Shown here one piece after another: positions 1-64,000 of a DNA stretch of 64,000 nt. The stretch's first letter is position 1, and each line of letters begins with the position of its first letter. Both the position numbers and the translations under genes were made by a program. Origin of the DNA: Oopsacas minuta (lineage: Eukaryota; Animalia; Porifera). The stretch covers positions 325,309 to 389,308 of the forward strand of contig JAKMXF010000312.1 of assembly GCA_024704765.1 (NCBI GenBank), written 5' to 3'. The notes beneath the pieces are model-generated. The model saw nothing but the letters and a program-made list of their open reading frames with translations, was not told where the DNA came from and did not search any database.

Positions 1-3000
1 GTAGTAATACTAGTCAAGTCACCACCCCATACAGCACAACTAGATTGAGCATCTAACCAGTTGATTCCATCACTCACTTCATACAATCGATAGCAAGATC
101 CATTATAGATCAGATCACATACACTGGGTGTTGCTGGAATCAAACAAATTCATTAATTTCATTAAACAACTACATGTAATGATCACTTACCTGGTTGACT
201 GCAGAAGTAACAATTTCTCATGTCACCACAACCTCGATTAATCCAACCGTTTGATAATACTGCTGCTACATTCCTGTATCTGAATCTAACACAGTCCCAG
301 GCAGAATTTCCACCTCCAGGATTCATTCCAAGAAGCGAATCGAAGTTCCTATAAGTACTGGTACTACCATCTACCCAAACAAATGCACTAGCATTAGTAC
401 CAGCATCTATATCTATATCGTTTAGACCAATAAAACATGAAAAGTATGTATTTATATCTGTACTGCTATAAAACAATAAGCTATCTTCTACTGCTGACTT
501 TATTGTAGCTAGATTTCCTCTAGTACCCCAGTTATTACAATTCAGTTGAGCACTTAACCAGTCTAATTTAGTAGAATTCGAGACAAATCCGAAAGAAGTA
601 TCACCATATGTAAATTCTTCATCTGGGATTAAAACTAAAAATATTAAAGAATAATTACTTTTCAAACTAGTATATTATAAAGTTATTCATGTCATCACCG
701 AATATATTCTACAAAATGTTCAAGCACAAAAAAAGAGTTTTCTTACATTCCTATTACGTGCTAATTTATAAGCAGAAGTATATACCTGGTCGAGGAGGTG
801 CAGATGTAATGTTAATCTGCATAGCTATCACTTCTTTTTGATTCCAGTTGTTATCAGTATAGAATGTGTATGTTCCAGCGTTTTCTTCCATAAATTCAGC
901 AATTTCTATCGTTGAGTCAGTAGTGTTCATATCTCTTGGAATATTCCATTTTCCAATTAGGTTGATGGATATAGAAATATCTATTGTTTCTAATGGTATA
1001 GCAATCTTATTCGTGGATGGATATGTTGATGAGAAGCTTTCAGCCAAGAATAAACCATAGAAAATTGATATTTCAGGAACTATAAATATGAAAATGATAA
1101 ATATATCAGTTTGTAAAGTGGACAATAAATATTGATCGAATACCTGTCACCGAAAGATAGATCGTAGCGATGGTAGTTCCTTCTCTCATACAGCTAAATG
1201 CTCTAGACTCTGTTGGTAATTTAGCACTCTCAATAGATATGTTGAATGGGTTATTATACATACTATCCCACATAATTGCACTCAAACTACCAATCTCAGT
1301 AGGATCACACAATAGTAATATATCTTCACTGTCTACTCCTACTAGGTATATGTATGTTACTCCTTCAACCGCAACTAGATAGAAAAGTTAGTGGAAAATA
1401 TTCAGAAATATCAATTAACTGTCTACTCACCTGTTGTTAAAGATGGATCATACAACCCAATTAGATAAGATGATGTACTGGTTTGACACTGATAATATCC
1501 TTGTTTATTAATATTAACTGCTAACCAACTTAATCCAGTTTCTGTACTACTATATGTTGCTGTCATACTTACACTGTTTGATAGATCTGAGTTTTCTGAA
1601 AAATTCCATACGATATTATTACTCCGTTCTCCTCCACATGCTAAGGTACGTGAAGTGAACAAGAAAGTGTTTGAGTTAAGCAGTTGGAAGTCAAATCTTT
1701 CGTTGGTAAGTTCTCCAAATCTATCAACTGAGAGTAGATAGGAATTAGAAATGTGAAAGGATCTTAGAATATAAATATTTAAAGTTACAAACCTATTGTT
1801 ACAGTACTAGTTGAAGCTCTTTTGCATACAAAAGTGTTTATAGTATCCTCACAGTTCACAGTTTCCCAACTAACACCTCCAGCTGTGTTAATCTCAATAC
1901 AATCACCATCATTAGATGGGGGATTTGTCCAGTTCGCATAGCTAAATGTTGTACCATCAGTCCAGGTATAAGTTCCCTCTTCACTCCTATCATTCAATCC
2001 TATCCAATAATTATTACTCATTATGATAGTGTATAAGTAGTTATTCTCTCTCTCTGTACTAATACTAGTCAGGTCACCACCCCATACAGCACAACTAGAT
2101 TGAGCATCTAACCAGTTGATTCCTGTACTTACATCAAATATTCGGTAACATGATCCTTCATAGATGAGATCACATACATTGGGTGTTGCTATAGGTAAAC
2201 AAAACACAATTATTGCTCCATTCTATATACAAACTTTATATACAAACTTTATATACACGATATAAGGTTACTCTCGGGTACCCAATGTATTCTTATACCG
2301 TGCATATTGTTATATAAAGGTCTTATTATAGTTGTATTTTGCATAAAATGTACAAATATGTTATTACCTGGTTTTATGCAGAAGTGACAATCTATTGGAG
2401 TATTACAAAAACCATTAATCCATCCATCTGATATAGGGCCAGCACCTCCTTCTTTATATCTGAATCGAACACAATCAAAATTAGCTACATCTCTAGGGTA
2501 TGTATATTCTAATGTTCCGAAGTTCCTATATGTGCTTGTGCTGCCATCTACCCACACAAATGCACTACCATTAGTACCAGCATCTACAAGTATATCATTC
2601 AGACCAATATAGCATCTAAAGTATGTTTGTATATCTGTTATACTATAATATAATAAATCGTCTTCCACTCCTGACTTGATTGTAGCAAGATTTCCTCCCC
2701 ATAAGATACAGCTGAGTTGTGCAGTTAGCCAGTCTATAGAAGGTGAATTGGTGAAATATCCAAATGTTGTTCCACCGAATGTAAATTCTTCTTCTGGATC
2801 CATAACTAAGATAGATTATGTATTTGTATAAAAAATCGATACATTCTGAGGTAAGTATATTCAGCGTGTATATATTCAAGAGCCTTTCATGTATGTAAAT
2901 TTTACGATATAATTCATAGAATATCTGTTTTAAGAATATTTTACCTGTAAGAGCAGGTGATGATGTAATGTTAATCTGCATAGCAATCACCTCTCCTTGA

Positions 3001-6000
3001 TCCCAGTTATTAGTATGGAATGTGTATATTCCTGCTTGCATGAATTCTGCGATAACTAAAGTGGAACTTGTAGTATCCACACCTTCTGGATCAGTCCATT
3101 TTCCCTCTAGGTTAATGGAGAGAGAAACATCTTTTGTTTCTAATGCGATATCAATCACATTCATTAATGGATATGTTAAGGAGAAGCTTTCAACCAGAAA
3201 CTGGCCGTAGTGAACGGACATTTCGGGGACTAAAGCAACAGTTTGTATGTATAAAGATAGCTTTTATTGAAATGATATGTAAATTTACCTGTAATTGAAA
3301 GATTGATAGTAACAATGGTGGTCCCTTCTCTCATACAGCTAAATGCTGTAGACTCTGTTGGTAATGTAGCACTCTCAGTATTTACGTGAATTGGGTTATT
3401 ATACGTACTATCCCATTTAATTGTACTCAAACTACCAATCTCAGTAGGATTACACAACAGTAATATATCTTCACTGTCAACCCCTACTATATACATGTAT
3501 GTTTGCCCTTCAACCGCAACTAGATAGATAAGTTGGTGTTATCAAGACTGTAAAAAATATGTTCAAAAATATTAGAGTGATCTACTTACCTGTTGTTAAG
3601 GATGGATCATACAATCCAATCGTATAAGTTGCTGAATTGACTTGACACTGATAATATCCTTGTTTGGTAATATCAACTGCTAACCAACTCCATCCAGCTT
3701 CTATATTCTCATAGGTTGGTATTTCTGGTTGACTAGATGATAGATCTGAATTCTCTGAAAATATCCATGTAATGGTTATATTCTCTTCTCCTCCATAAGC
3801 TAATGTATGTGGGGTGAACAAAAATGTGTTTTCACTAATTGTTACAAAGTCTAATCTTCCATTAGTAAGTTGTCCAAATCCTCCAGCTAAAACATATACA
3901 TATGCTATATCAAATTACTAGCGTTTATAGTATAATTAATATATACTGACCTGTTGTTACAGATGAAGCTCTTTTACATAGAAAAGCGTTTATCGTTGTT
4001 GTTTCACAGTCCACAGTCTCCCAACTACCTACCCCAGTTCTTATTATGTCAACACAATCGGCATTGCCAGCATTCGGTGTACCACCTTCCCAGTTTGTAA
4101 AAGTAGATGTTGAATCATCAATCCACGTGTACATTCCATCATTGTTATCTCTATCATTCAATCCTATCCAGCAATTACTCACTGTATCAGGGATAATAGT
4201 GTATAAGTAATTATTCTCTCTCTCTGTAGTAATACTAGTCAAGTCACCACCCCATACAGCACAACTAGATTGAGCATCTAACCAGTTGATTCCAGTACTC
4301 ACTTCGAAGACTCGATAGCAGAAACCATTATAGATCAGATCACAACCTTGTAAGTTAACTACAAATTTTAGACGATGAAATACCAGAAAATTCGGTTATA
4401 GTAACTAATGAGTAATAAGACTTTTTGATAAATATCAATTACCTTGTTTATTGCAGAAGTAACAATTTGTAGTATCAGTGCATGCTTGATTTTCCCAACC
4501 GATTGATAATTCACCAGTAGATTTGTATCTGTTTCTGACACAGTCCCAAGAGGCTGTTGCTACAGGATATGATTGTCCAAGTATACCGAAGTTCCTATAA
4601 GTACTGCTACTACCATCTACCCATACAAATGCATTAGCATCATTACCAGCATCATTTTCTATATCATTTAGACCTATCCAACATGAAAAGTGTGTATTAA
4701 TATCCGTACTACTATAGAACAGTAAGCTATCTTCTACTGCTGAGTTGATTGTAGCAAGATTTCCTCCCCAGTTCAGGCAATCAAGTTGACTAGTAAACCA
4801 TGTTGTATCAGTGGTAGTGAAGAACCCAATTGCTGAATTATCGTATGTTAGTTCAATATCTGGAGTTCCTAGAGGAATACATTTTATTAAATTCGATTAC
4901 TTTCGATATGATCGAAAGCTTTTCAACTGATTATATCGCATGTGAGTGGTATGGCAGATAACATACAATTCCTCAGGAAACAATGATAATATAACATACC
5001 TGTCACTGTAGTTGAAGATGTTAACTCAATTTGGATGATACATACTTCAACATCATCCCAGTTGTTAGTATAGAACTTGTATAATCCATCGTTTAGTGAT
5101 GAAAAATTTGGAATGGTTAAAGCAGATCCTGTAGAGTCCGTATCATCTGGAAGAATCCAACTACCATCAATATTGATTGACAGGATAACATCTTGTACTG
5201 CTGAAGGAACTGCTAGCATATTCATCTCTGGATAGAGTAATGAAAAGCTTTCAGCTGGTACAACACCGTAACTTATAGTTAACAAGGGAGCTATAAACAA
5301 TTGAATCCATAATTGAGATCAAAAGAATATTTCATTCAAAATACAAGATGTACCTATAACACTGATGGTATTTGTTGATAATAGATTTGCACCTCTCTTG
5401 CAAGTAAATTCTGTACTAGCCTCTGGTAAATCAGCTCTTGAGTTGTATATATTGATAGGATTTAAGAAGTCTCCGCCACTTGATAGAGTCCATCTCAACA
5501 TGCTTAAACTCCCACTTTCCATTGGATTACACAACAGTAATACATCCTCTCTGTCAATTCCAACTATATATTGGTATGATGAAGCTCCTGCTGCAACTAA
5601 ATAGAGGAATTTGCGGTCAATGAATTAGTAAGGAGATAATATCTGTGTTATTAAATCTCAATTGTTGTCTGTTCATTTGTTGTCAAGGAAAAGGATTTCT
5701 GGTATGCTATTATGAATTCGAATTTCGCGATCCCGATAACTATGAATTTATCGTGTAATCAAGAAAGTAAATAAAATGCTATAAAACTTGACTAAATATA
5801 TCAAATATGCGGAATCCGATTTTCACACTTTTGAATTAATCATATGTACATTTTTTGCCGCGCAGTGCGGGCAAGCGTAGCACGCTAGTATAGTAAATAT
5901 CAGAATAATCTACTTACCTGTTGTTAAGGATGGATCATACAATCCAATCGTATAAGTTGATGAATTGGCCTCGCACTGATAATAACCTTGTTTGGTAATA

Positions 6001-9000
6001 TCAACTGCTAACCAGCTCCATCCAGCTTCTATATTCTCATAGGTTGGTATTTCTGGTTGACTAGATGATAGATCTGAATTCTCTGAAAATATCCATGTAA
6101 TGGCTATATTCTCTTCTCCTCCATAAGCTAATGTATGTGGGGTGAACAAAAATGTGTTTTCACTAATTGTTACAAAGTCTAATCTTCCATTAGTAAGTTG
6201 TCCAAATCCTCCAACTAAAACATATACATATACTATATCAAATTACTAGCGTTTATAGTATAATTAATATATACTGACCTGTTGTTACAGATGAAGCTCT
6301 TTTACATAGAAAAGCGTTTATCGTTGTTGTTTCACAGTCCACAGTCTCCCAACTACCTACCCCAGTTCTTATTATGTCAACACAATCGGCATTGCCAGCA
6401 TTCGGTGTACCACCTTCCCAGTTTGTAAAAGTAGATGTTGAATCATCAATCCACGTGTACATTCCATCATTGTTATCTCTATCATTCAATCCTATCCAGC
6501 AATTACTCACTGTATCAGGGATAATAGTGTATAAGTAATTATTCTCTCTCTCTGTAGTAATACTAGTCAAGTCACCACCCCATACAGCACAACTAGATTG
6601 AGCATCTAACCAGTTGATTCCATCACTCACTTCATATAACCGATAGCAAAAGTCATCATAGATCAGATCACATCCTTGTGAGTTATCTATTCAAAAATTT
6701 GAAACTACATTTTGAGAATGAGTATTTCTAGTTTATTGAATTATATAAGAATGGAATTGAATTTATACCTCTATGTCACAGTGTTTCACCCTTATAGTAT
6801 GTATTATCTTGAAGTACTCAATTTCGGATATTTCTCATTAACAATTCGAGAACTACTGTTTTGATGCAAAATAAATATTGCAGAAATTAGCCTAATTGAA
6901 GTTACGTCACTAAAAATTGTAGATTGAACGTATAATATGTATTATACGTAATACGTCTTCGTTGAAAGACGTATTAAACATCTTAGCTTTATAATGTCTT
7001 GTGTCTTCCTTCCTTGAATGTATTATATTCAAGTGATACATATATTAAGGTCCTATATTGTCAACAATAATAACTTACCTTGTTTACTGCAGAAGTAACA
7101 AACTCTAGTAAAATGACACTGTCGATTAATCCAACCGGTTGATACTACACCTCCGACTTGGTATCTGAATCTAACACAGTCATGAATAGGATCATCATCT
7201 GAGGGGCTTACTATTCCAAAATCAGATCGGAAGTTCCTATAAGTACTGTTACTACCATCTACCCATACAAATGCACTAGCATTCGTACCAGCATCTACAT
7301 CTATATCATTTAGACCAATTGAACACGAAAAAGCATTATCTAAATCTGTTATGCTATAGAACAATAAGCTGTCTTCTTCTGCTGACTTGATTGTAGCAAG
7401 ATTTCCTCCCCAGTTGATGCAATTGAGTTGAGCAGTTATCCAGTTGATCCCAGAGGAAATTGTAAAATATCCAAAAGTGTTATCATCAAATATAAATTCT
7501 TCTTCTGGGTTCATTGCTAACAAACAAGATTATTATTATATTAATCATCAAATTTTGATTTCCATGAGTATACAATTAATTACATATATTAAGTAACTAT
7601 TACCTGTAATAGCTGGTGAAGATGAAAGAGTAATTTGTATAGCACACACATCAACTCCATCCCAGTTGTTAATATAGAATTCGTATAGTCCAGCATTTCC
7701 TGCCATGAAATTAGCAATTGTTGTAGTAGATCCAGTAGGCTCTGCTACCCCAAGAACAGTCCAGTATCCAATAATATTGGTAGAGAGAGTAATATCTTGT
7801 GTTGATAATGGAATAGCAAACGCATTGATAGCTGGACACACAGCCGTGAATTTACTAGCACTGATGCTACCAATTTGAATTGTTATTTCTGGAACTAAAT
7901 AAACACAATATTCATATAGATATAGTGAAACCTACAATGTAATATGTGCAAATGGAGACCAATACGATCTTTCCGCATCATTTCATTCTAATGGGCAGTC
8001 CATTATGTCATTTATGTGGCCGTTACTAATATGTTCCCCTCACAGCCTACGAAACTAAAGCCTATTCACGACATTTAACCATGGATTACTTCAAGTCTAT
8101 TAAATTTGACTTGCATTATAATTTATCGATAAAACAAAATCGGTGCATTTTGGCTCGAATAAATGTATCATTAATGGTTAATAATTTACAAATGCCATAT
8201 TATCCAACTATTATCAGTTTGAAATGACGTCATCTGTTTGGTTAGAAGGGCAAAATGTCCATCCATAGTACCTAATATAACTCAGTAACGTGACAACTTT
8301 ATCATTACAAAAATTCTATATTTTATATGTAAACATCCTTAGATCACTTGATATTAATTTTGGAATCGAAGACGCAATAGTGATCGTTTATCAGAGCTTT
8401 AAAAATGGTACATTTTTAACAACACTTTTCCCTTCTAACCAAACAGATGAAGTCATTTATAGCTGGTAATAGTTGGATAATATGGCATTTGAAAATTATT
8501 AACCTTCAATTATACATTTATTGAGCCAAAATGCACCGATTTTGTTTTATCGATAAAAATATAATTGCAAGTCAAATCTAATAAACTTGAAGTAATCCAT
8601 GGTCCATGAAATCCTAGACTGTGGATAGGCTGTAGTTGCGTAGGTTGTGTATTCTCCTGTATACTACATATCATATAATGAAACATAATTGATTAAATTG
8701 TTACCTTGCACGCTGATAAAGTTTGAAAATATAATACTTGAACCTCTCACACAATTTAAGTCAGTAGATTGTTCTGGTAAATTATTCCTCTCGTTGTATA
8801 TGTTGATAGGATTCAGGAAATCTTCACTACCTGTTAGAGACCACTTCAGTATACTTAAATCACCACTGTCCGCAGGATCACATAACAGCAATACATCCTC
8901 TCTGTCTATTCCTACTATATATACGTATTGAGTACCTTCTATTGCAACTAAATGTAAGAAATTGAGGTCAATAGATTAGTAAGTGGGATAATAATATGTA

Positions 9001-11595
9001 GAAATATTACACAGAGATATACTCACCTGTTGTTAATGAATTATCATATAAACCAATCGTATAAGTTAATGAATTGACTTGACACTGATAATATCCTTGT
9101 TTGGCAATATCAACTGCTAACCAGCTCCATCCAGCTTCCATATTCTCATAGGTTGGTGTTTCTGGTTGACTAGATGATAGATCTGAATTCTGTGAAAATA
9201 TCCATGTAATGACTATATTCTCTTCTCCTCCATAAGCTAATGTATGTGGGCTGAACAAAAATGTGTTTTCACTAATTGTTACAAAGTCTAATCCTCCATT
9301 AGTAAGTTGTCCAAATCCTCCAACTAAAGCACAAAATAATATATTTGCTGAATTTAATAGCTGCTATATATGGTATTATAGCATTGTCATGATACTGACC
9401 TGTTGTTACAGATGAAGATCTTTTGCATAGGAAAGCATTTGTCGTTGTTATGTCACAGTCCACAATCCCCCAACTACCCTCTCCAGTTCTTATTATGTCA
9501 ACACAATCTTCATCAATAACATTTGGTGCACTTCCTGTCCAGTTTGTATGACTATATACTGAACCATCAATCCAGGTATATGTTCCCTCTACACTCCTAT
9601 CATTCAATCCTATCCAGCAATTACTCACTGTATCAGGGATAATAGTGTATAAGTAATTATTCTCTCTCTCTGTAGTAATACTAGTCAAGTCACCGCCCCA
9701 TATAGCACAACTAGATTGAGCATCTAACCAGCTGATTCCAGTATTTACTTTAAATAATCGATAGCAAGATCCATTATAGATCAGATCACATCCTTGTGAG
9801 TTACCTATCAAGTTAAGTAAGAAAATTGAATAAAAGTATTTTCAACAGTTTAGTAATTTGAAAGGAACAAAATATATTTTATTTATATTTTCCCAGTTTA
9901 GTATTTTCCTTTCTTATTTGTATTATTTTAGTGTAACCATTGTCCAGGATTTTATACATTAATACAGGAATCTCGAGATTATTATTTTGAATAGTCAGAT
10001 CTTAAAATTATGTGATCAGAGATGAACTCCCTGAAGATGTCGAATTTTACCCATAGTATACTATTGCTACACATAACACATTATAACTCATTTTAGAACC
10101 TGCATGCAGCTATTATATAATCTTACTATCACAAAGCTATGTCTTTAACTTTTCTGAAGAATATACATAAATTCTTAAACTGGTTACCAGCGGCAGCTTT
10201 GTAATGTTAAATGAGGTCTCACGCTATTTCTATTACAAAATTGAACATCCATTCATATTTTATATAAATGTTTGTCAAATAATTATTAATATAATGTACA
10301 GGATCTTGTCCAGGACTTTGAAAATTATTTCCAGGAAAATTCCAGGAATTTTAATGTGTGATGCTGCAATATACTGGAATTAGACCTAAATATGCTGATC
10401 ACTGTAAAATTTATTTTTGAGGTTTATGTTTTACTACAATCACTTACCTGCTTTGTTGCAGAAGTAACAAGACCTAGTAGAGGCACAATCTCTATTAATC
10501 CAACCGGTTGATAATTCTCCTGCGTTATTGTTATATCTGGTTCTAACACAATCATGATTAGCGACTCCTGAGGGACTTGGTATACCAGGATTTGATTGGA
10601 AGTTTCTATAAGTACTGGTACTACCATCTACCCATACAAATGCAGTATCTACAGTACCAGCCTCTACAGTTATATCATTTAGACCTATATAACATGAACT
10701 ATAGAGTGTATTAGAGTTTGGTGCACTATAAAACAATAAGCTGTCTTCTACTGCTGACTTGATTGTAGTAAGATTTCCTCCCCAGTTATTGCATTCTACT
10801 TTGGCATTAGTCCAATTTATTGGGCTCACTATGAAGTATCCAAATGTTGTATCATCATATATTAGAGAAATATTAGGAGTTTGTGCTTAAGAAAGAGATA
10901 AAGAATATAATATATAATTTATACGTTAGTATATTGACTAGTTAATTCTATACAAAATTATCTAACAGAACCGTTTTACAAAGTCCTTGTACATATATAT
11001 TCTAATATTTACGTATAATTGTAGGTTATGTGTCGGACAAGTATTACAATTATTACAGCGTTAAATATATTCCATGTGGTCGTCCAAACTTTAATGGGAT
11101 TACTAGAACCTGCATTCCGATATTGTAAGGAACCTTTAGCCAAGCGTATCGTAGCAGGTAGCAAATATGGATACATTTATTTAAACTCCGCGAATTGTGG
11201 ATTATTATGGTGTCCAATGCTATTTTATCGGGCTGTAGCTTGGCCCGTATCAATAGTATTACCCTATGAATATTGGTTTGGTAGAAATCTGACCAACCTG
11301 ACCGCCTTTATAGCAATGAGTATAAACTAGGGTCAACTATGATATGTACCAAATTCTGTTTATTAACGACCCCAAGTGCAGTAGCTGGACAAAGGTCGTT
11401 ATGACAGACGCCCGCTACAAGCTATCGTATAAAAGTTATGATAATAAGGTTGACTGTTTATGAAAAGTAATATACATATTTGCTATTAGCTAAGTCAGAA
11501 AGTTTAAACATAATAAGATAGTTACCTGTTAAGATGCCGGAAAGTGAAGCACTTATCGTGAACAATAGAACAACTTGATAAAAGTTAGTTCCCAT
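1..11595 (-). CDS. Receptor gene 1: secreted/membrane protein with a repeated 5-exon module (CTLD-A, CTLD-B, Ig-like x3); 4 full modules plus a 5th running off the left edge (3' end not in window)
   Basis: Signal-peptide exon 11595-11526 (MGTNFYQVVLLFTISASLSGILT). Then GT-AG exons, all phase 1-1 with lengths divisible by 3: 10885-10448, 9804-9400, 9323-9027, 8947-8705, 7894-7604 | 7516-7079, 6686-6279, 6214-5918, 5596-5354, 5290-5000 | 4868-4443, 4358-3951, 3886-3590, 3519-3289, 3229-2945 | 2805-2368, 2188-1793, 1727-1431, 1374-1144, 1079-786 | 634-191, 133-<1. CTLD motifs W..AQ..C..WGG.L..I, WIGLND, W.DG, C...C. Ig-like C...W...GYYQC. Confidence 0.88.
3580..4295 (-). repeat. Near-identical intragenic duplicate tract, copy 1 (Ig1 exon + intron + most of CTLD-B exon)
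   Basis: Matches 5908-6623 at offset 2328 almost base for base, including the 64-nt intron; ORFs 3925-4302 and 6253-6630 differ only near their N-termini. Confidence 0.9.
5642..5888 (+). mobile_element. Non-autonomous Helitron-like insertion in an intron of receptor gene 1
   Basis: Begins TC after an A (5641) and ends CTAG before a T (5889), with a GC-rich imperfect hairpin (ttgccgcgcagtgcgggcaa, 5855-5874) ~10 nt upstream of the end and no TSD. Removing it leaves a 74-nt intron similar in size and sequence to the paralogous 79-nt intron 8948-9026. Confidence 0.68.
5908..6623 (-). repeat. Near-identical intragenic duplicate tract, copy 2
   Basis: See 3580-4295. Confidence 0.9.
8041..8649. 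mobile_element. ~610-bp foldback MITE with ~210-bp terminal inverted repeats
   Basis: Left arm (cacagcctacgaaactaaagcctattcac...accatggattacttcaagtc...gttagaaggg) is the reverse complement of the right arm (cccttctaaccaaacagatga...cttgaagtaatccatgg...gtggataggctgtagttgcgtaggttgtg). Lies in intron 7895-8704. Confidence 0.85.
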
Positions 11596-12597
11596 CTCAG
11601 TTCAAGTTAGTTTGGTTCTTATAATTCCAATGAATTTATTCCATAATTTGCAATTTATTATTCCTAAATTCAATATGCAAAGAAGATTAGTTACAAATGA
11701 AATACGATAACTCTATGAATTCATCCAAATGACTTAAGTGGATATATTGCAACATACAAGATAGTTCAGTGGTTCGACTACGTTTTGAAAGTAAAATACT
11801 GGGTAATTACTTATCTTGAGCTTACTATGCAACATTCTTATTCTAATAAACTCTATAATGATGTAGGCAACAACATGTAAGATATTTCAGTGATTCTCAA
11901 AGCAGATTACTTTATGCAGTTTTGCTTCAAAATTGAGTCACTGATGCCGCAATTCATAGACTACTATACTCAACTGTATTGTAAAATGCAAATACATTGT
12001 GGAAGATATCCCGAATATTGTTGATTCGTCTCTACTCATTTTATCATTTCATTGTTCACCTATTAATAGACAGTATAATTTATGTAAATTCTTGGGGGTT
12101 GTCTTATCCATGAACCTGAGTTCATAATTCCATTTTTAAGATATTTCATTACATTCAAGAATTATAGTAGGTATGTATATCAATCGACTCAACTTAATTA
12201 CACCAACTTATGTCCAGATCTGAGACGTTTTAATCGTGAGATATCCCTGAGGATTGCATTGGAATTATAAGTGGATATATTTCTGGTGTATTCATGTGGA
12301 TTATAACTAATATCTAATTTCAAATTTTTATATACTAAAATAACCTACAAATTTGGTGAAGAATTACTAGGTACTGTGTGCGAACTTAGCAAATATTTCA
12401 AGAATTCGAATGCTTAAACTCTGCTAATATCTTATTGTAAACAATGTATTGCAATGTACTCAGAAGGTAGATCAAATTGTATTGTCTATATAATTAAATC
12501 AGTAGATATTAAGCATCAATTTGAGTCTTAGACTGTGTGCCATACAAAGTACTCCGAATTCGCCTGTTTATACATTTTATTTTTCTATTTCCTCTAG

Positions 12598-12654
12598 CCT
12601 TGCTATGCTACCTGCTTTTCTCTGATGAACGAGTATTGTACTATTCATTTCTAA
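12598..12654 (+). pseudogene. Orphan RPTP-type terminal exon, possibly a remnant of a decayed sixth paralogue
   Basis: Polypyrimidine tract + AG, then PCYATCFSLMNEYCTIHF*, similar to the last exons of the RPTP genes (NHYLSCFALMNEYYCDTAIL*, SQFQACFTLMKQYLDY*). No intact upstream + strand PTP exon is visible. Confidence 0.5.
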
Positions 12655-12680
12655 CTGCATACGTTTGTTTAACACTTATA

Positions 12681-12924
12681 TAGTTAAAGGACAAAAGTAT
12701 TCGACCACTTTCCGTATTTTATACTAAGTTTATCAAACTAAAATCTAATTACTCTGATGTATTAAATAACTATTTGTTATAAAGCAGAGAATAAGCGTGA
12801 ACAAGATTCATTTATGTGGGTTGACGGATATCGATGTATAAGAATATCTTAGTTACATGGGCGAATAAGAATATAACAAAATATTTGCAATTCTGAAATG
12901 GTCGAATACTTTGTCCTTTAACTG
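12681..12924. mobile_element. Tc1/mariner-like MITE
   Basis: TIRs (t/c)agttaaaggacaaaagtattcgacca / tggtcgaatactttgtcctttaactg, flanked by TA. Confidence 0.75.
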
Positions 12925-13131
12925 TATGCTCAGTATTATTGCCCTGAGCCTTTTTAGATTGTTTGATGTTTTTTGCGTTTTTATTGTATAGATTGACTAT
13001 CATTTAGTATTTATGGTGAAATCAGACAACTCTACAATTATACAACACAACTTATCAAAAGAACAAATTATTAGACAATATGGCAGCAGGTAATGTTCAG
13101 GTTCTCATCATACACTTCTTTCTTCAACTCA

Positions 13132-16100
13132 CTATAGTATTGCAGTATCACAGTAGTACTCATTCATCAGTGCGAAGCAAGATAAGTAGTGATTCTAGAA
13201 AATATTAATATATAAAGTTCCACACTGAAAATGGCTCAAATGTAAGAAATTCGCGCGAATATACAAATTTTAGTTTGAAACATTAGGTTGTGGGAAAAAT
13301 AGTAACTCACCAACTCTGGGATAGAATTCATTCTTTCACTTCTCAATTTCTTGATAATTTGGAAAATATCAACCTCATTCCTCCCAATACTTTCCTGTAT
13401 AGCTTTAAAGAGGGTATACAGAATGCCTGTTTTGGCTATACCATCTGAGCAATGTATTATGATAGGAGAATTTGGGTGATCGCTTTTATGGGAGTTTATC
13501 GCCTTCAGTAGCTTTACAATAGCGCAGATATCTGTAGGTTCATCTGAAGAACTCCATTTGGTAGATATAATCTGTGTGAACGTGTGCATTGAGCTATCTA
13601 GTGTATGTGTGAGCGTGATTACCTTTTTATCAATAGCTTGCCAATTATCACATTTTGTCATTGTTAGAATGAACGGTGCACATTTTCCAGGGCCGGAACT
13701 CGTTGGCCAATATTGTATAAACTCGCTCTGTCCACTTTCAATCAACATTTTCTCTGTATATGTTGTTAGCGTTACAATTAAGCTCGCTTTGAATTGGTAC
13801 ACCATTTGGAGGAAGTCTTGTAGCGAAAATACAGTTGGATTTAGTGTGATTATCATATTTGAGGATTCAAGGTAGGTTGCATTGATGTAGTCCGTTTCAA
13901 AGTGCTCTGAATAAAGTAATACGCGGTTTTTATCATATGGCAGACTGAATTTTAGATGGTTTTTATTCTTGTGCTTCGGATCTTTCGCGATAGAGCACGT
14001 TTCTTGGAATGCTTTCTCACATTGATAATTCAATTCGCTGAATTGTTTTAGAAAGGCTGATATATAACCATCTATATCTGACTTTAAATAGAGTTTGTAT
14101 GTGTTCGTAAAGTCTTTTGCTTGGATGGAAGTTTGACCGAATAACATCTCCAATACGGCCAAATATATGAATTTGTATTGACGAAATGTTTGTACCATCT
14201 GTGGACGATGTTCCCTCATCTCGTATACGATTCGATATATACTTATTGCTCTGCCTTTTTGTATAGCCTTTGCTAAATTGAATAAAGTCATGAATGTCCC
14301 TGTGCGGCCTACACCTGCAGAACAATGCACTAGAATAGGTGATCTCGTTCTTGAGATACCTTCATGGACTTTCCTGACGAATGAAAGGAGTTCATCGAAT
14401 TGAGTTGGGACATCGTGATCTGGCCATGCTGTATAATGGAAATGTTTGACGTCAAAGCTATGAACACTGTCTGTAACAGTAAATATTCGGACGGTAAAGC
14501 CTATATCCACAGTTTCACTTTTAAGAGCGATGTTATATACCCCAATCTGCAATATATTGTACTCGTCAGTTGGAAAATATCTCTCACATTTCTGCTTACC
14601 ATTTTCAATCAGTTTTGTTAGCATTACAATATTAACGATGTTATTTTCAATAATCATTTTCCAGAAATCTTCGATCGTCGTATCCTTCGGTGCCTGTGCA
14701 GCAATGAAGCTATTTGGTACATATACACCTGGTATAAGACTCGCGTTAATATAATCTGATCTCGGGCCTTCACTTCCATATTGACTCAGTATAACACGAG
14801 ATTTATCATATGGATATACTTGTTTATATTTATTCTTGTGTTTATTGTATACGACTAATGCATTATCGCATGCATATCTAAGCGTTTTTCCTCCAAGCTG
14901 TTCATATTCACCTTCCAATTCTCCTTCATTTTCCCAAATTCTATCCAACTGTGATTTGTACTGTTCTAATGGTATTGGTCTCATAATAGGATCGACTATC
15001 TCCTCTATCTCTTGGTAGTTGCCTGAGTCACGTTTATTAGCAGGTTCCATTCTATCATATATAGGAGTTATGCGGTCATAATGTGGTTCAATTGTGGCAT
15101 AACTGCCTGAACCTTGTGACGTTTCTATATCTGTCTCTACACGGTTTATAATGATATTTCTGTCTATATTGGGCACTATTCCGTTAAGGTGATCATTGTG
15201 GTAAGTCTCTGTGATGTTCTCAAGTCTTATAGAATCAATACCCTGGTTTCCTTTCTTTATACTGCAACAGTAGACTATACAGGAAAACATGAGACAGCAT
15301 ATTATTAGAGCTACAATTACGATTGCAGCTATTATTGGTATTAAGAATGGTAAGATTTCTATGATAAGTTCTGAGGTGGTTGTGGGTGTAATGTTAGTGA
15401 GTTGAATATCTGTGAAATTTCGCGATCTAACTGCAGTGAATGCGTATTCTAATTCTACTATGAATGTGTACTGTACGTTTAGTGCTAAGCCTGTAATATT
15501 GTAGGATAGTTGGGATGTTTCGCCAATTAGTTGTTCACTGACGTCATTTACTGAGTATATACGGAAATATTCTTCAGATAGGGGTATTGGTGTCTCTACT
15601 AACTCCCATTCTAATAAGATAGCTGTGTTGTCTATCTGTGTACTTGTGAGCTTCGAAATCCGTTGGATGAAAAAATCTATATACAGTAAAATGTGAAAAT
15701 AAGTATGATGAATCAGAATACAGTTAAACCTACACAAACCGGCTTGTGGAAACGGAGTGAAAATATATAGAGCAATACAAATGAGCCTCACAAACGGTGT
15801 GTCATTTCTCGGTGTCCCTGACACCCTGTTTGTGGTACTGATAAAAAATCTAAGAAAACAAACTTACTCTGCACTACAAGATTAACCATCATCAGTAAGG
15901 TCCTTGTTTGATCCCATGTTTGTTCAGAATACAGACTATAAACTCCGTTATCTTCAATCCTTACCACACTGATCTCCACACTATTCTGTTGAATAGTTAC
16001 CCCATTCGGTAAGACCCATTCAACATTCTGGATATTAGAGGAGAGCACTAATTTTCTTGTTAAGACGTCGAGAGGCAATTGGTTTTGATTTGGAGGTAGA

Positions 16101-19100
16101 AGAGATAGCGAATTGATGTTATTACTAACAATAGTAATTGGAGGACCTATAGAGAATACTAGCATAATTAATATGCCTTTAGCAGTACCCTTCGCTCATA
16201 AATATTAATAAATAATACCTTGGACAAGCACGCTTGCTGTTAACAATATCATTCCATCCAATAAATGAGTACACAGTAGAGTAGGATCTGTATCCACTAA
16301 CTCAACACCATTCTCTCTTATATTAAGAGGATTAGATAGGTTAGTTGCGTTGATGCCTTGCCTTCTCCATGCAGTGTTGTGCAAAGATGCATTGGCAGTT
16401 GTGTTGCAGTATAGAATCGCTTCAAAAGTGTCTATACCCACTATATATGTATAGTTTACCGTTGGGAGAGCAACTACATTGGTAGAAAAGTGGATAACAT
16501 CTTGTGAAAACGTAAAATTTCGCAGTATAGATTATTTCTCACCTATTAATCGACTGAAGTTGAATACCCCTGCCAAAAATGTTAAGGGTATTCCGCCCAT
16601 GCTAATCTCACATCGATAGAAACCTGAATCAGATACAGTCAGCTGACTCAGACCATTGACAGTTTGTGTTGCGTTACTTGTCACATCAGTTGTGTTTGAT
16701 AAAGATCCTTCACTGTACGTCCATCTGGTGGTTAAGTTGTTCTCATTTACACATATTAATATCACTGATTCAGTGAAGTATGTTGCATTATTTAGAACGA
16801 TTGATCCATTAGGAGGCAGCACTCTCCCAAATAGACTAGCTGCAGAAAGAACTATGATAAAACTTGTACTCGCTTCGAGCAATCGCTTTTGGCCGAACTT
16901 ACTGACTTTAAGCATTGATTGAGTATCATGTCCCGTCAAAAAAGTGGAATGACACAGTATTGTGGCAGGCACGGTAACACATTGTCTTGCTAAAAGACTA
17001 CTTGTTTTGCATGTATGCACGAAACTTAACTATTTTTTCTATCTATATATGTAACTTACTTGCTTTTTTGCAAAAATAGCAATCATATGTTATAGAACCG
17101 TTGACATTAATCCATCCTATATCATCAGTAAATGTTTGAAGATATGTGCCATCTTCTTGAGGCAAATTGTTGGTAGGTTCAAAGTCAAAGAAATTCCTGT
17201 AAGTGCTGTTGGAGCCATCAATCCATGAGAATTGATCTCCATCTAGTCCAGCTTCTATATCTCTATCATTAAGTCCAATCCAGCATCTTCGATCAGTTGT
17301 ATTAGATATATTTGTGAATATATCACTCTCAATGGCCGATGCGATGCTAGCCAAATGTCCGTTGAAAGTAAGGCAATTCATTTCTGACTCGGCCCAAGTT
17401 AATCCTGTGTCCACAATATGAAATGTGATGCATGATCCCTCATATATTGCATCACAGTAGTCAGCAATACCTAGTTTAAAGAATTCGTTATTTAAATCCC
17501 AATACATGACATTATCAGGGATTTATCAAGGCCAGTTCAGCAGCCATGAAGACACAAAGTGTCGATTATGAGACCCAGGTTAGTAAAGGATCAATACCGC
17601 CAAAAAGGTGCCATCCCATGAAAGTGCCTACAACAAAAGTGGCGTTCCAAGATTTCCTGGATAAACTCCTTGGCTTAGACATTATTTATTATATCTGTAG
17701 GCATTATATATTATACCTGTTGTAGTTATGCGTATCTGTGTAGCAAGGACCTCTTCATTATCACAGTTGAAAGTATAAAACTGAAATATTTCATCATAAG
17801 TTTCATACAAATCATTTATAACCAGGACACTCTCTGTGAAATCCTCGCCTCCGAGCAATCTCCATGTACCCATTGATAAACTGCTTGAGAGGGTTAATGT
17901 CTGTGCTGGTAAAGGTAGAGATATAGAGTTCAAGTTAGGAGCTATTTGGCTATGAATCTGATTCTGTCTTCCAGAGTATGTTAATGATATTGTAGGAGCA
18001 CCTAAAGGTAAGCAAACATGAAATATATCAACAACAAATATGGAGCGAATTTCTAGTCTCATAAATGAACTTCATAAACGAGAAACTAGGTATCACTTTT
18101 CGGTGTCCCTGGCGCTGACATTCCGTTTATGGAGGTTACACTGTACTTACCTTGTAAGTTGAGTGATGCTGTCAATAATACTACGTCATCAGCGGTGATA
18201 TCAAAACATTCTAGAACATTCTGATTTGTTGGAAGAGTATCTCTGTTTACAAATATGTTTAACGGATTAGTATATACTATGCTATCTACTCGCCATCTAA
18301 TATTTGCTAGCGGTATTGTTGGAGATAAATCGCATAAGATTTCAATGTTTTCTCTGTCTAGACCTATCGTATAGTTGTATGAAGATCCGTCACTTGCAAC
18401 TATAATATATGAGAATCAGTAAATATTAAATATCTTTGCACATCCAGATTTAAATTCAATATTGCAAAGCAGATTTCGAAAAATGTCCGGCAAGAGTTTC
18501 AAGTTAATCGGCCAAAATGCATGGCAGAAAATTGAAAGCTCTAATTGCACACCATAAGACCATTCAAATGAAATGTAGATAAGTTCATGAAATGTTACAC
18601 TTTTGGATCGGTTTTGACAATTTTTGGAATTTGATCTCTAAAATTGAAAATTCTTCACATATTACATTACCTATTGTTTTATTCATATCGAACACTCCTG
18701 CGGTGAAGAACACAAAATCTCCAGCATTTTGTGTAACTCTACAACGATAGAATCCTTGATCTCGTGTATTGACAGATAGAGTGCTTAGACCTGTTGCTGG
18801 ATCCCAAGACGTTGCTTCTAGTGTAGTTGAAAATGGAGCATATGAATCTGTTGCAAACGTCCAAATAACTTCAGTATTCGTTTCTGTTACGCAAAAGAGA
18901 ACTTCGTCTGTGAATAGTATAGCATTGTTACTGAGAGCTGTATGTACACCATTTGTAACTGTGCCAAATTGTATTACTAAAAAATTCTATATAAATATGG
19001 GAATTACGCTATGAATGATATTACACTTACTGTCTCCACCGCATATATAGCATTTTTTATTTGTATTACAGGAATCATAATTCCATCTCTCACTATTGCT

Positions 19101-19812
19101 ATACTTTGTTTCAACACATTCTCCATCTATAACAGCAGTAGTTGCACTATTAAATAATTGGAAAGCACTCAAACTTCCATCAGCCCATACATATCTGCCT
19201 AAGTTTCTAATATCATTCAATCCAATCCAACATCTACTGCCTGGAATTATTGTAAGAACTAATTTGTGTTCTTCAACATTCCGTATTGTTGCTAATGTAT
19301 AGTTATCTTCTTCACATATATTTTGTGATTCTTGCCATGTTTTTTCTTCATTTGGACCTCCAGTTGTTCTTATGTGCCTGAAGCAGTATCCGTTTAGAAT
19401 ACCTTGACATCCAAAACGTGGGACTATTGAAATTAAATGAATTATAAATGGAGTTATTATGAACCCATTATGTTAATTTCCAGAGATTATATATGTTAAA
19501 TCCATGTATTTTTACACACCCATAAATAGCAATTTCAGGCTATTATTTGGGGAAATGGCACAGAAATTTCCAAACATTTGATTTCTTGTAAATTCTCGGG
19601 GTAATCCATCAGGGATCCCGTCAGCATTGGAAAGTATGAAATAATTACTTTAAAAACTCGTTTTACTGACTATGGTATCCATGAACAGTTTGTAGTTTAT
19701 ACCAAAGCTGTAGAAAAGTAATACTATCCCTGTTCTTACCTTGACAAACTGCAGTTAAGATATTTACAATCAATATCGTTGTAAATAGAAAATATTTGGA
19801 TTTAAAATACAT
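13132..19812 (-). CDS. Receptor gene 2: receptor-type protein tyrosine phosphatase, SP-(CTLD-Ig-Ig-Ig)x2-FN3-TM-PTP D1-PTP D2
   Basis: Exons 19812-19740 (SP MYFKSKYFLFTTILIVNILTAVCQ), 19423-19031 (CTLD), 18976-18671, 18399-18151, 18001-17717, 17470-17060 (CTLD), 16839-16543, 16473-16219, 16146-15868, 15676-13311 (FN3, TM ILPFLIPIIAAIVIVALIICCLMF, D1 KNKY/WPDHD/HCSAGVGRTG/QTFRQY, D2 HCSDGIAKTG), 13194-13132 (stop). All junctions keep frame. Confidence 0.9.
17515..17673. mobile_element. Possible short MITE with degenerate TIR (cagggatttatcaagg / cctggataaactccttg)
   Basis: Imperfect ~17-bp inverted ends bracket a more GC-rich intronic stretch. Confidence 0.35.
18065..18143. mobile_element. Tc1/mariner-like MITE (AACCTCCACAAACGG family)
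   Basis: Ends ccgtttatggaggttacactg|TA, with internal ttttcggtgtccct shared with copies near 15780, 23470, 55990, 62814 and 63945. Confidence 0.7.
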
Positions 19813-20374
19813 AATTCTAAAATAAACAAACCTATCACTTGTCTATATTTATACTTTGCTTGTGTTAGTAATCCTTTGAATTGCAAACCTCTTAAATAAG
19901 ATTATGCAACTAGACATTTGATCACTTGCTAAAATCAGCAAGTATTGGCGTAATTTTGACTTTTCCTGTAATTTTCAACATCAGTGCACATAGTGAAACA
20001 TCTAATTAATTGCTTATTATATACACAATTAATCTTAAGGTTATTAATTACTTGATTAACCAAATTTGATTTGATTTGATTGTGTAACTATTCACCGATA
20101 ACTCTAATGTATTTTGATAGCGCTAAATAGCATGAAGGTTCAAAATTATCTCTTAAAATTCTATATTTTATTTGAATTTATTGACTAAACTCTTTGTATT
20201 TAATTGATTTGTAATTAAGGCAAATATTTAATTATTTTCCATTTGGTTAAGTATTCACCACAATTGTAGATTGATTCTTAAAATACTTGCAAAGTTATTT
20301 CAAAAGTCCATAAATGATTATGGAATTCAATTTCTATGCAGAGAAATTATATAGATTTTATCAATCCCAGCGCA

Positions 20375-20483
20375 CAGCGGTTCCCAACCTGGAGTCCTTA
20401 CACCTCTTTTTGTACACAGATGACTGCAGGGGGTCCACAGAATGTGTTAAAATTGGTATAGGGGTCCATGGGTGAAAAAGGAT
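20375..20483. mobile_element. hAT-like MITE remnant
   Basis: Starts cagcggttcccaacct and ends ggggtccatgggtgaaaaagg, resembling hAT-type CAG(T/C)GGTTCCCAA termini; a similar start occurs at ~49985. Confidence 0.4.
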
Positions 20484-20651
20484 GCTATAGCACTTACATG
20501 CGCTCGCCATCCTGCTTCACTTTCAAACAAAATATTATTCTTATCATTTGATAATTATTTTAAATATCATACAGGATGCCAGATACTAACAAGATTTACA
20601 CCCTATCAGATAATGTTCATACAATATACATAAATAGAAATAATGAGATTC

Positions 20652-23600
20652 CTACTGGTAAAGGTTATTCGATGTAAAGTAGGCGTTTAGTAGAGAGTAA
20701 CAGCTTGTGTAGTTGGTCTAAATAAGACAAATATAGCAGATAAATAGGCGTAGAAATTATATAATGGATAGCATAATTAATATTTGAATTGGTTAGCTGA
20801 GATCACTCGTTCATGTATTGGTGTGACAAATTCCATTATACATATGTAAACACAGCTAAATTGAGTACTTAGGAGCGATTAGCTAGTAATCTCCTATTAG
20901 TATTTTGATTCGTATTGTGTACGTGTATTTGAATTAAGAGTGTTTCGTCAATAGAAAATTTGTTTTCTAGTAATTGTAATCATACGTTGTTATGAAGAAA
21001 TCTAAGGATAGTATTACCCATTACATATAGAGTTAGGTAATATTATTTCTACAAGAGCACCAAGGATTTTACACCGTCGGCACAGATCAAAAAATATTTT
21101 TAACTCACCAACGAAGGAACGAAGTTCATTCTCTGACGACGCAACTGTTTAACTAACTGGAAAATATCAACTTCATTGTTCTGTTGTAAATTCTGTATAC
21201 TCTTGTACACAGTATAAACAACACCTGACTTTCCTATACCATCAATACAATGCAATACTATTGGCCGATGCTTGATCACTTCAGTTTCGTTCTGCAATAT
21301 GTTTAGGATATCTATAACCTCATCTGTATTAACTGGTTCATCGTTTTCATCCCATGAAGTTGAAATTATCTGCGTGAAAGTGTGCATTCTATTTTCATAC
21401 CAGTTTGTTAACTTTATCACATTTCTTATCAAACCGCCAACTTCTTCGGATTCGACTACCTCCGTGCGGAAAGGCATTACATCTATGAACTCTGGCATAT
21501 TCGGCCAATAAGGCACGCAATTTGACTGTCGATTGACTATATCAGCGTACTCCTTAGGAGTTGTAATCATAATCACCATTAATGTCTGTGTTTGGTACAG
21601 CATTTGTAGGAAATCTAATATCGTGTCCTCTACAGGGTTAATAGTCAGGATATACTTGTAAGAATCCAGATAGGACGCGTTGATGTAATCCACAGGTAAA
21701 TCTTCTGATGATAATACAACGCGATTATGGTCGCATGGGAGAGCGTTTTTAATTGGATTTTTGGTGTCATTCAGCATGTCCATTCCTACATAACACTCTA
21801 ATGGAAATCCCTTTTCACTTTGATACTCGAGTTCGTAGTATTGTTCAAATAGGATAGAGACAGTTCCTTCTTTCTCAGATTCCATAAACCTCTGGAAAGT
21901 GCTAGGAAATTCGGAACCAGCTATAACAGTGTTTTGGTATAGTAATTCTAAAATTGATAAGTAGATGAATTTGTATTGACGGAAAGTTTGCACCATTTGT
22001 GGACGATGTTCTCTCATTTCGTGGACAACTCTATAGATGCTAATTGGCTGTTGATTTTGAATTGCTTCCAACAGGTTGAAAAGTGTTAGAAAAGTTCCAG
22101 TACGGCCAACACCCGCTGAACAATGTACGACAATAGGCTTTTCAGCGTTTAGAATTGAACTCTTTACAATATTCACAAATTCTAGGATATCCTTGAAAGT
22201 CGTCGGTACATCATGATCAGGCCATGCTGTGAAATGGAATTGCCGAATGTTTCGAATTAGCGTGCCGTCCATCACTGTCATTCGTCTAATAACATGAGAT
22301 GCAAACATATCTTCACCACAGAATACAACTTTATAACGACCGAAAGTTTCAAGATTTTCAGTCGCAAAATACTTTTCGCATTTCTGTTTTCCACCTTCGC
22401 GCAAATTTGTTACCATCACAATATCATTGACCTCATGTTCCATTACCATTCTCCAAAAATCCTCGACTGTGCTTTCCTTGGGGCCCTGTGCTGCAATAAA
22501 TGTGTGTGGCACGTACACACCCGGTATGTATGAAGCATTAATATAGCTTGTAAGAACACTATTGCCCTCTTGCATTAGGATTACACGGGATTTATCATAG
22601 GGCAAAGTATCAATGAATTTATTCTTCGCGCTACTGCCTTCAATTTTGGCTGCTGTCCATGAATACCTTCGCTGTGTGCCGCCCAAACTTTTGTATTCAC
22701 TTTCTAGTGCATTCCTTTGGCTCCATACTGTATCCATGTGATGTTTATAGTATTCAAGTTGGATAGGTTCAAAATACGGATTGTCTTGAGCATTCTCGTT
22801 AATTGTTATGTTCTCATATGCACTTGTACTCGATAGAATTTTTGGGACATTTTGGTGTTGCTCATCAATAAGATTAGGAGCAAAGTTTGGATTTGTATAT
22901 TGTGTATTGTGCTCAATCGATTTAGCTTTCTCCATACTCACAATCTCTGGTTCTTCTCCTAGAAGATTCGATTTAACAAATTGCCGAGGTTTACGTGTAT
23001 TCAACCAAATTAAGAGCGTCAATAGAACCATGAGTATACCCAAAGTCAATAAGAGAATTACTACGACAGCAACAACTATAAGTGTTGTTGTTGAATTTTG
23101 AGTTTCTGGTAGATTTGTTGCTGCAATATACTCGAAGAAATGTATGATTTCTTTGCTACTTGTTTGTATGGTGAAAGCATAGGATAGTTCAATACGTATG
23201 GTGTAATTTTGATTCGACGTTAGCCCAGTTAGATTGTAGGAGAAGGCTTGTGTCATTCCTGCTATAATATCTGTATTACCAATTCCGTAGTATATGGTGA
23301 ACATTTCGTTTGAGTCATTTGTCTGTGGAAATGTTAGATCCCAGGTTATTCCGATTGTGGTAGAGTCTAATGTTTCTGGGTATATGCCCTTTATTGTTTG
23401 CTCAAAGGCTCCTAAAAATAGAATTGATGAAATTCGACAGTAAATTACTACTGTGTACCGTACAAAACGGGATATCAGGGACGCCGAAAATGCTGTCCCG
23501 TTTCCTCGTATCTAGGAATTCATGCAAAATTATCTCATTACGTCTCCAGAAGTTTCAGTTTCCATAGGCCCCATTCTCAGAGGTTACATTGTATAATATC

Positions 23601-26600
23601 TGTGAATGCAGTATGGATTATGTGATTACATTGTTTTGATCTTACCTGTTACTTTGAGTTCAAAATCAGCTGTTGTATATACTGTACTATTAGATGAACT
23701 TCTCTTCACTGCAAATATCCCTGCGTGCTCTACCATTAGAAGCTCTATTGTGTATGGCTTGATTGCTAGTTCGGTACGTTCTTGGTTATCAAGATCAATT
23801 GTCCATAGACAAGTGATTAAACTGCAGTCAAATTGGATGTTAGTTGTCAACACTGGAATCTCAAGTGTTTGTGCCATTGGGAACATATTGTTGGTTGCAT
23901 CATCGAATGTCATTGTTGTATCACCATAGGTAATAGTAACAACAACAGAATCTGCAAATATAATAATAATAATAATTTTAGAGTTTTCAAGATTTTGGCA
24001 TAGATTTTGCCTGGATTTTGTATGAACCCTTCAAGTGTATAGCGTGAACTTCGAAGGCTCATCATTTGGCTACACTAATATATAATTACCTCTTATATCC
24101 AAGTTTACGCCTCCTAATACAGTAGCAGGGCTCATTCTGTAAAAGCATCTCAGTACAAAATCTCCACTACCTACAACACTGAACACTTCATCCAAACTAA
24201 CAGGATTCCCAAACTCAGGAGAGTATATTCTATCTTCAGATGTGAGTACTCTTTCTGGTGTCCAGCGTATTGAACTATCTGCAATGGTAGAGTCAATATT
24301 TTCATAGTATAACATTGTAGGAGACCCTGCTGTATATCCTATCTCTATTGTGCTATTAAAGTCATCGAGTGTAACTGAAATATGAAATATAAAAAGCCAA
24401 TTTTCTAAAGTTTGCATTTTCACTTACTTATGGTAGAAGTAGGGTCTAAAATGAAAATGTTATGAGAAATTGATCCATCAATAACGCATGCGTATTGCCC
24501 AGGTTCTTCAGCAGAAATTTCGAGTATACTGAATCCTGTTGTTGAGTTAAAATCCGCACTTGATGTTTTACTGATGACATGATCACTACCTACAATACTA
24601 TACAACCATTCAATGTTGGAAGTGCTGTTGTCTGTTGCACACACTATTGATACACTGGTTGATGGCTGAATTGCTGTACCATTGGATAATGGTGTTATCT
24701 CGTTTAAGCCTTCAATTCTGCCAATATTTGTGCCTATAACAGGATTATTAACTTGAATTCAGCGTTGCTATAATATGAAGAATTTTGGTTTTGACATGAA
24801 CATTGCAGAAACTATGAACTTAGGGCATGAACCTTTGGCATAGACTTTAAGTTGGCAACACTTAATTTTAACTTTTAGCTGTGTAAAGGGCACCTTCTTA
24901 AAATGTTATACAAATATATCAACACAAATCATTACAGTATAAATACCTTGTGTGAAAACTGAAATCTTGAGTACCACCTCCTCTTGGCTTGATTCCCAAA
25001 ATTTTACAGAAAATTGAACATCTCCATTATGCTGTAGTGACATTATAGGAATATTCAAATCGGTTCCTATTTCATATCCTCCTAGAGATTGACTCCAGCT
25101 TCCGAACAGAAGATTACTTTGTATTACTACATTTTGTGCGTAAGTAGGTATCTGTATTATGGTATTACCATAGGGTTGTCCGAAGTATTGTGGGTCAGCT
25201 CCATCGTAAAATACAGCAAGATTTGCCTCACCTAAATATTGTAAAAAGTATATAATTATAGTTATTTAAGGCCTAGTATAGTATACTATTGGTAAGGTAA
25301 ATTGTCCAGAGACATAATTTTCGGGAAGAAGGCACTCTGAACTTTACTTTGCAATTTTGGGCACAATAAACTGATTTGTACTTTTTGAGATTTGTCCATG
25401 CAAAGTGATTGGACCTTGCTGGCATAAAGTCTTACCCTGGATGTTTAATGTTGCTTGAATTCTGATGTCAGACTTAATTGTTACATAACAATATATTTCC
25501 ATGATACTTGGCAGTTCAATATTCACAAGTGACCTAACTGTAACAGGATTTGGATGGGGGGAACCTCCGATTAGCCAAGATACATTTCTCAGGTTGATAG
25601 TTGTATCCATGGGGTCACAATGTAGTTGTATTCCATCACTGTCTATACCCACTGTATAATTGTAAGTGTTTCCCCCAGTAACAGCTAAATGTATATGATT
25701 AGATATTCCACTTATATACAGTCGAATTCGGCTTTTTACTCGTGCGTTTTGTGGGGTAAAAACTCGATTTAGACTGTATAACAATAAACTCTAGAATACT
25801 TACCAGTTGTTGCTGTTGGGCTACGAGTAAATACACCCATATAATATGTGACTTGAATACCATCCATTGTTATTTCACAATTATAATATCCTTCTAAATC
25901 TAATGTAGCTTTGAATTTACCAATACCATACAAAGTTGTAGCAGTAAGGCCTTGCACATTTTTACTAAATGTTGTTTGATGCCCCCAGTAAACAAGGGAA
26001 CCCGGTTCAGATGTACAAACTAGCCAAGTGTCAGCGTAGAAAATTGAGTTGATAGGCTGCACTGTATATTGCCCTGAGGAAGTTTCTATCGCAACAGGAC
26101 TACCTATAGGAATAGAAAATAACAAACTGTGAAACGCAATAGGAAGTCAAAGATTTATGCAAACCTGTTTGAGAAATATCTATAGCGAATATTTCCTTCA
26201 CTTCACCATTCCAAGTTTGATTCGTGTTGAAACTGTATCTTCCAGGTGATTCCAATGTAAATAATTGAATTATTGCAGTGTTATTTGGTATAAAGGGGTA
26301 AATAGGAATTGTCCATGTACCAGACTCTATATTCGTTATAAGTGTGACGTCAGTTGAATAGAGTGGAATTGTTATAGAGATTGGATCAGGGCTTACAGTA
26401 CCGTAATTTGTAGTATCAAATCCAGTGTAACTTAGCATGAGCATAGGATCTATTACAAATGTTCAAATCAAAAGATAGAATTTTTAGGCATTTAATAACT
26501 AACCATATATAGTAATCTGTACTGAAAATGTTGCTACACTTTCCATATAGCAGGTTAAATTCAAACTAGCCGCTATATTATTGATAACAACAGGATTGTT

Positions 26601-27975
26601 GTAGGTTGAATTTGTTGTTGTATCTCTCCATGTTATTGTGTTGAGGTTGATTGAGGTATTTTCTTGATCACATAATAACTGTATGTCATTTTGGTCAATA
26701 CCTTTGATATAGTAGTAAGACATCCCAGCAGTTGCAACTAGATAAGTTAGACATTGTATTAGTAATTTTGAAAATTGAAGCTGCAGAATTATCAAGCAAT
26801 AGAATGGGAGTATTGTATTGTCAAAATTGAATCTTTTTTCAAATTTTAAGCGACAAAAATGGTGTAAAACTATTTATATTAGAAGAATTATATACCCAAA
26901 GTGCACATCTAGACCCAAAACTACATCCTTGTACCAATTTTCATTTAAATTGGACAACTAGATTTCCCAAGACAGCGCCTACGGAGATTTTTGGATTATC
27001 ACTTCTGGTATTAATAACATACCTGTAGTAACCATAGGATTAAATACAGCTACTGTGTAAGTTACATTCCTCACTTTACAGGTATAATACCCCTGTTGTG
27101 ACGTCATTATTTCGATGCTACTTATTCCTGTAGTTGTATTCCATAATGATGTAGTTTCGTTTTCTGTTGCATCTTGATTGGGTTGGTATGTCCATTGTAT
27201 TTGCTGAGAAGTGTCATTTGTAGCGCATACAAGTGTTGTATTAGTGTGGAATATGTTGTTATCAGATAGTATAATGTATTCAGCAGATGCTGTTTGTTCA
27301 GCTAGTCTTGTTCCTAATGTGGAAATAGTGAATATTTGTAGTAATTAACATACGTGTAGCATTTTAATGGTGATTTCTCGACATATATGAATTTCACCTT
27401 TATCCATGGTTCAAAAGTTAAAAATGACTTACAGACTAGCTGTGCTAATACAATTGCATTGCCCAATATACGTACACCAATTATTTGTGTAACTTTAATA
27501 GGAATTTCGCGAAATGATCATCCATATAATTCCGTGGATACTCTTATTTGAAAGCTAACTCACCAACAACAGAGATACTTATCTGTATCGCTAACACATC
27601 ACTTCCATTCTTAGAAACATAGAACCTGTACAGCCCACCGTGATTAGCTGCGAATACTGGAATTGCAAATGTACTATCTGTAATATTGGTATTATCTGGA
27701 GCTTGCCATTTCCCTGTGACGTTAGTTTCTAAAGTAACATTAAGTGTTAATACTGTAATATCAGCTGTGTTAACTTCAGGCGGGAGAAGAGCATGAGTCT
27801 CAATCGTAGTGTGAGATAGAGTAATAACTGGTGACCCTATAAGGAAATAATAGATATTAAATATGTCTATTTGTAAGTGTTTGCTATAGTTACCTTCTGC
27901 AGTTGACTGATGTATTAAAACTGCGAACAAAACAAGCAAATATCCACAAAAATGGTGCATAATCAATGAACGCAT
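20652..27975 (-). CDS. Receptor gene 3: receptor-type protein tyrosine phosphatase, SP-Ig-like x10-FN3-TM-PTP D1-PTP D2
   Basis: Exons 27975 (or 27960)-27894 (SP), 27836-27564, 27313-27023, 26737-26504, 26449-26165, 26103-25804, 25684-25436, 25231-24947, 24733-24428, 24374-24090, 23951-23646, 23411-21109 (FN3, TM, D1 WPDHD/HCSAGVGRTG, D2 HCIDGIGKSG), 20717-20652 (TNYTSCYSLLNAYFTSNNLYQ*). All ten Ig-like exons are phase 1-1. Confidence 0.9.
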
Positions 27976-28782
27976 TATATTATTAACTCAATAACAAATG
28001 TAATACAGTTTTTATACCTTGCCTAATTCCAATGTAATTTGAGTTCAAGTCATTGTATCTTCTGCATACCATACACCCTTGGTATATGTTGAATGATATC
28101 TGGTTTACAGAGGTATATCATATTGCAGTGTTATTTGCTATTGAGTATATTAGAGGGTGGATATGCGTAGTATTGTATGTGGATTAGGGTTGAACGGTGG
28201 TATTAGTGCTAAGGTTGGAATTCCAAGGGTATTTATTGGTTGCTAATTAGGAAATCAAGCTATTAAATAGGGTGGCTTGTATTATATGGGAAGTTTTCTG
28301 ATGTAATTTCTAGCTATTGCGACAATTTTAGATTTTTTCCGATTTTTTCCATAATCTTAACGAGACTTTGAACTTGAATTTCTACTCATTTTATCGCCAT
28401 TAGATTACACCAAAATATAGCCGAATTTTCTCCATAATTTGTAGAGGAAATTTCCCATTAATAATAACAGGCAATTGTGTAATACATTACTCATATACTG
28501 ATTTCAAATAAGCTGTGGGAGTTCTAACAGTCTCAACACAATTAATCTCAAATTAAATTCTCCGTTTTATGCATACAAATGTATTGGAGAGATTATTAAG
28601 TAATTTGACTGAGGTTTGCTGTGCTACCAGTTTATGGAAAAATTAACTTTAGAGATATATTCTTACATTTATCTATGTTGTAGGCAGTCAAAGAGTTAAA
28701 TTACTCAAATTACTATTTAATAATAGAATACTTGTGTATTGGAGAAGTTCTGTTTGGAAAGATATTATTTTATGATGAAGGA

Positions 28783-31700
28783 ATGAGAACAGAATATTTA
28801 TTTATTTTGATAGTATTTGTGCTGCAGATATTGTCAGTTATTGGACAAGGTAATTAATATATGTGAATTTATTGGGTATTGCTTATAAGAACACTGGTTA
28901 TCTAATATAGGAACCATCCTCTTGAAAACGGTTATGAGAACATATATTGCTACTCCTAAGGGTGTTCTTATAAGCAATAACCATTGTGTATACTATTAGC
29001 AGTTAAATCCGTACTCATTTTGCTGAGTACACAAGTATAAATCGAAAATTCCTTATTTATAATATATAGAAGGGAGGTTATTTAATTATTTTCGTAAGAG
29101 TTTTGATGGGATTTATGATTTCTTAATTTTCTAGACACTCAAATAACAATATCAACCACAACCACCCCTTACACAAACTTACCTCCTGAAAGCAACACTG
29201 CAGAAATTCTTATACTATCTCTGAATGTTACTTTAGAAGCTAATATAACAGGGATGTGGGAGAGACCTGGCAAAACATATAGTCACGATAAATCAATCAA
29301 TTTTGATGTTTTCACTGTCGACTTAGCTGGTTCGTACAAATTTTATGCTGATGGAATCAGGACTGTATCGATACAGATTGACATTTCTGCTACAGGTAAA
29401 TATTGTATATATTACGTCTGTAGGTAAGCACTTCAGTAAATATTGTGGAATCCGCCTATTAGCAACCGTTTTCATCGACATGGCCATAAAGTGATGGTTT
29501 GTATGGTAATTTGTGTGTATAATAGCCTAATTGTTTAATAATAGAACAGAACTCACAGGAAAAGTATTGGCTATACAACTAGATATATCTGTCGATCACG
29601 GTTGAAGATTTATGATCGTAATGAAGAGAAACACAAATAAGTTATTACTTCGTTTTCTGTATTTCCGACAATTTCGATATTTTCACACCTTGATGACGTC
29701 ATAAAATCACACATTTTGCAGACTGTATTCGGTTGAACTAATGTATATTGAAAAAAGTTTTGATATACAACATTTCCTCCAGGTAGTAACTTTGCTGAAA
29801 TGACGTCATCTGGAGTATACACAATATTATCTGATAACAATGTGTTCTATAATGACAGAACACTAGTATGTGCGACTAGTGACACTAGTACAGAGCCAGA
29901 ATGGAGTCGAAATGGAGCAGTGATCACTGGAACCTGGGATGATGTAACAGGAATAAGTACACTAGACATAACTATATCACAACAAGGATATTATACATGT
30001 ACTCCTGTATCAGGGACAAGTTATACTGTAGCTATATTCAATCCTGATATTACTATAAGTGAGTTGTATTAAAGATGAATCTTTTTAGCATTTGGAAATT
30101 GTCAATGTTGTTCTTACTTTCTTTATAATATACACTTTCTTGTGTTTAGTTGCACAAGGCGGAGTTACTTACTATTACACTAAAGATATAGATCCCTCTA
30201 ATATACAGCTCTTGTGTACTACAACTGATCTTACTAAGGCATTGGAGAGTATAGATTGGACTATTCCTGGGCAAACTAATAGAAATCCTGTTCTTCTCGA
30301 AGAACTCCCAAATTCCATCACTCAATTGAACTGTTCTGCAGGGCTAGTAACTGCCAAACTTAGAATACAAGGTAAATTGGCATATGTTACTGGTCCTGAT
30401 TTTCTATATAGCATAAGCGTAAGATCCAATTCACAACTCCTACCCATCCAAAGAGAGGCTATTCATATGTATTTATAGATATAGGTAGGCCACTTCCTAG
30501 GGGGCCCAAAGCATCATTTCTCCATTTTCTGCCTATTATAGAAAATGCTATACATAGATCACTGACTCAATTTACCGATACCTACTTATTTCTCTATCCC
30601 ATTAGGACCGCCTGTAATAACACTATCCACTACGCCAGATATAACATATTCTATGTTACCTACTGCATCAGAGGCTAATAATGCTGATATCATGGCCTTG
30701 TCTAAGAATGTTACGCTGGGAATTAACCTCGTAGGAGAATGGAAATTTCCTAACGGTTCTAGGAGCCAATCCAACCCTTTAGTATTAGAATTATTTACAG
30801 CTAATCTAGCTGGAGTATATGAATTCTATATAACAGATTGGAATGGTGTAGATATACTAGCAATACAGATAACATTATCTGCTATGCGTGAGTGTGTTCT
30901 ATGTGATATTTAACTGTAGAAGGATCCAATGTATTTATATGTTTATCTTGTATAGCTTATTTTGCGGAGTTGTCACAGGGAGAATACACACTATTATCTG
31001 GTAACAATGTGTTCTATCATGACACGACGCTAGTATGTGGGAGTAGTGACACTAGTACAAAGCCAGAATGGCGTCGAGATAGAGAAGTGATCACTGGAAT
31101 CTGGGATCCTATAACGGGAATAAGTACACTAGACATTACTACATCACAACAAGGATATTATACATGTACTCCTGCATCAGGGACAAGTTATACTGTAGCT
31201 ATATTCAATCCTGATATTACTATAAGTGAGTTGTAATTCATATTATATATTATAAAGTGAATTTTGTAGATAGTGTTGTTGTTACCATTTTTATCATGTA
31301 TCTGTTCTAATGTTTAGTTGCAAAAGACGAAGGAATTTACTTTTATACTCAAGATGTAGATCCGATAGATATACAGCTATTGTGTACTACAACTGACTTC
31401 TCTATAGCACTGAACAATATAAAATGGATGAATGGTGGAACAATGTATAATAATCCTGCTATTCTTAATGATATCCAAAATACATTCACTACATTGACTT
31501 GCAATACAGGAAATATACAAGTAAACCTGATGTTACAAGGTAACTACAATTATACACAAGTCTGTCTATCATTATTACTTATATGAGTTATATCGTAATT
31601 TACTACTTAAATATGATACTTTCCATTAGGACCTCCAATTCTCACGGTAAGTTATCCAAGTTTGACTACTCCCTACTCAACATCTGTCAGCAGCACATAT

Positions 31701-34700
31701 AGCATCACAATCTTAACACAGGACGTTACTATAACTAGTAACCTGATGGGAACATGGCAATCAGTTGTCAGTTCTCCTGCAAGTAACATAGCTATCCAAG
31801 TTGGAACATTTACTAAAGACAAGGCTGGTTTATACAGTGTATATGTTACACCTTGGGATGGAACATCTGATATACCCGCTATACAATTGGATATTTCCGC
31901 AATAGGTAGAGTTGATATGTTTGGAATTATTCTCAAATCTGTGCACTTTTCCATACAAATGCCTCCCTAATTAACGTAGTATACTGTGTGTTCATATTTT
32001 CTTCTCTTTAGGTAATAACTTCGCTGAAATGACGTCATCTGGAGTATACAACTTCCTTACTGGGTTTGAAGTGTTCTATGTTGATACTACATTAATTTGT
32101 GCTACAAGTGATTCAACTGAACCTCAATGGAGTTATATAGGAATTCCAAGTGGTAACAATACACCATCAGGCGTATGGAATTCTGATACAGGGCTAAGTA
32201 CATTGAATATACAAACAACAGCACAAGGATATTATAAATGTAATAAAGGAGCACTCTTCTCGGCATCTATATTTGATCCTAGTATTACAACTGGTAAGAT
32301 AGAAATAGAAATGTGTATTTCTATAATGAATATTTGAACATATTCATGTGTATTTAGTTGTGAAGCAAGGAGAAGTATACACATACTCATATACTAAGGG
32401 AGTAGATTCTTCAGATATACAACTGTTTTGTACAACTAGTATTAACAGAGCATTCCCTAACATGAAATGGGGTTCATTTGGGAATCCTGTAATTCTCAAT
32501 AATGTACCAAACCAAGAGTTTGATACATTTGATTGTACATTTGGACCCATTGGCATACTAAGTATCGATCTATTAGTACAAGGTGAGTACATTTATACGT
32601 AATTTCCTTCCAATACACTTTGAATGCATTATTCCAAAATTTATTTCAATAGGACCACCTGTAATAACACTATCCACTGCACCAGATACAACATATTCTA
32701 TGTTACCTACTGCATCAGATAACAATAGGGCAAATATACCAGTGTTATCTGAGAATGTTATGCTGCAAACTAATCTCTTAGGAAGATGGCTAAAACCTGA
32801 TGGATCTTCTACTGATGGAAACTTTATAGAATTCATACTATTCACTGTAGATCTTGTTGGTATTTATCAGTTTAATGTAACAAATTGGGAAAACCAGGAA
32901 GAAAAGGCAATACTGATCAATATTTCTGCAGTTGGTAAGATATATTTATATACAGTTGAACTCGGAAAACAAAATTAGCATATACTAACCGATGGATGTC
33001 TTATCCGAATATTATTCCTATACAATTCATACAATATTTGATAATCCGCTTTGGAGAAAAGTACGTACAAATCGAGTTCTAGTGTATTTCCTTATATTAT
33101 AGGTACCAACATTGGAATGGATTCAAATTCCACTATTACAACAATTTATATGGTATATTCTAGGTACTGCATTTATAACCATGACACAAAACGACTCTCA
33201 GATTATTTATCAAGAACTGAATAATAATTCAATAATAAATATGACAGGGAATGCATCCTTAGCTTGTGCTACGTCACATATACCAGCGGAGGAAAATGAT
33301 ATAGAATGGTTCTATCAAAAAACAAGCATAGCAGATCCGGGAGCAATAAGAGGGGATTATAATCTAACAATTGGGCTGAATGTATTGGTTACTGACCAAC
33401 CTGGATTTTACAGATGCGAAGTGTCAAACGAAAATCGTGAAAAGTTCATATATTTTGTAGGAATAGTGCCCACTTCTGATGATATTCAATCAAGTGAGTG
33501 ATTTACAAGCATTGATTGCATTTACAAATTGTGAAAATTAGGTCTGCACAGGATGTAATTTCAGTGTTTAAGCTACTATCATTGTATTTATCCTCATTTA
33601 GTTGGCAGAGATGATCTAGAGACTGCTAAAACAATTGATTATATCTTAGGAGAACCTCTAATGTTGTATTATTATGATGTAAATATACCTATAACCGCAA
33701 TTCGCTGGGGTGTTGAAGTTGGGTCAACTGAATTAGAAGAATTTCTGAATCCAGTAGATGTCAATGAGGTGTTTGCAAAGTTTGGAAGCGGTGCGTACAA
33801 GTTCCGTTGTTTCTATAGACAGAGTCCTATTACTAATGTTGGAAATATATCACTAAATATGAAAGGTAAAATTCAATGCATTTTCTATTACACGTGTCAT
33901 AACACACTAATTTTCAAATATTTCACTAGATAATGCTTCTTTGATGGTTGAGAGTGACGCAATATGACAATATTCAATGATAGTGGAAATAAAATTTTCC
34001 GATCCGGAAAGAATAGACATTGAGATTGTCTCTAAGAATGTGCTAATTTCCTGCAGTTTAAGTCCGTGTGGGACAAATTGAAAAAGATGGAAATCTTTTA
34101 ACTACTGAAGAGATAAATATAGTTTCATTGAGGATAGAGAATCAAGGATTATACTCATTGAGGAGAAATACTAGCGAAGGAGTTGAATATACTACTGCTG
34201 CCTTCAATCTAATTGTTACAGGTATTTGCCAATTGTTGCAAATTATCTATTGAATTAATGCGTTTGAAACTGCCTCAACAAAACATTATTGCGAATTTTA
34301 ATAATTCATTGCCTAAAATTTTGTGAATCTAACGTCGATATAACCATCCTATTTGCAAGTATACATAATATTGTGACACCTTATCATATTGTAGTCATCT
34401 ATGAATGTTCTATAAGTATAACTAATCTAATATATTATTTAGGCTATATAGAACAGAACATAATAAATCTGACCCCAAGGTATATAAATGATACTTCTAT
34501 CCAAATATCATGGCAATTACTAATATCCTTACCTGACAACGCAGAGGAAACATTCACCGTTACATATCAAACACTAAATGGCGTAATACAAACAGCTGGA
34601 ATAACAACAGAACTAAACTATAACTTAACTGATCTCATCCCCGGTCAAACCTATACAATTTGGGTTGAATTGTCGTATACATACACTTTTATGTCGCCAA

Positions 34701-37071
34701 AACTTTCAATTGAAGTTACCATCCCCGCACTGGATTTCCCACTGATATATGTCGTAATTGTTGTCATTTTAATCGTGATAATTGTATTACTGGCTATTAC
34801 AGCTGTATTAATCATCCTCTTAATTTGGAAACTTCGGAAGAGGAAAGTGAAAAAGTTTGAAGTACTTGAGACAGAGGAAATTCCACCTGAACCGAGTACT
34901 AAGCCAAGCAAAGACTTTGGCTACTCCCCAGTGCCAATTGATAATCTTGCGTACAATCCAGAATTGACCGAGTCAATGGGTGTAAAGTCAAAGTTTAAGG
35001 AATCAGCAAGGAATAGTGGGAATTATCAAAATTTGAAGGAAGTTATGGACCCTAGGATGGAGCCTATAGCTTTACATTTGTTTAAAAAGGCAATTGATAT
35101 GCTTTGGAAAGATGAAACTACACTTGAAAATGAATACAAGAGTTTAGGTGGTGAAACACTACTTTACGAATGTGGGTATGCTCAATTAGATCAAAACCGA
35201 ATCAAGAATAAATATAAATTCATTTATCCATATGATAAATCACGTGTTGTGCTGAAGAAACTTGGGAAAGCAATGCACACAGATTATATCAATGCAAGCA
35301 ATATACCAGGAGTATATGTTAAAGAGAATTTTATAGCGGCACAAGGCCCGAAGGAAAATACTATTAAGGACTTTTGGAGAATGGTCTTTGAGCTGAAAAT
35401 TGTGAATATTGTTATGGTTACTAATTGTGTTGAAGGTGGTAAGCAGAAGTGCGAAGAATATTTCCCAACAAAAGAAGGACAAATTAGTGAATTTCCTCCT
35501 TTCAAAGTTCGTATTACAAATGCGGTACAGTCCAGAGGTCATATCACAAGGATAATTAGTATTGAAAGGGGAAATGAAAAGTTTCAAGTCAAACACTTCC
35601 ATTTCACAGCCTGGCCAGACCATGATGTACCATCTCTACATCACGAATTGCTACAGTTCATTGGCTATGTACATGAGAATATTACTCAAAGCGACGCGCC
35701 AATACTTGTACACTGTTCAGCTGGTGTGGGTCGTACAGGGACGTTTATTACTCTATTCAATCTGAGGGCTAATATATTGAAACAACAGCCTATTAGTGTT
35801 TACCATTTAGTGCACGAAATGAGGGAACATCGTCCTCACATGGTGCAAACCTTTCGGCAATATAAATTCATTTATCTTGCTGTACTTGAATTGTTACAGG
35901 AAAAGACTGCGGTATCTGCCGAGGAATTTCTGAGTACTTATCAGAATTATATGGAATCTGCGCGGATAGAAGAATCCGAATTTGCAAAACAGTTTTCGGA
36001 GCTTAATTATCAATGCGATAAGTCTTTTGTATATTCCTCAGATAAGGGCGAAGAGAACGCCGATAAAAACCCCGTGAAAGATATCCTACCGTACGACATT
36101 AACCGCGTTATGATCTATTCTCCATTTTTCACCTGCAACTATATAAATGCTACCAATCATAACGATTTTTTCATAACCACTCAACATCCCTGTGAAAATA
36201 CTCTACGGGACTTCATGCAAATGATATATGAGACTAATGCTGGGCTTGTGGTCATGCTTACAACATCAAAAGAGAAGAGTAAGATATTAGGGAATTTATC
36301 AGAACGTAAGGCTTATTGGCCACATAAGGATGATACCTTGGAAGTACCACCCTTCCAAGTTCAAGTAGTGAATGCTGAGAAGACAACAGCAATGATAAAA
36401 CAGAAAATATCACTGAAGAATGTAAAGGAGAACTCAGAACATGAATTCCTACAAGTAATTTCTGCAACTTGGAATGAGAAAGGTGAACCTATCGATTATC
36501 AATGCATTATTAATGTAGTTCGCTTTATCACAGTTCAAAGACAAAAATATCCACATTCGCCGATTATAATACACTGTGTGGATAGCATTGGGAAAACTGG
36601 TGTTGTGTTAACTGTATATGAATGTATTAAAGAGATGCAAGAGACTGGAGAAATTGATATTTTCCATACAGTTAAGCGACTGAGAAGAGAGAGAATGAAA
36701 TGTATACCACATTTGGTAAGTTGACTTTCTCATAGAATCGAATTTATTACTGTGCCGTGGATGGCTTTATATGTTACCATATACTTACAGTGGATTCCGG
36801 TTATAAGAACACCAGATATAAGAACATACCGGTTATTGGAAGTAAGAACACACATTGCTACTCCCAAGGAGGTTCTTATAACCTGTATTCACTCTCCCGT
36901 TAACACCTTTAGAGATTAAAACACCGAATTCGGCGTATATACTCGTAGTAACCTCTCTAGTTGTGCAACTGACAACATAAATTTTTACATGTACATTTTC
37001 ACACCTTCTCTATCTTTTAGTCTCAATTCCAAGCATGTTTTACGCTAATGAAGCAATACCTCGATTATTAA
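28783..37071 (+). CDS. Receptor gene 4: receptor-type protein tyrosine phosphatase, SP-Ig-like x12 (+1 disrupted)-FN3-TM-PTP D1-PTP D2
   Basis: Exons 28783-28849 (SP MRTEYLFILIVFVLQILSVIGQ), 29135-29395, 29783-30058, 30150-30371, 30606-30887, 30956-31225, 31318-31539, 31630-31905, 32012-32293, 32358-32582, 32653-32934, 33164-33493, 33602-33865, [33930-34221 disrupted], 34443-36715 (FN3, TM, D1 KNKY/WPDHD/HCSAGVGRTG, D2 HCVDSIGKTG), 37021-37071 (stop). Confidence 0.88.
33930..34221 (+). pseudogene. Frameshifted Ig-like exon (pseudo-exon or sequencing error) in receptor gene 4
   Basis: 292 nt (not 3n) with an in-frame TGA at 33965. Homology to gene 3 exon 23951-23646 is split across three reading frames (DNASLMVESD / NMTIFNDSGNKIF / IDIEIVSKNVLISCSLSPC / GQIEKDG...NQGLYSL...FNLIVTG). 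Confidence 0.65.
36788..36894. mobile_element. pogo/Tigger-like MITE in the last intron of receptor gene 4
   Basis: TA|cagtggattccggttataagaac ... gttcttataacctgtattcact; decayed relatives near 28880-28995 and 37545-37660. Confidence 0.7.
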
Positions 37072-37356
37072 CCAGAAGGAACTGTTGAAATAAGTCACCT
37101 AATATATGAATGCTCATTTCTTAATATTATTTTGATTGTCTCTCTGTATTATATTTAGTGTGTAATTCCAATGTATTAGCTATTTATGTGAAGTGTGATT
37201 TGTAAGCTATACTTGTGTGTAGTTAATTTTATTGGTTAATAGTTTCTAATATATATCGTTTGCTAATGAATTACATATGTAGATTGAATTCTTGTAAAAT
37301 GACGGTATAATATTTCGCGAGTTTTCGATACATAAAGTTCTGGGAATTGCAACAGA

Positions 37357-39454
37357 ATGTGTGTTAGAAATTCGATATTTATTTCATTTTTACTGTTCTT
37401 GTTGATTGTTATTGGACAAGGTAAGTTGTATTCCTTAAAATGTAATCCAGTTTTACAGCCAGTATTTGTAGCCATACGAATTCAATTGAATATTTATCTC
37501 TCTCTTCGAACATTGGCTATTGACATTACGCGTTTAAGATACAGTGTATGCCGGTTTTAAGCACACACTTGGGATTAGCGATACATGTACTTATAACCGG
37601 CATAAATATAAGGGAATATATGAGAACTGTTTTCCAGAGGATTGTTCTTATAACCGACATACAATGCATCTATTATAGGTAGTTATATTCAAGAGATCGA
37701 GATTATAAGCATTATAGCCCTCAATGAAAATACAGTATTAATATCATGGGATCTTAAAGTCCCACTCTTACAGAATTCAACTGAAGTTTTCCACATACAC
37801 TACGGAAGGTATAATACAAATACTTATGCTGGACACACGAATAATCAAAGCTACATACTCCGTGACCTCACAGCTGGGATATCCTACAGAATATACATAG
37901 CTATGACGTATGTATTCTCTAATATAACATACAAAACTGACACATACCAATTCAAGATTGAGAAAATTCCTGCTACAGAGATGAATATACCCAGTATTGC
38001 TGCTATTTCTATTGTCGTATCCTTGACTATATTATCTATTGGGGTTTTAGTGATAGTATTGGCGATATGTGGGCTGAAACGTGTTGGAATTACAGGGAAA
38101 TTTGTTCGAGAACGGCTGCAATTGAATGGCAAAACAAACAGTAATATATGTATGATTACATCATCTGAATGTAATAGTGGGAATATTACATTGAATGATA
38201 CAGCTGAAACTCGTAAGAATGCGATTTCTATCGAAGAAACTGTGATAGAACAAGGAATTGATATTGATTCGATATATTTCGCGAATATCAGTCAGAACGA
38301 TTGTAATGTTAGCGAAATAACTAACGTAATTGAAACGGAAAGTATATCTGATATTCCAGACGTTTTAAATACTGAAAATGCAGACCAAAGAGTTGAATAT
38401 ACTCCCGAACAGCTCAGTGAAAATCTTTCTGATAAAACATACACAATTCCACCAACATTAAGCAAAGATTTGAATGAGACATATGAAATTACATACAAAG
38501 ATGTTGAAAATATTGATCAACAAAATACAGAAATTGTTTTCAATATTGAGCTCGAGTTTGAAGCATTAAACGCTGAAACAAGTGAGCAAAACTGTGAATT
38601 TGATGTGAATAATATTACGCTTGAATCGCCAAATTTTGAAGGTTACACACTAAATGCAAGTTACCTTTATAATGCAAATATTATTGCGACAATACACCCA
38701 ACGCGTAGGAGGGATTTCCTACAACTTGTGTACCAAAGTAAATGTAGTTTAATTGTAATGCTTACGAGTAGGCTAGAGCAGCAAAGTATTATAGCTAGAA
38801 CATCAGAGTATGTACGATATTGGCCAGTTGATGAATACACAAATGAACAGGAAGATACGCTAATTGAGCAGGAGATATCTTTACAGCATAGTGTCGAAAA
38901 CAATAGTATATCATTCAAACATATAATATTTACTGGGTGGGATGATAACGGTGATATTGAAGACATATCGAATGTTATTAAGCTGCTGCGGATAATACAA
39001 ACACATAAAGAAATGAACATGAATACTCGAGTAATAATACATTGTAATGATGGCGTAACGAAGACTGGGATATTAATGACTTGCTATACTGCATTACAGG
39101 ATATGGAGGATAGGAATTGCTATAATATTGAAGATATTGTGAGAGATCTAAGACAGCAGAGAACAAACATGTTGCCAACCCTTGTAAGTTATTTAATTGT
39201 GCGATATATTCTCATTTTTGCATACAGTGAAACCTCAATACGAACACAGTTAATTGGAATTTCCGTATAAGACGTTTAAATGTTCACCAATGGTTATTGA
39301 GATTACACCGGTTAATACGAACTCAGGATAAAGCGTACACATTTTGACCGCCTCTTGGTGTTCGTATTCACTGCATTTACTAAATTTATATTTCTAGACA
39401 TCTTACAGAGCTTGTTATCGTATCATGGAAGAATTCTCATCACTACAGCAATGA
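37357..39454 (+). CDS. Receptor gene 5: truncated RPTP paralogue, SP-FN3-TM-acidic linker-D2-only pseudophosphatase
   Basis: Exons 37357-37420 (SP MCVRNSIFISFLLFLLIVIGQ), 37694-39183 (FN3 ISWDL...YILRDLTAGISYRIYI, TM IAAISIVVSLTILSIGVLVIVLAICGL, E/T/N/D-rich stretch, D2-like NASYL...DFLQLVY...YWP...HCNDGVTKTG...LRQQRTNMLPTL), 39398-39454 (TSYRACYRIMEEFSSLQQ*). No HCSAGVGR or WPD. Confidence 0.85.
39225..39373. mobile_element. pogo/Tigger-like MITE in the last intron of receptor gene 5
   Basis: TA|cagtgaaacctcaatacgaacac ... gtgttcgtattcactg. Confidence 0.65.
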
Positions 39455-39696
39455 TGATTGACTGTGAAAGTAGTAATCCTTTTATGATTTCAAATTGTGT
39501 ATTCCTTAAATCATATTTAATTAATAAAATCACAAAAAACTAGTATATTTCTCTACTGCCATTCTCTGCAAAAATGTGGACTTTTAAAAGCAACCAAAAT
39601 GTAGATTATTATAATTATATAATATTAATATGTAATGTTAAGAAGTACCAGGGATAATAACGCTAATTCATTTATATAAGTTATACTTGCTTTTCT

Positions 39697-39834
39697 ATAG
39701 TGCTTATGTTTCCATGGCAACCTAAGAGATGCCCATCAAATTGTATTCATTTTAATTATATAATTCACATTATATCTAGAGTGCTTATGTTTCCATGGCA
39801 ACATAAAAGATCCGATCAAATTGTATTCATTTTA
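39697..39834. promoter_or_regulatory. Tandem ~55-bp direct duplication, each copy containing an X-box-like palindrome GTTTCCATGGCAAC
   Basis: Motifs at 39708-39721 and 39789-39802 match the RFX X-box consensus GTHNYYATRRNAAC, about 290-380 bp upstream of PET100. Confidence 0.55.
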
Positions 39835-40090
39835 CTCAAATATTTCACTGAATTATAATAGCATTACAAAGCGCTATTCTTACATAACACGGGGGGTAAA
39901 TAGATAGGACATTTAATAAACTTCATGAGTTACTCAGGGCTCTCAACCGGGAAACCTTCAAAATCCTGAGATGTGCAATTTACTATTAGTTTTCCATGAA
40001 AAGACCAGGGATTTTGTAGTTTTGTAGGCCTGACATCGTGAGAGTTGGTAGCCCTGATTACTTATCAATCTCCAATTCACGAAATTAGTT

Positions 40091-40297
40091 ATGGCTGGCC
40101 TTGGTTTAGAAATTGTAAAGATGTCACTGTACGTATTCTTCCCAGTGGCTCTGTTTATTTATTTCAATGTCCCTGCTTTCCAAATAAAAGATATGAAAGG
40201 TTGGAGACGAAGATTTGAGAATACTCAGAAACTCCCAAAGACTTTTGAAGGGACGAGACAATTGGCTGAAGAGTTTATGGCGAAGAAGAGAGATTAA
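40091..40297 (+). CDS. PET100: Cytochrome c oxidase assembly factor PET100 homolog (single exon, 68 aa)
   Basis: N-terminus LEIVKMSLYVFFPVALFIYFN matches the PET100 family pattern; size and basic/charged tail fit. Confidence 0.8.
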   Translation: MAGLGLEIVKMSLYVFFPVALFIYFNVPAFQIKDMKGWRRRFENTQKLPKTFEGTRQLAEEFMAKKRD

Positions 40298-40400
40298 TTT
40301 TGTACACTTTCAATAGATATAATTCTATGCATTAAATGGCGTTAGTAAGTAAGTTATGACGTAATATATATTATTATATTTCTTAAATATTAGCTATATT

Positions 40401-41926
40401 ATGTCGGATACAGCAGAACCAATTCCCAAACCTATTCCTTCACCTCTTTCATCTCCAGACAGTGATACAGAGCTCCCGGTAGAGATGTCTCCTCCTCCTC
40501 CTACTGAATATTCTACTGACCCTATATGGTCTGACGTTATACCGATACCACAACATGAAGGACCATTTCCGGTTGTCAGGATTGCATACACGAAGGTAAT
40601 AATAATTTCTCCTAGTTATGAATTCAATGGTAATCTGACTTAATATATTATTCTGTATAGGAATTCAAAGAAGTACACGATTACCTCCGTGCTATGCTTA
40701 AAACCAATGAACAGAGCGATAGAGCTCTATCACTCACTGAACATGCTGTAACACTAAACCCAGCTAATTACACTACATGGCAATATAGGAGAGTGTTATT
40801 GAAGGCTATGGGATGTGATTTGGAGAAGGAATTGGATTTTATTGCTAGTGTTATTGGGAAACACCCTAAGAACTATCAGGTGATTTATTTGTTTGTTTGT
40901 TTTCCAGTTTGTTTATTTCATTGGTTGCTTGTTTGCTACAGGTATGGTACCATAGACAGAAGCTAACTGAATGGATTGGATCTCCAGGAAAAGAATTCGA
41001 ATTCACTGCTGATTGTCTAGAAGATGATACTAAGAACTACCATGTATGGCAGTACAGACAATGGCTATTAGAGAAATTCCCTAGTTACTACAAGGCTGAA
41101 TTGGAATTTGTTGATACTCTGATTAAAAATGACGTCAGGAATAATTCTGCTTGGAATCAGAGATATTTTGTTCTAACTAAAATGAGTGAATTTACAGTAG
41201 AACTAGTCAGGAAAGAGGTATGCTATTATGACGGAAATAGGTTATTAGTTATGTGACCATGGATGGTGGATTTATTTCATCTGCTTGGACGTTGTTCTAC
41301 GTCATTTTGAGGAACTCCTAGCTTGATTGGGCGGGGAAATTGTACAGTCAACTCCCGTTATGTCAAACATAGATATACCGAAGTCTTATATTGTACAAAT
41401 ATGGTTCCAAACCGTCAAAGTAGCATATATTATATCGGTTATATCAAAGCAATTATTGAGGTCCCTTGAGCTTCGATATAACAGGAGCTAACTGTATATA
41501 ACATATATCCACCATCCATGGTTAATATCCAATAATCTTTTAGCCGGGAGTTTTAATATTTGAATTATACAGATTGAGTATACAAAACTTTGTATCCGGT
41601 TATCACTACATAATGAGAGTCCTTGGAATTATATGAGAGGTATCCTGAATTGCCAAGATTTGAGTTTATATCTTGAAGTTAAGATCTGGATTCTGCAAAC
41701 AATCGCGAAAAGAAAACCGTCAATATACGCGTATAGTATTCTAATTGATATATGTGAAATGGAGATTGAAGAGGGAGGTCCTGAAATGTGTCAAAATGCC
41801 TTGACAGAAGCTCTGAGTTACTGCCAAATCCTGGGAGAAGATATGGATGTTATACGTAAGAATTATTGGGCTTATACTGCAGACAGATTGAAAAATTTAT
41901 TCACAGTTATCCATGGTGTAAAGTGA
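40401..41926 (+). CDS. FNTA: Protein farnesyltransferase/geranylgeranyltransferase-I alpha subunit
   Basis: Exons 40401-40595, 40661-40879, 40942-41217, 41573-41926. WSDVIPIPQHEGPFPVVRIAY and PPTA repeats NPANYTTWQYRR, PKNYQVWYHR, DTKNYHVWQYR, VRNNSAWNQR, HNESPWNYMRG. Confidence 0.95.
41257..41530. mobile_element. CCATGG-core foldback MITE in FNTA intron 3, with a second MITE nested inside
   Basis: ccatggatggtggattt ... atccaccatccatggttaatatc inverted ends. Confidence 0.75.
41345..41494. mobile_element. TA-flanked MITE (CAGTCAACTCCC family), nested
   Basis: TA|cagtcaactcccgtt ... aacaggagctaactg|TA; internal ggtcccttgagcttcgatataa shared with 43367-43489 and, in reverse, 62443-62580. Confidence 0.8.
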
Positions 41927-42190
41927 GTGTATATTATTATATAAAATTATTATATTTATTTGTTGGAAGATTTTAGTAATCTGTAAGCATGCAAATGCAA
42001 GTGTTACCCTCTGTATGATTATATCAGTGTTGCCAGATAATGGACAAAGTTCATAGATTTTTGCTTTGGAATCAACTTCTGAACTTTGAACATTTGACTA
42101 ATGGCATGAATTTGTGGGTACTTGGCAACACTGTTATATATATTGATGTGTTTTACCATAGTATGCTGTATAACGTTAGATTTTATGTAA

Positions 42191-43967
42191 ATGGCTATCG
42201 CCCCCCCTTCACAGCCAAAGATATCTCTACCCACTGGACCATATCCACCTCTACCATCCAGCACATTCCATTCATCCTTAATCGTTACCAAGGAAATTTC
42301 TATGATATCTAAAGGTAGTTTTGTTGTTATAAAGCCGATTGGTAAAGGCTCTATGGGAATAGTATATTTGATAAAAAGTTTAAACGAAGATAGCATTGAA
42401 GGAGCTGAGCTATTCGCTATGAAGGAAATGGACTATGGATATGACGGTAATGATTTGAATGGCAAATTCAAGTTAATTCAACGCGAAATTCGCATTCTAT
42501 CCCATCTATCACATCCTAATATTGTACATTATTATACTTCAATGATTTCTGTAGCTAATGGTTGTATACAATTAGTACAGGAGTATTGTAATAGAGGTAC
42601 ACTGTATCAATTTGTCAAGGAGAGGAGAGCTAATTCTGAAGAGTTTCTTAATGAGAAAGAGGTTTGTTAATAATGGATTATTCTCTTTAAAATTAGCTTA
42701 ATTTTTATGTCCAAACAATTTCTCGAAAATACGCTTTGATTTTCTATCAAATTTCCCATATTTTATCCAATAATACCTGATACATTGTTTTGACCAACAT
42801 ATATGCTTATTTGATATTTCACCATGGATGATGGATTTCTTTTATTTAAGTTATATACAATTCCCTCCAATCAAGCGAGGAATGCCTCAAAATAACCTAA
42901 AAAAACATCCAAGCTGATAAACTAAATATACAATCCATGATTAAATAATTACTAAGCATATTGGGGACTATTTTCAAAATTACAAACATATCCTTTGTAT
43001 ATAGGTACTTATATGGAGCTGTCAATTAGCAAGTGCTCTCGTATATCTCCATGATTCTAAAATCCTACACAGAGACTTAAAGTCACAAAACATATTCTTA
43101 ACATCAGACCTCTCGGATTTTCACACATCACCGCTAACAACCGTTCTCAAACTTGGTGACTTTGGAATATCTCGCCCTTTAGAAGGAACTTACGATCTAG
43201 CTAGTACATGTATAGGCACACCAGCTTATATGGCGCCTGAAGTATGTCATAAGAGTTTGTATAGCTATCCTTGTGATATGTGGTCTATTGGCTGTGTCAT
43301 TGTTGAAATATGCAGTCTCAAACCCGCATTCCAAAGCACAAGTATGGTTGTTAAGATATTCACGTACAGTCAACTCCCATTTTATTGAACACGAACCTAC
43401 CGAAATAACCGCTTATATGGAAGTCTGAATTGTACAAATATGTATCAAATTATCGGTCCCTTGAGCTTTGATATAAGGGGAGTTAACTGTATTAGATATC
43501 CTTGGTTTTATCTACACACATATTTTATACTAGGTCTCGTTGCTATGGTTTTTAAGATTCTGAATGCTGATTACACACAGATACCAGGGAAATATTCACA
43601 GAGCTTATCTGCGTTTATTGACAGTTTATTTCGCGTAGAACCTGAACTAAGACCAACTGCGAAACAGGCTATGAATATTTTAAGTGAATTATTGGAAACT
43701 GTGTCTGTGACGAAATTTGCGGAATCTAACACTTTGGATGAATATGATAATGATTTTGATTCATTTTCGGACCATTCTAGCGATACAAACTGTGATATTT
43801 CGCAGGGAATGGCTACCCTATCTCTTACACTTTGTCCCGACACGACTAAGGAAATAGTCACACAAACTACAAATGAAAATGTAGTTAAATCTCGCGGAAT
43901 TTCACAGCAGAATTCTGATAATTATTCAGATGATTTTGATTCTTACTCCGAGAATGAAGATGGTTGA
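42191..43967 (+). CDS. NIMA-related (NEK family) Ser/Thr kinase with acidic C-tail
   Basis: Exons 42191-42661, 43005-43341, 43534-43967. IGKGSMG, AMKE, HRDLKSQNIFL, GDFG, GTPAYMAPE, DMWSIG, RPTAKQ. HRDLKSQNIFL is typical of NEK1/3/4/5-type kinases. Confidence 0.88.
42790..42975. mobile_element. Degenerate CCATGG-core foldback MITE
   Basis: atatgcttatttgatatttcaccatggatgatgg ... atccatgattaaataattactaagcatattggggac. Confidence 0.6.
43367..43489. mobile_element. TA-flanked MITE (CAGTCAACTCCC family)
   Basis: TA|cagtcaactccc ... gggagttaactg|TA. Confidence 0.8.
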
Positions 43968-44584
43968 TTAAGCAAACTAAATTCTATTAATATTAACAAG
44001 GAAATACAGCTAAGTTATATTTTGTTTGAATTGTATAATTTTCGTTATATAAGCCATTGCTTGCAGATGCTGATTCCATACTTGCTGACCAGAGGTTGGT
44101 AAGTAGGATTGTTGGTATCACTCTCTTCCCTTGAACGGTACCTCCCCTGCATCTTAAGACTTGTATATCTGTTAACTACCCCTGTACTTTACCCCCAACT
44201 AAGTTATCCTATATCTCCATTAGAGTATTATAAAGCAAATCGTCTGTATCCTTTTATGTAATATGAAACTCTTCTTAAATATTACTCATACAATTGAGTG
44301 AATAGCCTATTAATATCCTAAAAGTATTATTTCTGAGTATAAGCACACAGTTTTTATTTTCAACTCAATATATAGTATACTCAACACCAGTTATATCTAA
44401 CACAGATATATGGAAATACCAGCGAAGTTTGAAATTGTAGAAATATGGTCCCAAACCGTCAAATTAACTTGAGCATCGAAATAATAATATTAATAAATCT
44501 TATGAATTACGCAAAATTCGTTTTCGTAGTTATTTGTTCATTTCTTTTCAATTATAATTTGCATTAGTTTTGAGAAGTTACAAA

Positions 44585-47500
44585 ATGGAAGATTTTGTGA
44601 AAACCTTCAAGTCAGTACGTACTATACCTAATCTTGTCCCATCACGAGAGACAGTTTTACCCCCAGAACTTCACCGCAAAGCTAAATATTTAGTTAACAG
44701 TAAAACTCACGAGTACAAAATACTGAAAATATACGAGATTATTATTTCTAATCTCCGCAGTGGGAAGAGTATACTGGATATTAAGCAGGGATTGTATAGT
44801 ATTTCTAAATACCCTCTATGCTTGTTCTTGGACCAAGATAGACCGGAGTTCCATCAAATTCGGGTAAGTTTGTTTCTAACCATAGAGAAACCAATAGCTG
44901 TTGTTCATAACCATTTTTACCATATATGGGCATGTTGTTATACGAAAATGGTCCCCTTATGTGCTTATTAGCTATTTAACCGTGGATGGTGGATTTTGTA
45001 TATTTTTTATATTACATACAAATTTGCCTGTACAATAAAGTAGTGAGTGATCCTAAATGACCTAAAACAACAACCAAGCAGATACACTAAATCCTCCATC
45101 CATGGTTAAATAACTAATAATCATATAGTGGCCATTTTTCACAATATGACGTCATGCTTTATTATTTATCTATTCCGTATAGACTTTCTCTGGATATTAC
45201 ACATACGAGATTAAAGAGAAACTAGAAAACTTTGGGCAAATTTTAGAAGCTTTAGGCTACTATTACGACGAATCAAGTCAACTGTACAAATTGGATAATG
45301 AATTCCGTCAGAATCCTGGATTTGATGAAACCATAGCGATAATTGGATGTGAATTATTGCTGGCTTGCGAGGAACTGGATTTATTCCTTGAAATGTCAAA
45401 AACCCTTCAAACCGATCCAGTACTTCATTTCCAATCACTCCATGGTTTCACCCCAACTCCAAATTATAAACCTCAAGCTGATAATTATCAACCATACGAT
45501 CAGATTACAGGTAATCCGCCGGTAGATCCATACCCACCACAGCAACAGAGACAGGATGCTCAACTTCGTAATCATATGTATGGAGACGTAGATCATAAAC
45601 AGATGAGGGGCCGTTCTCTACCGCCTACCCCAGGAAGTGTAGGACTAGCAGAAGTTGACGTGAAGCCTGCTCTGACGAAGAACGTCTGTGATCAAGGTAG
45701 ATATGATATTATATCACAAAATATTGAGCATAAGAATCGAGTTTCTGGGTTGCCCGAGCAGAAAAGCTTAGACCCTTTTCCAAATGTATTGGATAATGAA
45801 GGGGCTAAAGCTCACAGTGGAAATCAAGGTATTTATCAACCTCAACAAAACAATCCACAAGTTATCGAACCAGGTCAAGGGAGAGGACCCATGGTTAATC
45901 CTAAATATCTTCAGGAACCGCTAGGAGGCGGTGGATATGATCCTAGAGATATCAATCGACCACCTCCAGCGAGCCAGGAATATACTCAGGGAGATGTCAG
46001 TCGACTATCAATGGAGCATCCAGGTCATCCTTATATATCACCAGATCCCCAGGTATACAATTATAGAGATCCTCATCAACTACGAATGGAGAATCAAAGC
46101 CATTCTCAGATATCAGGAAACCAGGGATATGATCAAAGAGATGCCAGCCAAATACGAATGGAGAATCAAAGCCGTGCTCAGCTACCAGGAAACCACGTAT
46201 ATGATCAAAGAGATATTAGTCGAATACCAATGGAGAATCAAAGCCGTACTCAGCTACCAGGAAACCACGTATATGATCAAAGAGATGCTAGTCAAATACG
46301 AATGGAGAATCAAAGCCGTCCTCAGCTACCAGCAAAACCGGTATATGATCAAAGAGGTGTCAGCCAAATACGAATGGAGAATCAAAGCCGTCCTCAGCAA
46401 CTAGGAAACCAGGTATATGATCAAAGAGATGCTAGTCAAATACGAATGGAAAATCAAAGCCATCTTCAGCTACCAGGAAACCAGGTATATGATCAAAGAG
46501 ATGCCAGCCAAATGCGAATGGAGAATCAAAGACATCCTCAGATGCCAGGAAGCCAGGTATATGATCAGAGAGATGCCAGTCAAATACGAATGGAGAATCA
46601 AAGACATCCTCAGATGCCAGGAAGCCAGGTATATGATCAGAGAGATGCCAGTCAAATACGAATGGAGAATCAAAGACATCCTCAGATGCCAGGAAGCCAG
46701 GTATATGATCAGAGAGATGCCAGTCAAATACGAATGGAGAATCAAAGAAATCCTCAGGTATCAGAACACCAGGGATATGATCAGAGAGAGTCAAATGAAG
46801 CATACATGGCCAATCGAAGTCAATCACAAACAACAAATAATCCCCAAAGTAATGAACAATTGGATGCGATTAACTCTCCACGATTCCAAAGTATCATAAA
46901 TCAAGGTAAAATTGAACAACAACAAGCACCTATTCTTCCTAAGCCTGATGGGATGCCAGATCATTTGTTAAATAATTTTGATGATTATAAAGATATGCCG
47001 GTACATAATGCTATACACTCTCAGACACCACGTGGTATAGGAAGTCGTAGCACTGGTAGTCCTGCTCAAGCATTAGATAAAGTCCAAGAGTCCCCTGGAC
47101 GTACTAGCCCACAAGGTGAAGGGGATCCCTTCCGAAGTGAGGCATTTTACAGACATGGTAGTGTGTCATTACACGATACACAGAAAAGAGTTTCACAAGA
47201 ACAGCAACTACACAGTGATGTAAAAGAGCCAGAAGGGCCCACTCGTAACCTTTCAGATAAACAGAAGGAGTTAAGTGATAAACAAATAGAGCCACCCCAA
47301 CAATCATATGGTGAATCAAGAATGCATCAGGAAGACAGGACACAAATGCCACGGCCACTGGGATTTGATGAACCATTGCGACATTCTGACAGACCACAGG
47401 ACATACAGCATCGAATCCAGAATATGCACTTAAGTCAAACTGACCCTAGACATCAATACGAACAATCTAATCAACCTCAGAATTACTATAAAGATCAGCA

Positions 47501-48650
47501 ATATATGTACCATGAACAGCATATTGATCCTGGAGTAGATCCCAAAAGGTATGATCCGTACCATGGACAACATGGTAATCCCGGAGTAGATCCCAATAGG
47601 TATGATCTGTACCATGGACAACATGGTAATCCCGGAGTAGATCCGAAAGGGTATGATCCGTACCATGGACAACATGGTAATCCCGGAGTAGATCCGAAAG
47701 GGTATGATCCGTACCATGGACAACATGGTGATCCCGGAGTAGATCCGAAAGGGTATGATCCGTACCATGGACAACATGGTAATCCCGGAGTAGATCCGAA
47801 AGGGTATGATCCGTACCATGGACAACATGGTAATCCCGGAGTAGATCCGAAAGGGTATGATCCGTATTATGGACAACATGTTGATCCTGGAGTAGATCCC
47901 AAAAGGTATGATCCGTACCATGGACAACATGGTAATCCCGGAGTAGATCCCAATAGGTATGATCTGTACCATGGACAAGATATTAGGCACAGACCCCGAC
48001 AGCCTTCTTCACATGACTTTTCAAAGCCAGTGAGTGCTAGAGATTTTCCAGGTCACGACTATCAACATGAGCTTTACAGTAATCCTGAGCTTAGGAACTT
48101 TGGGCCAGATCAAGACAGGACCTCTAGAGAACAAATTGATCCAGTCTCTCCACATGATATACCACCACATAATGAACAGATCACAAATCCAATTGGACAT
48201 CGCAGAAGGGAACAACCTTATGACGAGTATCATCAACAACAATATGCACCTTATGATCAACAACAATTTCCAACTCATCAACAACAATTCCCAACTCATC
48301 AACAACAATTCCCAACTCATCAACAACAATTCCCAACTAATCAAGAATCATTCCCAACTCATCAAAAATTTCCAACTCATCAACAACAATTTCCAACTCA
48401 TCAAGAATCATTTCCAACTCATCAACATCGTGCTAACGATATCCCATGGGATTGCCCTCACTGTACGTATAAAAACAATCCACACTCTAAAGTATGCGAA
48501 ATATGTTCTAAAACCCCAGATTTCCTTCTCTCACCCAATTCAGCTGTCCCACAACACAAGAGAATGTGTGAAACATGCAAACAACTGAATAGCGTGGATG
48601 TTAAATTTTGCACAAGTTGTGGAAGGAATTTTTTCCCTGATATGTTGTAG
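44585..48650 (+). CDS. SPATA2/Tamozhennic-like protein: N-terminal PUB-like domain, long Q/P/Y/H-rich repeat region, C-terminal RanBP2/NZF zinc finger plus a second CxxC...CxxC ribbon
   Basis: Exons 44585-44863 and 45183-48650, in frame. KYPLCLFLDQDRPEFHQIRTFSGYYTYEIKEKL...ILEALGY resembles the SPATA2 PUB region; WDCPHCTYKNNPHSKVCEIC is an NZF; CETC...CTSC follows. Confidence 0.62.
44941..45143. mobile_element. CCATGG-core foldback MITE
   Basis: tacgaaaatggtccccttatgtgcttattagctatttaaccgtggatggtggattt ... aaatcctccatccatggttaaataactaataatcatatagtggccattttt (~60-bp TIRs). Confidence 0.8.
46076..46795 (+). repeat. Coding tandem repeat, 72 bp / 24 aa x ~10 (QIRMENQRHPQMPGSQVYDQRDAS)
   Basis: Period measured at 46501 vs 46573; visible in the ORF translation. 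Confidence 0.95.
47520..47978 (+). repeat. Coding tandem repeat, 51 bp / 17 aa x 9 (HGNPGVDPKGYDPYHGQ)
   Basis: Period measured at 47581 vs 47632. Confidence 0.95.
48258..48425 (+). repeat. Coding tandem repeat, ~21 bp / 7 aa x ~8 (QQQFPTH)
   Basis: caacaacaattcccaactcat units. Confidence 0.9.
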
Positions 48651-49146
48651 GAGTATATTTGTGACTTCAAACTCTTGAGAATTGTGTTTTAGATTGTTAT
48701 ACATACCCCAACTATGTCTGTGTTATATCTTAACAATAATTATATTACAGTTTTGTCTTTCACTAAATTATACAATTTATATACTAACTCGTTTTGACGA
48801 TTATTATAGGAATTATATGACGTCATTTCAACTTGGTTTGAGCCTCATAATGACCGAGAATAACATCCAAGCAGATAAACACGAAATTTCATATCCATGG
48901 TTAAATATCTAATAAGCGTATAGGGGACTGTTTTCGTTAAAACAAGCTACATTAGGCTTTTTATTATATCCATAGTCCTGCAATACTGTATATGAAGTTC
49001 ACGTTATTGTTAGTTACACACTGTATTCATGGAATCCATAAGTTACACATTTGTAATTCGTATTGTTCCTCTGTAATATATAATATGTAATCCAACTTTA
49101 TTGTGTTTCTAACTGATATTTCAATGTATATTCGATTGTTTTAGCG

Positions 49147-52100
49147 ATGTTACAAGCACATACAATATTTCCAGGAGCAGTGAACGATATACCGTGTACA
49201 TTTAGTCCAGCTAGATTGCTTACACAGGATGACTCTGTATTTCTAGTATATGCTTCTGGGAATAAGATTGTGTTTATTTCACAAGAACTTTCTCCTATAG
49301 AGAAAATATCTTCTATTGATTTAGGTATTGCATTGAATGCGTGTATTGTATTACTGGACCAGGGATTATATTTATTGTATAGGTCTCCCTATTGAGATAC
49401 AAGTGACTGCTGTAGCTGCATCTGAGTTCAGAGGGGTGGTAGCTGCTGCCTGGGGTCATAATCTATTCCTGTTTCACACATCTACTCTCACTTATGAGAG
49501 GAAAACTCTAAGATTGGAGTGGACACCTTTACAAAGAGATCCTTATATGTTTGGGTTTGTATTTTAGTGGTAATTAGGGTTGGGACTTGGGACTGACAAT
49601 TGTAATCTATTACACATTTCCTGTAACCATAATCTTTGTTTATTGTAATCGTTATATAATTATTTGCTTATAGATCTCCAGTAGATGGACTAGTATGGAA
49701 TAAGCTAGGTAGCAATCTCCTCGTTACTCATGGAAATATACTAGCTCTATTCTCTTTATCTACACAAACAGAAGATACACAGCTGGAGATTAAATGGGAG
49801 ACCAGACTAGCTACTAATACACGAATTGTCAAGTAATATATACTAATACAATTTCTCGTTCATTATACTACAATAATTTCCTTATAAGGAAATTAGTGCT
49901 CCTTTTAAGGATTATAATGTAATATTCGTAGTAAAGTTTTCTATCAATATTGCTTGGTCTATTGTCTCCAATTCTACCCTAAATCAGTGGTTCACAACCT
50001 TCGTAGCCCACGTTCGTCGGCAAGGGTCCATCTTTGTTTGTTTAGTCACATTATTTACTTCTAGATTTTCTCCTGACGGTCAATTGTTCGCTACTTGTGG
50101 TGTAAAGGATAAACTTATAAAAGTTTGGTATTTACAGACTAATGATTTATGTAGCAGTCTCACACGATACACATTTGTGTATCTCAAACATTCCACTGCG
50201 ATTACAGGGTTGTCATGGAGAGATACTCATCTTTATATGCCTAAGAATGGAGTACCTAATGCATTGCTGACTCACACATCTGATAATACTGCTCATATAT
50301 GGGTCTGTTGATATTATGGTTACAATATTATTTGGAATATATGAAAAAATTGTCCACAAAGTTCATGGTTCATGCTATGCTCATGCCGAGTCCATCAGTC
50401 GAAAATTGGCAAATTCAAAATCTTTGAACTTTGCTCATGATCTTACAACACTAATCCTGTCCATGGTCCATCACTCTTAACTATATTTATCTTACAATTC
50501 AGGTCCAGAAACTTAACAGTCTAGAAGAGGAAGGCCACCCTCTACAGATATATCACTGTACTACTATATCACCTCAAATCAACCAAACATTCATAAGCTC
50601 TATCTCCTCGGATATACTCACATTCGCTCCTGTATGGGTTAACAACAAAGTTTTACTTTTCGCAGATAACATGATAGAAATGCAGACTAAATCGCGTTTA
50701 AATGTCCATGATGAAACCACGGCTACAACACCCGCACAAACTCCTGTTATTCCAACAGAATCAGCTGATAATAGAGAATTCACATTCCCCAGAGATATGC
50801 AATATGCTAATAGCCTATTGAAACAGGTTAAAGCTGAATTAACACTGTTGGATTCACCGCTACCGCCTCATATGACGTCACAGCTGTTGAATAAATGGAG
50901 ATCTGCACCTGACCTTATTCTTGCTATTAACCCGCTAGATGGCTCTATTTTAATATGGAATTTGGATCATTTAGATTCAGATAATTCGTATTCGGTTAAG
51001 AAGCATTGTCTGGTGTCTAGGATGCCTCATAATATCCCTATGGAAGAAGCACAGTCTATGTATAAGTTAATTGGCCTAGCGTTATATCCTAGTCCTGTAG
51101 AGATGCAGCATGGTACGAGAAGATGCTCACACTTCCCATTCTCTGAACAGAGCTATTTCTCATCATTTAGAGCTAATGAAGTTGAAGAAATACAATCCAC
51201 GTCATCAAATATTGAGCATGTAATACACAGTACTAAATTCCTAGTAGACAGATTGTATTTCTTCAGTTTACATAAAGATGGCAGTTTAAACGTTTGGCAT
51301 GCTATTTTCTCTGAGAAGAACACTACCTGTAATCTATCTGGTTTGGTGCATATGCTATCTACAGGTGGTCATATGTTCTCTGACGTCATCTGTAAGAAGC
51401 ATCCCTCTTTGCCTATCATAGCTAGTGTATCGCAAGATTTAACTGGTGTTGGACATGCGTATTGTAGTGATCTTATTTTGTGGAGAGGGGAACCTATAGG
51501 TATGTTAAACTCCAGCGGTGGGTTGAGGCAGACTGCAAAATTGCTGGGTAAGTATAATGGCGATTTTTCACACGCTGTTTGGTTGCCTACACTATTGTCT
51601 ATGAAGGGTAATCTACCGAGTAGCGCGTGTATTCCTACTGGTACGTTCTTATTAACGAGCGTAGAGGATAAACTTTCGCTTTTTCTCACCTTATGCATAT
51701 CACCACTTGATGTATGGTCTTGTAACAAGGAAACGTATACTTCTATTAATCATAATTTGGCTGAGAATAACGTGAATTTTCACACCTTTTCCAACAGCAA
51801 TTACCCTACTTTTGTATACAAACTATCTGATGTAATCGACTTGAGTGAAATCGAAGGCGAAATTCTGAGTATACAAATATTCTCTGAGAAATCCCTGCGA
51901 AATTTCATAGCCAGCAATGAATCGTGTCATGTCGTATTCGACGAATTTGAATGTAATTTGACAGATAACGCTAGCTATATTGTAATGCTCGTGAACTTAC
52001 CGAATACCCGCGGGCAGTATCTTAGCGTGTTTGATAAATCAGATGGAGTAGGCGATCAGTTACGCACAACACAAACTCATGTATGGAAATGTAACGTTAG

Positions 52101-55100
52101 TTTCCAATCAAAACATAAGCCAGTTTCTACAGCTATTTTAGACAGACGTATTTCTAAGGTAACATTATTCTATGATATGATTAGTAAACTTGAAAGTAAG
52201 ATTAATATTTCTACTACAAAACTCAAAACAGCTGTGCTACCATTCGAGGGGGAGCGTCTCACATTTGTGGAACAAGTCTCACAACTAGCGGATGTAGGAT
52301 ACACCTACTTTTCACCGTTTTTGTTCTCAACACTCGCTTCGAATGGTGTTGTTAATAATTGGCAGTGTGATGACGTGGATGGTGACGTTATATGGGTACC
52401 TTACCCCTCAATAGAGGGAGGGAAGGTGTGTCTTAATAGCTTGATGACGGGGTCTAATATTTACACACCTTCTAGTTTTATGAATATACTCAGTGTGCAT
52501 GTAGCTGATTCGTTTCTGTTAGCGATTTGCTTTACGCAAACTGAGTCGAATTCGAGGTTTATTGCAATATTGAATTCACAGCAAAACGGGAGTATTGATT
52601 GGAAATGTGAGGATGTGCTAGAAATCGCGAGGAGCTCTAGTTTATGTGCTACACACTCTGTACAGGTTGAGTGGGTATCGTGTAAGAATGGGAGGTTCAT
52701 ATTAGCCGTAATGTGGGGAGCTGGTATACATATTTTCGCGAAATGTAACAAGGAACAAGTGAAAGAGAATATACAAATATATGAGAATATACACGATGGG
52801 ATAAGCCCATTACATTCATATGTAAATTCATTGATGGATACCTGTATGGGTAGATGGGTGAGAATTGCCGCGTTTGAGGCTCCGCTTAACCGCGTGTCAC
52901 CCAATGATGTCATGGGAATATGCCACGTAGGTGGCGGCGCACTGTTACTTTCCGTTAACTCCGTCCTTGTATTGCTATCGCCATGGATTATATCAAAGGA
53001 CACTCCCTTATGGGAAATTAGCTTATCAGAGAGTATATCATTTTCCCTATTCGATATAGACACTGTATTAACTCGTACTCTCCCTCAATTCCATCCATAT
53101 GTTCTGTTAGAATTAATACAAGCTGGTATGCTAGAACATATCAAGGCAATTCTACTTCATATAGCTCAGCGTGTTGTTAGCACAGAACAACTGAGTATTG
53201 GGGTTCAAAGGTCACGAACCGGAAGTGTTATAAAAGATACGTTAGATACTTATAATGCGAATGAGGATATTTATGATTATTCTGATTTAGAAGCTCAGCT
53301 GTTTAGTGAGGAACAAATAGTGGTTGATAATCGTGATGTCATTGTTAAGCAAGTTAAGTATATACCTCCCCTACCTCTATCTGCATTCCAACAACGCACT
53401 ATTGTTGCTAACGACGTATTCAGTGAGTTTACACCACTAATACAGTCCTGCTTATCCCGGGCATTACCGGAATGTGCGTTACCTGAACTGTTACCTATTG
53501 AAGAAATAGAGCTACAAGCTATTGTAAGCACGATGGGGAATATGAAATTGCTGGAAGAATTCGGGGATACAAATACGACGGATAAGGACGTACCGCTGGT
53601 TGATGAGTGTGGGTTAAGGTATCGGCTAGCATTGAAGAGATATGTACACTGTAAGCAGTATACTCCTAATACGGATTTCTCTAGCTTAATCACACCGGGA
53701 GATTTTGTATGGGGATTCCATTCATTCGAGCAGGAGAAGTTGCTAAAAGACATTCCATCTATCGCTAGTGGTAACCCAGATTGGACGGAGCTTAGACATG
53801 CTGGGGTTTGCTGGTGGGTTCGTAGTGTCGAGATGTTACGGCCTTTTATTGAGAAATTAGCTAAGTCGAGATTCGCGGCTAAAAACGATCCGTTAGATGC
53901 CGCGTTGTTCTATTTAGCTTTGGGCAAGAAGTCGGTTTTGAAGCATTTATTTAGGACAGGCGGTAACACGAAAATGTATGACTTTTTCGCGAATAATTTC
54001 ACACAAGATCGTTGGAAAAAAGCCGCGAAAAAGAATGCATTCAAACTCATGAGTCTACAACGATTTGAAACGGCGGTTGCATTCTTTTTGCTAGGACATT
54101 CTATCTGGGACGCAGTAGAGGTTTGTATCGATAGATTACAGGATTTCCAATTAGCCTTGCTTATAACACGATTGGCAGAAGGAGATAGAGGTGAACATTA
54201 TCAGAGATTACTGCGTTTAATCGTTGGTACGAAAACAGGTGACGAAAGCCGAAAAATACCCGAGTTAAGACAGAGTGCGTATTATAGGTCAATGGCTTAT
54301 TGGCAGTTAGATGACTATACAAATGCAATTGATACTCTACTTTACATAGAACCGAATTATATCAGCGCGCCTATTTGTAATTTCTATTTCTATTTGAAAT
54401 CTCATCCGCTCATCTGTAGACACAGACGCCAATCTCCAGACTATTTAACACAAGAGGAAGTTAAGCTTGTTTTCAGTACTGCTGGACATTATATAGATAG
54501 AGGTAGTCCGTTGTTAGCTATATTGATTTTATTGAAGTTTGGTAAGGAACAATTCGCATTGACTCAACAGGCTATTACTAAGAAGATTGAGGTTGTGAGT
54601 ACTCATACTCAATTAGATACACAGATAAATACAGGTAGGTAAATGCGGTACAGAGGTTCCAAATGCATTCATTTATATATTTATTTTGTTATAATTATTA
54701 CACGTCACAGGTACAATATCAACAGAACTATTCGGCCCCCCTAAACTCCAAGATTTCCCTAAACAAACATCTGACTCATTCGACTGGAGTAAACCGGCAT
54801 TCTCTGTTCTTACTTCCGTCGACTTTGAACCGCCTAAACTCACAGAACGTGCTGAAGACTATGATTGGACTTCTGGTACTTCTTTCAATAATTCTCTAAT
54901 GCAAGATGATGACGACTATATTCCCCATGTAACTCCACATCAGTTAGAGTCTGTAAGGGAAAATCAAAATGAATATGGTGAAGTTGATGATAATATTGTA
55001 CTGGATTTAAGACCTAGTTTGTTACACGCGAAATTTAACACTTCTCTATCGTATCTATGCCAGAATATGTCGAATCTTAAAGCTGTTAACGGCGAGGTTG

Positions 55101-57916
55101 GGAATAGCTCGAAATTTAACACATATCTTCGAGAATTTATATCCACTGAACTGGAACAAGCTGCCAATAATTTAAATATGCATTTCGAGTTTGAAAATAT
55201 AACCGCGAGTTTGAAACCATTACTAATACCACTCGCGGAATATCTCACCTTATCACAGAATAATCTAGTCGCGAAACAAGCAGCTATAACCTTATTATAC
55301 ACACTTATTTCTACCGATTCTTCACACTTTCCAAAGGCTGATTCTATCGGTTCAATCCCCATCTTCCTATCCGCTCCATTACCCCCTGCTTATTATATGA
55401 ACCTGTTAACTTATACGAATAATCAAGTCTTGGATTTATTTAATTTTGTAAAGAAATTCAGATTTCCATTAAATACACTTACGCGTGAGATTGGAATAGA
55501 AATGATACTACAGCAATGTACAGTTATATCGTATTGTCTACTGACGTCACTCAGCTCTATGAAATTCGGTTTTTCACACCTTTATACGTATTCCCCTCGT
55601 AGCACTCCCTTGCATCCTTATAAGCTATCAGGTGGTGGAATGAATAATAAACTCTCCAGTTGGCCTGGCGTTAACAATAACGAACATGCTCTTATAACAG
55701 AAAGCACGCGTAAGAGAATTACAATACTATTAGCTGAGGCATGTGGTGGAGTATTGCTTGCTTTATTCGCTAATGCTTATCTACAGCAGAATGCCAAGCT
55801 CATGTTCTTGTTGCTAAGGAATATGCCTGACGACAAGATGTGGTATGAGGTATTCTGTGGGGGAGAGGGAGGTCCCCCTCTTGGTAGTCCAGTTATTAGT
55901 ATACTACAGTTTTATCTACGTGAAAAACCGCAAGTTAATACAGCTTCTTTCTCTGTTATTAATGGTTAGTTGAATAGATAATGTATATACAGTGTAACCT
56001 CTATGAATGGTCTGCAAAGGACGCCGAAAAATGCTACCCCCGTTTGTGAAGATTTCTCTGTTGTAAATTTGTATAAATATTTCTTTTAGAAGAATTGAAT
56101 TCTACTCAAAGTTCAGATGAATCACACAACACTGATTTCACACGTCCTCTTTCTGTATACATGTGGAGTATTATATCACTATGTGCGGTTAAAAAGGTGT
56201 TAGAAGCTGTTAAACATATATCAGCTATGATTGGGATTGATACAGAGCTACCGCTTAAATCTTCATTGCTGTGTCAGATTAGGACACAGGGTATGAGATG
56301 GGAGAAAGACTTGAGTACTTATTTGGATTCATCGTGTAGTTTGACTGAAAAGATTAAGAGCTCTTCTATTACTGATTCGTCTAATTCATCTTCTCTACGG
56401 TGAGTAGATAGATCGATAGATCAAGCGATTACTATTACGATTCTGATTACATTTCCTAATATACAGGTCTATGATAATACGTCACATAAGAGCACTAGAC
56501 AGCTGTGAGGTATCCACACAGATGAGAGAAATGTTAGAATTCCTAGAACAGATAGACGACGCTAGAGAAGTACTATACTATTATCTTAAACCTCCTACTG
56601 AAGATTCTACAGAGTTATACAGGCCTAAGGTGTTGTTCAGAGAAGAAGATCCTATATACTCATTCTGTTACTCTCCTAGTAAGCCATTGGTACTTGCTCT
56701 ATCTAGTTCTAAACATATTTATGAGATCGATATTAGCAGGTAAATTTTGCACAGTAACAGGCTTTGTAATAAGAGATCTGTAAGGCGTTTCAATATTAAA
56801 TGTCATAGGTTCGATTCAGGCCAGTGGGTAGAAGACAGTGACGCGTCTCCAGAGGATCCTAGCCCTGTAGGAGGCAAGTCACACCGTCTAGAAGACTTCT
56901 TGGTAGTGTACCAGCCCAGTGAGAAGCGAGACTCCCCGCTAATCGGAGGGGGATCTCATGAACAAACTGGTGCCACTAGCTCCGTCCTAATTAAACGGTC
57001 ACAACACAATGTACGTAGAATGGAGGCACATCCAGAGCTCCCGTATTATCTCTGTGGTACACAGGACGGAGCTGTACATCTATGTCAGTTTGATAACGAA
57101 GGAATTGTTCAGAGTCTATGTAAGAGCCATGCTACTATTACTTCTATACACTTCACTCATCAAGGCAATAAATTCGGTATCTTAGACAAGGAGGGAGGAT
57201 TCTCTAGCTGTCAAGGAATATATACTAGCATGTCACAACCTCAGAAACTTATTACGAATTGTCATTCACGGTCTAGCGAGGATTTCTGCTATTTGTCGTC
57301 TTCTAGTTTTATAGCTACATGTGGATATTCCGGGGATTCTACTAATGTTAGACTATGGGATTTGTTGATGCCTTCTAAACGTATGATAGTTAAACAGTTC
57401 TACTGCCATCCTGAAGGTTTGTTATGTTATTAGAGGGTTGGGGCCGTTATGATTACAATTGTAATTGTATTAATCAGAAAGTAATTGGCTCCAACCCTGG
57501 CAATATTCACAGTTGTACAATTCGTTTAATACCTAATTTTAGGGTCTACTATACTGGCATACAGTCAGAGACATCAACAGCTGATCTCTGGCGGTAGAAA
57601 AGGTGATATATGTATATTTGACATAAGACAACAATCACTTATACAGAGAATAGAAGCACATACAGATGCTGTACGAGCTATTGCACTGAATAACTCTGAA
57701 GATTTCTACGTGACAGGATGTTCAAGCGGATCAGCTAAACTATGGGGATTAACTGTACACAGCCCAATACGGACATTCAGTATGCTACACCCTAAGTCAA
57801 GTATGTTCCGCACTGAACCAGGGATAACGCATTTATCTCTTACAGAGGATGGGTACTTATTGTCCAGTGGGGGCGATGGGACCGTGAGGAGATCACCTGT
57901 ACATCATTTGCTATAG
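49147..57916 (+). CDS. DMXL2: DmX-like protein / Rabconnectin-3 alpha (RAVE complex subunit), multi-exon
   Basis: Start MLQAHTIFPGAVN; WD40 FSPDGQLFATCG; Rav1-like FFANNFTQDRWKKAAKKNAFKLMSLQRFETAVAFFLLG; FDWS; C-terminal WD40s (RRMEAHPELPYYL, ISGGRKG, SGGDGTV). Traced exons include 49147-49324, 50503-54634 and one from 54711; the other boundaries are approximate. DMXL1 vs DMXL2 cannot be resolved. Confidence 0.92.
55990..56053. mobile_element. Tc1/mariner-like MITE (AACCTCCACAAACGG family) in a DMXL intron
   Basis: TA|cagtgtaacctc ... ggacgccgaaaaatgctacccccgtttgtgaag. Confidence 0.65.
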
Positions 57917-58389
57917 ATACATACAACCAATATATTGTATTTGTGTATATTCAGTAATCAATTATAGGTATAAATATATTTACACAGAATCTCCGTATTA
58001 CGCTTAATTATGTTAAAATGTTATTAATCGGATATAGTACACACAACCTCTGAGATGGGGACTGGAGGACTATTTTACACTCCAACGGGCCTCCAAAAAT
58101 CATGTTTCATCATCGACTAATCCTCAAAATACGTATTTGGGTGATATATCCATATAAATGTACTCATTTTCGGGAAGATAGCTAAAAGGCTTTGGTAATA
58201 CATACACCGATGACGTAGAGTATGTATTTTAGCAAATAATTGTAGCTTCTTGTTAACGGGAATCTTCTGTAAACAATAGCTTGTATTAATAAATAAAAAT
58301 AGAAATAGGTTTAAAATCCAATTAATCTTTATATACACATACAAATGAGCATCAATAATAAAAAGCTATAAATTCTATACAAAACATTC

Positions 58390-61300
58390 TTAGTAGTTCT
58401 TTGGCTTAGGTGGAAGCTCTGGTTTAGTGATTAAATACGGAGATACGAGGTTGGATGTGTTCTTAACGTAAGCTACGTTATTTGTAAATGTTATATCAGG
58501 TTCATAGTCATCTAAGGTGTTTACTGTCTCCTCGCATGAACCTGTTTGTGTTTTGTGTTTAGATGATTCTCCTGATGAAATTAAGCTCTTTGTTTTACGT
58601 ATTTCTATAGGGGTGATGTCTAGGTCCAGGAAATCTACACAACTGTATCTGTAGATAGAAACGGAAATTTGTAAAAGGGATGGTGAGTATCAAATTTGTG
58701 TAGAATTGATTGCGGTACTGTAAGAGCATGATATACCCTGTGGAGGTCATAGTGAGGACAAACGGGGCAATTACCACAGATTTGAAAACCATGGCTCCTA
58801 TATTGCCTCGGACGTATGCTTGACTCATCTCTGAGAGAATGTATTACATATTTTAAGACTTACCTATTGTCTTGTGGTGCTTGAATATTCGTAACATCCT
58901 TGGTATGAGCTATTAGAGTTTTATGTTTGAATGAATCCAATACATTAACAGGGAAATGATCTATGAATGGATTTGTAGTAACTTCCTTATTATGTTGTAT
59001 AGTATTGTATCCATCCTCGTTCTTTGGATAGAAATTAGCTGTGTTTTTACTGTCAGGTACTTCGGAGTAGTCTATTGGCTGTGTAAACTCTGAATTGTTC
59101 TAAATAGAATTTCAATTATTTACATTTTAAAGAAATTCCACCATTAGGATATTAGATATTAAACCATGGATGGTGGATTTTTGTGTACTAACCTGATGCT
59201 TTGTCTTGGGTATAGTATTCCAGTCATCATGTCTAAGTCTACTATATTCTAATTCCACTGAACTTGTTTGGTAGTTAGGAGTACTGTATATTGTAGCTGA
59301 TGGTATATCAGGGAGAGGTCTACTGATATTAGGAGATTCAGGTGGTGACGTCATATGATTATTAGGCATGTCACCGACTGATGATACACAACTTGAATAG
59401 ATTGGTAATGGTTGTAGCTTACGTTCAGGGAGTGTTACAGCTGACTAAATGATAAGAAAGAGCTCACCACTGTAAAACCTCCACAAACGGGGAACTTCTG
59501 AAAACGGAGTGAAAAGTATATTGTCCGAATTCCTAGCCTCATACAGATGAATCTCTACCCGTTTAGACAGTTTCTACCAAAGTCCCGTTTGCGGAGGTTA
59601 CACTGTATATATCTTACCCTTGGTTGAGCTGATGGTGTCTTAGTTAGCTGTGATTTAGACATTACGAATTGTTTAACTTTATAATACAGAGGTCTGCATT
59701 CATCTCCTTGAAACCTGATCTGTCCGTAACCAGTGAAAGAGCGACTAACAAATACAGATAATAAACCAGGGATATACAGGCTTTATTTTGACTAAAATAG
59801 GCCCTATATGCTTATTAGATATTTAACCAAGGTTGGCGGATTATGTTATATACAAATCCACCATCCATGGTTAATTATCTAATAAGCATATAGGATCAGG
59901 ATTTTCGTAGACTTACTGTCCAGATGTTATAATGAGCTTATCATCATTTGTTAGTTTAAATTCTCGGATATGAGTTATTAGCCATGTAACCTGAGTTTCT
60001 AGCGTTACAGCATGACACAACTTTATATCCTGATTACGTACAATCACTACACACAAGCCTTTAGGTACCAGTGTTAATGTAGATACTTCTACTTCTACTT
60101 TGTACTTGGATACTACTTCCTCAATAATTGCATGAGCTAGAATGGTGATGTGTAGTTATGCAATATCTTAAGCCAATGGTTACCTTGGGACAATGGACCT
60201 CTTGGCCCACGTACGATAGCAAAGGGTCCACATAAAGTGTTAACATTTGTTTAAGGGAAAAAGCCACATAATTTGCAATTACTTCCCTGGAATTCTTGTA
60301 ATAGAGAGATTTAAAGTCTATTTTGTATTGGAAATAATTCCTCAAATAAGTTCGCGTATTTGCAAGGGATTTTCGTCCAAAATACGACTTTGCTAATAGC
60401 CTAACTACACTGTATTATGATTAGAGAGTATATAAATTACTTGGAGAAGATACTGTAGTCTTAACAGTAGGTTTCCTGTTGTTGTTATGAGGAGGTAAGG
60501 GTGGAGCTACAGGCACCTCAGTAGGAGGCTCTGCTCCTATCTTACTTATATCATTCATAGAATTACTCTTTGTTCTGTTTCTGATTGAGCCAGTTAGTTT
60601 CATTGATGTTGTTAGGCTGTTGTCCACTAGATGGTCTATTGATGTAGTTCTGGGGAATAAGCACTCATTCAGCTCCTATAATGAATGACGTCATCAGAGC
60701 GTAATAAAATGGTTACGACGAAAATGGTTGTTATATGATTAATTTTTTTAACCATGGATACATTCAACCCCGTTATGCCAAATACGGATATATCGAAAAT
60801 CCAGTTTCGATATGACGGGAGGTGATTGTATACAAATCCACCATCCATGGTTTAAATAACTTCATCATAAAGTACAAACATTAACTCACTTCAACCCATG
60901 ATTCTAAGCCGAATTGACTATCACATTCAAACACATATCTACTGCCTGGAGGACAGACAGCAAACATATGTCTAACTTGTTTATGATTCTGCTGACATAT
61001 GACAACTGGTGTGACAGTTCCTGTCAAATTGAATGTGTATTTAGGACTGTAACCTGATCGGAATTGAGACTCGTTAGAGTATGCATCGAATACAATACGG
61101 GGTGTACTACCTTCTATCTGTTTGAATACTAACCATACTTTCTTCCAATGCTAAATATACATCAGTTAGTAAATATATTGTGTAGTTGTATTTCACTGAT
61201 TACATGGTGAAAGAATGACAATATTCATACGGCAGGTAAACTTGATGCGGGCAGTGGCGCTGAAACAAATTTACAACTAACAGTGGTCTTATTCATGAAA

Positions 61301-61420
61301 AATACTTACATGGAATACTTTCCTCTCCTGTATACACACATAACCTTGTTTCTTAATCTCATACTGCTCGTCAGTGTCTGTCTGACAAAAGAATGCCGAT
61401 CCGCTCCTGTCTTTATTCAT
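58390..61420 (-). CDS. DOK/IRS-like adaptor: PH domain, IRS-type PTB domain, Tyr/Pro-rich tail
   Basis: Frame-consistent exons 61420-61310, 61150-60890, 60675-60441, 60136-59917, 59744-59618, 59444-59193, 59099-58864, 58648-58390. PH: KKQGYV...HWKKVWLVF...YVFECDSQFGLESWVE. PTB: YKVEV...KGLCVVIV...VTWLITHIREF...SGHRSFTGYGQIRF. Tail YSEV, YNTI, YSCV, PELPPKP. Confidence 0.72.
59468..59605. mobile_element. Tc1/mariner-like MITE (AACCTCCACAAACGG family)
   Basis: aacctccacaaacggg ... cccgtttgcggaggttacactg|TA. Confidence 0.8.
59781..59908. mobile_element. Near-fully palindromic CCATGG-core foldback MITE
   Basis: aaaataggccctatatgcttattagatatttaaccaaggttggcggatt / aatccaccatccatggttaattatctaataagcatataggatcaggatttt, with an ~11-bp loop. 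Confidence 0.8.
60716..60860. mobile_element. CCATGG-core foldback MITE
   Basis: acgaaaatgg...ttaaccatggat ... aaatccaccatccatggtttaaata. Confidence 0.65.
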
Positions 61421-61770
61421 TATTATAATACTTATTTCTATTAATTACTTGTATTAATATTGCTGATACTGACTGTAGATATATTTACATAGTAATTCAA
61501 TATCTTATATAACGATATAATCAATGACGTCATACAGTATTTATGTCTTATAGCTTATACCAGTGATAATATTCTACAGCTAATACATACGTTGATGACG
61601 ATAGCTTACAAGAAATATTTCCTATATTTATAGCGACTTCCGGTCAGTCATATACTTTCCACCTCCCCCAGAGGGAACAGCTAGGTCTTATATACAGTTA
61701 AAATGATCAGATTGAATGATCTGTTTATATAAGTTTATATGAATAATTCAATGTATAAAGTGTATGTATA

Positions 61771-62736
61771 TTAGTTAATGGGATCTAATGGTCTGTTAAA
61801 GCCACCTCGACGGTTCATATACTGTCTGTATCTGCGCTTTTTCACAATACGTACTTCAGATTCCATTTTACCAAGATATTGGTCTGTTTTCTTCTCACCT
61901 TTTGTGCTGTGAAATTCCGCGAATCCCATTACTCGCATCATCTCGGTTTCCTCCGAATTATCTAGATCACTTGAATTATTGTCATAATCTCGTTTCTTTT
62001 CGCGTTTGTAAGCTCTTTTGAGTTCTAATTTATAATCTAAAAATAGAAATTATGTAAGTTCTATCAATTTGAAGGATCCCTGGTCCAATGAGTACAAACA
62101 TATGTATATTTTCACAACTTTGATTATATTATTGTTGCTACTAAAGTTCTAGAATATTATTTGAGATTAGCTATCTAGCTTATACGTATGCTAATCGATA
62201 GAATTATCAATTCATTTGCTTAGAATAGTTATTCAACATAGTTGTATAGTTAATATACACATACGTCATGCTATACTACCTGAATAATCCTTCTTGTAAG
62301 ATGATAAAGATCTCTTCTTATCTAAGCTAATTTTCTTTATAGTTCTCTCTATCTCCTCAAGCTTTGGAGACCTGCTTCTGCTACGTGTATGCTTCTTTCT
62401 ATCATAATATGATGACATATCGTCTCTATTGGAATATACGTACAGTCAATTCCCGTTAAATCAAAGCTCAAGGGACCGCGAAGGTTACTTCGATATAACC
62501 GATGACATATATGTTACTTTGACGGTTTGGGACTATATTTGTATAATTAGCGGGTATTTCAATACAACGGGAATTGACTGTACAGTATCTTACCTGTGTT
62601 CCTTAGAATGAGTATGAGACTTGTGTCTTCGTTTAGGACTGTGTGCATGTGTGTGTGTATCTCTCTTATGTCTGTAAGATCTGTGAGGAGATCTGCTCCT
62701 ACTACGAGTATGAGATCTAGATCTGCTTCTTCTCAT
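61771..62736 (-). CDS. SNRNP27: U4/U6.U5 tri-snRNP 27-kDa protein
   Basis: Exons 62736-62594 (RS-rich [17 protein letters not shown]), 62425-62280, 62036-61771 with [19 protein letters not shown]...[19 protein letters not shown]. Not present as a sense ORF in the ORF track. Confidence 0.93.
62443..62580. mobile_element. TA-flanked MITE (CAGTCAACTCCC family) in a SNRNP27 intron
   Basis: Perfect 15-bp TIR TA|cagtcaattcccgtt ... aacgggaattgactg|TA. Confidence 0.88.
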
Positions 62737-62813
62737 CTATTGCTACTATACGCTACTATTAAACCTCTGGAGACGGAATGAAAATAAATAGAGCGAACTC
62801 CTAGTCCATAGAA

Positions 62814-62877
62814 ATGAACCTCCACAAACGGGGTAGCATTTTCGGCGTCCCTGACACCTCGTTGTAGAGGTTACACT
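62814..62877. mobile_element. Tc1/mariner-like MITE (AACCTCCACAAACGG family)
   Basis: aacctccacaaacggg...ttttcggcgtccct...gaggttacactg|TA. Confidence 0.7.
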
Positions 62878-63050
62878 GTATAACAATCCTGGATTCATGG
62901 ACCAGTGCTGTTAAAAAATAAATAGAGTTTAAGCAAAATAAAAAGTGTTTATTGTTTAAGAATGATAAATAAATAAGCAAGAGAAGAGAATTATAAAGCC
63001 TATTAGTAAATTGTTAGTAGTAAAAACTAAAAACAGTGTGAAATTTCGCG

Positions 63051-63838
63051 TTACACCAGCCCAGCAATGTTCTTCTTATCTTTACGTAACATTCTCAGAG
63101 ATACGTTGCTATCTACTCCAGCTACATCAGGCTGTAATGGACCTACACTGATACTACGGGTTAATGTAGGATCCTTCTTAGCTCTGAGGAGAACTTCTTT
63201 ACTTACTCGCTTCTCTATTTCTGCTGTGTCTATTAGATAGCCTTCTTTAGAAGCGTCAGTAGACCTGTAAGTTATATTAATTCAGAGTTATAAGAAACAG
63301 GTATATACTGTATGTGAAAGTATAAAGGAATACCTTAATAGAGGCGGTTTAGCGAGTAGAATAGCTTCATCCCATTGATGCCAGGTCTTCTTACCTGGAA
63401 CTATCTCTTCTGATAATCTGAGTCTTATCAGAGTGCTAGCTGGTGTATCAGCTGTTAGTTTGTCTAGATCCTCGCTTATGTGTTGGAGGGTAGGACGTTC
63501 TGAGGGGGTCTACAGGGTGTGTGGTAACATCATACTTAACATATTCAAGCTTTTATATGTCAAATATTTACCTGATTGAGTCCATCAGTAATTACAGCAA
63601 ACAGCTTCTCAGCTACATTAGGAGGTTGTGTAACTTTCAATTTCTTAACCTGAGATAGTCTAGCTACATATTCTACTCCTGTACCTCCTACTGTAGCTAT
63701 ACTCAGAAGTAGAAGAGATAGAGAGTATACGTCACTCTTGTTAGAGTGTGGACTACCATTGAGTACTTCTGGAGCACCGTAATAGAGCTTCTCTTGGTTA
63801 GATCCTGCTTGTTCTCCCTCAGGAGAGAAGCCTGATAT
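63051..63838 (-). CDS. 3' exons of a protein kinase-like gene, probably a pseudokinase; 5' part beyond the right edge
   Basis: Exons 63838-63572, 63509-63334, 63264-63051 in frame: ISGFSPE...YYGAPEVLNG...KSDVYSLSLLL...ERPTL. GFS occupies the DFG position. Confidence 0.7.
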
Positions 63839-63864
63839 CTATACGGGGTTCTAAGTTATAACTA

Positions 63865-63915
63865 TTGGAAATGGTCTTTCCTATATTGTTAGCAGATATT
63901 TAACCATGGATGGTG
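63865..63915. mobile_element. One arm of a CCATGG-core foldback MITE, followed by an AACCTCCACAAACG MITE fragment
   Basis: gatatttaaccatggatggtggattt, then aacctccacaaacg...gacgccgaaaaat at ~63945-63980. Confidence 0.55.
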
Positions 63916-64000
63916 GATTTCGTATATTAAGATACTGCGTAACCTCCACAAACGAGATGCCAGAGACGCCGAAAAATGGCAACACTCAAGCAGATCAACT

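Follow-up and report, generated by a model that had tools for sequence, protein, structure and literature searches.

Five Adjacent Modular Receptor Genes of One Tyrosine Phosphatase Subfamily in Oopsacas minuta: A Probably Stable Gene Cluster

Introduction

In receptor-type tyrosine-protein phosphatases (RPTPs), one of the core signalling families of animals, sensing is set by the ectodomains. A locus of Oopsacas minuta, where related phosphatase domains are joined to very different ectodomains in adjacent genes, raises the question of whether it is a rapidly diversifying recognition locus or a set of long-retained receptors. The window analysed is a stretch of 64,000 nucleotides (GCA_024704765.1 JAKMXF010000312.1:325309-389308), in which the genes occupy positions 1-39454. 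A preliminary description had read them as five lectin/Ig RPTP genes forming a candidate immune or allorecognition locus under ongoing birth-and-death. The five adjacent type-I receptor genes are best explained as a cluster that has stayed stable in evolution and whose members all belong to a single RPTP subfamily; a probability of about 0.7 is assigned to this reading.

Gene Models and Organization

The five gene models, designated g1 to g5, have GT-AG introns throughout and no internal stops (Table 1). Their modules follow one rule, one domain per exon in phase 1-1 (SP, CTLD, three Ig-like types, FN3-TM-PTP, and a short last exon); all ectodomain exons are phase 1-1 with lengths that are multiples of 3. 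Each gene has one SP exon, unique to it. One large exon spans the FN3, TM, juxtamembrane region, D1, and the greater part of D2, and D2 is completed by the short last exon, which is homologous in four genes (g2-g5), lies after a TAG acceptor in phase 0 in all of them, and encodes a peptide matching the C-termini of the Oopsacas RPTPs P0054, P0070, and P0078. A type-I topology is predicted from sequence only, with an SP exon in each gene and a hydrophobic TM after FN3 in g2-g5. The 3' end of g1 lies beyond the left window edge, and neither a TM nor a phosphatase of g1 is seen within the window.

Table 1. Coordinates of the genes and features of the cluster (positions in the window).
Feature	Position	Strand	Description and basis
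g1, giant CTLD/Ig-like repeat receptor	11595->1	-	Partial; at least 2429 aa open, 22 exons GT-AG; SP, then (C1 C2 B D A)x4, then C1 C2; exon families, Lectin_C
g1 SP exon	11595-11526	-	
Homogenised tract, copy 1	5895..6689	-	C2 exon, intron, and B exon of g1 repeat 2
Homogenised tract, copy 2	3567..4361	-	C2 exon, intron, and B exon of g1 repeat 3
g2	19812->13132	-	1660 aa; SP-(CTLD-B-D-A)x2-FN3-TM-D1-D2; Pfam and exon-wise orthologues in L001 and L003
g2 large exon	13311..15676	-	FN3, TM, juxtamembrane region, active-type D1 (WPD, VHCSAGVGRTG), inactive D2 (HCSDGIAKTG)
g2 short last exon	13132..13194	-	Encodes NHYLSCFALMNEYYCDTAIL and stop
g3	27975->20652	-	1754 aa; SP-A B D A B D A B F E-FN3-TM-D1-D2
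g3 large exon; last exon	21109-23411; 20652-20717	-	
g3/g4 head-to-head intergenic region	27976..28782	.	807 bp, start codon to start codon
g4	28783->37071	+	1860 aa in the model with the dead exon skipped; SP-(A B D)x3-A B F-(dead E)-FN3-TM-D1-D2; orthologue P0012 in L002
Broken E-type (A-like) Ig-like exon of g4	33968..34221 (approx.)	+	Three-frame translation, HMM pieces
g4 large exon; last exon	34443-36715; 37021-37071	+	
g5	37357->39454	+	541 aa; exons 37357-37420, 37679-39183, 39398-39454; SP-FN3-TM-acidic Tyr-containing linker-D2-like pseudophosphatase; Pfam, catalytic motifs, orthologue in L002

The ectodomain layouts agreed with those described before: (CTLD2-Ig3)x4 in g1, (CTLD-Ig3)x2 in g2, ten beta-domains in g3, thirteen in g4 (one of them dead), and FN3 only in g5. 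The region between g3 and g4 is presumed to be a shared or bidirectional promoter, and the head-to-head layout recurs in the orthologous locus L003. The g2 model was validated by the 12 listed indels of another haplotype and a sister taxon, since all 12 lie within predicted introns. The expression and splice pattern of g1-g5 and the skipping of the dead exon in g4 are sequence-based predictions (the four public runs with the locus are all genomic contigs).

Exon Families and Domain Identity

The CTLD exons matched Pfam Lectin_C with E-values of 6e-18, 8e-7, and 2e-7 (cutoff of 22.6 bits), and the WIGLND motif with the Cys pattern was found in 12 exons. The canonical sugar-binding motifs EPN/QPD and WND were absent from the CTLD exons, which carry TPN/APN/EPT and WET/WGI/WIN instead; the term lectin is therefore a fold assignment here and does not imply activity.

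The recurring B-D-A triplet comprises one Ig domain (B) and two divergent beta-sandwiches of putative Ig-like type (A and D), which are unrecognised by Pfam; E and F are variants, grouped with A and D respectively. The exon B profile matched solved Ig domains, including titin I-set (3.4e-13), CEACAM1, DSCAM, and NCAM2, and in the Cys...Trp...YxC core its W, G, Y, and C are invariant; its assignment as a true Ig domain is solid. The AF2 model of exon A (pLDDT 89) is an eight-strand sandwich with no disulfide pair, and its best Foldseek E-value was 2e-3, to Ig-like, FN3-like, or PKD modules; exon A is classed as Ig-like by this predicted fold. Exon D, with a predicted fold at pLDDT 81, a Cys-Trp-Cys pattern, and a best E-value of 0.08, is tentatively assigned as Ig-like. 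The shared toolkit of SP, CTLD, FN3-TM-PTP, and last exons was thus recovered as described earlier, and the label Ig-like for the triplet holds by profile match for B, by predicted fold for A, and tentatively for D. The orphan exon of the preliminary description was not recovered: profile HMMs of four exon families matched none beyond the gene models, and the sole orphan-like candidate was a weak last-exon-like ORF at 13003-13104 (E 0.06).

Phosphatase Domains and Pseudophosphatases

Pfam Y_phosphatase matched, above its gathering score, two stretches each in g2, g3, and g4 (E 1e-115 to 1e-119) and one stretch in g5 (E 6e-28), and none was found for g1 within the window. The claim of five RPTP genes accordingly stands as five adjacent intact receptor genes, with the phosphatase domain seen in four. 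The D1 domains of g2, g3, and g4 contain the complete motifs VHCSAGVGRTG, TAWPDHDVP, KNKY, and MVQTFRQYKF and are predicted to be catalytically competent; the best solved-structure matches of g2 D1 were PTPRA, PTPRS, LAR, and PTPRE. The catalytic Arg of D2 is replaced by Lys in g2, g3, g4, and g5. In g5, D1 and WPD are absent and the P-loop is HCNDGVTKTG. The g5 orthologue in L002 has the same P-loop and shows 53% identity across 519 aa, and g5 is interpreted as a D2-only pseudophosphatase kept by conservation, the catalytically dead member noted earlier. No canonical ITIM or ITAM conserved between g5 and its orthologue was found.

The g1-like genes beside the g2 orthologue in L001 and L003 encode a conserved ITAM-like motif, YIEL-x7-Y(M/I)(T/I)I, and after it, at their end, a D2-only domain with HCEDGISKTG. 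By orthology, g1 probably ends in a Tyr-motif linker and a D2-only domain.

Orthologues, Synteny, and Phylogeny

In the RPTP tree, 81 sponge sequences formed one clade relative to vertebrate PTPRA/E; the tree was built with FastTree with PTPRA/E as the only outgroup, so sponge-specific means here that no one-to-one vertebrate orthologue was seen. The named members of the clade are from Oopsacas, and for the others, from ENA, we infer a glass-sponge origin. This agrees with the lineage-specific character proposed in the preliminary description. For each of g2, g3, and g4, the tree gave a separate, well-supported clade that also contains orthologues from further glass-sponge assemblies. In two such assemblies, orthologues of g2 and g3 were present in both and that of g5 in one, and each of g2-g5 had an orthologue in at least one. 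Among named proteins, the closest were RPTPs of Oopsacas minuta, including one that carries Lectin_C. The genes are placed by these sequences within a large RPTP radiation in sponges, as far as shown glass sponges (Hexactinellida).

The contigs ERZ25069837:ctg27300 and ERZ25071281:ctg49227 have the same gene order and orientation as the window, with g4 head-to-head with g3, followed by g2. Taken jointly, they show an exon-for-exon match to g2 and g3; one orthologous locus begins inside g3, and g3 is fully covered in L003 only, where all ten of its ectodomain exons are collinear. The right-flank neighbour genes are syntenic as well. Synteny and exon-wise collinearity hold across L001, L002, and L003, where identity was 46-74% for ectodomain exons, compared with 63-70% for the exon encoding the phosphatase and 65-87% for genes nearby.

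Exon-Level Change and Polymorphism

Among the paralogues, identity was 57-59% for D1 versus a median of 25-31% for the ectodomains, in line with the conserved D1 domains and diverged ectodomains of the preliminary description. Synonymous divergence (dS) is saturated between paralogues of the cluster, and g1-g5 are judged to be ancient. The repeat exons had a median dN/dS of 0.45-0.7, not above 1, and one recent exon pair reached about 1.1. The conversion claimed earlier was found as one tract of 795 bp in g1, with 96.6% identity between its two copies versus about 74% in the flanks. The broken exon was likewise confirmed: an in-frame stop and a frameshift, one of each, interrupt the E exon of g4, and the orthologous exon is intact in a relative (L002:9420-9725). 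Since the flanking exons are phase 1-1, the reading frame would survive skipping of the dead exon.

The allelic comparison covered one gene, g2, as two haplotypes in contig data. Between these haplotypes the ectodomain region shows a difference of about 1% and D1-D2 one of 0.2%, and the allelic divergence of g2 is far below hypervariability of the allorecognition type. Divergence of a sister taxon from g2 is 3.4-5.8%, and is about the same in the phosphatase part as in the ectodomain part. Amino-acid polymorphism of g2 is skewed to the ectodomain, where the count was 12 N : 5 S, versus 0 N : 6 S on the cytoplasmic side (p = 0.005), a provisional contrast from the 38 listed variants among 53 between the haplotypes. 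A 110-nt patch with 11 differences is located in and beside Ig exon B1. Overall, the comparisons indicate that the genes are old and retained between glass-sponge lineages, with change taking place at the exon level and in relaxed amino-acid variation of the ectodomains.

Alternative Explanations

The one-to-one orthology, conserved gene order, saturated dS, and allelic difference of about 1% argue against rapid birth-and-death and hypervariable allorecognition. A rapidly diversifying immune or allorecognition locus like KIR/LILR or Hydractinia Alr, with ectodomain variation giving self/non-self specificity, is therefore quite improbable, although it would fit the tandem arrangement, the very different ectodomains, the active and dead members, the conversion tract and dead exon, the ectodomain-skewed nonsynonymous polymorphism including the patch at g2 B1, and the exon pair with dN/dS of about 1.1. 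Exon-wise architecture is kept in two other glass-sponge assemblies, the haplotypes are only 0.2-1% apart, the sister taxon diverges alike in both parts, the median dN/dS of repeat exons stays below 1, and g5 is old and conserved rather than a recent casualty. What the preliminary description had observed (five genes, exon toolkit, architectures, dead member, broken exon, and tract) stands, with the exception of the orphan exon; of its interpretation, the lineage-specific, modular character, the phosphatase built into receptors with active and dead members in one cluster, and exon-level turnover were upheld, and ongoing gene birth-and-death was not supported; neither rapid gene turnover nor, in g2, high allelic divergence of the ectodomain was seen. 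Still less credible, and indeed very nearly dismissed, is that the ORFs are pseudogene remnants or assembly artefacts of decaying repeats, to which one broken exon and the high-identity internal repeat in g1 might point: the five multi-exon ORFs of 541 to >2400 aa are open over 3-22 exons with canonical splice sites, independent contigs from four runs show collinearity with g2, none of the listed indels falls in an exon, and intact orthologues occur in other species.

A further alternative is a paired-receptor module, in which g1-type receptors (ITAM-like motif plus dead phosphatase) would signal when phosphorylated, the active D1 of g2-type receptors would oppose them by dephosphorylation, so that the inhibitory arm carries its own phosphatase, and g5 would be an added non-catalytic modulator. 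The adjoining positions of g1 and g2, their common CTLD-B-D-A modules, and the tyrosine motif and dead domain of those g1-like genes that lie beside the g2 orthologue are consistent with it. It is nevertheless an unlikely reading with a small but appreciable chance, because the g1 tail lies outside the window, identity between ectodomain exons of g1 and those of g2 is only about 25-35% while known paired receptors are nearly identical there, short Tyr motifs arise easily by chance, and g5 shares no canonical ITIM or ITAM with its orthologue. Given the ectodomain N/S skew and the ITAM-like motif in the g1-like orthologues, an immune or paired-receptor role for the cluster is possible.

For the stable receptor cluster, a mode of action can be proposed. 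The ectodomains would bind extracellular ligands, protein or glycan, on cell surfaces, in the matrix, or on microbes; clustering or dimerisation driven by the ligand would, as for other RPTPs, alter the access of D1 to phosphotyrosine substrates; and D2-only receptors may be non-catalytic partners or regulators that work by interaction between D2 and D1 or by binding phosphotyrosine.

Comparison with Known Receptors and Significance

The cluster genes resemble classical tandem RPTPs (R2A LAR/PTPsigma/PTPdelta, R2B PTPmu/kappa, and R4 PTPalpha/epsilon) in the type-I layout with Ig-like and FN3 domains and one TM, in the membrane-proximal active-type D1 (WPD, HCSAGxGRTG, Q-loop), and in a poorly active or inactive D2. 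Unlike them, they carry CTLDs and the B-D-A triplet, have Lys for the catalytic Arg of D2, encode FN3, TM, D1, and most of D2 in one exon, and form their own clade with no one-to-one match seen among vertebrate subtypes. Within Oopsacas minuta, P0054 (receptor-type tyrosine-protein phosphatase epsilon isoform X3; 996 aa, Lectin_C and two PTP domains) shares with P0070, P0078, and the cluster the catalytic subfamily and the C-terminal peptide of the short last exon. P0054 also has the same order of CTLD, B-type Ig, TM, D1, and D2, but differs from g2-g4 in belonging to another tree clade and in having a single CTLD and a single Ig.

Pseudophosphatase receptors and D2-mediated regulation are known from IA-2/PTPRN and from RPTP D2 domains that bind D1 of other RPTPs. 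Like IA-2/PTPRN, g5 and the g1-like orthologues conserve the PTP fold without the catalytic Arg and WPD; unlike it, their domains are derived from D2, not D1, they are clustered with active relatives, and the g1-like genes combine the dead PTP domain with an ITAM-like motif. With KIR/LILR, Hydractinia Alr, and Botryllus fuhc/fester, the cluster shares tandem type-I receptors, variable Ig-type ectodomains, differing signalling ends, and gene conversion. It differs from those loci in the orthology, synteny, and architecture kept between species, in its low allelic divergence, and in a built-in phosphatase instead of ITIM recruitment.

A phosphatase survey of S. purpuratus reportedly listed sea-urchin RPTPs with C-type lectin ectodomains (PTPRLec), a term for which a literature search gave no match; if so, the CTLD-RPTP combination exists outside sponges. 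No CTLD2-Ig3 repeat organisation is known from sea-urchin PTPRLec. The hexactinellid genome papers searched made no mention of phosphatases or lectins, and in the papers searched, these included, the receptor family appears to be undescribed beyond automatic annotation.

One sponge lineage, presumably glass sponges, has grown a single RPTP subfamily into dozens of genes and joined it to ectodomains not seen in vertebrate subtypes, namely CTLD arrays and the triplet; the same subfamily also yielded conserved D2-only pseudophosphatase receptors. The locus provides an exon-resolved example of receptor construction via exon shuffling. Because the cluster is conserved between species, the ligands of its genes are probably fixed, which corrects the immune-locus label. 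The locus also raises the question of whether ITAM-like receptors are paired with phosphatase-bearing relatives in an early-branching animal. There is a slim chance that glass sponges possess a germline-encoded paired system for microbe or self/non-self discrimination, in which g1-type receptors and g5 would be opposed by the built-in active phosphatase of g2-g4; if true, the activating/inhibitory immune receptor pairs of vertebrates would have an early-animal counterpart, in a syncytial animal.

Exon Families and Gene Models

The window is AT-rich (~34% G+C), and its introns are short. PTP domains were found in all four of the largest ORFs of the cluster (1-39454); three large ORFs each contain two Pfam Y_phosphatase stretches (E 1e-115 to 1e-119), and the fourth contains one weak stretch. 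The closest named proteins are Oopsacas minuta receptor-type PTPs, present in databases as automatically named entries, one of which (P0054) additionally carries Lectin_C. Dozens of unnamed ENA ORFs are nearer than these named proteins, with identity up to 70%. Self-comparison of all stop-to-stop ORFs in 1-39454 revealed four repeated exon families in addition to the phosphatase exon: A (13 copies), B (13), D (11), and C (12). Taken in gene order, they match exactly the ectodomain architectures proposed in the preliminary description for the five adjacent genes, g1 to g5.

Features of the receptor cluster, its flank, and related glass-sponge loci
Feature	Position	Strand	Description
g1	11595 to left edge	minus	(C C B D A) x4, then C C
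g2		minus	(C B D A) x2
g3		minus	A B D A B D A B F E
g4		plus	(A B D) x3, A B F, damaged E
g5		plus	no exon of the four ectodomain families
Last-exon-like ORF	13003-13104	minus	EHYLLPYCLI..., just downstream of the real g2 last exon
SGNYQ motif of g2	~14990-15030	minus	directly before D1
Repeats in g2 introns	15743-15773; 18115-18145		contig word depth rises from ~183 to ~1470
Haplotype patch of g2	18610-18715		11 differences within ~110 nt of intron and Ig exon B1
Broken E exon of g4	~33968-34221		one in-frame stop and one frameshift; both halves recovered by HMMs
Right flank	40088-45437		syntenic with L002 14951-20794; Pet100-like gene (82% aa), multi-exon protein kinase (69-87%), start of NZF/RanBP2 zinc-finger protein (62-66%)
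Rav1/DMXL-like ORF	50671-54642		farther right in the window
g1-like gene	L001 13258-22448; L003 20737-22316		convergent with the g2 orthologue there, tandem in the window
FAM200/ZBED5-type transposase ORFs	L001 18218-19826		between exons of the g1-like gene
ITAM-like motif of g1-like genes	L001 ~14430-14480	minus	counterpart in L003

Splice sites were picked by alignment within exon families. The ectodomain exons are all of phase 1-1 with lengths that are a multiple of three, and all introns are GT-AG. The predicted translations are free of internal stops and comprise at least 2429 aa for g1 (partial), 1660 aa for g2, 1754 aa for g3, 1860 aa for g4, and 541 aa for g5, with exactly one candidate signal-peptide exon with a phase-1 donor per gene. 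The large exon of g2-g5, which encodes the FN3, transmembrane (TM), and PTP parts, ends after 'P-x-L' at a phase-0 donor, and a TAG acceptor directly precedes the short last exon, the peptide of which (g2: NHYLSCFALMNEYYCDTAIL) matches the C-terminus of annotated Oopsacas proteins. The proposed shared exon toolkit was therefore found to be real to the coordinate level, with the cluster ending at 39454. Of the five proposed phosphatase genes, four are shown to be such; for g1, neither a TM segment nor a phosphatase is encoded within the window.

The g2 gene was compared with public contigs over a 6000-nt stretch. These contigs, from four runs, are collinear with the genome, contain no intron-skipping joints, and therefore represent DNA, not RNA. 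All 12 listed indels of the second haplotype and the sister taxon fall within predicted g2 introns, with introns and other non-exonic sequence making up only 24% of the stretch; this placement lends independent support to the predicted gene model.

Phosphatase Domains and Ectodomain Modules

The membrane-proximal phosphatase domain (D1) of g2, g3, and g4 has the complete catalytic set (KNKY, TAWPDHDVP, VHCSAGVGRTG, and MVQTFRQYKF), and by their defining sequence features these genes are assigned to the classical receptor PTP (RPTP) family. Scores of the g2 D1 against R4, R2A, and R3 structures were alike, and it was assigned to no vertebrate subtype. The distal domain (D2) of these three genes has the signature HC-x-D-x-I-x-K-(T/S)-G, in which Lys replaces the essential Arg, and lacks a WPD loop. 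In the g5 protein, FN3 and a TM segment are followed by an acidic linker containing tyrosine and by a D2-like domain, the sole PTP domain, in agreement with the catalytically dead member proposed earlier. A juxtamembrane motif SGNYQ(E/N)(I/L)xE(I/V)xDP, directly before D1, is kept in g2, g4, and the orthologue P0001; it is absent in g3, and just SGN is left in g5. Its tyrosine may be regulatory. ITIM/ITAM matches in g2-g5 lay inside folded PTP sequence or were not kept in orthologues, and they were discarded as evidence.

The exon B profile matches titin I-set (3e-13), CEACAM1, DSCAM, and NCAM2 with an invariant W...G-Y-x-C core, and the exon encodes a genuine Ig domain. Exon A had no Pfam match; its confidently predicted fold is an eight-strand sandwich (pLDDT 89) resembling Ig-like, FN3-like, or PKD modules, and exon E is its variant. 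Exon D, of which exon F is a variant, encodes a short domain of the Cys-Trp-Cys kind; its model is weaker (pLDDT 81), and its similarity to the N-terminal Ig-like domains of cytokine receptors is weak. Exon C encodes a C-type-lectin-like domain (CTLD; Pfam E 6e-18, 8e-7, and 2e-7) with the WIGLND core and the cysteines. The canonical EPN/QPD and WND motifs are absent from the CTLD exons, so sugar binding is not implied.

Conservation in Other Glass Sponges

A tree of 81 sponge RPTPs, for which vertebrate PTPRA/E served as the outgroup, placed g2, g3, and g4 in separate small well-supported clades, each with three or four ENA sequences, and the genes appear to be part of a sponge-specific radiation. 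The clade partners are located on contigs ERZ25069837:ctg27300 (loci L001 and L002) and ERZ25071281:ctg49227 (locus L003), where gene order and orientation are as in the window: g4 and g3 lie head-to-head, and g2 comes next. All eight g2 ectodomain exons were matched in both species at 46-74% identity, and the phosphatase exon at 68-70%. For g3, 10 of 10 ectodomain exons were matched in L003 (49-64%); L001 begins inside g3 and retains its last seven or eight ectodomain exons in order (47-66%). The g4 phosphatase exon is 63% identical to its orthologue, directly downstream of which, as in the window, lies a g5 orthologue (53% over 519 aa, with HCNDGVTKTG identical). The right flank is likewise syntenic. 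The orthologue clades, synteny, exon collinearity, and the g5 orthologue indicate that the cluster, together with its dead member and the architectures of its genes, is older than the split of the compared lineages.

In both related assemblies, the CTLD/Ig-array gene most like g1 adjoins the orthologue of g2, but its orientation is opposite to that in the window; an inversion in one lineage is implied. The last large exon of these g1-like genes codes for an A/E-like domain, then a TM segment, a motif-bearing linker, and, as its sole PTP part, a D2-like pseudophosphatase (HCEDGISKTG). The conserved motif of the cytoplasmic linker is YIEL-x7-Y(M/I)(T/I)I, which has ITAM spacing and is preceded by GYEN.

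Divergence, Polymorphism, and Exon Turnover

Pairwise identities among g2, g3, and g4 are 57-59% for D1, ~40% for D2, 31-36% for FN3, and a median of 25-31% for Ig-like exons; dS between the three genes is saturated, and the paralogues are evidently old. The conserved D1 and divergent ectodomain noted earlier are seen; with these identities and saturated dS, the contrast is an ordinary difference in constraint between catalytic and extracellular parts and not in itself a sign of diversifying selection. Median dN/dS between repeat exons (Nei-Gojobori) was 0.45-0.7, with most between-gene pairs saturated. No convincing omega above 1 was found, the sole pair being g4 B1/B2 at 1.1, on 0.12/0.11.

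At g2, one public run equals the reference exactly, and two runs of one sample represent a second haplotype, which differs by 0.2% across D1-D2 and by ~1% across ectodomain exons and introns. In a run of a second taxon, the phosphatase exon diverges by 3.4-3.5% and the ectodomain region by 3.4-5.8%. This divergence is not hypervariability. The ratio of nonsynonymous to synonymous differences was 0:6 in the cytoplasmic part and 12:5 in the ectodomain including FN3 (Fisher p = 0.005; 38 listed of 53 haplotype variants, from contig data of one sample and for g2 only); provisionally, therefore, the g2 ectodomain tolerates or accumulates amino-acid variation. In the haplotype patch, six differences are intronic and five lie in B1, four of the five being nonsynonymous; the patch could be a micro-conversion or a divergent allele segment. 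At the two intronic repeats, many contigs join or break with unrelated continuations, and the introns look like hosts of a short high-copy interspersed, MITE-like repeat.

Signs of exon turnover proposed earlier were recovered in part. The E exon of g4 is indeed broken; its orthologue in a related species is intact, and since its neighbours are of phase 1-1, skipping leaves g4 open. Conversion was traced to one homogenised tract in g1, where repeats 2 and 3 are 96.6% identical over 795 bp spanning the C2 exon, the intron, and the B exon, with both flanks at ~74%; in the encoded protein, identity is 96% for B and C2 and 45-46% for the adjoining D and A. The tract bears the signature of conversion or re-duplication. 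The claimed orphan exon was not recovered: tblastn of all exon peptides, a search in which even the known broken E exon went undetected, found nothing beyond the models, and profile HMMs of A, B, C, and D matched only the broken E exon of g4 in addition to them. The only candidate, the last-exon-like ORF, is weak and not significant (E 0.06 in a tiny database).

Proposed Function and Significance

The predicted proteins have receptor topology, the module make-up described, a motif-complete D1, and a dead D2, and are conserved between lineages. By analogy with established RPTP biology, ligand binding by the ectodomain would control clustering or dimerisation and thereby access of D1 to substrates, while D2 and the D2-only receptors would act as regulatory or scaffolding partners. 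Candidate ligands may be microbial structures, matrix, or self molecules of the cell surface.

The preliminary description was accurate as observation; its reading of a diversified immune or allorecognition locus under ongoing birth-and-death is weakened, because orthology is conserved and divergence is low. Only within glass sponges, the conserved cluster with its dead member goes far towards the refuting outcome that had been named for that reading, which included one-to-one orthologues of a conserved RPTP subtype with the same architecture in distant animals.

No published description of the cluster's ectodomain architectures and D2-only derivatives was found. Literature searches on hexactinellid tyrosine phosphatases, sponge RPTP/C-type lectin, sponge allorecognition phosphatases, and 'PTPRLec' returned nothing relevant, and the glass-sponge genome papers mention neither phosphatase nor lectin. 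A comparison of P0054 with the Atlas gave no large cluster combining Lectin_C and Y_phosphatase, although such a blank does not prove absence.

That the cluster serves in recognition or as a set of paired receptors is regarded as a minority possibility. The g1 and g2 ectodomains are just ~25-35% identical, which speaks against such a pairing. If g1 ends like its g1-like orthologues, the cluster would count two dead members beside three active ones, and two lectin/Ig receptors would be neighbours, one with an ITAM-like tail and the other with an active phosphatase.

What the first reader, a model, noticed from the sequence alone, without database searches (positions are those of the whole stretch)
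13132..19812. RPTP with C-type lectin domains in its ectodomain
Seen: a complete frame-consistent model, SP-CTLD-Ig3-CTLD-Ig3-FN3-TM-D1-D2, with intact D1 catalytic motifs. Established: vertebrate RPTP subtypes R1-R8 use Ig, FN3, MAM, carbonic anhydrase-like or cadherin-like domains, not CTLDs. Inference: a lectin-type pattern receptor coupled directly to a phosphatase, a possibly undescribed architecture.
Basis: partly seen in the sequence, partly recalled or inferred. Interest (0 to 1): 0.75.

Follow-up and report, generated by a model that had tools for sequence, protein, structure and literature searches.

The report
Glass-sponge receptor phosphatase with lectin domains
This is a real, intact gene of the glass sponge Oopsacas minuta for a cell-surface tyrosine phosphatase whose outer part carries two C-type lectin-like domains; the protein is already in GenBank and UniProt, and it belongs to a family of about 15 such loci that I could not find discussed in any paper.

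Summary
An 11-exon gene on the minus strand (19812-13132) gives one open frame of 1658 aa. All ten introns are GT..AG, and introns 1-9 are phase 1.

The domain order is: signal peptide, CTLD, three Ig-like domains, CTLD, three Ig-like domains, FN3, TM, D1, D2.
- D1 keeps the catalytic motifs (WPD, HCSAGVGRTG, Q-loop).
- D2 has Lys in place of the catalytic Arg and no WPD loop.

The genome matches Oopsacas minuta (61.46 Mb, 365 scaffolds). The spliced model is letter for letter GenBank KAI6650358.1 / UniProt A0AAV7JNE2, which carries the BLAST-derived name "RPTP alpha isoform X4". So the protein is not new to databases.

The architecture also occurs elsewhere:
- two annotated paralogues in this genome (996 aa with 1 CTLD; 2484 aa with 6 CTLDs);
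- independently, an ascidian protein (Styela clava XP_039259559.1).

Genome-wide, 61 of at least 150 CTLD exon matches lie upstream, on the same strand, of family PTP exons, at 15 loci (about 1 expected by chance). Four of these loci have an active D1-D2 tail. Eleven have only a D2-like pseudophosphatase tail.

Neither glass-sponge genome paper mentions phosphatases or lectins, and I found no paper on this domain combination.

Verdict: a real gene, already deposited, and an undiscussed variant of a known kind. Interest is moderate.

The parts
19740..19812 (-). Exon 1: start codon and signal-peptide-like N-terminus (MYFKSKYFLFTTILIVNILTAVCQ); ends in phase 1 at a GTAAGA donor
   Evidence: hydropathy window aa 7-26. 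The paralogue P0059 starts with a similar leader.
19031..19423 (-). Exon 2: C-type lectin-like domain 1 (8 Cys; no EPN/QPD; WNY instead of WND)
   Evidence: Pfam Lectin_C 1e-13. Closest solved structures: PLA2R, mannose receptor, NKG2D, DC-SIGN CTLDs. Motif columns.
18671..18976 (-). Exon 3: Ig domain, type a (C...W...GxYxC pattern)
   Evidence: Weak Pfam Ig_2/I-set. The profile of 7 paralogous exons hits titin/CEACAM1/NCAM2 Ig domains at 2e-10 to 1e-5.
18151..18399 (-). Exon 4: Ig-like beta-sandwich, type b (conserved YxY..G.D, C...W...NP...C)
   Evidence: Alignment A1. AF2 model pLDDT 90. Best structural matches are Ig-like domains, only at Z 5-6.3 / Foldseek E>=0.03.
17717..18001 (-). Exon 5: Ig-like beta-sandwich, type c (no disulfide pair; invariant W; GxYxF)
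   Evidence: Alignment A2. AF2 model pLDDT 88, eight strands. Foldseek E 1e-3 to 2e-2 to Ig-like/PKD-like domains.
17060..17470 (-). Exon 6: C-type lectin-like domain 2 (EPT and W-I-N at the Ca2+-site positions; C2-C3 cysteine pair lost)
   Evidence: Pfam Lectin_C 7e-11. Closest solved structures: DEC-205, PLA2R, Endo180 CTLDs. ENA orthologue ORFs at 58-61% identity keep the same altered motifs.
16543..16839 (-). Exon 7: Ig domain, type a (second cassette)
   Evidence: Pfam Ig_3/Ig_2 E 0.013. 36% identical to exon 3. Member of profile A3.
16219..16473 (-). Exon 8: Ig-like, type b (second cassette)
   Evidence: 31-35% identical to exon 4.
15868..16146 (-). Exon 9: Ig-like, type c (second cassette)
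   Evidence: Aligned with exon 5 and paralogous exons in A2; tblastn hits to type-c exons of neighbouring genes.
13311..15676 (-). Exon 10, one long exon: FN3 (about 15656-15453), TM (about 15362-15270), tyrosine-rich juxtamembrane stretch, D1 (14846-14148; WPD at 14426-14406, P-loop HCSAGVGRTG at 14327-14298), most of D2 (from 13973; P-loop HCSDGIAKTG at 13454-13425)
   Evidence: Pfam Y_phosphatase 1e-119 with two stretches and fn3 E 0.01; PF00102 matches in genome coordinates; motifs; hydropathy.
13132..13194 (-). Exon 11: last 20 residues (…NHYLSCFALMNEYYCDTAIL) and stop codon; preceded by a 116-nt intron (GTGAGT..CTAG)
   Evidence: With this exon the window reproduces P0265 letter for letter. 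Paralogue P0059 has the same small last exon.

Best explanation
This is an intact receptor-type protein tyrosine phosphatase gene of the hexactinellid sponge Oopsacas minuta, already annotated as KAI6650358.1. It encodes a type I membrane protein.

Shown here:
- The ectodomain is two copies of a four-exon cassette (CTLD, then three Ig-like domains) followed by one FN3.
- The cytoplasmic part is a tyrosine-rich juxtamembrane stretch, a catalytically competent-looking D1 and a D2 that lacks the catalytic Arg and the WPD loop.
- Every ectodomain module is one symmetric phase-1 exon. That structure explains how cassettes were duplicated and shuffled.
- The gene is one member of a glass-sponge-specific, tandemly clustered RPTP family. 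In that family, CTLD/Ig cassettes of varying number sit on either an active D1-D2 tail or a D2-only pseudophosphatase tail.

Inferred, not shown:
- The ectodomain binds an extracellular ligand, which could be a protein or a glycan. Binding changes clustering or access of D1 to phosphotyrosine substrates, as in other RPTPs.
- D2 and the conserved juxtamembrane YxEI/YxNL motif serve regulation or docking.
- The ligand and the biological role are unknown. Candidates are cell-cell or self/non-self recognition, or microbe sensing.
For: - Exon structure and open frame.
- Identity to P0265 = KAI6650358.1 / A0AAV7JNE2.
- Domains.
- D1 and D2 motifs.
- Genome identity: 61,460,524 bp in 365 contigs matches the O. 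minuta paper. P0059 (O. minuta) maps at 99.7%. P0121 and P0266 (LOD99_6037, LOD99_6036) map at 100% to the window.
- The published gene models came from BRAKER/Augustus with RNA-seq hints.
- Same arrangement elsewhere in the genome: 61 of 150 Lectin_C exon matches lie within 35 kb upstream, on the same strand, of family PTP exons at 15 loci, against about 1 expected.
- Annotated paralogues with the same combination: P0059 and P0264.
- Conservation in other glass-sponge assemblies: the last exon is 70-72% identical to P0001. The CTLD2 exon is 58-61% identical to ENA ORFs on contigs of the same lengths as those that carry PTP orthologues.
- The tree places all Oopsacas and ENA copies in one clade (100/100), apart from the other animals' RPTPs included.
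Against: - No transcript or protein evidence could be examined here. The join of the CTLD exons to the PTP exon rests on splice logic, on the RNA-seq-hinted published model and on recurrence at other loci.
- Because all ectodomain exons are phase 1-1, any subset is also in frame. Frame consistency alone therefore proves little, and isoforms that skip cassettes are possible.
- Phosphatase activity, ligand binding and the role of D2 are untested.
- The Ig-like calls for exon types b and c rest on modest structural scores.
Confidence: 0.88

Rival explanations
1. The published model and the reader's model wrongly merge two genes: a secreted CTLD-Ig protein upstream and a short-ectodomain RPTP downstream.
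For: All ectodomain exons are phase 1-1, so merging costs a gene predictor nothing. The genome paper itself removed an aberrant prediction of about 48,000 aa. CTLD arrays without any PTP exon nearby also exist, for example on contigs C343 and C188.
Against: - Exons 2-9 contain no stop, no TM and no alternative last exon.
- A signal-peptide-like start was recognised only at exon 1, though I ran no dedicated scan for internal first exons.
- Exon 9 lies only 191 nt from exon 10.
- The same same-strand arrangement recurs at 15 loci against about 1 expected.
- Two paralogues are annotated the same way.
Confidence: 0.06
2. One reading: a carbohydrate-binding pattern-recognition receptor, a true lectin wired directly to a phosphatase.
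For: - Both CTLDs pass Pfam's cut-off.
- Their closest solved relatives include sugar-binding receptors such as mannose receptor and DC-SIGN.
- The one characterised hexactinellid lectin (Aphrocallistes vastus AVL) is a Ca2+-dependent C-type lectin and a putative aggregation factor (abstracts and reference lists).
- CTLD2 and its orthologues keep an E/Q-P-T ... E-D ... W-x-N pattern.
Against: - CTLD1 has none of the EPN/QPD residues and has WNY in place of WND.
- CTLD2 has EPT and a shifted Asn, and lacks the C2-C3 disulfide.
- The best-scoring solved relatives (PLA2R, DEC-205) are mostly non-sugar-binding CTLDs (their binding behaviour is from my own knowledge).
- Many CTLDs bind proteins.
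Confidence: 0.2
3. A decaying or unexpressed copy in a fast-turnover multigene family, intact only by chance.
For: The family contains fragments and copies with stops, for example PTP pieces with in-frame stops and contig-edge fragments.
Against: - All 11 exons are open with canonical splice sites.
- D1 motifs are perfect.
- An orthologue in another glass-sponge assembly keeps an open frame over the whole last exon at 70-72% identity.
- CTLD2 orthologues keep the domain-specific peculiarities.
Confidence: 0.04

Closest known systems
Oopsacas minuta paralogues P0059 (NCBI 'RPTP epsilon isoform X3', 996 aa) and P0264 (2484 aa)
   Same: Same genome and same family clade. Signal peptide, CTLD(s), Ig-like domains, TM, D1-D2. 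One-domain-per-exon ectodomain. D1 motif HCSAGVGR[ST]G with WPD.
   Different: One CTLD and one Ig in P0059; six CTLDs in P0264; two here. P0059's D2 keeps the catalytic Arg (HCSDGIGRTG), this gene's D2 does not. About 47% identity in the PTP part.
Styela clava (ascidian) LOC120336018, XP_039259559.1 / XP_077976615.1
   Same: Lectin_C x3, then Ig, then a tandem PTP in one predicted protein.
   Different: Only about 36% identical in the PTP part. In the tree it groups with the Hydra and Branchiostoma RPTPs, outside the glass-sponge clade, so the combination most likely arose independently. It sits on a long branch, so its exact place is unsure.
Vertebrate LAR-type (R2A) RPTPs: PTPRF, PTPRD, PTPRS
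   Same: Type I receptor with Ig-like domains, FN3, TM, an active D1 and a regulatory D2. These are among the best non-sponge sequence hits, at about 30-32% identity.
   Different: No CTLDs. Three canonical Ig plus 4-8 FN3 in R2A. Not orthologous: the sponge family is a separate clade from the non-vertebrate RPTPs included in the tree.
Vertebrate RPTP alpha/epsilon (R4), the name given in GenBank
   Same: Tandem D1-D2. PTPRE is among the best vertebrate hits, at about 31% identity.
   Different: R4 ectodomains are short and lack domains (own knowledge). This ectodomain has about 950 aa with 9 modules. The GenBank name comes from a best BLAST hit, not from orthology.
Mannose-receptor family (MRC1, PLA2R, DEC-205, Endo180)
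   Same: Closest solved CTLDs. Type I membrane proteins with several CTLDs in tandem.
   Different: Those proteins have an N-terminal ricin-type domain and an FNII domain, 8-10 CTLDs, and a short endocytic tail without any enzyme (own knowledge). There are no Ig-like spacers.
Mammalian C-type lectin-like receptors that signal through phosphatases in trans (Ly49/ITIM-SHP-1; Dectin-1 with CD45/CD148 exclusion)
   Same: A CTLD ectodomain functionally coupled to tyrosine dephosphorylation (titles and abstracts).
   Different: There the lectin-like receptor and the phosphatase are separate proteins. Here they are one polypeptide.

Membership tests
Classical receptor-type PTP (class I Cys-based, Pfam PF00102) | PTP domain above the curated cut-off | tested here: met
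   Y_phosphatase 398.7 bits against a cut-off of 20.9, two stretches.
Classical receptor-type PTP (class I Cys-based, Pfam PF00102) | Catalytic motifs in D1: P-loop HC(X5)R, WPD loop, pTyr-recognition Tyr (KNRY), Q-loop | tested here: met
   VHCSAGVGRTG and WPDHDVP. KNKY (Tyr kept) and QMVQTFRQY are read directly from the translation.
Classical receptor-type PTP (class I Cys-based, Pfam PF00102) | Signal peptide, single TM, extracellular modules N-terminal to the PTP domains | tested here: met
   Hydropathy windows at aa 7-26 and about 950-991, plus one weaker window inside exon 8. No dedicated signal-peptide predictor was available.
Classical receptor-type PTP (class I Cys-based, Pfam PF00102) | Phosphatase activity | not testable with these tools
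   Needs a recombinant D1 assay.
Catalytically active D2 | P-loop Arg and WPD Asp in the second domain | tested here: not met
   IHCSDGIAKTG (Lys for Arg) and no WPD-like motif in D2. The Q-loop is also absent in the translation.
Vertebrate R4 subtype (PTPRA/PTPRE), as named in GenBank | Short glycosylated ectodomain without domains; orthology to PTPRA/PTPRE | tested here: not met
   The ectodomain has about 950 aa with 2 CTLD, 6 Ig-like and 1 FN3. All sponge copies form their own clade. No vertebrate sequence was included in that tree.
C-type lectin-like domain superfamily (Pfam PF00059) | CTLD fold signature above the curated cut-off | tested here: met
   52.3 and 43.2 bits for the single exons (cut-off 22.6), 81.3 bits for P0265. 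PDB CTLD hits down to 5e-22.
Ca2+-dependent carbohydrate-binding C-type lectins | EPN or QPD tripeptide plus the WND motif at Ca2+ site 2 | tested here: not met
   CTLD1: SAT / WNY. CTLD2: EPT / W-I-N, with the C2-C3 cysteines lost. This lowers the claim that it is a classical lectin; it does not exclude other ligand binding.
Immunoglobulin superfamily | Ig domain recognisable by sequence profile or fold | tested here: inconclusive
   Type a exons: met (E 2e-10). Types b and c: confident beta-sandwich models, but only weak, generic matches.
Fibronectin type III | Pfam fn3 above cut-off | tested here: inconclusive
   16.5 bits here against a cut-off of 25. 29.7 bits at the same position in paralogue P0121. 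PF00041 is listed for orthologue P0001.

The most novel reading that the evidence does not exclude
Glass sponges carry a large, clustered repertoire of modular CTLD/Ig receptors, not discussed in the literature I could search. It comes in two forms: with an active tandem phosphatase tail (4 CTLD-bearing loci) and with a D2-only pseudophosphatase tail (11 loci, which carry most of the long CTLD arrays).

The novel reading is that this is a paired signalling/decoy receptor system for self/non-self or microbe recognition in a syncytial animal. It would be a form of recognition receptor built on phosphatases rather than on kinases or ITIM/ITAM adaptors.
Probability: 0.15. Interest if true: 0.75.

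Novelty: new variant of a known kind. Interest (0 to 1): 0.4.

Why it matters
RPTP classification (R1-R8) is built on vertebrates. This gene shows that an early-branching animal lineage put C-type lectin-like domains on RPTPs and expanded that design to about 15 loci, most of them ending in a pseudophosphatase.

It also conflicts with a published survey that found only about one C-type lectin per sponge species. This glass-sponge genome has at least 150 CTLD exon matches.

If the family proves to be a recognition repertoire, it would give a concrete molecular handle on self/non-self or microbe sensing in hexactinellids, where nothing of that kind is known.

As a database matter, the gene itself is not a discovery. 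It is deposited, with a misleading BLAST-derived name.

Tried and rejected
I therefore could not fetch the ENA contigs that hold the orthologues (P0001, P0004, P0005) to see whether CTLD exons lie directly upstream. Only matching contig lengths link them.
- The first word search with the last exon could not show the full-length protein, because of its length window (1531 aa at most against 1658 aa). It appeared only when the longer neighbour P0121 was used as the query.
- The exhaustive representative search did not list P0265 itself. It did yield P0121 and the Styela protein.
- Pfam alone left four of the six Ig-like exons unassigned.
- Foldseek gave no match at E<=0.001 for either folded exon type.
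- The ESM Atlas holds the sequence but returned no cluster with Lectin_C plus Y_phosphatase.
- Paper searches for the domain combination, for phosphatome surveys and for hexactinellid lectin receptors found nothing on such a receptor. A remembered 'lectin-type RPTP' in the sea urchin phosphatase survey could not be found and is not used.
- I rejected R4 (alpha/epsilon) membership and a true lectin function, for the reasons given in the membership table.
- The joined (spliced) protein was assembled only inside scripts, to check the frame and to compare it with P0265. It was not sent to any database search. Searches used single exons by reference or database protein ids.
- The contig is not human.
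Full report
**What is in the sequence**

The window is eukaryotic, with GC about 0.35 and short introns. On the minus strand between 19842 and 13239 there are ten stop-to-stop segments. Scanned by reference against Pfam, they give:
- Lectin_C twice: 19472-18990 at 1e-13 and 17522-17046 at 7e-11;
- weak Ig hits in the segments that follow each CTLD;
- an 875-aa frame with a weak fn3 hit, a hydrophobic stretch and two Y_phosphatase domains (1e-119).

**The gene model**

I read the junctions directly and checked them in scripts. There are 11 exons and ten GT..AG introns of 54-316 nt. Introns 1-9 are all phase 1, and each ectodomain module is one exon. The joined frame has no internal stop.

The last small exon (13194-13132) was found by comparison with the database protein. 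With it, the window reproduces P0265 letter for letter, 1658 aa.

The joined sequence was built only inside scripts for these checks. Searches used exons by reference or database ids.

**Whose genome it is, and whether the gene is known**

The window's assembly has 61,460,524 bp in 365 contigs. The Oopsacas minuta genome paper reports 365 scaffolds and about 61 Mb. Three NCBI O. minuta proteins map to this assembly:
- P0059 at 99.7%;
- P0121 (LOD99_6037), with exon matches at 97.9-100% to the window;
- P0266 (LOD99_6036), with exon matches at 97-100% to the window.

P0265 is KAI6650358.1 / UniProt A0AAV7JNE2, 'Receptor-type tyrosine-protein phosphatase alpha isoform X4 [Oopsacas minuta]'. It sits on a contig of 410,180 bp, which is the length of the window's contig. 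Its precomputed Pfam list already holds PF00059 and PF00102.

That annotation came from BRAKER/Augustus with RNA-seq hints, and its names came from best BLAST hits. The gene is therefore deposited. The 'alpha' name is not an orthology statement.

**The domains in detail**

*CTLDs.* Both are above Pfam's cut-off. Their nearest solved relatives are CTLDs of the mannose-receptor family, NKG2D and DC-SIGN. At the positions of the Ca2+/sugar site:
- CTLD1 has SAT and WNY.
- CTLD2 has EPT and W-I-N, and has lost both cysteines of the C2-C3 pair.
- The ENA orthologues of CTLD2 share the same peculiarities. This argues for constraint, but not for classical lectin activity.

*Ig-like exons.* They fall into three types.
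- Type a (exons 3 and 7) is a clear Ig. Its profile hits titin, CEACAM1 and NCAM2 at 2e-10 to 1e-5.
- Types b and c give confident AlphaFold beta-sandwiches, with pLDDT 90 and 88.
- Their matches are only generic: Foldseek E 1e-3 to 3e-2, VIA Z up to 6.3, almost all to Ig-like, PKD or FN3-like domains.

*FN3.* It is sub-threshold here. It passes the cut-off at the same position in paralogue P0121.

*Phosphatase domains.* D1 has KNKY, WPDHDVP, VHCSAGVGRTG and the Q-loop. D2 has Lys for the catalytic Arg, no WPD and no Q-loop.

*Cassette duplication.* The two cassettes of this gene are 19-36% identical exon by exon. The internal duplication is therefore old.

**Is the join of CTLD exons to the PTP exon real?**

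Frame consistency alone is weak evidence, because every ectodomain exon is phase 1-1. Stronger points are:
- Exons 2-9 have no stop, no TM and no alternative end. The only signal-like start I recognised is exon 1.
- Exon 9 lies 191 nt from exon 10.
- The published RNA-seq-hinted model makes the same join.
- Two paralogues are annotated with the same combination: P0059 (signal peptide, CTLD, Ig, TM, D1-D2) and P0264 (six CTLDs).
- The arrangement recurs genome-wide. Of the 150 Lectin_C exon matches, 61 lie within 35 kb upstream, on the same strand, of a family PTP terminal exon. They fall at 15 loci, against about 1 match expected by chance.

I could not look at transcripts.

**The family**

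The window alone holds four PTP terminal exons plus the CTLD-CTLD-Ig3 cassette array at 1 to about 10,900. That array runs towards a fifth PTP exon just left of the window.

Two tail types exist:
- D1 (HCSAGVGR[ST]G with WPD) followed by D2, which in most copies reads HC..G..K[ST]G.
- A single D2-like domain (mostly HCEDGISKTG, no WPD) in a last exon of about 540 aa.

Of the 15 CTLD-linked loci, 4 have the active tandem and 11 have the D2-only tail.

A maximum-likelihood tree of the cytoplasmic parts shows the following:
- All Oopsacas copies and the ENA glass-sponge ORFs form one clade (100/100), apart from the Geodia, Ephydatia, Hydra, Branchiostoma and Styela RPTPs.
- This gene pairs with ENA ORF P0001 (70-72% identity). 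An orthologue therefore exists in another glass-sponge assembly.
- The CTLD-bearing genes L001, L002 and L003 share a clade. P0059's gene sits in an unresolved fork with an Ig-only gene. One gain with a loss, or two gains, cannot be told apart.

**Elsewhere in life**

About 240 RPTP relatives were listed with precomputed Pfam domains. Only the three O. minuta proteins carry PF00059.

A CTLD profile built from the sponge exons, run over all 377 proteins fetched, found one more: P0222. This is Styela clava XP_039259559.1, with Lectin_C x3, Ig and a tandem PTP. It lies outside the sponge clade, on a long branch, so the combination most likely arose twice.

Other tunicate RPTPs in the lists carry ricin-type lectin or sushi domains. 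Invertebrate RPTP ectodomains are evidently freely shuffled.

**Literature**

- The two glass-sponge genome papers contain no occurrence of 'phosphatase' or 'lectin'.
- A 2024 review of RPTP ectodomains mentions C-type lectins only as separate receptors.
- Searches for the domain pair, for phosphatome surveys and for hexactinellid lectin receptors found nothing on such a receptor.
- A survey of C-type lectins reported about one per poriferan species. That does not hold for this genome.

**How it most likely works**

Shown: a type I receptor with a modular CTLD/Ig/FN3 ectodomain, a D1 that looks active and a D2 that looks inactive.

Inferred from what is known of RPTPs: ligand engagement alters clustering or substrate access of D1, and D2 regulates.

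A juxtamembrane tyrosine motif sits at a fixed distance before D1 in 15 of the 19 family members with a detectable D1 P-loop (20 examined). Its forms include YQEI, YEDI, YHEI, YLEI, YQNL, YENI and YQSI. It resembles SH2-binding sites, which is a lead only.

Whether the ligand is a glycan is open. The canonical lectin site is not kept.

**Verdict**

It is overstated on novelty, because the protein is deposited, recurs in this genome and is present in an ascidian. It is also overstated on function. The more interesting object is the family as a whole.

**Limits**

No expression data were available. The counts from the genome search are lower bounds.

The scan's earlier first-reader notes on the same window describe the cassette array, the head-to-head Ig-type RPTP pair and a D2-only receptor. 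They agree with what I saw independently.

Noticed in passing
window 1-10900 (minus strand) and L031:8463-9998 (= G000:C312:323771-325306): A long array of repeated five-exon cassettes (CTLD type B, CTLD type A, Ig-a, Ig-b, Ig-c; at least 11 CTLD exons). It runs towards a terminal exon just left of the window that carries a single D2-like domain (HCEDGISKTG, no WPD). This is probably a giant CTLD-rich pseudophosphatase receptor.
   Followed up: partly
G000 loci L013-L016, L018-L020, L022, L025, L026, L028, L030, L031: A subfamily whose last exon of about 540 aa has only one PTP domain of the D2 type, with Lys for the catalytic Arg and no WPD. 11 of the 15 CTLD-linked loci end this way. These look like pseudophosphatase receptors paired with the active ones.
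   Followed up: partly
window 37654-39267 (+): A D2-only terminal exon (HCNDGVTKTG) begins under 1 kb after the stop of the Ig-type RPTP P0121, with only an FN3-like stretch ahead of it (tblastn 37720-38076).
   Followed up: no
window about 14900-14990 (minus strand; aa about 1080-1110 of P0265) and homologous positions in P0001-P0006, P0010, P0012, P0019, P0024, P0059, P0121, P0264, P0266: A conserved juxtamembrane tyrosine motif, Y-x-[E/N/D/S]-[I/L] followed by x-[E/D]-[I/V]-x-[D/N]-P-x-M-x-P-I-x-L, lies at a fixed distance before D1 in 15 of 19 family members. It resembles SH2-binding sites (pYEEI / pYxN).
   Followed up: partly
G000 genome-wide: At least 150 Lectin_C exon matches in a 61-Mb sponge genome. 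They include tandem arrays with about 1-kb spacing that are not near any PTP exon (contigs C343, C188, C44, C14). A published survey reported about one C-type lectin per poriferan species.
   Followed up: partly
P0222 / P0378 (Styela clava), P0131 and P0293 (tunicates): An ascidian RPTP with three N-terminal CTLDs, and tunicate RPTPs with ricin-type lectin and sushi domains. These are independent cases of lectin-type modules on RPTPs.
   Followed up: partly
window 17060-17470 and ENA ORFs P0372-P0374: CTLD2 and its orthologues have lost both cysteines of the C2-C3 disulfide and share an E/Q-P-T ... E-D ... W-x-N pattern. This is a conserved, non-canonical version of the CTLD long-loop region.
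   Followed up: partly
window 46001-48000: A local composition jump (GC 0.43 against about 0.35, AT skew +0.29). An earlier first-reader note places a repeat-rich protein gene here. I did not examine it.
   Followed up: no
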